This document shows, piece after piece, positions 1 to 57,315 of a stretch of DNA of 57,315 bases (within the stretch, counting starts at the first letter, position 1; every line of letters starts with the position of its first letter). The stretch comes from an uncultured Chthonomonadaceae bacterium. GTDB taxonomy: Bacteria > Armatimonadota > Chthonomonadetes > Chthonomonadales > Chthonomonadaceae. Under the pieces are notes generated by a model. The model had not been told where the DNA came from, made no database searches, and was given only the letters and a program-made list of their open reading frames with translations. Position numbers and translations under genes: made by a program. The stretch covers positions 1 to 57,315 of the forward strand of contig CAWIEK010000067.1 of NCBI GenBank assembly GCA_963835065.1, given 5' to 3'.

Positions 1-309
1 GGTTGCTCGAAGTGGAACCCGATTGAACACCGCGTCTTCAGCGAGATCAGCAAGACGTGGGCCGGGTGTCCGTTGCGCGATTATGACACCGTGCTGGACT
101 ACTTGCGCCAGACAACAACGGCAACGGGCCTCAAAGTCACGGCGCATCTGGTGACGCAGGTGTACCAAAAAGGCATCCAGATAGCCGACAATGTGATGAA
201 GGCACTGAACCTGACGGCGCATGAAGTGTGTCCGCAATGGAACTACACCTTGCGTCCAAGACAAACCGTTATGCCCGCTTGATTCGGGAACTTATACTTT
301 TACAGACCC
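1..309 (+). mobile_element. ISAzo13-family insertion sequence, 3' part (transposase C-terminus to 282, right TIR to 309)
   Basis: Frame 1 reads GCSKWNPIEHRVFSEISKTWAGCPL...WNYTLRP, the SKWNPIEHR/WNY signature of ISAzo13 (Rhodopirellula-type) DDE transposases. Right end CGGGAACTTATACTTTTTACAGACCC is followed by TAA. Confidence 0.9.
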
Positions 310-402
310 TAAGTTTATTTTATGGCCTTCAGGAAAGAAGGATCGAGGAGGAACATGTTCCCTTGTTGTTCCTTCATTTTCACATCTGTAGCACTTTCGC
401 AA
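310..402 (-). pseudogene. N-terminus of an HNH-type endonuclease-like gene interrupted by the IS
   Basis: Manual translation from TTG (RBS-like GAAAGGA upstream): LRKCYRCENEGTTREHVPPRSFFPEGHKINL, a CxxC...TxEHVPP motif that runs directly into the IS end. Confidence 0.65.
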
Positions 403-525
403 TGTTGTAATCCTTTCTGTGCAGCTTCTATGTCAGCGGTAATCCCTCCTTCGTTTGGTAGCGAATGACCTGCCCACATCGACACGTCGCCTTATGTTCC
501 AGCCCGCCGCAAGTGCAGGAAATGT

Positions 526-648
526 CTACGAGCCACTTACATGCCTTGCTGCCATTCTTCCCGTTCTCTCTGGCCTGTGCCACTTTGCGTTCCGATTCCA
601 TAGTACCAATGTGGCAAACACTTCCTGCTGTTCTGCCGTGAACTCCAT
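526..648 (-). CDS. Possible 40-aa small ORF
   Basis: AAGGAG RBS plus ATG; MEFTAEQQEVFATLVLWNRNAKW...; no recognisable motif. Confidence 0.3.
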   Translation of the reverse strand: MEFTAEQQEVFATLVLWNRNAKWHRPERTGRMAARHVSGS

Positions 649-764
649 AGCAATCTCCTTTTGTTGTTTAATGTACCATAATCTGAAATTTTCCGGTACA
701 CTGGCACATCATTCTACGCAATCGCAGCGACGAACCACCATGTTCTGTCTATCGAGAACCACCC

Positions 765-849
765 CTGACGAGTACAAGATTTTGACAGCAAAAAGGGATA
801 AAAATAGTGCAGAGCAGGCTGACGAGTACCAAACCTTGACAGCAAAAAG
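765..849 (+). repeat. Two 31-bp imperfect direct repeats, 54-bp period
   Basis: CTGACGAGTAC-n-TTGACAGCAAAAAG at 765-795 and 819-849. Confidence 0.75.
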
Positions 850-973
850 AAAAATACGGCAGGACAGGCAAAACGCTGCAACATTTTCCCCAACAAGGCC
901 GTCTAAAAACATGTACATGAGTCTACTATACAGGAAAGGGAACAGCCGCCTATGCTCTGCCTGCTCTCCCGCC

Positions 974-1081
974 CGCCCTGACGCCGCTGAGGTCACGACG
1001 CCTCTCTTCTACAACCTGACACAACGAGACATCGGGCTGGAAGCGCTGCATTGCCAAGATTTCGACGCTGCCTCTACATAT
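974..1081 (+). repeat. 108-bp dispersed repeat, copy 1
   Basis: Matches the reverse complement of 15408-15515 with 6 mismatches by manual alignment. Confidence 0.9.
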
Positions 1082-1245
1082 TTTCTTAAATGTATTCTAA
1101 TCGTTTTTCTTTCTCCCGAATGTGGGAATCCTCTTTTGAAAACTCTGCACCTCCCTTTGCGCGTATGATAGAATAGTTTGTGCGACGAGTTATTCTTCAC
1201 GGCTATTTTTGGTTATTTTGGTTGATTACCCCGGAGAAATAAAAT

Positions 1246-4200
1246 ATGAAGCGTGTTCGCGCAGCGGCGTTCCGAACCGGAAAACGCGCCGTCTTTTTTC
1301 ATTTGAATGGCAGCCTGCTGCTGGCAATAGGATTGGCAACCAGTTTGGGAGCGCAAACGGCCCCGCCGCCTGTGACACCCACCACGCCCGTCACGCCGAC
1401 AACCACGCCGGTTGTGACGACAACCGCCCGTGTGGATGCGGGCAATCTGCTGCGTCTGCCCGACAACAAGCCCATACGCGGCATGGGCTGGCCCGCGCTT
1501 TCCCCGGATGGCAAAACGCTGTGCTTTGTCTATCTGGGCGATCTGTGGACGGTTCCCACTTCAGGCGGCGTCGCCAATCGCCTGACCGTGCATGAAGCGC
1601 TGGACGCTTATCCGCGCTGGTCGCCGGATGGCAAGTTTATCGCGTTTACCAGTACCCGCGCGGGCAACGCCGACATTTTCCTTGTGCCTTCCGAGGGCGG
1701 CTCTGCCCGTCAGGTGACGTTCAACGCCACTGCGGATTGGGTCACGGACTGGTCGCCGGACGGCACGAAACTGCTGTTTTACTCCGTGCGCGATACCCGC
1801 ACCTTTGCCCTGTTCACGCTCGATCTGCGGACGCTCGCCGTCAAGAAGGTGAGCAACGACGAGGTTCCCCTGCGCTACGCTTCCTGGTCGCCGGACGGCA
1901 AAACCATCGCCTACACCCGTGCCGGTCAGCCCTGGTGGCGGCCCTGGTATCGGGGCAGCGTGGCTGCAAGCACCGTGATTGAGGACGTGGATACGGGCAA
2001 AGTCCGCACGCTCGTTAAATCCAACACGCAGCAGTTCTGGCCCCTGTATTCGGGGGATGGCAAAAGCGTGTACGTGACCATGATCTACGGCAACAGCAAC
2101 ACGCCCAACCTGTACCGCGTTCCCTTTGACGGCGGCAATCCCGTCGCGGTCACGAAGTACACGACGGACGCCGTGCGCTATCCCGCTATTGCGCATAATG
2201 GGAGCGCGATTACCTACCTTTATAATGGCGATTTGTACGTGGCGCGGCCCGATGGGAGTGACGCCAAAAAAGTTTCCATTATCTGCCACTCCGACGACAA
2301 GGTGAACAATCAGGAGCGGCGCGTTGTCAATGCGGGCGCGAACGAAGTGGAACTTTCCCCCGATGGCAAGCAGCTTGCACTCGTGATTCAGGGCGACATC
2401 TGGCTGCTCCCGGTTGCGGGCGGCGACGCCAAGCGCCTGACCGACGATCCGGCCAACGACGACGATATTATCTGGTCGCCGGACGGAACCAAACTCGTTT
2501 TCATTTCGGACCGGGGCAATCAGCCCGACGTGTACACGCTGGATGTGAAAACCAAAGCCGTGACGCGCCTGACCAATGACGCGGACACGGAAGCCAACCC
2601 GCAATGGTCGCCCGACGGCAAGTGGGTTTCGTTCGCCAAAGCCGGTTCGCAGCCCGGTTTGTACATCGTGCCTGCAGTTGGTGGCGACAAGCCGCGCCTG
2701 CTGGCAGCCGGCAACGGCAACAACAACTTCGGGCAGGGCATCACCAGCCATGCCTGGTCGCCCGACAGCAAGTGGGTCGCGTTTGCCCGCATGGACAGAT
2801 TTACCACAACGGATATCTGGGTGGTTCCCGCTGTGGGCGGCACGGCTGTCAACGTCACGCGCTACCCGGACGCCAACCTGCGGCCTCAGTTCACCAAAGA
2901 CGGGCGCAATCTGCTGTTCGTATCGAGCCGGGGCGGAGCTGTACCGCCTGCCGCTGGAGCGCGAGGACGACGCGCCCGTAGACGAGTCCGCGCCCAAAAA
3001 GAAGCCGGAAGACCGCAGCAAGAACGTCAAAATAGACTTTGAGGATATTTCGGAACGCGCCAAGCCCGTGTTCGGCGGCAGTGTCGCGGATTACGCGCCC
3101 TCGCCCGACAGCCAGCGCGTTGTCATCTCTACGGGCGTCGGCTTTCTCTCGGTCAGCATCAAGGGCGGGCCACCCACGCCCCTGTCGGCAGCCCCGGAAT
3201 TGGGCGGCAACATCGAATTCATTCCCGACGGTACGCGCTTCTTTTATACGGGCGCGAACGGGACGCCCCGCTCACTTGCCAACCTGCCCGGCCCGCCGCA
3301 AACCCCGCAGGTCGTGCCGTTCAGCGCGGAACTGCTGTTTGACCGCCGCGCCCTGTATCAGCAGGCGTTCAACGAGTTCTATCGCAAGTTCGGCGCGGAC
3401 TTTTACGACGCCAAAATGCACGGCGTCAACTGGGCCAGCCTGCGCGCCAAATATGAGGCGCTGCTTCCCGGTGTCGGGACGCCCGAAGAGTTCGCCAACC
3501 TGCTGTCGGAAATGGTGGGCGAAGTGAACTCGTCCCATTCCGAAATCGCCCCGGCAAGCGCGGGCGGCGGGCCACAGGCGGCGACCCTGGGCATATTCTA
3601 CGACGACACGTACACCGGCCCCGGCCTGAAAGTGACGAGCGTGATGCCCAAAGGCCCGGCTGACCTGCCGACAACGCGGGTTTTGCCCGGCGAGTACATC
3701 CTGAGCGTCAATGGCACGGATGTGGGCATGAACGAAAACTACTACGACCTGATGCACGATAAGGCCGGTAAAGTGGTGGATTTGCTGGTCAACAGCAAGC
3801 CGAGCAAAGAGGGCGCGCGAACCGTTAAGCTGAAAGCCATTTCGACCGCCGAATGGACAAACCTGGAATACGACGCCCGCGTGAAGCGCAACCGCGCCCT
3901 CGTGGACAAACTTTCGGGCGGACGCCTGGCGTATATCCACATTCACAACATGGACGGCCCCTCGCTGGCGAAATTCGAGCGCGAACTCTACAGCGACGCC
4001 CTGAACAAAGACGGGCTTGTCCTGGACATTCGGGGCAATGGCGGCGGCAACACGCACGACAAAATTTTGGAAGACCTGTCGCGGCACGTCTACGGGTATA
4101 CGCAGCCCCGTGACGGCCTGCGCCAGATGCAGCCCGTGCGCGCGTTTACCAAATCCGTCGTGCTGCTCATCAATCAGGAAAGCTACAGCGACGCGGAGAT

Positions 4201-4609
4201 TTTCCCCGCCGGGTTCCGCAGCCTGAAATTGGGCAAAATCGTCGGCGTGTCCACGCCCGGTTATGTCATCGGCACGTACAGCGGGCGGCTGGTGGACGGC
4301 ACGACGTACCGCCTGCCGATGTGGGGCTGGTACACCAACGAAGGCAAGAACATGGAGAACCTGGGCATTCCCCCGGACATCACGGTGGAAAACAAGCCCG
4401 AAGACATCGCCGCCAACCGGGACCGCCAACTGGAAACAGCGGTGCAAACCCTGCTGAAAGAACTGCCCGCGTCTTCGGGCACAACGGCAGGCAACGGAAA
4501 CGGCAGCGATTCTTCCGCATCCGCCAACCAGAACCCGAACGGCGGCTCGTCCGCCGCGCGTCCCGGCGGCAAGCCCGTGTCAGGCGACAAATCTTCCGCT
4601 GCGCCGTAG
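1246..4609 (+). CDS. Tricorn-like S41 peptidase with PD40 beta-propeller repeats and PDZ domain (frameshift near 2935)
   Basis: Signal peptide and many WSPDG repeats in ORF 1246-3042. ORF 2576-4609 continues with [12 protein letters not shown] and SYSDAE catalytic Ser motif. Confidence 0.9.
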
Positions 4610-4655
4610 TTCCGAAGCGTGCCTCACCTCCTGCTTCTCCGGCGTTTCTACAAAG

Positions 4656-4691
4656 GCGCGTAACGTTCGATCACACGTTACGCGCTTTTTG
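4656..4691 (+). terminator. Rho-independent terminator
   Basis: Stem GCGCGTAACGT/ACGTTACGCGC followed by a T-run, downstream of the S41 gene. Confidence 0.8.
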
Positions 4692-4833
4692 TCTTCCCTT
4701 TTACACCAAACCTTTCTCGTCGGTACAGGCTTAAACTTGCAGAAATTTTTATGCCGATTTCATACTTATGCCTTACAATAAAATTAAGAAGCAGGGAATG
4801 AAGCCATTTTCACCTGGAGCAAAGGAGTTTATT

Positions 4834-5718
4834 ATGCAGGTTGACCACAAAGACGAGGCGCTGCCCTCGCGCCGGCGCGTAATTCTCATGGGAGCGGCAG
4901 GCGCGGCGGCGCTTGTTGGATTGAACACGCGGGGAACTGCGCGGGCAGATACCGCGTCTTCCACCATACTGACGCCCGAAGAGACCGAGGGACCGTTCTG
5001 GATTGACGAAAAACTGAAACGCGCCGATATTCGCCTTGACCCGGCCAGCAAAACCTTGCAAAAAGGCTTGCCGCTGACGCTCAACATCAAAGTATCGCAG
5101 CTCAAGAACGGCGTGATTTCTCCTCTCAGTGGCGCGTATGTAGACCTGTGGCATTGCAACGCGATGGGCGAGTATTCCGACGTGCAGGGAACGACAGGGC
5201 AGAAGTTTTTGCGCGGCTACCAGGTGACGGACAGCAAGGGGCAGGTGCAGTTCACGACGATCTATCCCGGCTGGTATCAGGGGCGCACCGTTCACATTCA
5301 TGCCCGCGTCCGCACCATCGAAGGCGCGAAAACCACGCATGACTTCACCACGCAGTTTTATTTTGACGAGGCTGTGACCACGCATGTTTACAAACAGGCT
5401 CCCTACAGCGCCAAACCGGGCCGGGATATGTTCAACAAAACCGACGGCATTTACCGCAGCCCTGTTCGCGCCGGCAGCGCAACCCGCGCGGGCGGCGAAC
5501 TGCTGATGCTCAAACTGGTGGAAGACAGCCAACACGCGGTGGGCACATTCGACATGCTTCTCGACGTGGCAAACCTTCCCGCGCGCAGTCGTGGCGGCGG
5601 GCCGGGCGGACCGGGCGGCCCCGGCGGTCCGGGAGGTCCCGGCGGCAGAGGATTTGGTGGACCGGGTGGTCCAGGTGGCCCCGGCGGTCCGGGAGGCCCG
5701 CCACCCGATAGACCGTAA
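4834..5718 (+). CDS. Tat-exported intradiol ring-cleavage dioxygenase-like protein with Gly-Pro-rich tail
   Basis: AAGGAG RBS; SRRRVIL Tat motif; TEGPF, DLWHCNAxGEYS, YPGWY and VHIH iron-ligand motifs; GPG repeats at C-terminus. Confidence 0.85.
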   Translation: MQVDHKDEALPSRRRVILMGAAGAAALVGLNTRGTARADTASSTILTPEETEGPFWIDEKLKRADIRLDPASKTLQKGLPLTLNIKVSQLKNGVISPLSGAYVDLWHCNAMGEYSDVQGTTGQKFLRGYQVTDSKGQVQFTTIYPGWYQGRTVHIHARVRTIEGAKTTHDFTTQFYFDEAVTTHVYKQAPYSAKPGRDMFNKTDGIYRSPVRAGSATRAGGELLMLKLVEDSQHAVGTFDMLLDVANLPARSRGGGPGGPGGPGGPGGPGGRGFGGPGGPGGPGGPGGPPPDRP

Positions 5719-5740
5719 GCGCAAAAAGGACGAGAGTCGC

Positions 5741-6388
5741 GTGAGCGAAGTACAAAACAACAAAGTTATCGGTATCTTAGCGTTGCAGGGCGATTACGAC
5801 GCGCACCGGAAAGTGCTGGAAGACCAACTCGGCGCCCAAACCCGGCTTGTACGCGCTCCACAGGATTTAACGGACGTAGACGCCCTGATTTTGCCCGGCG
5901 GTGAAAGCACGACGATTGGCAAACTGATGCAGCGCATCGGCTTGGACGACGCCATCAAAGCGCGATTGGCAGCGGGGATGCCCGCGTATGGAACCTGCGC
6001 AGGTATGATTCTGCTGGCAAAGAACATTCAGGACAGGCCGGATCAACCGACGCTGAAAGCCTTGAACATCACCGTTGCTCGCAACGCTTTCGGACGGCAA
6101 ATTGACAGTTTCGAGGCGGACGTCCCTTTTCATCCGGCAGGCAACAACGGCAACGCGGAAGAGCAAGGAAACGGTGACAATGCCGTGCGCGGCGTGTTCA
6201 TTCGCGCGCCCTATGTCGTAGAAGCCGCGCCCGGTGTACAGGTTTTAGGCCATTTCCGCGATAAAATCGTGGCCGTGCAGCAGGGTACTCTGCTTGCCAC
6301 CGCCTTCCATCCCGAACTGACCGACGACCCGCAAGTCCATGCCTACTTCCTGAAAATAGTTGCGGCAAGCAAAGAACGGGGAAAATAA
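5741..6388 (+). CDS. pdxT: Pyridoxal 5'-phosphate synthase glutaminase subunit
   Basis: GILALQGD, PGGESTT, GTCAGMI and FHPELT motifs. Confidence 0.95.
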   Translation: MSEVQNNKVIGILALQGDYDAHRKVLEDQLGAQTRLVRAPQDLTDVDALILPGGESTTIGKLMQRIGLDDAIKARLAAGMPAYGTCAGMILLAKNIQDRPDQPTLKALNITVARNAFGRQIDSFEADVPFHPAGNNGNAEEQGNGDNAVRGVFIRAPYVVEAAPGVQVLGHFRDKIVAVQQGTLLATAFHPELTDDPQVHAYFLKIVAASKERGK

Positions 6389-6566
6389 ACCACGGAGAAC
6401 ACGGAGAAGAAACGAGAAAGGATTTACCACGGATGAAACAGATACCACGGATTGACGCGGATTAAATGCAACACTTGGATTTGATCCGTGTTCATCTGTT
6501 TCATCCGTGTCCTCCGTGGTAAGCATCCCCGTATTCCTCTCCGTGTTCTCCGTGTTCTCCGTGGTT
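6388..6566. repeat. Nested fold-back element of 9-nt repeats
   Basis: Outer arms AACCACGGAGAACACGGAGA / TCTCCGTGTTCTCCGTGGTT; inner arms CACGGATGAAACAGAT / ATCTGTTTCATCCGTG. Confidence 0.85.
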
Positions 6567-6594
6567 CATTCTCCTTTATGCAGGGAGGTAGATT

Positions 6595-8557
6595 ATGGTG
6601 GCGGGAGCGGTGGATTTGACGCGCAGCGCGTATGTGGCGATGCGGTCTGTGGGCGTGGATGCGGTACGGCTGGAAGATGGGTTTTGGAAGCCGCGTTTGG
6701 AAATCAATCGGACAGTGACGATTCCGGCGCAGTTGCGGCATTGTTACGAAACGGGGCGCGTTGACAACTTTCGGCGGGCGGCAGGGAAAGATCGGCGGCG
6801 AATTCAAGGGTCTGTACCCGTTCGATGATTCGGACGTGTACAAGTGGGCGGAAGCCGCGTCGTGGTCGTTGGCGACAATGCCTGACCCGAATTTGGAAGC
6901 CGATTTAGATGCAGTGATTCAGGAGATTGCGGATGCGCAACAGTCAGACGGTTATTTGAACACGTACTTCATGTTCGAGCGCGAAGCGGAGCGGTTTACG
7001 AACCTGAAGGACAAGCACGAGATTTACTGCGCAGGGCATCTGATACAGGCCGCGATTGCGCACCATCGGGCAACCGGTAAAACCACTCTGCTGAACGTCG
7101 CCATACGCTTTGCGGATTTGCTGGACAGCATTTTCGGGCCAGAGCCGAAACGCTTGGGAACGTGCGGACACGAAGAAGCGGAAATGGCGCTGGTCGAACT
7201 GTACCGCGAAACGGGAGAAGTTCGGTATCTGAACCTTGCGCGGTTTATGATAGATGCGCGGGGGCGTAAACCCGGTTTGTTCGGAGGAGGCAGGTACTAT
7301 CAGGATCACGCGCCGTTTATAGAGCAGGCGGATATGACAGGCCATGCCGTGCGGCAAATGTACCTGAATTGCGGCGCGGCGGATGTTTACGCCGAACAAG
7401 GCAATGTTCCCTATCGCCGCGCGCTGGAAAACTTGTGGGACAATTTCACCACAAAGCGCATGTACGTGACGGGCGGAGCCGGTTCGCGCTATGAGGGCGA
7501 AGCGTTCGGCGAAGATTACGAACTGCCCAATGACCGCGCGTACACGGAAACCTGCGCGGCCATCGGGAGCGTGATGTGGAACTGGCGGATGCTCAACATC
7601 ACGGGCGAAGCCAGATACGCCGACCTGATGGAGCATACGCTTTATAACGCGGTTCTGCCCGGCCTGTCGCTGGACGGAACGCGCTATTTTTATGAGAACC
7701 CGCTGGCGGATGCGGGCAAGCATCGGCGTCAGGAATGGTTCGGCTGCGCCTGCTGCCCACCCAACATCGCCCGCCTGCTCGCGTCCCTCCCCGGTTATTT
7801 TTACAGCACGTCGGAGGATGGCGTGTATGTGCATTTGTATGCGAAGGAACGGCAACGCTGCCAATGCCGGACGGCGGAGAAGATCGTACTGCAGCAGCAA
7901 ACCGAACTTCCCTGGGACGGCGGCGATTGATCTTCATGGATTCGAGAACGGCAATCCACGCAGGCGCTAATATCTTTGCTTGCGTATTCCCGAGATGGGC
8001 GCAAGTCCTTTTGGTACAGGATCGATGACGCGCAGATTGAATTGAACGGGCAAGACATGCCGGCGCGTCTTCCTATAGCCGCAAAGCCGGTGAACATACA
8101 CCCGAATTGCGCGCTCAGTGGAGCAGGAGACCTGGATTTCCCTGCGTCTGCCAATGGAGGTGGAACGTCTGCAAAGTCATCCACACGTTTTAGGAAACAC
8201 GGGACGTATCGCGCTTGCAGCGCGGCCCGCTTCTCTACTGCTCGAACAGGCGGATAGTCCTGACAGTGATGTGTGGGATGTGTATTTAGAGGAAGATGAG
8301 ACGGCTCTCGCAACCCTCAATGAGCCTGAATACAGGGTGGCATTGTAAAATTCGAGCGGCGTCGCAATGGCGCGAAGAACGGCGATATCAGAGCGGTGGA
8401 CTTTCAAAATTCATTCGGAAGGAACGCCTTTATGCCCCTGTATGCATTACCTATAGATTCCAGCGCCATGAAGCCAGTAGACATTACGGCCATACCGTAT
8501 TATGCCTGGGCCAACCGCGAACCGGGCGCAATGCAGGTGTGGATACCTGTTGCGTGA
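6595..8557 (+). CDS. GH127 beta-L-arabinofuranosidase-like glycoside hydrolase (several frameshifts)
   Basis: FDDSDVYKWAEA, HEIYCAGHL, GHAVR, YTETCA and CACCPPN motifs; C-terminal IPYYAWANR found by manual reading ending at TGA 8555-8557. Confidence 0.88.
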
Positions 8558-8662
8558 AATTTGACCTCATTCACCATAGATATGTGGACGCGCAATGTCT
8601 TAGTATGGGGCTATTTGGCCGCTCGCCCACAAACCACGCTCCGCACCGGTCTATAGTATACT

Positions 8663-9799
8663 ATGAGTATGTTTACCCTTCCTATAAACGCCTTGCGCGA
8701 ACAACCAAATACAAGTAACTCAATGCTCAACGCTCAACGCTCAATGCTTGATGCTCAATGCTCAACGCTGGATACTGAACACCGAACACGAACACGAACA
8801 CCGAGACCCTCCTATAACATCGGCTCCATTCGCATTGACCCGGCGGTAGTTCTTGCTCCGATGGCGGATGTGACGAACGGGGCATATCGGCGGCTGGTGA
8901 AGCGGATTGGCGGGCCGGGGCTGCTGGTGACGGAACTTATCAGCACGAACGCCATTCAGTACAAAAGCAAGAAAACGCTGTCCATGTTCGATGTGACGGA
9001 GGATCAGCGCCCGCTTGCCGTGCAATTATTCGGCAGCGACCCGCTCATCATGGCGGAAGCGGCGAAAGTGGCGGTGGGCGAAGGCGCGGACATTATTGAT
9101 ATTAACATGGGCTGCTGGGTTCCCAAAGTGTGCAAATCGGGCGGCGGCGCGGCCATGATGAAGGACGAGGCTTCCGCCTGCCGCGTGGTGGAAGCGATTG
9201 TCCGCGCCATAAATGTGCCGGTCACCGTGAAGACGCGGGCGGGCTGGAATTACGGGCATCTGGCGACGGCGCAACTGGCAAAGCGATTGGAAGAAGCCGG
9301 AGTGCAGGCGTTCGCGCTGCATGCCCGCTTTGCCGTACAGGGACACACGGGCGAAGCCGACTGGAACCTGATCCGCGAAATGAAAGCCGTCCTGACCAAG
9401 CCTGTTGTCGGCAACGGCGATGTGCGGACGCCTGAAGACGCGGTTCGGATGCTGCGCGAAACCGGCTGCGACGGCGTAATGATCGGGCGCGCGGCCATCG
9501 GCAACCCTTGGGCCGTCCGCGATATTACGCACTATCTGCGCACAGGCGAACTGCTGCCCCCGCCTGATTACGACGAGCGCGTAACCGTTGCCCTACAGCA
9601 CGTCACCGATCTGGCAAGCGTGATGGGTGAAAACAACGCCGTTCGGCACTTGCGCGGGCAGTTGCCGCACTATGTCAAAGGCTATACGGGCGCGCCCCGC
9701 CTGCGTGAAGCTATCGTCCGCGCCAATACCATTGCCGACATAGAATCCATATTCGCCGTCATGCGCGACCGCCTGCACGAATTTTGGAACTTCCGTTGA
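8663..9799 (+). CDS. dusB: tRNA-dihydrouridine synthase B (start uncertain; heptamer repeats at 8719-8804)
   Basis: VVLAPMA, DINMGCxVPKV and GVMIGRAAIGNPW motifs. Confidence 0.92.
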   Translation: MSMFTLPINALREQPNTSNSMLNAQRSMLDAQCSTLDTEHRTRTRTPRPSYNIGSIRIDPAVVLAPMADVTNGAYRRLVKRIGGPGLLVTELISTNAIQYKSKKTLSMFDVTEDQRPLAVQLFGSDPLIMAEAAKVAVGEGADIIDINMGCWVPKVCKSGGGAAMMKDEASACRVVEAIVRAINVPVTVKTRAGWNYGHLATAQLAKRLEEAGVQAFALHARFAVQGHTGEADWNLIREMKAVLTKPVVGNGDVRTPEDAVRMLRETGCDGVMIGRAAIGNPWAVRDITHYLRTGELLPPPDYDERVTVALQHVTDLASVMGENNAVRHLRGQLPHYVKGYTGAPRLREAIVRANTIADIESIFAVMRDRLHEFWNFR

Positions 9800-9920
9800 T
9801 GATGAAAGGAAACTCGATCTCGTGCTGGCAGACTGAACGGCTTGCCGGTTTCGACAGGCGTTCGTCAAAGACGACCGAGTGAACACAGATCATTCCATAC
9901 GAAAGAGAGAAGATTGCCAC

Positions 9921-10567
9921 ATGGTAGCGGCAAGACAGCGACAACGGAGCGGGTGTATACGCCGGATGAGTATTTGGCACTGGAGCGCGAGTCCGAATAC
10001 AGAAGCGAGTTTCTGGCAGGGCAAATCTATGCCATGTCCGGCGGCAAGCCCAAGGCATTGCTAATATTGCCGCAAATTTAATTTCAGAAATTGGCGTAGA
10101 GTTGAAGGGTAAGCCGTGCGACGTTTAACAAGCGACTTAAAGGTTCGCGCGACGTTCCGGCGTTGTATGCTTATCCCGATGTGACGGTTGTCTGCGGGAA
10201 CTTGATCTTTCACGATGAAGAGGAGGACGTGATTGTAAACCCAACACTGATCGTGGAAGTCTTTCGCCCACAAACGAAGGCTATTCGAGGTCGCAAATGG
10301 GCGCAGTACCAGTCTATCGCCTCGCTGCAAACCTATGTACTGGTGGCGCAGGATAGAGCGCGCATTGAGCAATATGTTCGGCAGCCGGACGATACCTGGC
10401 TGCTGTCAACGGCTGCCGGTCTGGACAAGAGTATCTACCTGGCCTCCATTGATTGTACGCTGGCGCTGTCCGAAGTTTACGAAGGGTTGATTTCAACCCT
10501 GCGCCAAGCGTATATCCGGCTTGACACTTTGCCTCACGCTAGGTATACTCCCTCACGCGCCCCTTGA
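9921..10567 (+). pseudogene. Uma2/DUF820-family endonuclease-like protein, frameshifted
   Basis: YTPDEYLALERESEYRSEFLAGQIYAMSGG, then YPDVTVVC...NPTLIVEV...YVLVAQD in different frames. Confidence 0.85.
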
Positions 10568-10648
10568 ACCTGGATGGTCCTGCTGTCGCGCCGTTTGAAC
10601 TTCCTGCATTTAACTATTTAGCATCAAGTTTTTAGAAGGACACGCCGC

Positions 10649-11148
10649 ATGGCGCTTTTTGGTTTTGAGTTGGAGGAGATTGCCCGCCTGATCGCGCTTG
10701 TGGACGCGCAGGGTCTGGAAGAGTTTATCTACGAGGAGGAAGGCCGCTTCCTGCGAATTCGCGGGCAGCGCGCCGCCAAACTCCCGCGTATCCATGTTGC
10801 CGCGCCGATCCCATCTGCTGCTTCTGAACCTGCGCCTTCCCGGTTCCCGCCAGTAACCGCCGCCCTGCGCCGCCCGCCAAAAAATCCGAGACGGTTCCCG
10901 CTGCCGATCAGATTGTTCTCGAATCGCCGATGATGGGCGTGTTCTATCGCGCGGAAAAAGCGGGCGCGGCCCCGCTCGTCAATGTTGGCGACCGGGTTTC
11001 CATCGGTCAAACCGTCGGCATCCTCGAAGCTATGAAAGTTTTTTCGGAATTCAAAGCGGAACACGCCGGCATCATCGCGTCTATTCCCGCGCAGGATGGG
11101 CAACTGGTGCAGGCCGGAGCGCCGTTGGTTGTGTTAAGGAAAGATTAG
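10649..11148 (+). CDS. accB: Acetyl-CoA carboxylase biotin carboxyl carrier protein (frameshift in Pro/Ala linker)
   Basis: N-terminal EEIARLI...LEEF region; SPMMGVFYRA; EAMK biotinylation motif. Confidence 0.85.
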
Positions 11149-11244
11149 GCATTAGGCATTAGGCATTAGGCAACCTATGCAGGAGAAAATTGGAATTTAT
11201 GGCAACTGCCTGTCAGTCGGCTTCTAATGCCTAATGCCTAATGC
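11145..11244. repeat. Inverted pair of heptamer arrays (TAGGCAT)n / (ATGCCTA)n
   Basis: Left array overlaps the accB stop; right array ends just before the hom RBS. Confidence 0.85.
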
Positions 11245-11258
11245 TTGTGGAGGTGTGC

Positions 11259-12572
11259 ATGAGCGGTCGGTCGCCGGATTGGGATAAAGAAAAAATCGTT
11301 ATTGGCGTGTTGGGGTTGGGCGTCGTCGGGTCGGGTACGGTGGATTTGCTGCAGCGCAACCGCCGCGCCATTGAGCAGAAAATCGGCCTGCCATTTGTGA
11401 TCAAGAAAGTCGCCGTGCGGGATGTGTACAAGCCGCGCGCCGTTGCCGTCGCCCGCGAACTGCTGACAACCAATGCGGGCGATATTCTGGACGACCCGGA
11501 CGTGGATATTGTCTGCGAACTGATCGGCGGCGTGGAACCGGCGCAGGGGTTTGTGCTGCGCGCCCTGCGCAACGGCAAGCAGATCGTCACGGCCAACAAA
11601 GAACTGATTGCCAAGCAGGGGCAAACCCTGATGGAAGAGGCCCGGCAGCGCGGCCTGGACTTTTTGTTTGAAGGCAGCGTTGCGGGCGGCATCCCCATCA
11701 TTCAGCCGATGAAAAACGCGCTGGCGGGCAACAAAGTCGAGGAAGTCGTCGGCATCATCAACGGCACGACCAATTATATCCTGACCAAAATGGCCCGCGA
11801 ACATGCCGACTTCAATGAGGTTTTGAAAGAAGCGCAGGAACACGGCTACGCGGAAGTGGACCCGACCAGCGACATCGAAGGCTACGACGCGCAGTACAAA
11901 ATCGCCATTCTCGCCTCTATTGCCTATGCCACCCGCGTCAATCTGGCGGATGTGTACGTAGAAGGCATTACGGGTATCGCCCGCGAAGATATCGAGTACG
12001 CGCACGAAATGGGCTACGTCATTAAATTGGTTGGCGTGGCGAAGCGGGAAGACGACCATCGCATACAGGTGCGCGTTCATCCCGTCCTACTGCTGCAATC
12101 GCATCCCCTTGCCGCCACAAATGACGTGTACAACGCCGTGATGGTCAAGGGCGACTCGGTTGGCGACGTGATGTTTTACGGCAGGGGCGCGGGCAGCGGG
12201 CCGACGGGCAGCGCGGTTGTCGGCGATATTATAGACGCCTGCCGCAACCTGCGACGGGGCGCGTCCGGGCGGGACGCCTATCTGTGCTTTGACGAAAAAT
12301 CCGTCGTGCCGATGGACGAAGTTGTCACGCGGCATTATATCCGCATGGTGGTGCAGGACCGTCCCAAAGTGCTGGCGGCGATTGCGGGCGTGTTCGGCGA
12401 TTTCAACATCAACATCGAATCTATGGTGCAGAAAACCATTCAGGGCAAGCACACCGATATTGTGTGGGTAATGCACGAAGCGCCGGGCCGCAGCGTCAAG
12501 CAGGCTTTGGAAGTTATCAAACAATTGCCGGTTGTCGTGGAAGTGAGCAACTGGCTTCGCGTGGAAGATTAG
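11259..12572 (+). CDS. hom: Homoserine dehydrogenase with ACT domain
   Basis: GLGVVGSG, VTANK, FEGSVAGGIP, GIINGTTNYIL; C-terminal ACT domain; GGAGG RBS. Confidence 0.95.
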   Translation: MSGRSPDWDKEKIVIGVLGLGVVGSGTVDLLQRNRRAIEQKIGLPFVIKKVAVRDVYKPRAVAVARELLTTNAGDILDDPDVDIVCELIGGVEPAQGFVLRALRNGKQIVTANKELIAKQGQTLMEEARQRGLDFLFEGSVAGGIPIIQPMKNALAGNKVEEVVGIINGTTNYILTKMAREHADFNEVLKEAQEHGYAEVDPTSDIEGYDAQYKIAILASIAYATRVNLADVYVEGITGIAREDIEYAHEMGYVIKLVGVAKREDDHRIQVRVHPVLLLQSHPLAATNDVYNAVMVKGDSVGDVMFYGRGAGSGPTGSAVVGDIIDACRNLRRGASGRDAYLCFDEKSVVPMDEVVTRHYIRMVVQDRPKVLAAIAGVFGDFNINIESMVQKTIQGKHTDIVWVMHEAPGRSVKQALEVIKQLPVVVEVSNWLRVED

Positions 12573-12704
12573 TGGCTGGTGACTGGTGGCTGGCGGTTGG
12601 TTGTTGGTAATGACCGGACGTTTCCAATCATCGGCCAAACTGCCGTTTGAGCGCTTTTTCCTTTCTCCCTTTTCCTTTTTCCTGAATTCAAGGAGTAGTA
12701 CCCT

Positions 12705-15147
12705 ATGCGCGACGAGGTTGATTCCATGCCGCAGGACAATCCAGCCTCTGCGACTCTCCCGAACACGCCGTCTGTTTCCGCCGCCAGGCCGCCCGCGTAT
12801 GGCGCGTCACGCCTGCCGCTGATCTTGTATGCGCTGACCATTTTTTCTGAGCGCGTTTCTGCTGTTTCAGGTGCAGCCCATTATCGCCAAAATCATTCTG
12901 CCCTGGTTCGGCGGCACGGCGGCGGTGTGGACAACGTGCCTGCTGTTCTTCCAGTTGGTGCTGCTGCTCGGTTACTTGTACGCGCACGGCTCCATACGCT
13001 TCCTGCCGACTGTCGCGCAGCGGTATGTTCACATCGGCCTGCTGGCAATCAGCGCCGTGACCCTGCACATGCTGCCTTCGGCCACGCTGAAGCCACACGG
13101 CGGCGCGGAACCGACCGGCCCGATTCTGCTCCTGCTCCTGCTGACCATCGGCCTGCCCTATTTCCTGCTTTCCACCACCAGCCCGCTCCTGCAAGCCTGG
13201 TACGACGCCCACATTCGCGCCAATGCCCTCGCCGACGAACGCGCCAAATCCTTTCCGTATCGCCTGTACGCCCTGTCCAACACCGGCTCCCTCCTCGCCC
13301 TGCTCAGTTACCCCATTCTCGTCGAACCCCGCTACACCCTGCACCAACAGGCAACCCTCTGGCAAACCGGCTACATCGGCTTCGCCCTCCTGTGCATCGT
13401 AGTCGCGCTGCGTATGAGAGGAGGAAAGGAAGAAGGACAGGGAACAGAGGAAACTCAATCGGCAATCGTCAATCGTCAATCGTCAATCCCTTCCCTCAAC
13501 CCTCAACCCTCAACCCCCAACCCCGCCTGGTGGCTGTACCCCCTGTGGATACTGCTGGCGGCGTGTTCGTCTTCGCTGCTGTTGGCGGTCAGCAACCATT
13601 TGTCGCAGAATGTGGCGGCGATCCCGTTTTTGTGGGTGCTGCCTCTGAGTTTGTATCTGCTGAGTTTCATCTGGTGCTTTGGGAACAAGGAGTGGGAGTG
13701 GAAGCGGGCGTTTCTGCCCCTGCCGTTTGCCCTGTGCGCGGCGATGGCGTATGCGCTCAACGACAACAACCAGAATTTGCCCATCAACATACTGATTCCA
13801 GTTTTTGCGGGCGGATTGTTTGTCTGCTGCGTGTTGTGTCATGGCGAACTGGCGCGCTTGAAGCCGGACACGCGGCACTTAACCGCCTTTTACCTGATGC
13901 TTTCCATCGGCGGCGCGTTGGGCGGAGTGTTTGTCGGCGTGATCGCGCCCCGCTATTTCCATGCGGAGTATGAACTGCCCCTTACCATTGGAGCCTGCGC
14001 CCTCATCGCGCTGTTCGCGCTGTACCGGGAGCCGGGACGAAGATGGCAGGAATCGGATTGGATCGCGCTGATAATCCTGGCGCGCGGAATTGTAGATGTC
14101 AACAGGGTGGCTGAATGGATTGTCAGCCATTTCCCGTCCCAGGTCCTACTGGCGCGCGGAATCGTAGATTTCAACTGGTATCTTGTCGTTGGCGCGTGTC
14201 TCCTGCTTGCGCTGCTCGCGCTGTATCGGGGGAAGGGACAAAAAGGGTGGCCGGAGGCGGATTGGATCGCCCTTGCGATCCTGACGAGCGGCATCTTCGC
14301 GTATATGCGCGTCAACATGCAGCAGCAGCTCAAGGATTACATCGTCACCACGCGCAACTTTTACGGTGTCCTGCGCGTCAGCGAGTTGGATGACCCGACA
14401 GCCGACGATGCCACGCGCAGTCTCGTGTACGGCTCCATTCAGCACGGCAACCAGTTCCTCAAGCCGGAAAAGCGCCGCCTGCACACTTCGTATTACGGCA
14501 ACAGCACGGGCGTCGGGCTGGCCGTCCGAACGCGCGCCGACAGCCACCCGGAGCGCGTTGGCGTGATCGGATTGGGTACGGGTTCGCTTGCCAGTTACGG
14601 CAGGAAGGGCGACGTGTACCGCTATTACGAGATCAATCCGCTCGTGCTGAAAGTGGCGCGTTCGGAGTTTACGTATTTGCAGGACTGCCCCGCGCAGATT
14701 GATGTCGTGATGGGCGATGCGCGGCTGACGCTGGAAAGCGAACTCGCGTCCGGCCGCCCACAGCATTTCGACGTGCTGGCCGTAGATGCGTTTTCCAGTG
14801 ACGCCATCCCCGTCCACCTGCTGACCAAAGAAGCGTTTGAGTTGTACTTCAAGCATTTGAAGCCGGACGGCATTTTGTGCGTCCACGTTTCCAACCGCTA
14901 CCTGAACCTTGTGCCCGTTGTGGCAAAGCTGGCGGATGAGTTGGGCAAGGAAGCCAAAGTCGTCAACACGTCCTCCGATGAAGCGAGCGATCAGGCCATG
15001 ACCGAATGGGTGCTGGTAACGGCGCAGCACAGCTTTTTCAAATCTCCGCTACTGAAAAACGCGGTCGAAAACCTGGAGCGCGACCCGCATTTGCGAACAT
15101 GGACGGACGATTACAGTAATCTTTATCAAGTGCTGAAAAGAGAGTGA
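12705..15147 (+). CDS. Fused membrane (MFS-like)/spermidine-synthase-like SAM-dependent protein (homopolymer frameshift near 12845)
   Basis: Multiple TM helices (LPWFGGTAAVWTTCLLFFQ, PYRLYALSN); VIGLGTG and DAFSSDAIPVHLLT motifs. Confidence 0.88.
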
Positions 15148-15167
15148 GCAGGGCTGTTTTGAGAATA

Positions 15168-15271
15168 GCCCTCACCCCAACCCCTCTCCTGGCCGCTCGT
15201 TCCTCGCTAGGAGAGGGGCTATTGTTGGCTTGCCCTTTCCTGCCTGCTCGTTCCTCGCTGGGAGAGGGGCT
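15168..15271. repeat. REP-like hairpin repeats CCCTCACCCC..CCCCTCTCC..GGAGAGGGG
   Basis: Two copies of GCTCGTTCCTCGCT(A/G)GGAGAGGGGCT; palindromic stem. Confidence 0.7.
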
Positions 15272-15407
15272 TTTCATACTCAAAGGCGAACAGAGTTCAT
15301 GAAGTCTTGAGAGAGGCTCTCAGGCGAACGCTGTTGCGAAGGTCCGCAAGCGCCGGGAAAACAGTAGCGGTGGAAGCACATCGGGAACACGGTAGGCAAA
15401 AAAGAGG

Positions 15408-15515
15408 ATATGTAGAGGCATCGTCGAAATCTTGGCAATGCAGCGCTTCCAGCCCGATGTCTCGTTGTGTCAAGTTGTAGGAGAGAGGCGTCATGACCTC
15501 AGAAGCGTCAGGGCG
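15408..15515 (-). repeat. 108-bp dispersed repeat, copy 2
   Basis: Reverse complement of 974-1081. Confidence 0.9.
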
Positions 15516-16168
15516 AACGGGAGGGGTGAAACATAGGACTGGCACCTCCCTTCCTGTGTGTCTAACATCTGTAGTGTAGACGTTATTCTACTATTTAGAC
15601 GGCTACGTGGGGTAAAGGGTTCGCCTTTTTTCGCGTTGTTTGGCTCTTTTTCCTATATTTTTTGCGGGATTGTTTTTGCGGGAGGGTTGCCGTTGGCATC
15701 TTGGGGGAACAGGGGGCGCTTGCTTCGGGTCTGTACATCCAGTACTTCTTGGCGGGCATAACAGGTTGCTCCTGCAGGACAGCCGGTACGGCGGAAGCAT
15801 CCGTTTTCCGGGAAAGTGGCTTATGATAAGGCAGGTACGCCCCTACGCAAACCGCTTCGCCACCAATGCTCACTTCTATTCCGTTCGTGGAAGCGCTTCT
15901 GGTTCCACATGTGTGACGAACAAGGCAGCGGGCAGATGTGTCTCTTGCCAGCATCGCGCGCGATAATAGGTGATGGCGCGATACATTCCCACCGACATAT
16001 CCAGTGCAGACAACGCATCCAGTTCTTCATCGTCAACTTTGCCAGTCTGTCCGGGGTTGGTTGCGCCGTTAAAGTTTACTCCTTCCCCACAGACGCCCGT
16101 ACCAACTGCTCCTGCGGCGTCTCAACTCCCACTTCGGCGGCGCGCAGCAACATGGCCTCCTGTGCCTG

Positions 16169-16861
16169 CTATCTATATCGCACATACCGCCACTTGATTC
16201 TCCAACCATCCTCTCTTTTCGTGAACATGTAAGCCCCGTCCATGCCATGAGCAGTAGGGCCGGCTACAAATCTCAGAAGGGCTTGCCTTCCATCCTTTGA
16301 AAATCCAGGTAACCAGCTCGCTAAGGACCCTGTATTGAGATAGGCGTATTTAAAACCTAAATTAGTTATTACCGTGCCTTGTTTCACGGGAGAACCGATC
16401 ATGACGCTGTGGCTCTTAGGCTTAAAGTTTGCGATAGATACAGGTATCTGGTTGCGTTGAACGAGATTATCATGAATCTCATCAGGGATATCAAATGCGT
16501 CCTGTGGCCCCCTCTGGTCTCTGAAATAGGTATAATCTGCGTTGGTTCCCTCCAATATAATCTTCAGGAACGGAAGTGTTGTTGAACTGATCCAGAGGCG
16601 ACGTGGTATTTTCTGTCCTTTTGGAACAGGGCCGAAATTCTTGACAAACTCTTTGTTCCTCAACAGGTCGAGAGCAACAATTTCAATGAGTCGATAATCG
16701 GTATCGGTTGCAGAAGCAGAAGCCGCCTCTGTGGACGTATTTTTGTTCGGCTGCTCTGACGACTCTTTTGCACCATCTTGATGGGGTTGCATGAACGGCT
16801 GTCCACAGAAGACACTCGCCAATAAAAGGGTAGCCCACGGACTTATCGTAGCATGGCTCAT
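16169..16861 (-). CDS. Hypothetical secreted protein, AT-richer than host
   Basis: 230-aa ORF with signal-like N-terminus and C-terminal PGFSKDGRQAL...GWRIKW. Confidence 0.65.
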   Translation of the reverse strand: MSHATISPWATLLLASVFCGQPFMQPHQDGAKESSEQPNKNTSTEAASASATDTDYRLIEIVALDLLRNKEFVKNFGPVPKGQKIPRRLWISSTTLPFLKIILEGTNADYTYFRDQRGPQDAFDIPDEIHDNLVQRNQIPVSIANFKPKSHSVMIGSPVKQGTVITNLGFKYAYLNTGSLASWLPGFSKDGRQALLRFVAGPTAHGMDGAYMFTKREDGWRIKWRYVRYR

Positions 16862-17318
16862 TTCTAATTGCCTTCCAATATCCCATATAATATGCGCCTA
16901 TGACAACAGTTCTGTCCACAAGATGTTTATGTATGCGCCCTTGCTCACAATCCGCTTGTCCGTCTTCGGCTCCATACCTACCGCCTCCTGCCTCTGCTGC
17001 TTTGTTACTTTGCGCCTGTGCGTAGTAGGGCTACATGGTCAAAACGTTCCTAGTCTTGTGCCAGCATAAGTGGAGTATTGCCATTATATTTTGGAGCATG
17101 GGCAGATTTTCATCCACTGTATTACTTCAGCACAGACAAAAGCAGTAGACGCCGACGTTTCATGCCTCTGTATTCGCTGTCATGCGCGGAACTCCTGCTT
17201 GCATCAGGCAGCAGAACAGGTTATTTTCCAGAAAGCCCCTGACATAACCCTGTGATTTTACGTATTGGGTATACTCTTATTCTCTTATCACCTATTCTGG
17301 TGGAAACGAAGGCTAGCT

Positions 17319-17906
17319 ATGACAAACAACGGGCGTAACGGCAGCCATGCCAATTCTAAAACGGAAACGAAGCCGAGTGGAGAGACCATTGCGCCGACGC
17401 AGGATTCCAACCCGGCCTCGTTTGAACTGCGGATTTTAGACCCGCGCAAAATTCGGATATTCCGGGCCGCAGGCATCCCGCGCCTGACGCTTCAGGACGA
17501 CCGCTCGTGGTCGAAAGTGTCGGTTGCCCGCGCCTTTCCGCTGTCCGACCCCAAACACTACATTGGATTTCTGGACGGCGCGGGCAAGGACGTGGGACTG
17601 CTGCACGACCCGGATCAGCTTGATCCCGAATCGCGCAAACTGGTGGAGGAGGAACTGGAAAAACGCTATTTCGTTCCCATCGTGGAGCGCGTTTCCAGCG
17701 TGAAAGAGGAGTTCGGAACCATTTACTGGACGGTGGAAACCGACCGGGGGGCTAAAGAAATCGTCGTTCGCAATCTGCGCGACAACCTTCAGGAACTGGC
17801 GCAGGGCCGCGTCATTATTACGGACGCGGACGGCAATCGCTTCGAGTTCCCCGACATCAACAAACTGGACAACAAAAGCCTGGGCATCATCATGCGCAAC
17901 CTATGA
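17319..17906 (+). CDS. DUF1854-domain protein
   Basis: RAFPLSDP, EEELEKRYFVP, WTVETDRG and DADGNRF motifs. Confidence 0.85.
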   Translation: MTNNGRNGSHANSKTETKPSGETIAPTQDSNPASFELRILDPRKIRIFRAAGIPRLTLQDDRSWSKVSVARAFPLSDPKHYIGFLDGAGKDVGLLHDPDQLDPESRKLVEEELEKRYFVPIVERVSSVKEEFGTIYWTVETDRGAKEIVVRNLRDNLQELAQGRVIITDADGNRFEFPDINKLDNKSLGIIMRNL

Positions 17907-17940
17907 TTTCATTCACGTAAGTCAGATAAGGCGGCAAGCG

Positions 17941-18723
17941 ATGCAGGTCAATCTGGAAGGCAAAGTCGTGCTGGTGACGGGAGCGGCAAAGGGAATTGGC
18001 AAGGCCATTGCGGATGTGCTTGCCGCCAATCATGCCCGCGTGGTTTACTCCGATATTGATGTGGAAGGGGCGCGTTTGGCGTCTGCGCATACGGCGGGAA
18101 GCCTTGCCTTGCATCTGGATGTTGGCGAACCGGAGCAAGTACGGCAGGGCGTTGATTTTGTCCTCGAACAGTGTGGGCGGCTTGACATTCTGGTGAACAA
18201 TGCGGGCATCAATACCTTGCAGCATCGCGTCAACGTAGACGCTTTTCCGCTGGAAGAGTGGGAACGGATCGTGCGCGTGGATATGACCGGCCTGTTTCTG
18301 ATGTCGCAGGCGGCGGCAAAACCGATGCTGGCGCAGGGCAGCGGGCGCATTATCAACATCGCTTCGGTGGTCGGACTGGTTCCGCTCAGGCTGCAAAGCG
18401 CATTTGTGGCGGCGAAAGCGGGCGTGGTCAATCTGACCCGCTCGATGGCGCTGGAACTGGGGCCGCAGGGCGTTCTTGTCAACGGCATCGCGCCGGGTTC
18501 CATTCTGACCGAAGGAACCCGGCAGTTGTTTTATGGCGAGGATGGCAAATTCCGCGAACGCGCAGCCGCGCTGCTGGCCCACATCCCGCTCGGACGCCCC
18601 GGTACGCCCGAAGAAGTGGCTCACGCCGCCCTCTTTCTGGCCGCCCCGGAAAGCAGTTACATCAACGGCCACATCCTCACCGTAGACGGCGGCTGGACGG
18701 CGGGGTATTTGCGGGAGTTTTAG
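17941..18723 (+). CDS. SDR-family oxidoreductase
   Basis: TGAAKGIG and NNAG motifs; FVAAK replaces canonical YxxxK; VDGG near C-terminus. Confidence 0.9.
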   Translation: MQVNLEGKVVLVTGAAKGIGKAIADVLAANHARVVYSDIDVEGARLASAHTAGSLALHLDVGEPEQVRQGVDFVLEQCGRLDILVNNAGINTLQHRVNVDAFPLEEWERIVRVDMTGLFLMSQAAAKPMLAQGSGRIINIASVVGLVPLRLQSAFVAAKAGVVNLTRSMALELGPQGVLVNGIAPGSILTEGTRQLFYGEDGKFRERAAALLAHIPLGRPGTPEEVAHAALFLAAPESSYINGHILTVDGGWTAGYLREF

Positions 18724-18834
18724 TCGGTGTTCGGTATTCGGTGTTCGGTGTTCGGGTAATACAAATGCACAAGTTTACAACAGTGACGATAGGTTTACCA
18801 TCCGAACACCTGAACACCTGAATACCTGAATACC
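18724..18834. repeat. Inverted pair of TTCGGTG / CTGAACAC-type arrays
   Basis: Lies between the SDR stop and the cupin RBS. Confidence 0.75.
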
Positions 18835-18848
18835 GCAAGGAGAAACCA

Positions 18849-19271
18849 ATGGCGGAAATCACGCAGTTCAAGGGTTATGAGGCGGGGGAGCCGACGATTC
18901 CGAAGCCGGATTCGCCCGTGTATCCAATGATTGTCACGGTGCAGGAGGGGGTTCCGGTCGCGTATCCGGGGTGTCATGGCCTGGGCGTTCGCGTGGTGCA
19001 TCCGGTCAATCCCAACGCGCCCGCGAAGAACCTGGGGCTGGTGATGTTTTACCTGCCGCCGCATACCATCAACGCGCCCGGTTCGCACGAAACGGAAGAA
19101 ACGTATGTGATTTTGGAAGGGCGCGGCGTAATGACGTTTGCGCAGGGCCGGAAGGAACACGTTGAAAAAGGCATGTTCGTGTACCTGCCGCCCTGGTGCG
19201 AGCATGGGATTGAGAATACAGGCACGGAAACGCTGGTGGTTCTCATTGCGACCTCGCCGCCGAATCCATAG
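18849..19271 (+). CDS. Cupin-domain protein
   Basis: SHETEETYVILEG...PPWCEHGIEN cupin motifs. Confidence 0.85.
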   Translation: MAEITQFKGYEAGEPTIPKPDSPVYPMIVTVQEGVPVAYPGCHGLGVRVVHPVNPNAPAKNLGLVMFYLPPHTINAPGSHETEETYVILEGRGVMTFAQGRKEHVEKGMFVYLPPWCEHGIENTGTETLVVLIATSPPNP

Positions 19272-19305
19272 GGTTTCAGGGACACTACCGTTGAAATAAG
19301 AATTC

Positions 19306-19428
19306 GTAGGGGCGCAATTTATTGCGCCCTCGCGCGTAATTGCGCCCTCTCTCGGAACAGCCAGATTACGGGCGTGATATTACCACGGGGGTGATGATTA
19401 TTGCGGGCGTGATGAATCACGCCCCTAC
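19306..19428. repeat. GTAG-type REP doublet (REPIN-like)
   Basis: GTAGGGGCGCAATTTATTGCGCCC ... GGGCGTGATGAATCACGCCCCTAC; second copy at 27986-28073; overlaps the kdsA stop. Confidence 0.85.
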
Positions 19429-20256
19429 AATCTTATCTATGGCTATGGCTTGGCGGAGCAGGACGGGCAATTCGGCCAGAGGAAGCATGGTGGCGGCGTC
19501 GGACAAGCCTTTGGCCGGGTCGGGATGGATTTCCAAAAACAGCGCGTCCACGCCTGCCGCCACCGCCGCCCGCGTCAGGTGCGGAATAAACTCGCGCTGC
19601 CCGCCCGAACTGGTTCCGCCCAACCCGCCGCCCGGTTTTTGGACGCTGTGTGTGCCGTCAAACACGACGGGATAGCCCAATTGCCGCATTTGCGGCAGGC
19701 TGGTCATGTCTACGACAAGCGTATTATAGCCGAAGGAAACGCCCCGCTCGGTCAGCAGCAAGTTATGGTTGCCCGTGTCCTCGATTTTACTGACGATGTT
19801 GGACATATCCCAGGGCGCGAGAAACTGCCCTTTTTTCACGTTGATGGCTTTGCCGGTATGCGCGGCGGCTAAAAGCAGATCGGTTTGCCGGCACAGAAAC
19901 GCCGGGATTTGCAGCACGTCGCATACTTCCGCAACGGGCGCGCACTGCCAGGATTCATGCACGTCGGTCAGCACGGGAACGCCGAACTCTTCGCGTATGG
20001 CGGCAAGGACTTCCAAACCCTTGTCCATGCCCTGCCCGCGAAACGAACCGCCCGATGTGCGGTTAGCCTTGTCGAAACTGGCTTTGAAGATATAGTTGAT
20101 TCCCAGTTCCCGCGTGATGCGCTGCGCTTCCTGCGCCACCATGCGGCACAAGTCCAGGCTCTCAATCACGCACGGCCCGCCGATCAGCGTCAGGGGCGCG
20201 GCTGCCGCTTCGTTTTGGGTTCGCACGACAATGTTTTGAATGGCTACTGAAGGCAT
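19417..20256 (-). CDS. kdsA: KDO 8-phosphate synthase
   Basis: [36 protein letters not shown] and DGTHSVQ motifs. Confidence 0.96.
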
Positions 20257-20451
20257 AAGTGGACTCTTTTCCCAAACTTTTCCTGGCCGGGATTGAAAGT
20301 ACCCGAAAGGACAAAATAAGCGTCCTGCGAACGCAACTCATTAGGAAGATGCCCGCGTCCGTAGGACGCTTGTACTTTTGTGCCGGGTACTTTCAGTACC
20401 CGGCCAGAACTTCACAGCAAGCATTTCCAATACGCGGCACAAGGCTTGGCC

Positions 20452-20754
20452 TCATACGTCTACCAGCACGTCGCCGTTTTCCACTTTGCAGGGGAAGGTC
20501 GCCACGCAGATTTGCGGATTGTACGCCATTTCGCCCGTCTTGACGTTGAACTGCCAGGCGTGCCAGGGACAGGTCACTTCCGCGCCGTCCACATAGCCCT
20601 CGCCCAACGGTCCTTCGGCATGAGGGCACATATTATCAATGCAGTAGAACTCGCCACCCACATTGAAAATCGCCACTTCCCGGCTGCCCGCGTCCACCAC
20701 GCGCCCCTCGCCGGCCTTGACACTCACTTCTTCCGCCACTTTCACAAACCCCAT
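20452..20754 (-). CDS. Rieske [2Fe-2S] ferredoxin
   Basis: CPH...CPWH ligands. Confidence 0.92.
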   Translation of the reverse strand: MGFVKVAEEVSVKAGEGRVVDAGSREVAIFNVGGEFYCIDNMCPHAEGPLGEGYVDGAEVTCPWHAWQFNVKTGEMAYNPQICVATFPCKVENGDVLVDV

Positions 20755-20785
20755 GAACGCTTTCCTCCCACCGTAATAGATTCTT

Positions 20786-21112
20786 TCAGCCGACTTCCAC
20801 TTCCCCCGTCCATTCGCTCATGCCGCCCCCAAGATGGCTGACATTGGTAAAGCCCGCCTGTGTCGCCAGGTAGTTTGCCACGATATGGCTGCGAACCCCA
20901 TGTTCACAAACCACAATGATTTCGCGCTTCACGTCCATATTCGGCAGGTACGCCGTCACTTGCGGCATCGGCAGCAGCATCGCGCCGGGAATATGGTGTA
21001 TTTCCCATTCTTCCGGCCAGCGCACGTCCAGCAACAACAGTTCCGGGTTCGCCGCCCGCCGCGCCAATACCTGATCGGTTGTCAGCTCCGCAACTGCGCC
21101 TTGTTCCGCCAT
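20786..21112 (-). CDS. Rhodanese-like protein
   Basis: LLDVR, HIPGA, CEHGVRS and GGMSEW motifs. Confidence 0.92.
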   Translation of the reverse strand: MAEQGAVAELTTDQVLARRAANPELLLLDVRWPEEWEIHHIPGAMLLPMPQVTAYLPNMDVKREIIVVCEHGVRSHIVANYLATQAGFTNVSHLGGGMSEWTGEVEVG

Positions 21113-21135
21113 ACCGTCCCTGCTCTCCGTCTTCC

Positions 21136-23310
21136 TTATCCCCGCCGTCCGAATTGCTGCGCCAGTACGATTTCTACGAATAGCAGGCCAAGTACCGTCA
21201 GCAGCAGCGCGCGCCAGACTTCCGTGCCGTACCGCGCCCGCGAAACCGACGCTTGCAGTTGCGGCGCTGTGTTGGCTACGCTCACGCGGTTGGCGGGAAC
21301 GCCGGCCTGCGTAATGGCTGTCGCCGGGTCGGAAGGCGTCAGGTCGGATTCCGTTGTCGGCAGATTGACGGCAAAGGCGTCCTGCGTCGTACTGTTCTGC
21401 ACGGCGATTTTGTACACGCCCGCCTGCTGCGTGTCCTTGAAGCGGAACGTGACGCCCCGCGCATCCAAAGCGCTGTTTTGCGTGGAAACGCGGCCTTCCG
21501 GCGTGGTTACGCGCACCGGCTTGTTGGCGTCACCAAGCGGCAGGGCGAGAAACAACGCTTCTTCCTGCGCGATGTTGCGGTGCGAGGCCGCGCCCTGTCC
21601 CAAATAAAACAGCAATTGGTAAATCATGGGAACGTAGCTGGGCTTGAGTGGCAGTTGGTTCCACGATGCGCCCGCGCTGCTGGCCGCCACAATCACGCGG
21701 CCCAACTCGACATGCCGCTCCACAAAAGCCGGGTCGCCGTTGCCAAAGCGCATCATCACCTGCACCGCGCCGGGGTCATTGGCTTCCAGCGCGGGTTCCA
21801 GGCCGAAGTATTGCGTAAAGCGGGCGCTGGCGACATTGAGGCTGGACGTGTCCTTAAACAAAGTCAGAGCGGGGTGCGTAATGGAGCCGGGGTTCAGCGT
21901 GGCGGCGTCGCTGTCGCTCAGGGTCTTTTTGGAAGTCAGGCGCGCGGGCAGCAATCCACCCTCGCCGCCCAAATCCGCATTAACGCGGCTGGCTTCCGTG
22001 CCGCTGCCGGGGAACAGCATCAGCCCGCCCCCCGCTTTTACATACTCCGTCAGGGCGCGTTTGTCGCCCGTTGCCAGCCCGCTCACGCCCGTCAAAATCA
22101 CGACATCGTAATCGCGCAAAACGACGCCGCCCATTCCCGGCCCTTCGCGCAGTTTGGCGGCAAGGCTCTCCTGCGCGCCGCCCGGAGCCATCGCGTTCAG
22201 CAGATAGAAACTGTCGCTTTTAGTCGGGTCACTGGCCGGGTGCATGTCCTGCACCAGCACTTTGATGCGATCCCGGCAGCGCACCACGAAATTCGCGCTG
22301 TTGTCGCGCTCCAAACCGTCTATGTGCGCGGCGTCTGCCAGTTCGATGCGCCCGACGTGCGTTCCGGTTGTCGGAAACCGCGTTTGTGGGAAGCGGGCAA
22401 TCACATTGCCGCCCGGACCAACGGACACGCGCTTGATGTCGGCCTGCTTGTCGTCTATTTTCAGGTTGACCAAAATATCGTTGCGGGGCTTCGCGCCGTA
22501 GTTGACGATTTTGGCTTCGATACTCACGGGCAATTGCGGCGTCACCAGTTCCCGGCTCAAAACGGGCGCTTCCACGACAAGGTTATCCCGATGCGCGATG
22601 TCCGTCCCGACGGAGACCCACGTGATGCGCGCCTGCCGGCCCAAGTCCTGCCAGATGGGACGGGCGCTGTCGCGCTTGCTCGTGGCCCACGCATTGGCCT
22701 GATCGTCACTGAGCCAGTACACTTCCTTGACGGGCGCGTTGGACGTTTTCAGCAGTTTGTTCACCAGTTGCGCCGTTGCCAGATAATCGGTCGGGCGATC
22801 CACAAGCGGAACCGTCAGCAGGCGGCGCGAGACCGAATCGCGGTCTAAACTTGGCGAGTTTATCAAGGCGTCGGGCTTGTCGGAAAGCAGAACGAGGGAA
22901 ACGGAGTCGCCGGGCTTGAGGATGCGCGTCAGCACCTGCGAGGCATACGCCTGCGCCCGCTCCTGGCTGGTTTTACCATCCCCGCCGCGCTGCGCCATGC
23001 TGTAGGAATTGTCCACGACAAGCACGGCATACACGCGCTGGTTCTGCGACAGCAGGGCCGCGCCCAGCGTATGCGTGACCGGGCGGGCAAACGCGAGACA
23101 CGCTAAAGCGACAATCAGCGTCCGCAGCGCCAGGAGAATCAATTCCTCGATTCGCATCCGCCGCCGCTGCTTCTTCTGCGACTGCCGCAAAAACTCCATC
23201 GCCGCCCATTGGACGACCTTGAGCTTGCGCCGCCGAATGAGATGGATCAGCAGCGGTATCCCTGCGAACGCGAGGGCAGATAGGAAAATTGGGTTTAGGA
23301 AGGGTGGCAT
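21136..23310 (-). CDS. BatA-domain/vWA membrane protein
   Basis: N-terminal PLLIHLI BatA motif; MIDAS DNSYSM; glutamine-amidotransferase-like middle region; C-terminal TM helix. Confidence 0.88.
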   Translation of the reverse strand: MPPFLNPIFLSALAFAGIPLLIHLIRRRKLKVVQWAAMEFLRQSQKKQRRRMRIEELILLALRTLIVALACLAFARPVTHTLGAALLSQNQRVYAVLVVDNSYSMAQRGGDGKTSQERAQAYASQVLTRILKPGDSVSLVLLSDKPDALINSPSLDRDSVSRRLLTVPLVDRPTDYLATAQLVNKLLKTSNAPVKEVYWLSDDQANAWATSKRDSARPIWQDLGRQARITWVSVGTDIAHRDNLVVEAPVLSRELVTPQLPVSIEAKIVNYGAKPRNDILVNLKIDDKQADIKRVSVGPGGNVIARFPQTRFPTTGTHVGRIELADAAHIDGLERDNSANFVVRCRDRIKVLVQDMHPASDPTKSDSFYLLNAMAPGGAQESLAAKLREGPGMGGVVLRDYDVVILTGVSGLATGDKRALTEYVKAGGGLMLFPGSGTEASRVNADLGGEGGLLPARLTSKKTLSDSDAATLNPGSITHPALTLFKDTSSLNVASARFTQYFGLEPALEANDPGAVQVMMRFGNGDPAFVERHVELGRVIVAASSAGASWNQLPLKPSYVPMIYQLLFYLGQGAASHRNIAQEEALFLALPLGDANKPVRVTTPEGRVSTQNSALDARGVTFRFKDTQQAGVYKIAVQNSTTQDAFAVNLPTTESDLTPSDPATAITQAGVPANRVSVANTAPQLQASVSRARYGTEVWRALLLTVLGLLFVEIVLAQQFGRRG

Positions 23311-23314
23311 TACA

Positions 23315-23437
23315 TCAGGGGTCAGGGGTCAGGGGTCAGGGGTCAGGGAACACAATCTTGTTCACCTTCACTTTGTTTTTTATGACAAGCAAACAGGAAA
23401 CGGCGTTCCCTGACCCCTGACTCCTGATCCCTGATCC
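23315..23437. repeat. Inverted pair of heptamer arrays (TCAGGGG)n / (CCCCTGA)n
   Basis: Fills the DUF58-stop to BatA-start interval. Confidence 0.85.
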
Positions 23438-24343
23438 CTACCTCCTTTGACTGGATCGTGACGACAAATAGCGCGACAGCGCGGTGTCTACGGGCTGATC
23501 GGTGACAAGCTGCTGGTAGTCCATGTTGAGTTCGCGGCAGCCTTTTTTGAGTTTTTCGACATACGCGCCGAAAGCGTTCAGGTACTCGCGGCGCAGGGCG
23601 TTGGGTTCGGCCATCAGCGGCTCCTCGCCCTCCATGCCCTGAAACAGGGCGGAATCTTTGAAAGGAAACGTCAGTTCGTCCCGATCCAGAACGTGAAAAA
23701 TAATCACTTCATGCTTGCGATGCCGGAAGTGCTGCAAGCCACGCAGCATCTCGTCGGGGTCGGTAAACAGGTCGCTCAGAACAACCAGCAGGCCGCGCCG
23801 CTTTACTCGCTCCGCCAGATCGTGAAAGGTGTTGCCGATGGCGGTTTTGGGGGACGTGTCCCGTTTTTCCAGCATTTCCAGCAGCAGTTTCATGTGGGCG
23901 CTCGTGCCTGCCGGGGGAATGAACGTGCGGATATTATCATCAAATGTGGTCAGCCCGACGGTATCGCGCTGCCGCATCAGCAGGGACGCAATCGCAGCCG
24001 CGACAATGGCCGCGTATTCGCGCTTGGACAGAGCCGAATTGATGCCCTTGTAATCCATGCTCGTGCTGGTATCTACGACAAGCGTGGCTTTGAGGTTGGT
24101 TTCTTCCTCGTACTGCTTGATCTGGTAGCGATCCGAGCGGGCGTACACTTTCCAGTCAATATGCCGTATCTCGTCGCCGGGAACGTAATCGCGGTGCTGC
24201 GCGAATTCCACGCTGCTGCCCCGGTGCGGGCTTTTGTGCATGCCCGAAATCACGCCTTCCACGACGGCGCGGGCGCGCAGTTCCAGTCGGGAAATACGGG
24301 CAAGCGTTTGCGGGTCGGCCAGTTGTTTTGTTTGTGGTTCCAT
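23438..24343 (-). CDS. DUF58-domain protein
   Basis: GSSVEFAQHRDYVPGDEIRHIDWK, DTSTSM and LSD motifs. Confidence 0.95.
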   Translation of the reverse strand: MEPQTKQLADPQTLARISRLELRARAVVEGVISGMHKSPHRGSSVEFAQHRDYVPGDEIRHIDWKVYARSDRYQIKQYEEETNLKATLVVDTSTSMDYKGINSALSKREYAAIVAAAIASLLMRQRDTVGLTTFDDNIRTFIPPAGTSAHMKLLLEMLEKRDTSPKTAIGNTFHDLAERVKRRGLLVVLSDLFTDPDEMLRGLQHFRHRKHEVIIFHVLDRDELTFPFKDSALFQGMEGEEPLMAEPNALRREYLNAFGAYVEKLKKGCRELNMDYQQLVTDQPVDTALSRYLSSRSSQRR

Positions 24344-24382
24344 AAGTACAGGTGTTAGGTGTTAAGTGTTAGGTGTTCGGTG

Positions 24383-24559
24383 TTGTCTTGAACCATGATT
24401 TATGTGATTAGGATGATTGCCATGATTTTGAGAGACGCGTTGCTCATATTCTTCCTCTAATTGGACGAATTATAATTTTGATTGTGGCAAGCGAACGATG
24501 ATTTGAAGAGGAATCATCATGTTAATCATTATAATCACATAAATCATGGTTCAAGACAA
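24383..24559. mobile_element. MITE-like element with perfect 28-bp terminal inverted repeats
   Basis: TTGTCTTGAACCATGATTTATGTGATTA / TAATCACATAAATCATGGTTCAAGACAA; sibling at 43650-43755. Confidence 0.8.
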
Positions 24560-24560
24560 A

Positions 24561-25508
24561 TTATGCCTGTGGACGCAGCAGTTGTTCGGGCGGCGTGTGT
24601 GCATTGCTTGCTGCCGGACGCAGCAAAACGTCAGGTGCAGACGCCACGATGAATCGGACGCGCGCAACAGCGTCTGCATTTCGCGTCTTTCATTCGCGTG
24701 TAGCTTTAGATACTCCAGGCACTCTGCGGCGGCTTTTTGCACTTCCATATTGGAGTGAACCGAGGATATGTGTTGACAGTTTGATAGGCGCTTTCATCCC
24801 CAACCTGCTCCAGCGCTTTCAGCCCCTTCACCCTGAGTTCTGTTGGCCCAATAGCACCAACAAGATACAACAAATCCCGTTTTTGTTCGCGGGTCAGCAG
24901 GCCGCGGACTGATCGGCGCGCAGATGTGGCAGCAGACGGCACAGCGTAAACATTTGCCAAGTTCCCTGTGCATGGCCCGATAATCTCCGGGATTAACGTA
25001 CATGGAAATGGCCGGGCCTAACAGATTGCGGAACATCGATCATGTCGCTCTGCTCTGAGCGGCAAGTCACCAACGACCAGGACAGGCGGAAAGGAACGTA
25101 CAGGAGATTCCAGCCCATTAACCAGATCACCAGAGGCCAGAATGACATCATTATGGCGGCTGTACTCAAATTGCTGACGATAAACAGCACAAGGCTGGCC
25201 GGAAACCAACCAAGAATCGGCGCAAGTATGATGTAGGCGCTCCGCCGCTTGCGCGTCCGGTAATCAATTTGCCCCGGTCTGAACCAGCGTCAGCAATTGT
25301 CCGGGCGGGCGGCAGCGCACTGGCTTCCCGTACCGCTCGTTCGCGAGTTGTGCTGGAAGAAGCTGTTCATTTGCCCCAACAACGCAGCCCTATCCGCAGT
25401 CATATTGGCAGACGCTTGTGGCTCCACCAATGGCAGGCCATGTTCATCCGTTTTGACACTCCGAACCGCTTGATAGGCTTCCCACTCCGTCATTTGTTGT
25501 TGCTGCAT
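24561..25508 (-). pseudogene. HEAT-repeat-like membrane protein, multiply frameshifted; paralog of 28143-29261
   Basis: Fragments LTREQKRDL, LKALEQVGD, AAAECL...QTLLRAS and PPEQLLRP parallel the motifs of 28143-29261. Confidence 0.6.
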
Positions 25509-25559
25509 GGCTATACCTGCTTGCCCGCGCTCAGGATGAAAGCGTCTGCTTTCGGCTGC

Positions 25560-26624
25560 CTATTTGCGGGCGGGTTCGGTTGGGCGCGGCGTGGTGGCAA
25601 GCAATTTCTGTACGATTTTATCCGTTGTTAATCCTTCGGCTTCCGCGTTGAAGTTGGTGACGATGCGGTGGCGCAGGACGGGCAGGGCGACGGCGGCAAC
25701 GTCTTCCGTTGTGGCGTAGTTGCGGCCATACAGCGCGGCGCGGGCTTTGGCTCCCAACACCAGATACTGCGAAGCGCGCGGGCCGGCTCCCCAGCTCAGG
25801 TTGTCCTTGACGAACGCGGGGGCTTCGGGTTCATTCGGGCGCGTTTGCCGCACCAGTTGCGCCGCATAGCGGAAAACATGGTCGCCAACCGGGATACGCC
25901 GTACAATGTCCTGAAGCGCCATAATGTCTTCGCCCGTCAGCGTGGCGCGGAGTTCGGCGTTCATCCCGCCCGTCGTGGCCTTCATAATCGCCACTTCTTC
26001 TTCCGCCGAAGGGTAGCCCACGATAATCATGAACATAAAGCGGTCTAATTGCGCTTCGGGAAGGGGGTACGTGCCTTCCTGTTCAATCGGGTTTTGCGTG
26101 GCAAGGACAAAAAATGGCTCGGCCAGTTTGTGCGACTGCCCGCCCACCGTGATTTTGTGTTCCTGCATGGCTTCCAAAAGCGCGGCCTGCGTTTTTGGGG
26201 GCGTTCGGTTGATTTCATCCGCCAGAATCATGTTGGCGAACAGCGGCCCGCGCAAAAACACGAACTTGCGCTCCCGCGTTACTTGATCTTCCTGAATGAT
26301 TTCCGTGCCCGTAATGTCGGCGGGCATCAGGTCGGGCGTAAACTGAATCCGCTTGTACGACAGGTTCAGCACCCGTGAAACCGTGCTGACGAGCAGCGTT
26401 TTCGCCAGTCCGGGCACACCCACCAGAATACAATGCCCGCGCGCAAACACGGCCATCAGCAGTTCTTCCACCACAGCCTCTTGCCCGATAACCACCTGCC
26501 CGATTTCGCGGCGCATGGAATCAAAAGCGTCGCGCAATCGCTGCAAGCGCGCCAGATCGTCCGCGCCCGTCGGCGGCGCATCGGCAGACACAGAGTTATG
26601 GGACGAAACAGTCGAAACGGTCAT
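25560..26624 (-). CDS. moxR: MoxR-family AAA+ ATPase
   Basis: [40 protein letters not shown] and [10 protein letters not shown] motifs. Confidence 0.96.
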
Positions 26625-26642
26625 TCAGAAAGCCTTTCAAAA

Positions 26643-26770
26643 AGTAGTCAGTAGTCAGTAGTCAGTAGTCAGTAGACGCATCTACCGCCAGATTGCCTCA
26701 TATCAGATAGCAATAAGTATGACAGCATTTCTACTGTCTACTGACTACTGTCTACTGACTACTGACTACT
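26643..26770. repeat. Inverted pair of heptamer arrays (AGTAGTC)n / (GACTACT)n
   Basis: Spans from the upstream gene's stop (26766-26768) to just before moxR. Confidence 0.85.
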
Positions 26771-27920
26771 TTCCTAAACAATACGCCAGCGCGATCAGCG
26801 TGTAACTGGTGACGAGGGCGGGCTGGTCTTCCCAATAGCGGGGATTGGAATTGAACCACGCGCCGTCCGGTTTTTGCCTGGCGATCAGAGCGCTTGCCAG
26901 GTCGCGCGCCCATTCGTGGGTGTTGCCTTTGGCGTCCTTGAACGATTTCAGGCCGTACACGTTGAGCGTTTTCGCCATCGCGTGATAGTAGTAGTACAGT
27001 GATACATCGCCCTGCCCCGGATGTTCCGCAACCGTGTAATTGGCGCGTATCCAGTCCCAGGCGGCTTTGGCGCGGGGATCGTCTTTGGACACGCCGCAAT
27101 AAATGTAGCTTTCCAGGCCGGCATACGTCATGGCGCCCATCGAAGTATGGTCGCCCGAACCCGTCGCCTTGCTTTCGCCCGTCGTGTCGTAGGCAAAACC
27201 GCCGTCATTCGGCCCGGTTTTCGCCCATGCCTGATCGTTGCTTGCGCGGCGGTTCTGCACCCGCTGCAAAAACGTAATCGCTTTCTGGAACACAGGCGCG
27301 TTGTAGGGTACGCCGGATTCTTTGAGGGATTGCAGCGCCATAGACAGGTTCGACAGATCGGGATGGTCGTCGGGATCGTTACCGTAGCCGATGCCGCCAT
27401 AAACGGGGTTCGATGTTTCGATGCCCTCGGTCTCGTCAAACTGCGACTGCTCCATGTACTTCTGCGCTTTAAGGATGATTGGCTTGTACGCCGGGTTCTT
27501 GGTCAGCGACAGAGACAGCAGGGAAAGCGCGGTATTGTAGTTGGGCAGAGAGCGGGCCGGGTCGCGGCTGTCGAAAATCGCGCCGTTGGGCTTGGCCGCG
27601 CGCAGCAGGAATTGAACGCCTTTGGCGACGGCGGGTTCCTTTAGTTCGGTTCTGCCGTTACGCATAAACGCGCACAGGGCAAGGGACGTAATCGCCGGGT
27701 AATGGCTCCACGAGCCATCTGTTTCCTGCACATGGCGCAGATAGTCCAATCCCTTATTGACCGCAAGCCGCGCATTGGCAAACACCGGGTCAGGCGCGGC
27801 CTGCGCTTCCATCACGGTTCCGCCCACCAATGCGCCCACGCCCACATTCGCCAAAAATCGCCGCCGCGTATACTGCGGACGTATTTTAGAGTTGATATTT
27901 GTTTCTTTAGAATCACTCAT
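26766..27920 (-). CDS. Tat-exported prenyltransferase/squalene-oxidase-repeat protein
   Basis: TRRRFL Tat motif; QETDGSW, DGGFAY and QKPDGAW repeats. Confidence 0.85.
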   Translation of the reverse strand: MSDSKETNINSKIRPQYTRRRFLANVGVGALVGGTVMEAQAAPDPVFANARLAVNKGLDYLRHVQETDGSWSHYPAITSLALCAFMRNGRTELKEPAVAKGVQFLLRAAKPNGAIFDSRDPARSLPNYNTALSLLSLSLTKNPAYKPIILKAQKYMEQSQFDETEGIETSNPVYGGIGYGNDPDDHPDLSNLSMALQSLKESGVPYNAPVFQKAITFLQRVQNRRASNDQAWAKTGPNDGGFAYDTTGESKATGSGDHTSMGAMTYAGLESYIYCGVSKDDPRAKAAWDWIRANYTVAEHPGQGDVSLYYYYHAMAKTLNVYGLKSFKDAKGNTHEWARDLASALIARQKPDGAWFNSNPRYWEDQPALVTSYTLIALAYCLGK

Positions 27921-27985
27921 CAGGAAGCCTCTACTCGCGTAATTTTGCTTGCCAACATTGCCAACACCCATTCAAATAAAAATTC

Positions 27986-28073
27986 GTAGGGGCGCAATAA
28001 ATTGCGCCCTCTGCCGCGATTGCGCCCTCTGCCGGATGCGGTACATTGCGGGCGTGATGAATCACGCCCCTAC
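27986..28073. repeat. GTAG-type REP doublet, copy 2
   Basis: Same arms as 19306-19428. Confidence 0.85.
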
Positions 28074-28142
28074 ACATTTTCTTTGAACGGTAGTGAACCG
28101 AATACCAAACACCTGAACACCTGAACACCTAAATTCGCATCG

Positions 28143-29261
28143 TCAGTGCGGACGCAGCAACTGCTCTTCATGGTCGCACTCGGTTTGTTCGCAGGTGGGG
28201 CGCAATAAATGGAATACCCCTTCTTTTTGGTTGGACGCGGAACGCAGCAGAATTTGCGAGTCCTGCGCTTCCTTGACCCGCAATTTTACGTGCGGCAAAC
28301 ACTCATGCGCCGCTTCGCGCACACTGTCGTGGTGAACCGGGCTGTCAATAACATACGCCACGCGACGCAAAACGCGCTCATCGCCGATCTGCTGCATGGC
28401 TGCCAGCACCGCAACCGCCAAATCCGGGTTATCGCCGTCCAGGGCGCGCAACAATGCCGCCTGCTCCTCGCGGGTAATGCGTTCCTTATCTTGTATACGC
28501 ACCTGCGGCAGCAATTGTGTGAGGGCATCGGAAACGGATTGGCGCACCTCACGGTTCGGGTCATTGAGGCAGTCCGTCAAGATGCCGATATGCCGCTTGT
28601 CGCCGGTTTCCGCCAGCGCTTCGATTGCTGTTCGGCGCAAGCCCGCCCCCCGATCTGTAAACGTCAACAAAAGCCAGGTAATCACGCCACAAAGGGGCGC
28701 AAAACTATAGGCAATCAGGGGTAACACGCCGCCGATTCGCGCAAGCAGCAGAAACAGCAGCGCGACTCCGAGACTGCCCGCGCCGCGCCGGATATTCCAC
28801 TTTCGCCGCGTCCGTTTTTGCAGTTCCAGTTCCTGCTTCAAGGATTTGCGCAGGGCGGCAATGGCTTTGGGCGCGTCCATTTGCCGCAGGGCGTCCGCCG
28901 CCAGTTCGCGCAAGCGCGGATCCTGATTTTCCAGCAGTTTCGCCAACTCGCCAACCGCCGGACTTCCGATACGACTCATCGCTTCCAATGCCGACTGCTG
29001 CGCAAACGCGCACCGCGCCAGAATTGCTCTTGCGGGAAGCATCTGCTGCCATTCCGGCCAGCAGTCCAGCGCGTAACCGAGCGGGCGCAGCACGACTTGC
29101 GCCAGATAGGGAACGGCTTTCTCCCCTTCCTGCGCGACGGCGACAATGGCAATCGCCCGAAGTTCTGCATCCGGCGCAAACAGCCCCGCCAGGTGTTCGA
29201 CGGAGTTACCAGACGTTTCCATGCGGTTCACAAAATTCAAATTTTCAGCATCAACAGGCAT
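28143..29261 (-). CDS. HEAT-repeat membrane protein
   Basis: PBS-lyase-like repeats (LRELAADAL, VRQSVSDAL), two TM helices, C-terminal LLR repeats. Confidence 0.75.
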   Translation of the reverse strand: MPVDAENLNFVNRMETSGNSVEHLAGLFAPDAELRAIAIVAVAQEGEKAVPYLAQVVLRPLGYALDCWPEWQQMLPARAILARCAFAQQSALEAMSRIGSPAVGELAKLLENQDPRLRELAADALRQMDAPKAIAALRKSLKQELELQKRTRRKWNIRRGAGSLGVALLFLLLARIGGVLPLIAYSFAPLCGVITWLLLTFTDRGAGLRRTAIEALAETGDKRHIGILTDCLNDPNREVRQSVSDALTQLLPQVRIQDKERITREEQAALLRALDGDNPDLAVAVLAAMQQIGDERVLRRVAYVIDSPVHHDSVREAAHECLPHVKLRVKEAQDSQILLRSASNQKEGVFHLLRPTCEQTECDHEEQLLRPH

Positions 29262-29325
29262 AAGCGCATTATCAGGGCGGGAGCAGTATCAAACGCTTGT
29301 TCACATACATTCAACAACTTAAAAT

Positions 29326-30074
29326 TCATTTTTGAGGCGCGTCGGGCGCTTTGATGACAAACTCAATGGCTGTGCCGCGTTTCGGGGCGCGCTTGGTGTT
29401 GACGATATAGGCGTTGCTTGCGCCGCCGGGCAAAGGATTGTCCAGAATGGCGGCGGGATCATGCCATACGGCTACGAGTGATTTTTGCAGATCGGCTTCA
29501 AAGCCCTGCGCGATAATCCGCGAGCCGGTGAACACCCAATCGTGCGGAGGCATCGGCTTGCCGGACGGCAGTTCTGCTACCAAGTCCTCCGCCCGCGCTT
29601 CTTTCGCATTGCCCTGCGCATCCTTCCAGCGTACCCACAACTGAACCGGAGCGCCCTGCGGCGTGTTCTTATCCCCCTGCGTTTTCAGCACGTTTTTGGG
29701 TTCCAGGCCGAGCAGCAGCAACGCTACCTGTAAATGCAAAGGCCGAACCTCCAACGAGCAGCAAACTCTCGTGCGTTTTGCCGCGCGGCGCAACCGCCAG
29801 GTACTCAATCGCGCCCGTATCCATATTGATCGTGCCGGGACACGTCACGGTTCGCGCGCCCAAATCCACCGTCGACCTTGCCGATCCGGTACACCTTGTC
29901 GGTAATCTTCTCAACCGATGGCGGCTTGCCCTGCGCGGAGGCAGGAGAGGAGTTTGCACCACAGAGACACAGAGACACAGAGGTTACACAGAGAAAAGGG
30001 GAAAAGGAGAAGAGGAGAAGAGGAGACAAAGTTGTTTGCGCCAAACTAGTACGACTTTGCTGTAACAGATGCAA
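29326..30074 (-). CDS. YdjY-like secreted protein (frameshifts near 29870 and 29750; start uncertain)
   Basis: IEYLAVAPRGKTHESLL, PLHLQVALLLLGL and WVFTGS across three frames. Confidence 0.7.
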
Positions 30075-30161
30075 GGCTTTACCGATACAAGAAAAGCCCT
30101 CTGCCCTTTTCTCTCCAACCCCTCTGTGAAACCTCTGTGTCTCTGTGTCTCTGTGGTGCAA
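29954..30161. repeat. Fold-back element with perfect 32-bp arms (CACAGAGA)n
   Basis: TTGCACCACAGAGACACAGAGACACAGAGGTT and its exact reverse complement. Confidence 0.9.
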
Positions 30162-30168
30162 TGTATTC

Positions 30169-31458
30169 TTATTTCTGGTAGATGGGCAGCAGGCCGGCGG
30201 GCACTTGCAGCACCAGGCAGGCCATTGCGGTGGCGTATTCCGTTCCCGCTTCGGAAGTGGCGTCCGCGCGGCCCCAACTGCCGTCCGCGTCCTGCGAAGC
30301 GACAAGTCTGTCCCGAACGATGGGATACCACGATTTCCAGTAGTTGCCACCCGCCTGATACATCGCCTGCGTGACATAGTAAATCGAGTAGTGGAAGTGG
30401 TCGCGGTAAATCCAGTCGCTTCCTCGTTGCAGCGGATGCTTGACCAGATAATCCAAACCCGCCTGACACTGCCGCGAGTCTTTCAAGCCGGCGAGGTACA
30501 GCGACAGAACGCCCGCGCCCGTTCGCGCCGGGTTCGATTGGTTCATGCCGTACTGGTAACTGAAGCCGCCGTCCGTGTTCGCCAGCCGTTTCATATAACT
30601 GATGGCGCGGTCAATGGTCTGCTGCGACACTTTGATGCCCGCGTTGCGGCAGCCGCGCAGTCCCAGCACCTGCACGACGGTTACGGATAAATCCGCGTCG
30701 CCCTGCTGCGGCTGATAGCGCCAGCCACCGTCCCGCGATGGCTGCCCGTCCTGATTCTGCGTGTCTTCGATTAACTTTACAGCCGCCTGCAATTTTGTTT
30801 TCAGGTCGCGCCTTCGCGTCATGCCGTACACTTCCGCCAATCCCAAGAGCGCAAAGCCATGCCCGTACATCGGCGGGCCGGCTCCCCCGCCCTGCGTGGC
30901 GCGTATCAATCCCGGCGGCGTAAACTGCCCGTTCATCTGAATACTATTCGCAAGCCAGTCCACCACTTCGCTCAACACGACGCCATACCGCCCTCGCCCC
31001 GGCTGATGCCCTGCCGCCAGAAACGCCATCATGCACAGGCCGTTGATGCCCACGTCATTCCGATAGCCCTGACTGACCCAATGCCCGTCCGTCTGCTGCC
31101 GCGACGCCAGGTACGCCAGCCCTTTCGTAACCGCCGCTTCCGACTGCGGCGTTCCCAGATACTCCCGCGCTTCCACATCCCAAGAGGAGCCGACCTGACG
31201 GCGCGGCTTGCCCTGCGCATCTGCCGAGGAGGGGGAGTTTTCACCACAGAGACACAGAGACACAGAGGCTGCACAGAGGGCCTGGAGAGAAGAGGTTAGG
31301 AACTTTCTTCGGTCCACCGTATCCGGCTTAACCCTATCTAAATCTTTGGCCGGTTGTAAGGCATGCGGCCAATCGTCCTGCGGACGAAAGGAACTTTCAA
31401 CGCATTGAGGCTGACGTGTCCCAGATTGCGCCTCCGATTTTATGTATTTCTCCCCCAC
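30169..31458 (-). CDS. Tat-exported prenyltransferase/squalene-oxidase-repeat protein
   Basis: DRRKFL Tat motif; QQTDGHW, MYGHG, DGGWRY, ADLSVT and QDADGSW. Confidence 0.88.
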   Translation of the reverse strand: MGEKYIKSEAQSGTRQPQCVESSFRPQDDWPHALQPAKDLDRVKPDTVDRRKFLTSSLQALCAASVSLCLCGENSPSSADAQGKPRRQVGSSWDVEAREYLGTPQSEAAVTKGLAYLASRQQTDGHWVSQGYRNDVGINGLCMMAFLAAGHQPGRGRYGVVLSEVVDWLANSIQMNGQFTPPGLIRATQGGGAGPPMYGHGFALLGLAEVYGMTRRRDLKTKLQAAVKLIEDTQNQDGQPSRDGGWRYQPQQGDADLSVTVVQVLGLRGCRNAGIKVSQQTIDRAISYMKRLANTDGGFSYQYGMNQSNPARTGAGVLSLYLAGLKDSRQCQAGLDYLVKHPLQRGSDWIYRDHFHYSIYYVTQAMYQAGGNYWKSWYPIVRDRLVASQDADGSWGRADATSEAGTEYATAMACLVLQVPAGLLPIYQK

Positions 31459-31527
31459 TCCTCTTCTCCCCTCTCCCCGTCTTCTCTTCTCTGTGACCCC
31501 TCTGTGTCTCTGTGTCTCTGTGGTGAA
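31240..31527. repeat. Fold-back element with perfect 29-bp arms (CACAGAGA)n
   Basis: TTCACCACAGAGACACAGAGACACAGAGG and its reverse complement at 31499-31527. Confidence 0.9.
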
Positions 31528-31532
31528 GGTTC

Positions 31533-34500
31533 CTATCGTTTCTTTTCCGCCAGGCTCTTGTAGTACCGGCTGACGAGGTCTTGGTATTCCGCAGGGACGC
31601 GCTCGTTTTCGCCGTCGCGCAGTACGCGCTGGTCACGCTGCGACAGGGGGCTGAACCCTTTGCCGTTGCGGGCGGTGGGCGCGGACATCGCGCCTTTTTG
31701 GACGCCTTCCAGTTTTTGGAAGGGGCCTTTGGGATTGTTGCCTTTCTGGTTGCCGGGTTTGGGAGCGCCATTTTGCGCCATTTGCTGCTGCTGCTGCTGC
31801 TGCTGTTGCTGCTGTTGCGCTTGATCGGCCTGCTTTTTGGCTTCCGCCAGTTTTTGGATGGCTTGATTTTGCTGTTCCTGCGTGGGCTGGCCGGTCTGCT
31901 GCTGCTGCAAGCCCTGTTTGGCCTGCCCCATGTGCTGTCCGGCTTGCCTGGCGTTTTGGGCGGCTTCGGGAACCGCGTTTTCCAATGCCTGCGCCGCGTT
32001 GTCGGTGATTTCCCTGGCGTCCTGCTGGCCCTGCGTCAGTTCCCCCGCTTCCTTTTGCTGTCCGGGGGTCAGTTTCTGGTTCTGGTTTTTGGCGCGCTGC
32101 TGATCCAATGCCTGCGTGTCCTGCTTCAACTGCTGCTGCAATCCCTGCGCAAGCGCCAACTCGCCAGCCGCTTCCGCCGCCTGCTGCTGCTGCGCGGACT
32201 GCTGCTGTTGCTGCTGGTCGCCTTGTTGCTGCTGCTGTTGGTTCTGCTGATTGGCCTGCGCCTGCTGTTTCAGTGCCTGTGCGATGGTGTCAAGCGTTTG
32301 CCCCGCCCGGTGCTGCGCTTTCTGGGTATCCGCGCCCGTGTTCGGCTCGTCCTCGCCCTTGCCGTCCTTGCCCATCAGGTTTTCGGTTGCCGGGTGCATC
32401 TGCTTGGACGCCATTTTCATCGCGCCCTGAAACGCCTGCGAGGGGAACTTTTGCGCCAATTCCGACGCCTGCTTTTCCAGATTGGCCTGCCGGGAAGCCA
32501 CTTGCCGCCGCTCCATGAACTCGGCCCCGGTCATACTGCCTTTGGCTTTGGCCTGCTCCAGTCGCTGCGTGGCGTTTTCCAGTCCGCGCTGCACCTGCGC
32601 CAAGCGGTCTACCTGATCGGCCATTTCCTGCGCCTGCTGCTGCTGCCGCAATTGTTGGGCGGCGCGTTCGGCCTGCTGCGCGGCGTTTTCAAGCTGCTGC
32701 GCGGCATCCTGGGCGGGCTGTTTGGCGGATTGCGGCTGGTTCTGGCTGAGTTTCTGCCCGGACTGGCTCAGGTTTTGCTGCGCCTGTTTCGCGCTTTGCT
32801 GCGCGGCCTTCGCGCCCTGCAGGTTCTGCTGGGCCTGCTGCGCGCCCTGCTGTATCTGCTGTTCCTTTTGCGCCAGCGCCTGATTTTGCTGACCGCTCGG
32901 ATTTTGCCCGATTTCTTTGGCTACGTCGCGCTGCTGTTTCGCCAGATCGCGCAACTGCTGCGCGGCGGCTTCGGCTTTGTCGGCAGCCGTTTTCGGGTCT
33001 TCTGCCGCGTCGGGGTTGGCGGCTTTGGCGGCGGCTTCGGCGGCTTTTTTCAGCGCGTCTGCGGCTTTGTCTTGCGCGGGCGCGGCCTGCTGCGGGTTGT
33101 TCTTATTCAACTGCTGCTGCGCCTGATTTTGATTGCTTTGCGCCTGCCCCTGTTTCAGCGCGTCGGCGGCTTTCTGCAAGTCCTGCGCGGCCTTGCTTTC
33201 GCCGCGCTGCTGCGCTTCTTTCGCGGCCTGCTGCAACTGCTGTTCCAGCTTGCGCGTGTCCTGGCTGACCTGCGATTGCTGACGCCGCGCCATTTCCAGC
33301 GCGGTTTTTTGCTCCTCGTTCAAGCCGTTGGTTTTGTTTTGCTGCTGTTGCTGCTTGATGTCTTCGGCAAGCGAGTGGGCGCTGTCGGCCTGTCGCTGCT
33401 GATCCTGCGCCAGTTGTTTGGCGGCGGCGGCAAGTTGTTCGGGGGTCGCGGTACGGTTGAGCAACTGCTGCGCTTTGTCCAAGTCTTGCTTGGCCTGCGA
33501 CTGCTGCTGATCGGCCTGCTGCAAGTTCTGGTTGCGTTCCGCGCTGGATTTGGTGTTTTGCGCCTGCTGCACCTTGTCGGCGGCGGGAGTCATGCGCTGC
33601 TGCGCGCTGGCTTCCAGCGTTTCCTGCGCCTGCTTGCGGCGCTCCATTTCCGATTGGGTGGCGAAGTTGTTGTTTTCGAGTTGGTTGGTCAAATCCTGAA
33701 CGCGCTGCGCAAGGGCTTTGGTTTCCTGCGCCACGCTGCGCTGCTGTTCCTGCGCCCGCGCCATTTGCGCCGGGTCGTTTTTCAAGCCGCGACTGCTGCA
33801 CCTGTTTTTGCGCGTCAAGCTGATGCTGTCGGGCGGCGGCAAGCGCCTGCTGTTCGGCGTCTAACTGCGCCTTCAATTTGCCCTGCATTTCCACATTGCT
33901 GACAACGTGGACGCGGAACGCCTGCGAACGCCCGATGTGCGGGCCGCTCAGATTGTCGTTGTCCCAATCGTCCACTTCGTAGCGGATCACATCCCCGACT
34001 TTGGGAGCGACGCTGCCGATGTACCAGCGCTGCCTGATGTCCACCTGGGGCAGGCCATAGGGCGTTTTATCGTCGGCGGGCAGGGCAAGCGCTCCCTTGC
34101 CGACATGCGTGATGCTGTTTTTGCCCGTGCGCAGGCCGTCCTCATGCGTGGTATCGTAGACGAGTTTCGCGCTGCTCACGCCGTAATCGTCCGTCGCGTG
34201 GGCAATTAAAGGAATACTGCCGCCGGGAACCAGATCAACATCCGTAGCGGGGCGCAAAATCTGTACGCTCGGGGCTTCGTCCTTCATGGAGCGAATTTCG
34301 TAGCGGGTCGGGGTGGCGTGATTGTAATTGGTGAAGCCATGCGTGTCTACCAATTTCAGCCGGTAACTGCCGTCCTTGTTCACGCCCAATTTTCCGCTTG
34401 CCTGCTCGTTCCGGGTCGGCCACGTACCCGCGTCATGCTCATCGCGCACCAGCATAGCGCTTTTCAGGGTCTTGTTGGCGATTCCGGTCACATCTACCTG

Positions 34501-35529
34501 TGTGCCGAACGGGGCGGCAATCGCGCCGGTTGTATCGGGCAACTGCTGATCTTTGCGGCGCATGTAGGCGGGGAAGTGCAGGGTCATGCGGACGTTGAGC
34601 AGGGTCGGGCGGTCTTCCACCTTGACTTCGCGCTCATTGGAACGCCCGTCACTCGCGGACGCCATCAGGGAAATACTGCGCGGCAGGGTCTTGAAGTGGT
34701 AGGTAAAGCGGCGCGCGTCCTTTTCGTCCGGGTTCGGGTTGGAAACGGGTTTCGGGTCTTTGAGTTCGATGTTAGTAAACGCTTTGGCATCCTCGCCATC
34801 CTGATGAACGCGCAGAACGCACGTATCTACGGGGTCGCCCCACGTTTTGACGATGACATTGACGCCCTCGCCGCGCGGCAGCAGAGTCGCTTCGGGCAGA
34901 ATTTGGACGCGGGTTTTGGCATACGGGGGAATGTCGGCGTGGGGGTCGGCCATGCGGCGCATCCAGGTCGCAAAGGCATCATGCGCAAATACGACATGCG
35001 CCGCGAACAACAGCAGGGTCAACATCAGCGTCAAACTGCCGTTGCGGAGCGGGCGCAGGGACACGGCGCGCTTGAAGTTCAGGTCGGCAGCCACCTGGTG
35101 GGTTTCTTCCGCCAGCGCGGTTGTCATCTGCTCGGAAAAGTGCGCCGCGTAGGGGCGTCCGTTCGCGCCCCCTGCGACTTGCGCGGGGCTGAGGGCGGGC
35201 GCAAGGTCCAGCGTAGTCAACAGCCGTTCGCGCAGCACGGGGAACCGGCGCTCCACATCCGCTGCCACGCTGACATCCGATAGGCGGCGCAAAAGCGGCT
35301 GCAGCAGGGCAAGCAGGAGCGTGACAACGGCGACACCAGCAATGCCCGTTCGCCAATTTTCGCGGGCATGAACGGAAAGCACGAGCAGGCGGTCGCTATG
35401 ATAGCAGATTAGCGCCAAAACGAGTACCAGACTGAGTACCCATGTCAGGCCGCTCAGAACGCGCGTCAGCCGCCACCAGCGGCGTGTGGCAGCCAATTTC
35501 TGCTGCAAAGGCGCACCGGAATGTTGCAT
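31533..35529 (-). CDS. Large DUF4175-like membrane-anchored, Gln-rich coiled-coil protein (frameshift near 33790)
   Basis: N-terminal TM helices, Ig-like region with ATDDYG motif, long Q/A-rich coil, C-terminal VPAEYQDLVSRYYKSLA. Confidence 0.82.
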
Positions 35530-35544
35530 CGTGCTCTCCTCTAA

Positions 35545-35648
35545 AGGGTTGAGGGTTGAGGGTTGAGGGATTCTATAGTGATGAATGATGAGTGATGAAT
35601 GATGAATAAGAATCCGATTCAGCACTCATCACTCATCATTCATCATTT
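35545..35648. repeat. Heptamer arrays (GGGTTGA)n and inverted (TGATGAR)n/(YTCATCA)n
   Basis: Upstream of the DUF4175-like gene; the same units occur inside AddB. Confidence 0.75.
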
Positions 35649-35770
35649 TCTTCATGTTCCTCAACCCATTAAACAGGCTTGTCTCGTCATTGAGGTTCGC
35701 ACACTGACGGCTTGCCGCTTGCCTGCTCCGGGAATGTGCAGGTTAGACGCGCCGGGATAACAAAAGTTAC

Positions 35771-35801
35771 GGGCGAGGGCAGCAATCCGTTGCCCTCGCC
35801 C
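35771..35801 (-). terminator. Probable terminator hairpin after the M16 peptidase gene
   Basis: GGGCGAGGGCA/TGCCCTCGCCC stem with a T-rich tail on the minus strand. Confidence 0.55.
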
Positions 35802-35898
35802 CTTGATTCGCCATATTGCTGCGAGATTCCTTTATGGCAGAGGCTGCCAGGGATTTCCAATCCCCGGTCAATTGGGGCAGGCTCTCAGGATTTTGCCG

Positions 35899-38800
35899 TC
35901 AGGGTTTGCGCAGGTCGCCCCGGTTCAGGTCGAGCGCGGCAATGGGAATCACTTCGGTCTGAGGATACTTCTGGCGCAAAGCGTCTAAAAACCTGCGCCC
36001 GTCTCCCACAATGACGAGGCTTGCCTGCGAACTGTTCAATTGCTGCGCCGCGAAGGTTTTGACCTGCGCGGGGGTAACCGCCTGCACTTTGGACAGATAG
36101 GTGTTCAGCGACGACAGCGGCAGGCCATAAACCGCCAGGGAAGCAACCGCGTCCGTCAGTCCCGCGCCGGTTTCCAGGCGGCGGGAATAGTTGCCGGACA
36201 ACGCGGCCTTGCGCGGAAGCAGTTCCCCATCCGACACGTCCTCCGCAGACAAGCGGCTCAGTTCCGCATCCAGCAGGGAAGCGACTTCGGGCACGGCGTC
36301 GTTGCGGGTTTGCGCGGAAGCAACGAAAAGTCCTCCCTCCCGCCACTCCTCAAACCGGCTTCCCGCGCCGTAAGACAGCCCGCGCTTAACGCGGATTTCC
36401 TGATTAAGCCGCGCCGAATACCCTTCTCCTAAAACGCCGTTCGCCACGCGGGCGATCTCATAGTTCGGATCCCCGCGCCGAATTCCCGGACGAACCAACA
36501 GCACGGCGGCCTGTCCCGCGTCGGGCTTGTCTACAACAACCACGCGGCGGCCCGGCTGCGCGGGAAGCGAAGACAGCAGCGAAGCCGATGTGGAAGCGCT
36601 TTGGTTAGAATTGCCCTGCCAGCCACCAAAGTATTTTTGCGCCAGCGCGAACGCCGCAGCGGGGGTAATGTCGCCGCCAAACACAAGCACCGTTCGCTGC
36701 GGCGTGTAAGCGTCTCGATAAAAACCGGCGGCATCTGAGGGAGCAATCGCTTTGAGGGTTTCCGGGGTGCCGCCGGGTTGGTGTCCGTAGGGAGTATCGC
36801 CGAACACAAGGCGGGAGGCGACATACCGCGCCAATGTGCCGGGGGCGCGCAGGCTGACGGTAAGGCCATCCAGTTCCTCGTTGCGCAGCCTGTCCTGTTC
36901 GCCGGGGGCAAACGCGGGATGCAGGAGAACATCAGCGTACAGCGGCATCGTGTCGGCAAGGCGGGCCGCAAGGACGGACAGGCTGACAGTGGAACTATCC
37001 AAGCCCGCGCTGCTGCGCACCGAACCGCCAAGCGCTTCGGCTTCCTCGGCGATCTGCAAAGCCGAGCGCGTTTGCGTACCGCGCAGCAACAAGGAAGCCG
37101 TAAAGTCCGCAAGCCCCGCTTTATGCAGTGGGTCGTCCGCAGCCCCCGCCTTTACTTCGGCGGAGATGGTGACAAGCCCGGTTCCGGGGCGCGGGGCGAC
37201 CACAACCCGCAGCCCGTTGGACAGGGTCTTTTCCGTCGCTTTCACGAACACGCCCCGATGCGCGGGCGCAGGGGGCGGCGGCGTTTCCATTGGCGCGACA
37301 TCAGGCGGCGCGGGAGCAGAGGACACGGACGCGGCGCGGGAAACGCCGCCCTGCTCGCCCGCGCCCGATGTGTAGTGAACGACCAGGCGATTTTCGGGCG
37401 TAAAGTATTTCATGGCAACGCGCTGTATATCCGCCGCCGTAACGGATTGCAGACGCGCAATCTCCGTGTTGACGCGCTCCGGGTCGCCCAACGTCACCAG
37501 CGCGTTTCCCAGTCGCGGACGCCTGCCCCGCTGCGGTTTCGCGCGAGCGCAGGGCGTCGGCAACAAGCTGGTTTCGCGCTTTTGCCAGTTCTTTATCCGA
37601 AACCGGCTCCGTCTTCAAGCGCTCAATCTCGTCCAGCGTGGCTTTTTCGGCCTCTTCCACCGTCTTGCCGCCCGCCACAATGGTTCGGAACGTAAACAGG
37701 CCGGTTTCGGCCCGCAAATCCGGTCCCGCCGACGCCTGCGTTGCGACATGGCGCGTATAAACGAGGGACTGGTACAAGCGCGACGAGCGGCCCCGCGATA
37801 AAATCACCCCGGCGACATTCATGGCCGGCGTATCGGCATCCGAAGCAGGCGGCACAAGGTAGTTGATAACGACGGCGGGAAGCGGCACGTTGGGACCGGT
37901 TTCGTCAAAGCGTTTTTCCCCGGTTCGCGCCGGCTCCTGCGCCGTGTTTCGCGCAATCTCTCCTGACGGCTTTGGTATACGCCCGAAATACCGGTCTACC
38001 CACATATCGAGCGTTTTAGCATCGAAATCCCCCGCAACGATCAGGACGGCATTGTCCGGGCGATAAAACGTGGTGTGGAATTGGCGCACATCCTCCAGTT
38101 TGGCCGCGTCCAGGTTCTCAATGCTGCCGATAACGCCGCGCCGGTAGGGATGCGTTGTATAGGAATGTTCATTGACGTACTCGCTCAAACGGCCATAGGG
38201 CGGGGCAAGAACGGACTGCCGGTACTCTTCCTCGACAACCGCCCGTTCCGAAACAAAGTTGCGGTCATCCACAATCAGGTTCGCCATGCGATCCGACTCA
38301 GCCCACAGCAGCGTTTCAAGATAATTGGAAGGAACCGTCTCAAAATATACTGTGCGGTCTTCGGTTGTATAGGCGTTGTTCGCACCGCCGACCTCTTCGG
38401 TCAGGCGATCCATCATTTCGGCCTTCATATTGCGGGTGGCCTTGAACATCAGGTGTTCAAACAAATGCGCAAAGCCGGACTTGCCTTCCGGGTCGTTCTT
38501 GCCTCCCACCCGATACCACACCTGAATAGCGACGGTCGGGCTTTTATGGTTCTCCACGCTGCAAACCGTCAGGCCGTTGGGCAGAGTGCGCAGGCGATAC
38601 TTCATGCGGGGCGGCGTCACAGCAGCACGATCAGAAGCGCCCGGTTTCCCCTGCGTCTTGCTATGTCCGTTGCTGCGAACTATGCGCGGCGTCAAACGAA
38701 CCGCAACATTGCCGACGCTTTCCATTTGCCCGAACGCCGCACTCGGAAGGGTCAGCAGCAGGAGCGGGCAAATTCTATGAATCCGTTTCTGAATCAGGCT
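35899..38800 (-). CDS. M16 zinc metallopeptidase (pitrilysin family), frameshift near 37520; start uncertain
   Basis: HLFEH (HxxEH) motif; second half has EIRVKRGLSYG. Confidence 0.88.
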
Positions 38801-38936
38801 ATAAATTGAGGTATTAATGGCGGTCTCCGGGTCCGAACGCAAGTTTAAGGCGTGAGGGTAGGCGAAGGTTTCGCCTATTACAATGACCAGTTTCTGAAAG
38901 TTCGCCGGTCCTGTATCCCTATCAACTATCAACTCA

Positions 38937-39416
38937 TCAGGCGGCGCTTGCGGGCTTCAGAGCGGGTACGTTTCCTGCTAACGCTGTGTCCTGATCCTCC
39001 TGTATCACAATCTCCGCCGCATGAAGAGCCACGACTTCTATTTTCCTTTCAGCGGCCTTCACTATTGCCGTCCGCGCATTTTTTCTGCGCGGACGGACAA
39101 AAACCTTCCGTGTGGCGGCGTTTGCTCTGCCCTTGCCGGCATTGGATACTGTTCCAACGATGGCGGGCTTTGCAAGCATCTTTTCAAACGTCTCCTCGGA
39201 GGCAATGCCTGTCTTTGTGACGGCGCTGCGTCCCCCGGCATAATGCCAGAAATGAAGTTTTAATCCCGGTTCCCGAATGGGAAGCACTAGCAGCGCATCA
39301 TGTGGCTCTTCTCGAAAAACAATATTCTCCGGCGTGTCGATTCTGGTAAACCCAAGCGCAAGAAGCGCTTCCCACAGCCGTCCGTACGTCATTGGCTTGC
39401 TTATGAACTTAACCAT
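38937..39416 (-). CDS. Hypothetical protein with HicA-like N-terminal pattern
   Basis: TYGRLWEALLALGF...VF...LLVLP; overlaps the upstream gene by 8 nt. Confidence 0.5.
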   Translation of the reverse strand: MVKFISKPMTYGRLWEALLALGFTRIDTPENIVFREEPHDALLVLPIREPGLKLHFWHYAGGRSAVTKTGIASEETFEKMLAKPAIVGTVSNAGKGRANAATRKVFVRPRRKNARTAIVKAAERKIEVVALHAAEIVIQEDQDTALAGNVPALKPASAA

Positions 39417-39972
39417 GTAGATTTTCCACCTTTGCTACCCGCGTGAGGACTTCCCGCTTATAGCGTCGAAATGTTTCGATGGCCTCTGCATTGACAACAT
39501 TACTCTTCGGAATGTGTACTGTAATTTCCTGCTGTTGTGGTGGTATATGAAATCCCGGCGCTTTAAAGTAGCGTTGCGTATACAGCCAGTACGCTACTTC
39601 AGCGACGACGTCATAAACGATCAGAATCACCGGCATTGTCTCTTCGCGCCAGAGTTCCACATGCTTATGGCTGATACTGAAAGAGATCGTTTCCCCGTCT
39701 TTCAAAACGTTGAGATTGTCCGTTGCCTTGAGTTGCAGAAGTATATTGCCGCGCTCGTATTCACCGGTATTAAAATGTGTATTGCCCTTGTAATCGTAGG
39801 TGTCCATCACAAGATCGTAACCATAATCGTACCGCTTTCCTCCGACAGTATGCCCTTGCAGCAGCACAAACCGCTCAATATAGTTTATGCTCAAATCAGC
39901 AATGTAGTGTTCCCGTGTTCGCGCAGGACGCGCCGAAGGCGTCCTGCTCCTGCCGCGCGTTGTTCTCCTCAT
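39409..39972 (-). CDS. DUF4365-domain (PD-(D/E)XK-like) protein
   Basis: DYGYDL...ILLQLKAT...PVILIVYD...AYW. Confidence 0.85.
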   Translation of the reverse strand: MRRTTRGRSRTPSARPARTREHYIADLSINYIERFVLLQGHTVGGKRYDYGYDLVMDTYDYKGNTHFNTGEYERGNILLQLKATDNLNVLKDGETISFSISHKHVELWREETMPVILIVYDVVAEVAYWLYTQRYFKAPGFHIPPQQQEITVHIPKSNVVNAEAIETFRRYKREVLTRVAKVENLHG

Positions 39973-40095
39973 GTTTCTTTACTCAACGTTCCTTCTTTAT
40001 AAATTACTCGCGGACGCTGACTCGATCAGATCTACAACGACAATGGCTTCCGTCGCCACTTCGGGAAAGTCCGCAATATCAGGCGTCATTGCAGG

Positions 40096-40668
40096 CTACT
40101 CTCCTGTCTTTGTCAACACATACGCCTGAATTGCGGTTGAGACTCCCTTGAGGAAAAGTTCTCCTATTGGCTGAAAGGAGGCTTGCAGATTATCGGGCAG
40201 TGTGTCAAAAACGGCCTCTGACACAATCAATTGTCCCACAGGAGCGCAAGCCTCCAAACGAGCAGCTACATTTACAGCCTCGCCAAATATATCCAGCCCG
40301 TAAGATGTTTGTCGCAACTGTATCATCCCCGTATGCATCCCCATTCTTAGGATAATCTTTTCGTTCCCAACGAGAAGAGGATTCCTTTCAAGAGTTTGCA
40401 GCAATTGAGCAGCAAACTCTATGGCAGCGCCAGAATCCTCGAACACAGCTAAGAAGCCATCACCTATGTCTTTAATCAACTGGCCTGAATGAATCGCCAG
40501 AAGATGGGAGACACGCGCCAGCAATTGACCAATTCCTATACGCAGCGCCAGGTCGCCCGCTTCGTAACTTAAACGCATGGAACCAACCATATCGGCCAAC
40601 ACAATTGTCATGCAACGAGTTGGCACGGAGGCATTTTCCTGTGCAGAAACTTCTATACCAGTAGTCAT
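40096..40668 (-). CDS. Stand-alone class III adenylate/guanylate cyclase
   Basis: ADMVGS, KDIGDG, RMGMHTG and DIFGEAVNVAARLE motifs. Confidence 0.92.
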   Translation of the reverse strand: MTTGIEVSAQENASVPTRCMTIVLADMVGSMRLSYEAGDLALRIGIGQLLARVSHLLAIHSGQLIKDIGDGFLAVFEDSGAAIEFAAQLLQTLERNPLLVGNEKIILRMGMHTGMIQLRQTSYGLDIFGEAVNVAARLEACAPVGQLIVSEAVFDTLPDNLQASFQPIGELFLKGVSTAIQAYVLTKTGE

Positions 40669-40717
40669 ATAAGCGCCTCAATCAAGAAGAAAATGCTGTG
40701 TTGCTGCTAAAAGTATA

Positions 40718-40754
40718 GCTTCTATGTCCCTTTGTTCACGCGGGACATAGAAGC
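40718..40754. terminator. 13-bp hairpin after the GH2 gene
   Basis: GCTTCTATGTCCC / GGGACATAGAAGC. Confidence 0.55.
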
Positions 40755-40808
40755 ATTATAACGGCAAACGTGTACTCTGTCAACGTCACTCACCGCCTGA
40801 TTTGCCTG

Positions 40809-43598
40809 CTACTTCTTTGTCTGCAAGGTGACGCTTGCGGGTTTCAGGCCGGGGGCTGTTGCCGTGACCTGTACGGAACCGGGCTGCTCGGACGCCTGTA
40901 CCACAACCATGCACAGGCCGTGAAAGGCATGGCGCTTGTTGGCTTTGTCGGGTTCGTGGCTGCTGGGGTCGCCGTTGCCGACGCCGCCGATGTGCGCCGC
41001 GCCCGTCACTTCAAAGGTCACTTCGTTGTCGGCGTCGGGAACCACGCGGCCTTTTTCGTCGAGCAGTTCCACTTCCACCATGATGACCTCTTCACCGTTC
41101 GCGGTCAGGGTTTTGCGATCCGGTTTCAGGCGGATTTGCGTGGCTTTGCCGGTTGTTTCCACCACGTCGGTGACGATTACCTTGCCATCCCTGTAGCCCT
41201 TTGCTTCCAGTTTGCCGGGGGTGTAGGGAACGCTCCATTGCAGGTGTCCCAGGCGCGGCATGTCCTTTGCGCCCAGGGATTTGCCGTTGAGGAACAGTTC
41301 TACCCGGTCGGCGTTGCTGTGTACCCACACGTCCTTTATTTTGCCCTCATCCCCCGGCCAGTTCCAGTATGGCAGGATGTGCGCGACGGGTTTGTCGCCC
41401 CACCAACTGAGGTAATAGTAGTACGTGTCTTTGGGAAAGCCGCACTCGTCCATGATGCCGAAGTGCGAGTTGATGCACGGCCAGCCATACGGCGTCGGCT
41501 CGCCCTTGTAATCGAAGCCCGTCCACACATAGCCGCCCGCTACGTACTCGCGCGTGCCAATGGCTTTCCACGCCACTTCCGCAGGCTGCGCCCAGGGCGG
41601 CGCGTTCACGTCATACGCGCTGACATAGCCTTTTTGCGGGTCGTTGACGTACTCGCCCCGCGTACTGACCGCGCTTGCGGTTTCGCTGCCGAACAGGGGC
41701 ATGTCGGGGAACTTCTGGTGAAAGCCTTCATACGCGCCGGGAGCGTAGTTGATGCCCTGCAAGTCTTCCACAAACGTAATGCCGTTGCCCCACCCGCCGT
41801 TCATCGCGCCGGTTGTGGGGCGCGTCGGGTCGAGCGCAAGGGTCGCTTCCTTCATCGCCTTGAAAATACGCGCCCCTTCCTCGCTCCCCTGCAAGCCCTC
41901 CTCGTTGAACAGGGACCATTGGATGATGCTCGGATGGTTGCGATCCCGCATCACCATTTCTTTCAGGTCGCCCAGATCGCTGACGGGCGTACCGCGACTG
42001 GTTTTGGGACGGTAGGTATCGCCCAAATGCCGCGTTTCGTCCATGACCAGCATCCCCAACCGATCGCAGGCGTCCAGCAGTTCGGGCGCGGGCGGGTTGT
42101 GCGACATGCGGTAAGCGTTGCAGCCCATCGCTTTCAGTTTCTTCACGCGCCATTCCAGCAGGCTGTCCGGCATGGCAATGCCCACGCCCGCAAAGTCCTG
42201 ATGGTTGCACGTGCCCTGTATCTTGACCGGCTTGCCGTTGAGGAAGAAGCCCTTTTGCGCATCGAACTTGATGGTGCGGATGCCGAAGTTTGTTGTTACA
42301 CCATCCGCATGTTGAAAATTCCGCATTACCAATGTTGACATTTTGTACAACGTCGGCTTTTCGAGTGACCACAGACGGGGATGAGGCAACGTCAGGTTGA
42401 GCGTAACGTTCTGGGTATCGTGCGCGGCAATCGTGATGTTGTTGCTATTCACACGAATGTTCAGGAAGCCACCTGCATCCATTAGGGCAGTAACACTACG
42501 CTTCACTTCTTGATCTGTTGGATTGACAATTGTAATAATGGCCTTTATCGTTGCGTTGCCATCGTCATTTACCGTTGAAGTGACGTATACGCCATTGGGC
42601 GCGATGTGGACAGGCTCCGCTTTGTTGAGCCAGACGTGACGGTAGATGCCGCCGCCCTCGTACCACCAACCCTCCTGCGCCCGCGCGTCCGCCCTCACCG
42701 CTAATGTATTCGCGCCGCCGTAGTTCACGAGATTGGTAATGTCGTAATGGGCGCCGATGTAGCCGCTTTTGTGATTGCCGAGCAGCTTGCCGTTGAGCCA
42801 GATATAGGCGTTGCGGTAAATGCCGTCAAAGTCTACCCACAGGGCGCGGCCTTTGTCGGACGCGGGCAGCGTGAAGGTTTTGCGATACCAGCCGATTCCT
42901 GTTGGCAGCGACCCGTGACTCGCGTCCGCAGTCGGGGTAAATGTGCCTTCCACAACAAAGTCATGCGGCAAATGGACGTTCCGCCAATCCTTGTCCTGAA
43001 AACCGGGTCGGGCATAGGTGTCATCCACGCCCGTTTCGCGTTCCTGAAATCCCGACGCGCCGATACTGCCCGCGCCCGCCGTGTTTTCCACGAGAACCGC
43101 GATTACGTTTGTGCCGCCTTCTTTCCACACATCCTTGAGCGGCACATCAAACGGGTCGTCATAGCCCTCATGGTGCAGCAGTTTTTTGCCGTTGACATAG
43201 ACGGTGGCGTTATCGTCCACGCCCTCAAAATGCAGGACGCGGTTGCCGGCAGGCGGGTTGGGCAGGGTGGCGCGATACCATGCGAAGCCCCGCCGCCCGT
43301 TGAACACGTCCTGCGAAACGCCCGCGTCTTTCCAGCCGGCGTCCATCTGGAAATCTACGGCGGCAGGCGCTTCCGAGGTTTCCTCGCCCCGCGCCAGCAG
43401 TTTGAACCGCCATTGCAATTGCGTGGTTTCCGGTTTCGCCGCGCCGCCACCCGGATCGCCTAAATGGAACTTCCAGCCGCCGTCCATGAGCAGCCGTTCC
43501 CGGCTCGGCAGCGCGGCAAACGCATTGCATCGCGTAACTATGGCGGCAAGCGCAAACAGGAAAAAAGCAAATAGGCGGAATGTTTGGTTTTGCATCAT
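40809..43598 (-). CDS. Secreted GH2 beta-galactosidase-like glycoside hydrolase
   Basis: LPHDF, GWYRKTF, YEGGGIYRHVWL, RMSHNPP, RDRNHPSIIQWSLFNEE and WTGFDYKGEPTP motifs. Confidence 0.93.
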   Translation of the reverse strand: MMQNQTFRLFAFFLFALAAIVTRCNAFAALPSRERLLMDGGWKFHLGDPGGGAAKPETTQLQWRFKLLARGEETSEAPAAVDFQMDAGWKDAGVSQDVFNGRRGFAWYRATLPNPPAGNRVLHFEGVDDNATVYVNGKKLLHHEGYDDPFDVPLKDVWKEGGTNVIAVLVENTAGAGSIGASGFQERETGVDDTYARPGFQDKDWRNVHLPHDFVVEGTFTPTADASHGSLPTGIGWYRKTFTLPASDKGRALWVDFDGIYRNAYIWLNGKLLGNHKSGYIGAHYDITNLVNYGGANTLAVRADARAQEGWWYEGGGIYRHVWLNKAEPVHIAPNGVYVTSTVNDDGNATIKAIITIVNPTDQEVKRSVTALMDAGGFLNIRVNSNNITIAAHDTQNVTLNLTLPHPRLWSLEKPTLYKMSTLVMRNFQHADGVTTNFGIRTIKFDAQKGFFLNGKPVKIQGTCNHQDFAGVGIAMPDSLLEWRVKKLKAMGCNAYRMSHNPPAPELLDACDRLGMLVMDETRHLGDTYRPKTSRGTPVSDLGDLKEMVMRDRNHPSIIQWSLFNEEGLQGSEEGARIFKAMKEATLALDPTRPTTGAMNGGWGNGITFVEDLQGINYAPGAYEGFHQKFPDMPLFGSETASAVSTRGEYVNDPQKGYVSAYDVNAPPWAQPAEVAWKAIGTREYVAGGYVWTGFDYKGEPTPYGWPCINSHFGIMDECGFPKDTYYYYLSWWGDKPVAHILPYWNWPGDEGKIKDVWVHSNADRVELFLNGKSLGAKDMPRLGHLQWSVPYTPGKLEAKGYRDGKVIVTDVVETTGKATQIRLKPDRKTLTANGEEVIMVEVELLDEKGRVVPDADNEVTFEVTGAAHIGGVGNGDPSSHEPDKANKRHAFHGLCMVVVQASEQPGSVQVTATAPGLKPASVTLQTKK

Positions 43599-43649
43599 GT
43601 TCTTAACTCAATCTTCTGAAAATCGGCGTGGAGACGATGCTGCGGCTAT

Positions 43650-43755
43650 TTTGTCTTGAACCATGATTTATATGATTTTGATGATTGCCATGATGGACGC
43701 GCTTCCTAAAATCATGGTAATCTCATAAATCACATAAATCATGGTTCAAGACAAA
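43650..43755. mobile_element. MITE-like element, sibling of 24383-24559
   Basis: 29-bp TIR TTTGTCTTGAACCATGATTTA.. with one mismatch. Confidence 0.8.
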
Positions 43756-43772
43756 CAACTCTCACTTGTATC

Positions 43773-45416
43773 CTACGGCGTAAACGCAATATCATCCACG
43801 TAGAACGCGGGAAGGGCGCTGCCGCTCAGGTTTTGTATCCAGAAACCTTCCATGTTGGATTTGTCCGTGATGCCCAGGCCGGCAAGCGGGACGACAATCA
43901 AGCGCCAGGCGTTAGGGTAGAGTTTCGGGAGGGTAAATTCCATTTGTCCCTTGCCCCGGATGATGGCCTGCACCTTTAATTGCTGCCCGCCCTCCGGCCC
44001 GCCGTGTATCCAAAACGTCAGGCTGCGAAATTTGCCGATGCGGAACGGGTCATGGTGCAGGTACATCGCTTCATACGGCCCGGCCTGCACCCTGATGGAC
44101 ATTTGCCCGCTGTGAACGGGGGACGTGTTGGCGTAATCCATTTTGGCCCAGCCGTAGCTTAACCAACCATTGCTCAAACCCTCCCCGAACACGGCCCCGC
44201 TCGCAAGGTCGGGAGCCACAAGCGAAGCCGGGTCGGGCGGCGTGTAGTGCGCGAGTGTGCCGTCCAAAGCCTGCTTGACCCACACGCCGAAATGCGCGGT
44301 CGGCTTGTACTCCCAATTGGAAACCAGACGCGGCGTGGCGTCCGGGTGCAGATCCCAGGCCGTCCAATTCCAGTCGTGGTCTTGAATCACCTGCAAAACG
44401 TGCCGCACCCACGATTCGCCTGTCTCGCCCACGCCGCCGCCCGGATCGCTGCCGAACTCGCCCACGAAGACCGGCAGGGTTTTCGTCGCCGTTTCCATGC
44501 GCTTTGTCCAGACAGCAACGCTTTCCCCTTTTTGCGGGTACGCATGGTTGGCATACATCACGCCGCGCCCGGTAGCGTCTTTTAACTGCCGCCCCGCCAG
44601 TATGCCGTCAAGATCATACGCCCAGTTCAAGCCGCCGATAAGAGCGACGTTTTTTGCCCCGGTTTCGCGTACCGCATCCAGCAATTCCTGCATCCCGATG
44701 GCTTTGTAGGTACGGGTTCCCTGCTTTCCATCCGCTTCCGTGACCTGCCCGCCGTCGCGCCAGATGTCCCAGCTCACGTCATGCGGCTCGTTGTACAGGT
44801 CAAAAACAACGGCGGGATGGTTTTTATATTCCGTTGCCACGCTTTTCCAGAACAGCAGGCTGTTGGCGTCGGGCATCACGTGCTGCCCGATGTCTTTGCC
44901 CCATACGCCCGCGTCATTCCAGTGCAAATCCAGAATCACATAACAGTTGTTGGCGGCGCATAACTCCACAATCTGCTTTACCAGAGCGCGGTACGCCTGC
45001 CCCTGATCCGATTGGTCGGGCATTTTGCCGAACCAGCTATCCTGCGCAAGCGGCAGGCGAATGATGTTGACATGCCAGTCCTTAAGGGCCACGCGCACCG
45101 TTTCCAGAATGTGTCCTTCCCCGTTGCGGCTCCATTCCAGGCTCGGCACATTGACGCCGCGCAGCCGAACGCGCTTGTTCTGCCCGTTCAGTACCTGCGT
45201 TCCCTCCACTTTCAGCGGCGTCAGGTTCCCGGTTCCCTGCCCCTGCGCCGTTACGCCTGCTCCCATGCCTGCGCCCGCAAGCAAACTCAGCATCACGCCC
45301 AAACGCCTCTTCCGGCTGCTCCATTGCTTTGTGTGTTCCAAGATGTTTTTTCTCCCTGATCTGTATTTCACAATTTTTTCGTTGAAATACGCGCGTAAAG
45401 GAACTTCCATCCCCAC
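43773..45416 (-). CDS. GH5 cellulase-family protein with C-terminal carbohydrate-binding-like domain (true start probably downstream)
   Basis: LRGVN, ILDLHW, LYNEP and VGEFG catalytic motifs; C-terminal YVDDI module. Confidence 0.9.
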   Translation of the reverse strand: MGMEVPLRAYFNEKIVKYRSGRKNILEHTKQWSSRKRRLGVMLSLLAGAGMGAGVTAQGQGTGNLTPLKVEGTQVLNGQNKRVRLRGVNVPSLEWSRNGEGHILETVRVALKDWHVNIIRLPLAQDSWFGKMPDQSDQGQAYRALVKQIVELCAANNCYVILDLHWNDAGVWGKDIGQHVMPDANSLLFWKSVATEYKNHPAVVFDLYNEPHDVSWDIWRDGGQVTEADGKQGTRTYKAIGMQELLDAVRETGAKNVALIGGLNWAYDLDGILAGRQLKDATGRGVMYANHAYPQKGESVAVWTKRMETATKTLPVFVGEFGSDPGGGVGETGESWVRHVLQVIQDHDWNWTAWDLHPDATPRLVSNWEYKPTAHFGVWVKQALDGTLAHYTPPDPASLVAPDLASGAVFGEGLSNGWLSYGWAKMDYANTSPVHSGQMSIRVQAGPYEAMYLHHDPFRIGKFRSLTFWIHGGPEGGQQLKVQAIIRGKGQMEFTLPKLYPNAWRLIVVPLAGLGITDKSNMEGFWIQNLSGSALPAFYVDDIAFTP

Positions 45417-45483
45417 TGAATTGTTTATCTCTACATTAATACGGTGTCACACGCAGTTCTTCGGCAGAAAGGATAGCGCAGCC

Positions 45484-46860
45484 ATGATCAACCCTTTTAA
45501 TCTTCCGCTACAACATGCCCTCAAAGCCATTACCATGGCCGTCAAGCAAGCGCATGAGGGGCCGCAACCGCCCGATGTCATTGCAATCTGTAGACTCACC
45601 ATGTTAGCTATCGAGCATGGCGCTCCCATCTACAATCGCGGCGGCAACGGCCATCGAGACTGCGCCTGCATCTACCATCATCTGGCGCAGGGACTCCTCA
45701 GCCTGTTGCCGCCCCATCAGGACGCAGAATGTGGCGACTTTGACGCGCCCCTGCGGCAGTTTGTAGATGACCAGCTTCGCCCGCTCCTGCGCGATTACCC
45801 GACAGTTCCCACATCGGAACCGGCAGCGGATGAACTTGCGTGGAAATTACGCCGCGCCTTCGATAAAATCGCCGTAGTTGCAGAGGGACTGTTCGCAATG
45901 TTCATGGTTGTGGATATGACGCTGGCATCGCTTCGGGCCACCGACAGCGAACTCAGCGGGGATATCATTGGCGACTTGCTTGAACTCGCGATTTATTACG
46001 GGGCGCCTCTCTACGACATGAAATCCCGCAAAGGCTGCGCTGCCATTTATCTGTACGCGGCAACAAAGATACACGAGATGCTGCTCAAAGCGCGAAAAAG
46101 CGACCTACAGCAATGCGCGTATGCGCAACTGCATCCGATTGTTGTTGACAATCTCTGCGTCGCGGCAACCGAAGTCGCGGCGAGCGAATTGGCCTGGAAA
46201 TTGCGCTATGCTTTCAACGCCATTCTGAAGCAGATAAAACAGAGCAAGGAGCAAGAGCAAGAAGTCGCCCTTCCTCTGGAAACTCAAAAGGTGGAAGGGC
46301 TGCAACGCTGGGCGCATGGCGCAGAAGTTGCAACGCTGGCAATCGTCTTTACCGATGTTCTGGGCAGCGCCGCGCTCAACCGTAAGCATGGAGATATGAA
46401 ATGGAACGGCATTTTGTCTACTCATGTGGACTGCGGCAAAAAGCTGATTGCCCGTGAATACGGCTATCTGATGCAAACAAATGGAGATTCGCTGCTGGCG
46501 GTCTTCCCCAGCACCAGCCACGCTCTCAATTTTGCAATGGCTCTGGAATGTAACACCGGCCACAAAGAGATTATTATACGCGCCGGTATCCACGTTGGCC
46601 CCGTAATGGTCGCGTCCGGCGCTACCGGCGGCCAGGCGGTGTGCATGGCGAAGCGCGTAATGGACTACATTGAAGGCGGTGGTATTTGCCTCAGCGACCC
46701 GGCAATAGAGGAGATCAATGCGTTACAGGCAAGCAGATACGACCACCTGCAATGGGAAAAACATCTGACTGATACACTAAACGGATTTGAGGGCAAGTTC
46801 ACTCTCTGGACGGTTCCGCCTACGCGACCTGCGGCAACGAGGAACGACTCTCCATCCTAG
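45484..46860 (+). CDS. Class III nucleotidyl cyclase with duplicated N-terminal helical domain
   Basis: FTDVLGS, GDS and IRAGIHVG motifs; two repeats LAIxxGAPxY...C..IY...ELAWKLRxAF. Confidence 0.8.
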   Translation: MINPFNLPLQHALKAITMAVKQAHEGPQPPDVIAICRLTMLAIEHGAPIYNRGGNGHRDCACIYHHLAQGLLSLLPPHQDAECGDFDAPLRQFVDDQLRPLLRDYPTVPTSEPAADELAWKLRRAFDKIAVVAEGLFAMFMVVDMTLASLRATDSELSGDIIGDLLELAIYYGAPLYDMKSRKGCAAIYLYAATKIHEMLLKARKSDLQQCAYAQLHPIVVDNLCVAATEVAASELAWKLRYAFNAILKQIKQSKEQEQEVALPLETQKVEGLQRWAHGAEVATLAIVFTDVLGSAALNRKHGDMKWNGILSTHVDCGKKLIAREYGYLMQTNGDSLLAVFPSTSHALNFAMALECNTGHKEIIIRAGIHVGPVMVASGATGGQAVCMAKRVMDYIEGGGICLSDPAIEEINALQASRYDHLQWEKHLTDTLNGFEGKFTLWTVPPTRPAATRNDSPS

Positions 46861-47014
46861 ACAATACGCCTTTCGGGTCCGAAGTCTTGAGCAAATGCAA
46901 AGGTTCAAGGATACTGTTCCTAAAATCCCGGTGTTCAGTGTTCGGACAATCCGGCATGTTCATGCTCAATGTGAATATAGTTCACGGGGCTGTTAAGAAA
47001 CGGACTGTCGGAAA

Positions 47015-48061
47015 TTATTGGGGTTGCTCAAACACCGCCAGGGCATTAGGCCAGTCCACGCTGACCCGTAAATACTTCAGCGCGGAGCCGCCTATCGCGC
47101 CCTCAACCGGCTTGTCCATCCACTGCGCCATGTAGGTGTGAAACGCGCGGTCGGGCTGTACGGTGAACCAGACGGGACCGATGGTACAATCCGCAATGGT
47201 TATTTTGGGAACTTCCAGCATTGCGCTGCCGGACAGCGATTGTACGGGGTCGAGCGCGCGCCATTCCGGGTGACGCTTTCGCCAAACGGTGTACTGAGAA
47301 CGAGTCAGAAAACAGGTGGCGCGATCCGCAGGCCCACCATCGCCGATTGCCGTGAGAGCCTGCGGCGACAGTATATTCGTCGCTCCGGTGTCGAAGAGAA
47401 AGTCTATGGTTTCGCCGTCCACAGTGACCGAGAAGCGAGCAAAGTTGTTTTTCCGCCGTCCTAACGCATCGGTTTGGAAATGCAGGGCCACCTCCTGACT
47501 CTTCTTATGCGGCGGCAAATCGTTGGGCGCTCGCCACAGCAGACGCTTGCCGGGATAATCAAATGTCCACACACGGCCCGCAAACCACCTCTGCCCCAAC
47601 ATACCGTCCGAGTCGGTCAGTACGCTTTTCGTTCCGGCAGTGCCAAGCGCCTGAGCGCGTGGAAGGAGGGGCAGCATGATGGAAGGGATCGCGGCCTCCG
47701 GCCGGAAGGGCGGTAGGCTGACAATTTTGAAACTCCCCTCGGACGGGTCTGTGTTCGGGGCCGGCGCGGCAGCAAGATGGAGACGTTTGGCAACATCCTC
47801 AAAGAGAAGAAGCCCTCCGGCAGAATCCGTAAACAGGCTGAGTTTCAGGCCGTCACGGGTTACGGGCTGAACCACAAAACGATGCTCCACATATTTCGCA
47901 GGCAAAACAATCGGATGAGCAGGCATTGGCTCCTGAGTGGGTCTCGAATCCTGAGCAGGTTTTAACTCCTGAGCGGATTTCGGCTCCTGAGCAGGCGCTT
48001 GTGTAACCCGTAAAAACAGCGTCAGCATCAGCGCGGCAGAAAAACAAGTACGTATGTCCAA
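47015..48061 (-). CDS. Secreted aspartyl-protease-like protein
   Basis: Signal peptide; FTDSAG and LFDTGA lobes, each followed by GxLG/GAIG. Confidence 0.6.
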   Translation of the reverse strand: MDIRTCFSAALMLTLFLRVTQAPAQEPKSAQELKPAQDSRPTQEPMPAHPIVLPAKYVEHRFVVQPVTRDGLKLSLFTDSAGGLLLFEDVAKRLHLAAAPAPNTDPSEGSFKIVSLPPFRPEAAIPSIMLPLLPRAQALGTAGTKSVLTDSDGMLGQRWFAGRVWTFDYPGKRLLWRAPNDLPPHKKSQEVALHFQTDALGRRKNNFARFSVTVDGETIDFLFDTGATNILSPQALTAIGDGGPADRATCFLTRSQYTVWRKRHPEWRALDPVQSLSGSAMLEVPKITIADCTIGPVWFTVQPDRAFHTYMAQWMDKPVEGAIGGSALKYLRVSVDWPNALAVFEQPQ

Positions 48062-48186
48062 ATGTCTCCTTTTTTAGTGTTGCGCAATAGACCTCTTTCA
48101 TAAGACCTTGCGCACTAACGAAGTCTCATCTCATCGAGTAGACTTATGAAAGAGTTCTAATGAAGAAAATTCTTCTTCATCGCTTA

Positions 48187-48265
48187 GGGTCTGTAAATCT
48201 ATAACTTCCCGGAGGGCACAACATGTTGTGCCCCTACATTCGGGAACTTATACTTTTACGAACCC
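48187..48265. mobile_element. 79-bp MITE with ISAzo13-type ends and TTA target duplication
   Basis: GGGTCTGTAAATCTATAACTTCCCG ... CGGGAACTTATACTTTTACGAACCC, flanked by TTA at 48184-48186 and 48266-48268. Confidence 0.85.
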
Positions 48266-49198
48266 TTATCCTAGAGGCACGACGCGCCGGATAACGGGGG
48301 CGTTTACGGTTCGCTCTTCTTTGGTAAGCGCCGTAATCGTATTGATATGATATTTCAGCAGATACTCCCGCGCTCGCGTGATGCCATCTCCAACCTGCTC
48401 CACTCGATGGCTGTCATCCCCGAAGCAGAAGGGAATACCTTTTTGCTGCGCGCATTCTACCCATTCGGCGCGTGGGTACGGCCTGCCCAATCCTTTACGC
48501 CAGCCGGCAGTGTTCAAATCCAGAATACAATCGTAGGCTTTGATTGCATCCAGGGCCGTAAGAGCCGCCGCGACCAGACTGCCGCGTTCCAAAGCGTAAG
48601 CATCGTATCCGGCCTCCTCCCAATGCTGGAAATAGTTTAATTCAATCAAATCGAAATGGCCGACGACTTCGGGACGCAGGGCTTCCACCATCCGCGCCAA
48701 ATGTCGGTAATACTCCTCCATTAGTTCCACAATGCCGCCGCACGATTCAACCGCTTTGTCGAACAATTCGCGCGGGCCGTCAATAGAATAGCCATTGATG
48801 AAATGCACGGAGCCGACCATGTAATCAAACGCAGGCGAACCATTCGGCAAGGTTTGCTCCCGATAGCCGCGCATGATTTGCGCATAACGGTCGGGCGGCA
48901 CGATTTCGGCTTCAAAGCCGCGCAAAATCGTTAAGCGGTCGGCGTATTCTTCTACTAAGGCGGGCAGAGCAAGCCTATAACGGTCAAAATCATCCGTAAT
49001 TTTAGCCACTGTCCAGCCCAATTCTTTTTCTTTGTCATACAGGTACTCTTCGCCCATTCGCGGCGCGTGTTCGCTGACGCCGAACGTATGGTAGCCGAAC
49101 CGAACGGCGGCATCCAAAATCTCGCGCAGCGTACCCTCAGCATGGTCGCAATACTCGCCGCTGTGCCCGCCATGCAGCGAAACTTTCCACTCGTCCAC
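48266..49198 (-). CDS. Histidinol-phosphatase, PHP family (HisJ/HisK-type)
   Basis: SLHGGHSGEYCDHA, SEHAP, GSVH, GHFD and GDDSH motifs. Confidence 0.85.
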   Translation of the reverse strand: MDEWKVSLHGGHSGEYCDHAEGTLREILDAAVRFGYHTFGVSEHAPRMGEEYLYDKEKELGWTVAKITDDFDRYRLALPALVEEYADRLTILRGFEAEIVPPDRYAQIMRGYREQTLPNGSPAFDYMVGSVHFINGYSIDGPRELFDKAVESCGGIVELMEEYYRHLARMVEALRPEVVGHFDLIELNYFQHWEEAGYDAYALERGSLVAAALTALDAIKAYDCILDLNTAGWRKGLGRPYPRAEWVECAQQKGIPFCFGDDSHRVEQVGDGITRAREYLLKYHINTITALTKEERTVNAPVIRRVVPLG

Positions 49199-49410
49199 AA
49201 TCCCAATTCCTTTCTTTGAGAAAGTCGTTCCGAACTATCAACTATCAACTACAGCCTCACTGCACAATCTGCGGGAACCGGAGACAGGCTTACACCGTCC
49301 TTGTAAAACACGAACCCGCTTCATGTAAAGTTCGACGGCAATACTAAAACTCTCAATTGGCTGCACGGCTGTAAGTGAAGACCGAATTGAATAACGGAGA
49401 GACTTCGGAT

Positions 49411-50325
49411 ATGGAAATGGAATACGGAAACCAACCCTTGCTGGAAGTTCAGCCCTGTACGTGTGGCGCGTCCGGGCGTATTCATGCCGCCGGGTGCGGG
49501 TGCGAAAAAGCGGCGGAGTTTTTGATGGAGCCTGCCGCGCAGTACCACTATTCGCGGCGCGAACTGCTGCGAACCGCGCTGATGGGTGGCCTGACGCTTG
49601 CCGCACTGCCCCTGCTGTCGGCGGAAGCCCAGGCGGACTTTTTCAAGCCAAGCCCGGCGCAGCAGATCAAAATGGGCGACCAGGCGGCGGCGCAGGTGCT
49701 GCAAAAGTACCGGGAAGTCAAGGATGACCGCGCCCGCGAGTTCAACCGCGTGGGAGCCAAACTGGTAGAATCGCTTCCGCCTGCGGATCGCGGCACATGG
49801 AATTATACGTTCCGCATGATTGACAGCAAGGACATCAACGCCTTTGCGCTTCCGGGCGGCAATATGTTCATGTTCACCGGCCTGATGGATCGCATCAAAT
49901 CGTCTTCGGAGCTCGCCGCCGTGACGGGGCACGAAATGACTCACGTGCGCAAGCAGCACTGGGCCAGCGCTTACGCCGGACAGCAGAAACGGGCGCTTGG
50001 CGTCGGCGTCCTGCTTGGTTTGTCCCATGCGGGGCGCGGGGTGCAGGCATTGGCCGGAGCCGGCGAACAATTATACTCGCTCCGCTTCTCGCGCAGTGAA
50101 GAAGATCAGGCGGACGCGGGCGGATTGGAAAACATGGCCGCCGCCGGTTTCAATCTTTCCGGCATGGTAGACCTGTTCAACACGCTCCAGCAGGCGACGG
50201 GCGGCAAAAGCGGCGGGCCGGAATTCCTCAGCGATCACCCGCTGACTACGGAACGCATCAAGCGCACGGAAGACCGTATCGCCAAAATGCAGGCGCAAAT
50301 GGGCCAGAAACCAGAACGCGGCTAA
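49411..50325 (+). CDS. M48 zinc metallopeptidase with Tat signal
   Basis: SRRELL, INAFALPGG, HEMTH, EDQAD and LSDHP motifs. Confidence 0.9.
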   Translation: MEMEYGNQPLLEVQPCTCGASGRIHAAGCGCEKAAEFLMEPAAQYHYSRRELLRTALMGGLTLAALPLLSAEAQADFFKPSPAQQIKMGDQAAAQVLQKYREVKDDRAREFNRVGAKLVESLPPADRGTWNYTFRMIDSKDINAFALPGGNMFMFTGLMDRIKSSSELAAVTGHEMTHVRKQHWASAYAGQQKRALGVGVLLGLSHAGRGVQALAGAGEQLYSLRFSRSEEDQADAGGLENMAAAGFNLSGMVDLFNTLQQATGGKSGGPEFLSDHPLTTERIKRTEDRIAKMQAQMGQKPERG

Positions 50326-50346
50326 ATCGGAAACGCTGTCAATACA

Positions 50347-50680
50347 TCTTCACCACAGAGGCACAGAGACACAGAGGGGTCACAGAGGGAAGAAAAAAAG
50401 GAGAAGAGATTAGAAACCGCGAAACACACGAAATAAACGAAAAAGAACCAAAAGAACAGGGGCAAATCCACAGATACCGCCGTATGGTCACAACAAACAG
50501 GCTTATCTTCTCCATTCGTAATTCTGTTTAATACTTCTAATCCCCTTAATCCTGTCTATTTATTTGTGTTCTTTTTTCGTTTTGGTTCGTATCTTTCGCG
50601 GTTCCCCTCTCCTTCCCTCCTCTTCTCCCTTCTTCTTTTCTCTGTGGCCCCTCTGTGTCTCTGTGCCTCTGTGGTGAAGA
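50347..50680. repeat. Nested fold-back element with perfect 33-bp outer arms
   Basis: TCTTCACCACAGAGGCACAGAGACACAGAGGGG and its reverse complement; inner AACCGCGAAA/TTTCGCGGTT pair. Confidence 0.9.
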
Positions 50681-50687
50681 CGTATTT

Positions 50688-50978
50688 TTATACTTCCGGC
50701 AGTAAGCCCTCGTGTTCCGCCCACTTTAGTACGCTGCGCCAATCGGGGGAGGGGATCAGGCCGTCGTGCGTCAGGCGCTGTACCAGCCCCGTCATAAAGG
50801 ACGCGACGTACTCCGGCGGCAGCGCCAGTTCCCGCGCAATCTCTCCCATGTCGTAATCTTCCTGTGACAATGCCAAAATGCGGCGCTGATCGGCGCTTAG
50901 TGTTTCGCGTATGCGCTCGTTCGCCTGCCGGTGAACGCGCTCGATCTTGCGGTGTTTGATACGGGCTTTTGTCCTCAA
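50688..50978 (-). CDS. Small hypothetical protein, HTH-like
   Basis: LSADQRRILAL...GEIARELAL pattern. Confidence 0.6.
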   Translation of the reverse strand: MRTKARIKHRKIERVHRQANERIRETLSADQRRILALSQEDYDMGEIARELALPPEYVASFMTGLVQRLTHDGLIPSPDWRSVLKWAEHEGLLPEV

Positions 50979-51117
50979 ATGGCCTCCGGGAGTAGGGGGT
51001 TAGGGTTTTAGGGTTAGGTAGGTTTTAGGTTGGTATGGTTTTAGGTGGCGTAGGATTCGCGGTGAACAGAGCAGAATCCTGCACAATTTTTATAGGGATG
51101 TGGATGTAATTTTTGGT

Positions 51118-54100
51118 TCAGGGTTGGTGGCGCGTTGTTTGCGTTGGAATAATTGGGAGGGTTTCGCCGTCGTGCCCGCCCAATGCGGATGTGCGGCACA
51201 CATCGCCATAAGCGCAGAAGCGGCAATGATCGCCGGGTGTGGCTTCGATGTTGCCGGCGACAATGGAGCGGGCCAGACGCACGGCGGTGGCTTCCGCTGT
51301 TTTCAGCAAATCGGCGTACTGGCTGCGGTTGAGAGGCGTAACGCTGGTTCCATCTTCCAGGGGCGCGAGGGGCGCGAATTGGCGCGAACTGACATGCTCG
51401 GAGCGGTGAAAACGCCGCCGTCCACGCTCCTGCGCGCTGTCGTAGCAGGCAACCGCGCCGACCTTGTTGAACACCCGTTCGATTGCCAGCAGATACAACG
51501 GCATTTGTAAACTCTGCCCGCGTTGCGCGTCGGCGAACGTGGGCGGCTTGCCCATCTTGTAATCCATGACCAGCGCCCGCATCCCCGTCCCGTCCAGATC
51601 AACCCGATCCAACGTGCCGCAAATCGCAACCGGAGGTCCGCCATCCGCCACGTTGAGCAGCAATGGCTCGGCGCAGGAAGCGGCATCACAAAGCGCAGTG
51701 GCAGAAGTATCCGTGTTTTCCTGTTCTCCCAACCCGTATTCCAATTGCCGCTCTTCCTCATCTTCCCAATCGGGCCGAGTTCCCACGCCAAACGACAATT
51801 CAAAGTGCGTCGGGTTCATGCCGAACTGCGTTTGAAATCGCTCTTCGCGCGCCACAAAGCCGTCCAGCGCGTCAGAAAGCAGCCGGCGCGTCATTTGCTT
51901 CTGGTGCAGTCCCACATCCATCTGCTCCTGCGCCAGCATCTCGGCCAGGATATATTGTAACGCTTCGCGGGTTGAGGGATTTTCGATTTTCGATTTTCGA
52001 TTGTTCGATTGTGGATTGCGTTTCTTCTGTTCCCTGTTCCCTGTTCCCTGTTCCCTGCTTTTCCGTCTTCTGTCTTCTGTCTTCTGTCTTCTTTGCCGCA
52101 AAATACCGATGCAGCACGGCATGGTAGATTGTGCCTTGCGTACGGGCAGCGATGCCTTCTTCTTCCAGGCGCAGGCGCAGAACGTGGCGCATGAAATACT
52201 GAAAGGGGCAGCGTCCGTAACTTTCCAGTTCGGTCACGCTGAAGACAGCGCGATGGTTAGCGAATTGGCGGCGCAGGCGCTCCGCTTCCAGGCGCGGCAG
52301 GCGCGGCAATTCGCGCGACTCCACCACGCGCTGCGCTATGAGACGATCCGCTTCCCCCTCCAAACACGCCTGCATCAGCGTCACGGCATTGTGCCACTCG
52401 GCATCCGCAATGCGCCCCGTTCCCGGATCAAACAGCATGGCGCACGCCGCCAGCAACTTATCCTTGCCCGAAATCACTTCGTCAGGACGCGGCGCGACAT
52501 CGGCCAGGGTACGAGACACAATGTTGATAGTTGATAGTTGACAGTTGATAGTTGAAGGCCGATCACTGGCTGCCAACGCCGCTTTCCGTTTCCCCCTGTC
52601 CTCCTCCGTGCCCCCCGTGTTCCCCGTGGTTTGTCTTCTCCCCTCCGTGTCCTCCGTGTTCTCCGTGGTTATACCCTCCGCTTCCTGTTCGCCAAAGACC
52701 GCGCGAACTTCGTCCAGGTAGAAGGACGGCAGGGTATCGGACTCGTCGGCGGAGCGGGGGTAAGAAAGGATCAGGCGTTCGGAGGGGGCGGTGACAGCGA
52801 GATAAAAGAAGAAACGCTCGTCGTCAGCGCGGCCTTTCTGCTCTTCCAGATCCAGGCCGGCCCACTCGCGCAGAGCAATGCGCTCGGCGTCGCGCAAAAA
52901 CGGGTCTTCCGTAATGCGGCGGGGAAACACGCGCTCCGTCAGTCCCATCACCGCCGCCACTTTGAGTGGGCGTTCGCGCGTATCGTAGGGTTCCGCCACG
53001 CGCACCCGGTCTCCTTCGGCAGTGGCAGTGGAGGACGCTGTTTTCCACGTCGCCAGCAATTCGTCATGAAACGCTTCAAACGTCATGGCCTGCCGCCCGG
53101 AAAGCGCGGCCATTTGCGCTAAAGCGCCCAACACGTCCTGTGCCGCCTGCCACGCCGCCCGGTCTCGGTGCTGCCGGGTCTGCTCGCCCTGCGCAATCCG
53201 CTCGTACATCCCAAAATGCGCCACAATCTCTTCCATCAGCAGAGCAAACCGGCGCGGGTCCTGCCGCTCCCGCGTCAGCAGCGCGTCGTAATGCGCCATG
53301 TCGAGCAGGGTCGTCGCTAATGCTGAGTGATGAGTGATGAGTGATGAATGGGATGCTGCATTGTATTCATCATTCATCACTCCGCGTTCAGCATTGTCTT
53401 CCTTCTCCTCTTCTCTTCTTCTTTTCTTCTCTTCTGTTCCCTCTAACAGTGCCAGCCAGCGTTCGCGGCCTTCCCGTACCCCGGCTTGGCGGGCGCGGCG
53501 GCGGAGGCTGTCGGCTTCGATCTTGTCGGGCGCGGTGTAGCTGGATTTCAGAAAGGCGAGAACATCGTCGCGCTGCCAGTTGTGCCTCACCACGTTCAGG
53601 AAATGCAGCAGGGTTTTCAGGAACGGGTTTTCGGCCAGAACTTCCGGGCCGTCAATGCCCAGAGGGATGGCGTGACGCTCGAAAACCGCCGCCAAAATCG
53701 GCGCGTAATCGCCCATCGCCCGCAAAATCACGGCAAAGTCGCTCCACGCATACCGGCCCGTGTCGTACAAGCGCCGAAACGCCCGCGCCACCATTTCCGC
53801 CTCAACGTAGGGATTGGGCGCGTCGAACAACTGTAAAGGAGGGTGTTGGGTGTTAGGCAATGCTGAGTGCTGAGTGATGAGTGATGAATGGGAGTTCAAT
53901 TCATCACTCATCATTCCGCGTTCAGCATTGCCTTCTGTTCCCTGTTCCCTGTTCCCTATTCTCTGTTCTATCTCCTTTTCTTTCTCTGCATCGAACAGCC
54001 AGTCACTCAATAACGCGAGCGCGGGCGGGCGGGCGGGAGGCGTGTAGGTGAGGTGGATTTCGCGGCAGGCGAATTCCTGTTGGAGCAGGGCGAGGGTGCG

Positions 54101-54931
54101 GGCGGGGGCGGCGAACAGCAGAGGGCGGCGCGACTCGTAGGGCAGGGTGACGGCCACTTCAATTGGCGGTTGTTCCTGCGCAGAAGAAACTTGGCTTGCG
54201 AGCGCGGCCAGCAGGTGGCGTTGCATGGCGTTGAAGCGGTAGAAGCCATCTACCACGATGCAGGAGGTTTGGGGCGGCAGGGCCGCATAGCCGGAATGGA
54301 TGCCTTCTACGGCAAGGCGCAGGCAGTCCTCCTCATCGCGCAACTGGTGGTCAGTGAGAAACGTTTCGTAAGCGCGGTACAGGCGAGCCAATTCTTCGGT
54401 TTTACGCGCAAACGTCGGGTCAGCCAGGGCTTCGGCGACAACCGGGCCGGACTGTTCCAGCAAATCAGGCGTCAGGCAGGCCAGTTTCCATTCGCGCAGG
54501 CGTTCGGCAAACGCGGGCACAAAGCCGGGCGCGCGCAGCATCCGGCCCAAAAAGTCGTCGGCGCGAATGTGGTTGGGAAACAGATTGGTAAGCGCAAGCC
54601 GCTGAAACGCGCGCCCGATAGCGCCCATCGGTAAAGCCTCTTCATCTTCGGTTTCCCGGTCTTCGATCAGGCGGGCAACCAACTGCCGAAACGTTACCAT
54701 GCAGGGCAGGATTTCATCGGCGGGAAGGCTCAGGCGGGCGGCAAGCTGTTCGGCGCGGGTTTGCGCCTGCTGCGGTGAGGACACAATCAGCAGGCCGCGC
54801 TGTCCGTCCCGCAGGCAGGTTTCCAGCCGATGCAGCGCCCACTCCGTTTTGCCCGACCCGGCAGGCCCCAGTATCAGCGTCAAGGCAGGCCGCGTATTTG
54901 CCGCTTTCGCGCCCGGTGTTTTGGTTTTCAT
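51118..54931 (-). CDS. AddB/RexB-like helicase-nuclease subunit with PD-(D/E)XK domain (frameshift near 51970-52090)
   Basis: GPAGSGKT, VDGF, EAEMVAR, SYP, FSVTELESYGRCPFQYF, GTLDRVD, DYK, LQMPLY and CRFCAYGDVCR Fe-S cysteines. Confidence 0.88.
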
Positions 54932-55382
54932 GGATTGAAGTGTGGAATGATGGCTGTGCGGAAAGTATTTCGTACATTATACGCCTACCGAGTCCCATTT
55001 ACAACGAAATTTTTGTAATCAGCCATAATACAGGGCGTTAATATCTTGCCCAGCCTCACTCAAGTGCAAAATCTCGCCCCGGTATTGTAACCGCGCAATT
55101 AATTAACATGAGGGAGTTAGATTTTAATTCTCCGCATTATAGGTAGTAGCCATAGATGTGGTTAGCACGTCAATATTTTGATGAAGCGATCCGTATAAGT
55201 CCTGTACGCCGCGCTTTGGAGTAGGAATTATAGTAATATGACAGATGTGTGGCTGTTTTATCTACTGTAGGAACTCCAAAGAACAAGTGTTTTAATCGTA
55301 GACCAACTTGCAAGGCGTACTACAAGTTTCCTGAGCCATAATCCTCCGACTAGATAAGATAGTGGCTTTGGTGGGAAACTTA

Positions 55383-56004
55383 CTTTCTGAAGGAGCTAAT
55401 CTGATGAACTTGCAAACAAACACAAAGCAACAATCCTCATCCACTCTCTTGTCGTTGACTTCAGGATTTGTTTTGATACTAATTATTTTCGTGGCGGCAG
55501 TAAAATTGCTGCTTTTCTTCCTACGTGTATTTACAGCGTTCCTGCTCCTGTTCAGGCTGCTGTAATTGCTGGAAGTGTCACTGTTCTAGTGTCTGTCACT
55601 TCCCTGATTTTATCTGCAAAGTACCAGAAACAACGTGACATAGAGGCAGAGCATAGAAAGCAGAAATCTGAAATATATGAAGAATTTATGGGATTTTGGT
55701 TTAATATTTGATGAGGGATAAACTTGGGGAAGAAGCCATAACTGAAACGGAGTTGTGGCAGTTCGTTGCTAAATTCAACCAGAGGATGATCGTTTGGGGA
55801 TCAGATGAAGTAATGAAGGAGTACATTCGCTTCCGATCCGCCTTCGTACCTAGTGTCTCTGAGGAAGAACCGAATCCAACATACATGCTGAACTCATTCG
55901 AAAGATTACTTTATACGATACGTCGAGACTTAGGACATGCGAACAAAAATTTGGTTGAAAAAGATTTATTAAGATTATTCGTAAATGATATAGATAACTA
56001 CTAA
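55383..56004 (+). pseudogene. AT-rich hypothetical membrane protein, frameshifted
   Basis: TM N-terminus, middle AAVIAGSVTVLVSV...KSEIYEEF read manually, C-terminus IVWGSDEV...IRRDLGH. Confidence 0.6.
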
Positions 56005-56186
56005 GTAGACTGAAGGCCACACTTCGTAGAAATTTGATTTCGAAAATACACGAACTTACACCAACGGGCTACTTAGATCAATTTACTAGGCACAGACACT
56101 TACTTAATGCGCCACCATCTGGTCCCACCTAAATGTGATTTATGACTGCTTTTTATGGTTGCATTTCTGAAATGCAATAATTAGAA

Positions 56187-57140
56187 ATGGAGGCGCATAT
56201 TACCAGCAAGATCAATAAAACAGATTTGGATACGCGGGTTGTTCTTGAACGCCTGAATACAATGACAGCGGCCTTTGCTCCTACACCCTTTGTCTATGAA
56301 GATCAATTGATAAATGATTCGGAGTGGGCGTTAAGGGAGGGAAGTTTGCACTTCGAGCAAAAAAGCGCGGTGCAGGCCACCTTGCGCAAAATTACGGCGC
56401 GACTTGCTGACCTTCACATTGACTATGCGGTTGTCGGTGGCATGGCGTTGTTTCAGCACGGGTTTCGGCGCTTTACGGAAGATGTAGACATTCTCGTAAC
56501 GCGGGAAGGGCTGAAAATCCTTCACGCGCAATTGGAAGGGCGCGGCTACGTGCCGCCGTTTGCGGGCAGCAAGAACCTGCGTGACGCCGAGTTTGGCGTT
56601 CGCATCGAGTTTCTGATTGCGGGCGAGTATCCCGGCGACGGCAAGCCCAAGCCGGTTGCGTTTCCCGACCCTGCAACCGTTGCCATTGAACGCGATAACA
56701 TCCGCTATCTGGCGCTGCCTGCCCTTATTGAACTGAAACTCGCGTCTGGCATCTCGGGCGCAGGCCGTATCAAAGACCTTGCCGACGTGCAGGAACTCAT
56801 CAAGATGTTCGCCCTGCCGCAGGATTATCAAAACCAATTAAATCCCTATGTGCGCGGCAAGTATCTGGAACTCTGGCAAAGCGTGACGACCATTCCTGCG
56901 CGATACATTTCGATTTTACAAACCGCCATTCCGCTCCCACAGGCGCACTCCCTGACCGACCTGATTGCCCTATTGCCCGAAGAGGCGGCTCACTTAACGG
57001 CTATGCAGCAGGCGGGCGTTGTTTTCGATCCCGAACGCAGCCGCCCGGAAAAAGGCTATTTCGTTCTGGCAACGCATGACGCGGAGGTTGCGCAAGCGTA
57101 TGGCCTGCACACCGAGTCGGAAGTCATGTACGAGGAATAA
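56187..57140 (+). CDS. Nucleotidyltransferase-superfamily protein
   Basis: YAVVGGMAL...RFTEDVDIL, LIELK and RIKDLAD motifs. Confidence 0.8.
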   Translation: MEAHITSKINKTDLDTRVVLERLNTMTAAFAPTPFVYEDQLINDSEWALREGSLHFEQKSAVQATLRKITARLADLHIDYAVVGGMALFQHGFRRFTEDVDILVTREGLKILHAQLEGRGYVPPFAGSKNLRDAEFGVRIEFLIAGEYPGDGKPKPVAFPDPATVAIERDNIRYLALPALIELKLASGISGAGRIKDLADVQELIKMFALPQDYQNQLNPYVRGKYLELWQSVTTIPARYISILQTAIPLPQAHSLTDLIALLPEEAAHLTAMQQAGVVFDPERSRPEKGYFVLATHDAEVAQAYGLHTESEVMYEE

Positions 57141-57143
57141 ACC

Positions 57144-57306
57144 TAACTTTTCACCACCAAGACACCAAGAACACCAAGCAGAACGAGAAAAATAAGAAGA
57201 AAGACGTTGTAGAATTACCGGAGAGAACGAACCTGTCTTGGATTCTATGCCTTCTGAATTGCCTGTTTTCTCTTGGTGTTCTTGGCGTCTTGGTGGTGAA
57301 AAGTTA
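57144..57306. repeat. Fold-back element with 35-bp arms (CACCAAGA)n
   Basis: TAACTTTTCACCACCAAGACACCAAGAACACCAAG and its reverse complement with one mismatch. Confidence 0.88.
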
Positions 57307-57315
57307 TGAATAAAG

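What the first reader, a model, noticed from the sequence alone, without database searches (positions are those of the whole stretch)
6388..57306. Window-wide family of fold-back elements built from locus-specific 7-9-nt tandem repeats at gene junctions
Seen: at least nine junctions hold a short tandem array and, 100-330 nt later, its reverse complement (6388-6566, 11145-11244, 18724-18834, 23315-23437, 26643-26770, 29954-30161, 31240-31527, 50347-50680, 57144-57306). The unit differs by locus (TAGGCAT, TCAGGGG, AGTAGTC, TTCGGTG, CACAGAGA, CACCAAGA, CACGGAGAA), yet both arms match each other, including private variants (GAGGCAC/GTGCCTC only at 50347; TTGCACC/GGTGCAA only at 29954). Several begin on the upstream stop codon and end just before the next RBS or start. 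Inference: pairing rather than sequence is conserved, suggesting a transposase-less mobile or RNA-level element that loops itself out of polycistronic mRNA. These may be empty versions of cassettes that elsewhere carry small cargo genes such as four-helix-bundle or GxxExxY proteins (recalled association, not tested here).
Basis: partly seen in the sequence, partly recalled or inferred. Interest (0 to 1): 0.8.

Follow-up and report, generated by a model that had tools for sequence, protein, structure and literature searches.

The report
Word-armed selfish hairpins between operon genes
About a fifth of the larger gaps between same-direction genes in this bacterium hold a hairpin built from mirror-image 7-9-base repeats; the same arms bracket two families of small unexplained genes, so the hairpins are likely gene-less selfish DNA copies of those cassettes, a candidate source of the long-unexplained 7-base repeats of bacteria.

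Summary
The nine hairpins are real and belong to 729 repeat-armed hairpins genome-wide, with the purine-rich arm first (660 vs 48). The words are not locus-specific: each window word occurs at 5-93 loci. All six four-helix-bundle (TIGR02436) and GxxExxY genes of the genome sit between such arms, some with the window's own words. In this order, 14 of 15 and 18 of 23 such genes have inverted arms, against 0 of 150 control genes. In a same-genus genome the site is kept (30/62 vs 7/198), but the word usually differs and 19 of 96 sites are empty. Arm variants are mirrored (187/268, 68 expected). Against an mRNA-level role: no sense-strand G·U bias in gene-less copies (129 vs 160 A·C) and random loop orientation; gene-carrying cassettes do show a bias (49 vs 27). 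No target-site duplication was found. Best reading: gene-less DNA derivatives of IVS-like cassettes that spread and replace one another by recombination; the enzyme is inferred. This scan noted the same design before in other genomes.

The parts
6380..6574 (+). CACGGAGAA-word hairpin (arms 6380-6408 / 6546-6574) with a second hairpin nested inside (6424-6471 / 6475-6522). It overlaps the TAA (6386-6388) of a pdxT-like gene; RBS and ATG (6595) follow. The same word brackets the GxxExxY gene on C39.
   Evidence: G002 and G001 hold hairpins of two other words here
11144..11244 (+). TAGGCAT hairpin; supplies the TAG (11146-11148) of the upstream biotin-carrier-like ORF; ATG of homoserine dehydrogenase at 11259
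   Evidence: 93 loci; G002 has a hairpin of another word, G001 none
18724..18834 (+). TTCGGTG / GAACACCT hairpin with imperfect arms, directly after TAG 18721-18723 of an SDR gene; cupin ATG at 18849
23314..23439 (-). TCAGGGG hairpin between DUF58 (stop 23438-23440) and the BatA/vWA gene (start 23310)
   Evidence: no such hairpin in the six relative loci that could be aligned
24350..24559 (-). solo AGGTGTT array plus a hairpin of the GTCTTGAACC family (24383-24426 / 24516-24559)
   Evidence: 33 loci
26641..26772 (-). AGTAGTC hairpin; supplies the TAG (26766-26768) of the upstream gene. The same word brackets the four-helix-bundle gene on C8.
   Evidence: empty in G002, another family in G001
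29954..30161 (-). CACAGAGA hairpin with inner GAGAAGAG layer; its 3' arm is in frame with the downstream gene and encodes a hydrophobic N-terminal stretch
   Evidence: shared with G002, with the tip changed on both arms
31240..31527 (-). CACAGAGA hairpin; the downstream gene likely starts in its loop, and the 3' arm encodes the hydrophobic part of a signal-like peptide (RRKFL...LCAASVSLCLCG)
   Evidence: shared with G002, with the tip changed on both arms
35545..35647 (-). solo AGGGTTG array plus TGATGAA hairpin (35579-35607 / 35617-35645)
   Evidence: G002 has an AACTATC-type hairpin here
43650..43755 (-). GTCTTGAACC-family hairpin
   Evidence: absent in G002
50341..50686 (.). nested hairpin (CACAGAG outside, ACCGCGAAA layer 50415-50444 / 50574-50603 inside) between convergent genes
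   Evidence: -185 kcal/mol, z -15.6; G002 has another word with a 1.1-kb insert in the loop, G001 is empty
51978..53968 (-). four repeat inserts inside an AddB-like gene (51978-52092, 52523-52670, 53319-53439, 53855-53968). The latter three are in frame; the gene changes frame at the first. Two are hairpins.
   Evidence: relatives carry other inserts at the same four spots
57144..57306 (+). CACCAAGA hairpin 3 nt after TAA 57138-57140. The same word forms the 3' arm of the GxxExxY cassette on C19.
8719..13523 (+). solo or decayed arrays at 8719-8801 (before dusB), 12572-12683, and 13455-13523 (in frame in a membrane protein gene)

Best explanation
These hairpins are 9 of about 700 repeat-armed fold-back elements in this genome, and they are likely gene-less selfish DNA derivatives of cassettes that carry a four-helix-bundle (S23p/Avd-like) or GxxExxY nuclease-like gene between the same arms. 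Shown: a typical copy has two arms of about 30 bp (about four words each) around a loop of about 55 nt, purine-rich arm first. Copies sit just after stop codons and avoid divergent gaps. They are gained, lost and replaced between species of one genus, nest inside each other, and leave solo arrays behind. Shown in single cases: a cassette lost its gene and 5' arm and kept the gene tail and 3' arm; one arm of a cassette belongs to another family than in the relative; two 98%-identical loops sit between unrelated flanks in opposite orientation. Inferred: copies spread as DNA by recombination that uses the arms or short matches to the arm tip, without target duplication. The GxxExxY PD-(D/E)XK protein likely makes the break in trans, and the four-helix bundle may bind the word arrays. 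An old element is likely the preferred landing pad for a new one, which is why sites persist while words turn over. Slippage and template switching likely keep the arms pure and mirrored. In mRNA the stems would be RNase III substrates, as in rRNA intervening sequences; this would be tolerated rather than selected in gene-less copies. Some copies are likely locked in because an arm now supplies a stop codon, a start or a signal peptide.
For: Cargo link: 6 of 6 genes in the genome are bracketed (C19 has arms of two families). 14/15 and 18/23 full-length genes in the order have inverted arms vs 0/150 control genes. Periods are mostly 7 for the four-helix bundle and 8-10 for GxxExxY. Heptamer arrays per 100 kb run 30.5, 10.5, 2.5 in the three genomes of the genus, which have 3, 2 and 0 four-helix-bundle genes. 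Cargo is under purifying selection (dN 0.055, dS 0.60). Decay intermediate: G002 L106 vs G000 C21. Arm of another family: C19 vs L085. Mobility of gene-less copies: homologous loops in 36 of 54 AGTAGTC copies; C3:219999 vs C3:223918; 19 of 96 orthologous sites empty and 34 with another word; G000's three four-helix-bundle sites are empty or hold gene-less hairpins of other words in G002/G001. DNA-level symmetry: G·U 129 vs A·C 160 on the sense strand, loop orientation 18:18, and the same turnover at four spots inside an AddB-like gene. No target duplication of 4 nt or more above a shuffled null.
Against: No enzyme activity or movement was shown. No window copy or other gene-less copy keeps a detectable cargo remnant: tblastn of 38 cargo proteins found only the six genes and one weak hit; the C21 remnant was seen only through the orthologue. 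Abundant words (AGGCATT, AGTTGAT, AAGGATG) have no cassette in this 92%-complete assembly. G005 has a four-helix-bundle cassette yet no arrays in 100 kb sampled. Strong site conservation (30/62 vs 7/198) also fits a host need for a hairpin. Many near-identical loop pairs share their flanks and are duplications, not moves. The closest relative is only about 82% identical, so exact insertion ends are blurred and some 'empty' sites may be losses. The mirrored-variant count is inflated because hairpins were selected for pairing.
Confidence: 0.58

Rival explanations
1. Host-maintained RNA elements: long stems between cistrons are cut by RNase III, or bring the stop codon next to the following RBS, to process, stabilise or couple operon mRNAs. 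The word is free to change as long as pairing is kept.
For: Occupied sites are shared with G002 far above background (30/62 vs 7/198). Tips hug the stop codon and RBS. Divergent gaps are avoided (21/409 vs 505/2223). An RNase III gene is present. Gene-carrying cassettes show a sense-strand G·U bias (49 vs 27, p 0.015). RNase III cuts the Coxiella IVS (PMC4990558, passages) and Correia elements in mRNA (PMC10969869, passages).
Against: No G·U bias in 441 co-directional gene-less copies, and an inverse bias inside genes (9 vs 39). Loops lie at random orientation. The same junctions work without a hairpin in relatives, and four family members had no such arrays in 100 kb each. Sites also persist inside protein genes.
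Confidence: 0.2
2. No mobile element: slippage-grown microsatellites are turned into palindromes in place by template switching (known mutational processes, recalled).
For: Mirrored private changes and tips that extend into host sequence. The same loop is found under different words in some pairs (2 of 22). 1539 of 2836 arrays lie outside catalogued hairpins.
Against: A fixed purine-first polarity, uniform size, family-shared loops between unrelated flanks, and the specific tie to two gene families need descent from common elements.
Confidence: 0.1
3. Ordinary MITE- or REPIN-like elements moved by a transposase elsewhere in the genome (for example a Y1/RAYT protein); the small genes are passengers.
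For: Short, non-coding, inverted ends, high copy number, insertion into genes as with Rickettsia RPEs (PMC10969869, passages). Four Y1_Tnp matches in the genome.
Against: No target duplication of 4 nt or more. More than 30 unrelated words and no shared terminal motif seen. The genes enclosed by correctly polarised arms that I could name were the two small families.
Confidence: 0.12

Closest known systems
23S rRNA intervening sequences carrying an S23p / four-helix-bundle ORF (Coxiella burnetii, Leptospira; PMC4990558, abstract and passages read)
   Same: Terminal inverted repeats form a stem of about 28 bp around a four-helix-bundle gene; the Coxiella IVS has tandem heptamers before its ORF. 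The genome's protein matches TIGR02436 and PDB 2GSC.
   Different: Here the cassettes lie between protein genes, not in rRNA. A second cargo (GxxExxY) uses the same design. Gene-less copies outnumber filled ones by about 100 to 1. RNase III cutting is untested.
GGGAATC / GGGGA(C/T)T heptamer repeats of Xanthomonas and Nostoc (Rehm et al. 2015, PMC4692102; abstract and passages read)
   Same: Intergenic heptamer arrays, mostly four units, between aligned genes and rare between divergent genes; 70-75 inverted pairs per Xanthomonas genome.
   Different: There one word, read as a G-quadruplex former; in the passages read the authors found no tie to mobile elements. Here more than 30 words, most unable to form quadruplexes, with turnover between species and cargo genes.
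TAACTGA repeats of Beggiatoaceae, cyanobacteria and Bacteroidetes (MacGregor 2015, PMC4679880; abstract and passages read)
   Same: Heptamer arrays ending just before start codons, patchy across phyla, no known means of spread.
   Different: Described as direct repeats and candidate regulator sites. A search of its main text found no 'four helix' or 'intervening'. Here the arrays are paired arms.
MITEs, including Correia elements and Rickettsia palindromic elements (PMC10969869, passages read)
   Same: Short non-autonomous hairpin repeats, some read in frame inside genes.
   Different: No target duplication found, no cognate transposase identified, and arms made of tandem words.

Membership tests
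23S rRNA IVS with S23p ORF | located in a 23S rRNA gene | tested here: not met
   the window copies and the six cassettes lie between protein genes; no Rfam match in the window
23S rRNA IVS with S23p ORF | terminal inverted repeats forming a long stem | tested here: met
   median arm 30 bp; folds
23S rRNA IVS with S23p ORF | four-helix-bundle ORF in the loop | tested here: not met
   absent from all window copies; present in 3 cassettes elsewhere in the genome
23S rRNA IVS with S23p ORF | excision from RNA by RNase III without religation | not testable with these tools
   RNase III gene present; needs RNA data
MITE | terminal inverted repeats, short, no transposase inside | tested here: met
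MITE | target-site duplication | tested here: not met
   k=4: 36 of 503 vs null 36.7; k=5: 12 vs 9.3; k=3 marginal, 128 vs 110 (null max 124)
MITE | cognate transposase sharing the ends | tested here: inconclusive
   ORFs between distant arm pairs were listed and read by eye, not scanned; IS ends were not examined
REP / REPIN | RAYT gene flanked by the same palindrome | not tested
   four Y1_Tnp matches exist; their flanks were not examined
intrinsic terminator | short GC-rich stem followed by a U tract | tested here: not met
   5 or more T in the 8 nt after the 3' tip in 14 of 441 sense-strand cases
self-splicing intron or structured ncRNA | conserved core matching an Rfam model | tested here: not met
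   0 matches at gathering score; loops variable
diversity-generating retroelement | Avd gene beside a reverse transcriptase with template and variable repeats | tested here: not met
   four-helix proteins score 27-32 bits against the Avd cut-off of 80; the two RT genes lie on other contigs, one beside a cas1-like gene

The most novel reading that the evidence does not exclude
A cross-phylum class of transposase-free mobile DNA: 'intervening sequences outside rRNA'. A GxxExxY nuclease and an Avd-like four-helix-bundle protein each read their own word-array arms and move filled and empty cassettes to gene ends. The cassettes entrench themselves by supplying stop codons, starts and signal peptides. 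This would be the source of bacterial heptamer repeats and of repetitive linker peptides in hundreds of proteins per genome.
Probability: 0.35. Interest if true: 0.85.

Novelty: new variant of a known kind. Interest (0 to 1): 0.64.

Why it matters
Heptamer repeats in bacteria have been reported without a known origin (PMC4692102, PMC4679880), and TIGR02436 and TIGR04256 are protein families without a tested function. Tying them together gives direct assays: does the protein bind or cut its own word arms, and does it move an empty hairpin? The genome shows the scale. Elements fill 430 of 1867 co-directional gaps of 80-600 nt, and 580 arrays are read in frame in 257 genes, including an AddB-like repair protein and signal-like peptides. 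The contrast in G·U pairs suggests that filled cassettes pair as RNA while empty ones behave as DNA relics.

Tried and rejected
RNA evidence: no RNA holder listed; no reads were laid, so polymorphism among close strains stays open. Scans of genome and metagenome contigs gave no relative closer than 91% protein identity. Promoters in loops: no excess or strand bias of -10-like motifs in 371 loops; 8 promoter-like sites vs 5.9 expected in 17500-36500. Terminator reading rejected. Retro-mechanism: two RT genes exist, but nothing ties them to the cassettes; the one paper with GxxExxY near an RT concerns a Cas4-like call (10.1101/2021.01.26.428298, passage). 'Each element is its own best match' was rejected: the own partner arm was the top match in 23 of 345 cases, although its mean score exceeded the family mean in all 13 families. 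In-place word swap as the main cause of different words at one site: loops were homologous in only 2 of 22 such pairs, though neutral divergence at this distance limits the test. No solved structure matched GxxExxY by sequence. Literature searches listed no paper joining word-array arms to these genes outside rRNA; the library lacks most subscription journals, and no supplements were read.
Full report
OBSERVATION. The window is contig C67 of an 8.0-Mb, 92%-complete genome. Its nearest named relatives are Chthonomonadaceae MAGs, so it likely belongs to that family of Armatimonadota. All nine array pairs are present at the stated places. Four of the nine, plus two further window hairpins, were folded as RNA with z from -3.9 to -15.6. 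The genome holds 2836 arrays of period 7-9, and 32 word pairs have more than 20 arrays each. Inverted pairs within 200 nt number 406, against 19-33 after shuffling words and 16 direct pairs. An independent hairpin finder gave 1485 hairpins, 729 with an array in at least one arm and 520 in both; a few long spans are false pairs between neighbours. The purine-rich arm comes first in 660 cases against 48. The median arm is 30 bp and the median loop 54 nt. The words are families, not locus marks: the window's words occur at 5-93 loci.

PLACEMENT. With a crude in-house gene caller (starts unreliable), the 729 fall as 447 co-directional, 76 convergent, 18 divergent, 40 inside genes, 141 far from a confident gene and 7 at contig edges. 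Gaps of 80-600 nt are occupied in 430 of 1867 co-directional, 75 of 356 convergent and 21 of 409 divergent cases. The tip lies within -10..+9 nt of the upstream stop in 320 of 447. Tight operon gaps would give part of this pattern for any tolerated insert. Several arms supply the stop themselves (11146, 26766). 580 arrays lie more than 60 nt inside 257 of 3578 confident genes; only 36 of these carry a stop triplet in the sense word, against 1088 of 2836 arrays overall, so they are likely translated. The window's AddB-like gene has four such inserts, and both same-genus relatives have other inserts at the same four spots.

CARGO. The genome has three TIGR02436 and three GxxExxY genes, all between word arms. 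C8 uses AGTAGTC, as window 26643 does; C39 uses CACGGAGAA, as window 6388 does. C19 has a CACAGAGA-family 5' arm and a CACCAAGA 3' arm, while its G002 orthologue has CACCAAGA on both sides. Across 31 genomes of the order I took the 15 full-length four-helix-bundle loci and 23 near-full-length GxxExxY loci from the 30 loci that each search returned (partial and weak hits dropped). Of these, 14 and 18 have inverted arms, against 0 of 150 ordinary genes of similar length. The three GxxExxY proteins show a D...ELK motif, and orthologous pairs are under purifying selection. The four-helix bundle matches PDB 2GSC and, weakly, Avd. One G002 cassette corresponds in G000 to the gene's tail plus the 3' arm only. 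Against this link: no other gene-less copy keeps a detectable remnant, and most words have no cassette in the assembly. Heptamer density per 100 kb was 30.5 (G000, contig C49), 10.5 (G002, 1.6 Mb), 2.5 (G001, 0.4 Mb) and 0 in 100 kb each of G004, G005, G013 and G014. This follows four-helix-bundle counts within the genus (3, 2, 0) but not in G005, and the sample is small.

TURNOVER. In 1.65 Mb of G002, 96 element sites could be aligned: 34 hold a hairpin of another word, 19 are empty, 17 hold a hairpin whose array the detector missed or that is of another kind, 10 have the same word, 6 a one-base variant, and 10 something else. In a separate junction-based test, 30 of 62 occupied co-directional junctions are occupied in G002, against 7 of 198 unoccupied ones. 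Loops of different-word pairs were homologous in 2 of 22 testable cases, so replacement seems commoner than in-place word change. Both occur, since one loop family appears under AGTAGTC, AAGACAG and ACGGTAG. Loops are homologous in 36 of 54 AGTAGTC copies but in only 11 of 57 AGGCATT copies. C3:219999 and C3:223918 share a 98%-identical loop between unrelated flanks in opposite orientation; many other near-identical pairs share flanks and are plain duplications. No target duplication was found; several empty sites resemble the arm tip over a few bases.

DNA OR RNA. Deviant bases are mirrored in the partner arm in 187 of 268 cases, against 68 expected from other family members (inflated by selection for pairing). 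Mirroring alone cannot separate RNA selection from template switching in DNA. Wobble pairs can: selection on the mRNA should favour G·U over A·C on the sense strand. Gene-less co-directional copies give 129 vs 160 (n=441), and copies inside genes 9 vs 39. Gene-carrying cassettes give 49 vs 27 (n=32; p 0.015 by base, 17 vs 7 and p 0.06 by cassette; contrast with gene-less copies p 0.003; kin are not independent). Loop orientation to transcription is 18:18 in the AGTAGTC family. I read this as RNA pairing mattering, if at all, for filled cassettes, while empty copies are strand-symmetric DNA elements. There is no U tract, no Rfam match and no promoter excess.

LOCK-IN. At 31240 the 3' arm encodes the hydrophobic part of a signal-like N-terminus in G000 and G002. 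G001 and L029 encode it with other arrays, and L025 has an ordinary one. At 29954 the arm is likewise in frame. These are the two of the nine elements shared with G002. In the C39 cassette, found at one junction in G000, G002 and G015 with a different word on both arms each time, a conserved Shine-Dalgarno and GTG at the end of the nuclease gene likely start the next gene. Translation of these starts is inferred.

MECHANISM AND VERDICT. I commit to gene-less DNA derivatives of IVS-like cassettes that spread and replace one another by arm-based recombination, with the GxxExxY protein as the likely cutter (0.58). Rivals are a host RNA-processing role (0.2), an ordinary MITE or REPIN (0.12) and in-place microsatellite palindromes (0.1). 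The closest known systems are 23S rRNA intervening sequences (the Coxiella IVS has a 28-bp stem, heptamers and RNase III excision; PMC4990558, passages) and the heptamer repeats of PMC4692102 and PMC4679880 (abstracts and passages). The elements work like an IVS in anatomy but fail membership (not in rRNA), and they fail the MITE test on target duplication. Eight literature searches listed no paper that joins arms and genes outside rRNA. Earlier notes of this scan describe the same design in at least eight other genomes; a look-up for the turnover and wobble tests found no note with all those words. Template switching, slippage and the PD-(D/E)XK reading of the motif rest on my own knowledge. 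Novelty: new variant of a known kind. Interest 0.64.

Noticed in passing
window 27979-28080: GTAG-type REP-like palindromes (inverted pair with inner direct repeats), a different repeat class; similar ones replace word hairpins at some G002 junctions. Four Y1_Tnp matches in the genome.
   Followed up: no
window 20280-20409: Long imperfect hairpin without tandem words between two genes; a similar-looking element is nested in G002 hairpins.
   Followed up: no
window 51118-54931: AddB-like gene is split into two frames at the repeat insert near 51978-52100, while G002 and G001 read through; real frameshift or assembly error.
   Followed up: partly
window 1246-4609, 6595-7930, 29326-29960, 31533-35625: Several genes appear frameshifted (tricorn-like protease, GH127, others), which suggests indel errors in the assembly.
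   Followed up: no
window 21136-35625: MoxR AAA / DUF58 / vWA operon with two prenyltransferase-fold genes, conserved in order across the family; almost every junction carries an element in G000.
   Followed up: partly
G002 junctions matching window 6388 and 50347 (L013, L016): Inserts of 1.1-1.6 kb, probably insertion sequences, sit in the loops of word hairpins.
   Followed up: no
L059, L094, L098, L107, L111: Some cassette genes lie between two complete hairpins or in runs of repeated arms, so deletion between direct copies would leave a gene-less hairpin.
   Followed up: partly
G000:C49:679223-683452: Reverse transcriptase beside cas1-, cas2- and cas6-like genes, inserted in a ribosomal protein cluster (names by eye).
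   Followed up: no
G000:C49:430354: tRNA-like genes enclosed by AGTTGAT arrays in G000 and G002.
   Followed up: no
G000:C24:82603-83612: Where G002 has a four-helix-bundle cassette, G000 has a solo AGGCATT arm followed by what looks like a toxin-antitoxin pair (by eye).
   Followed up: no
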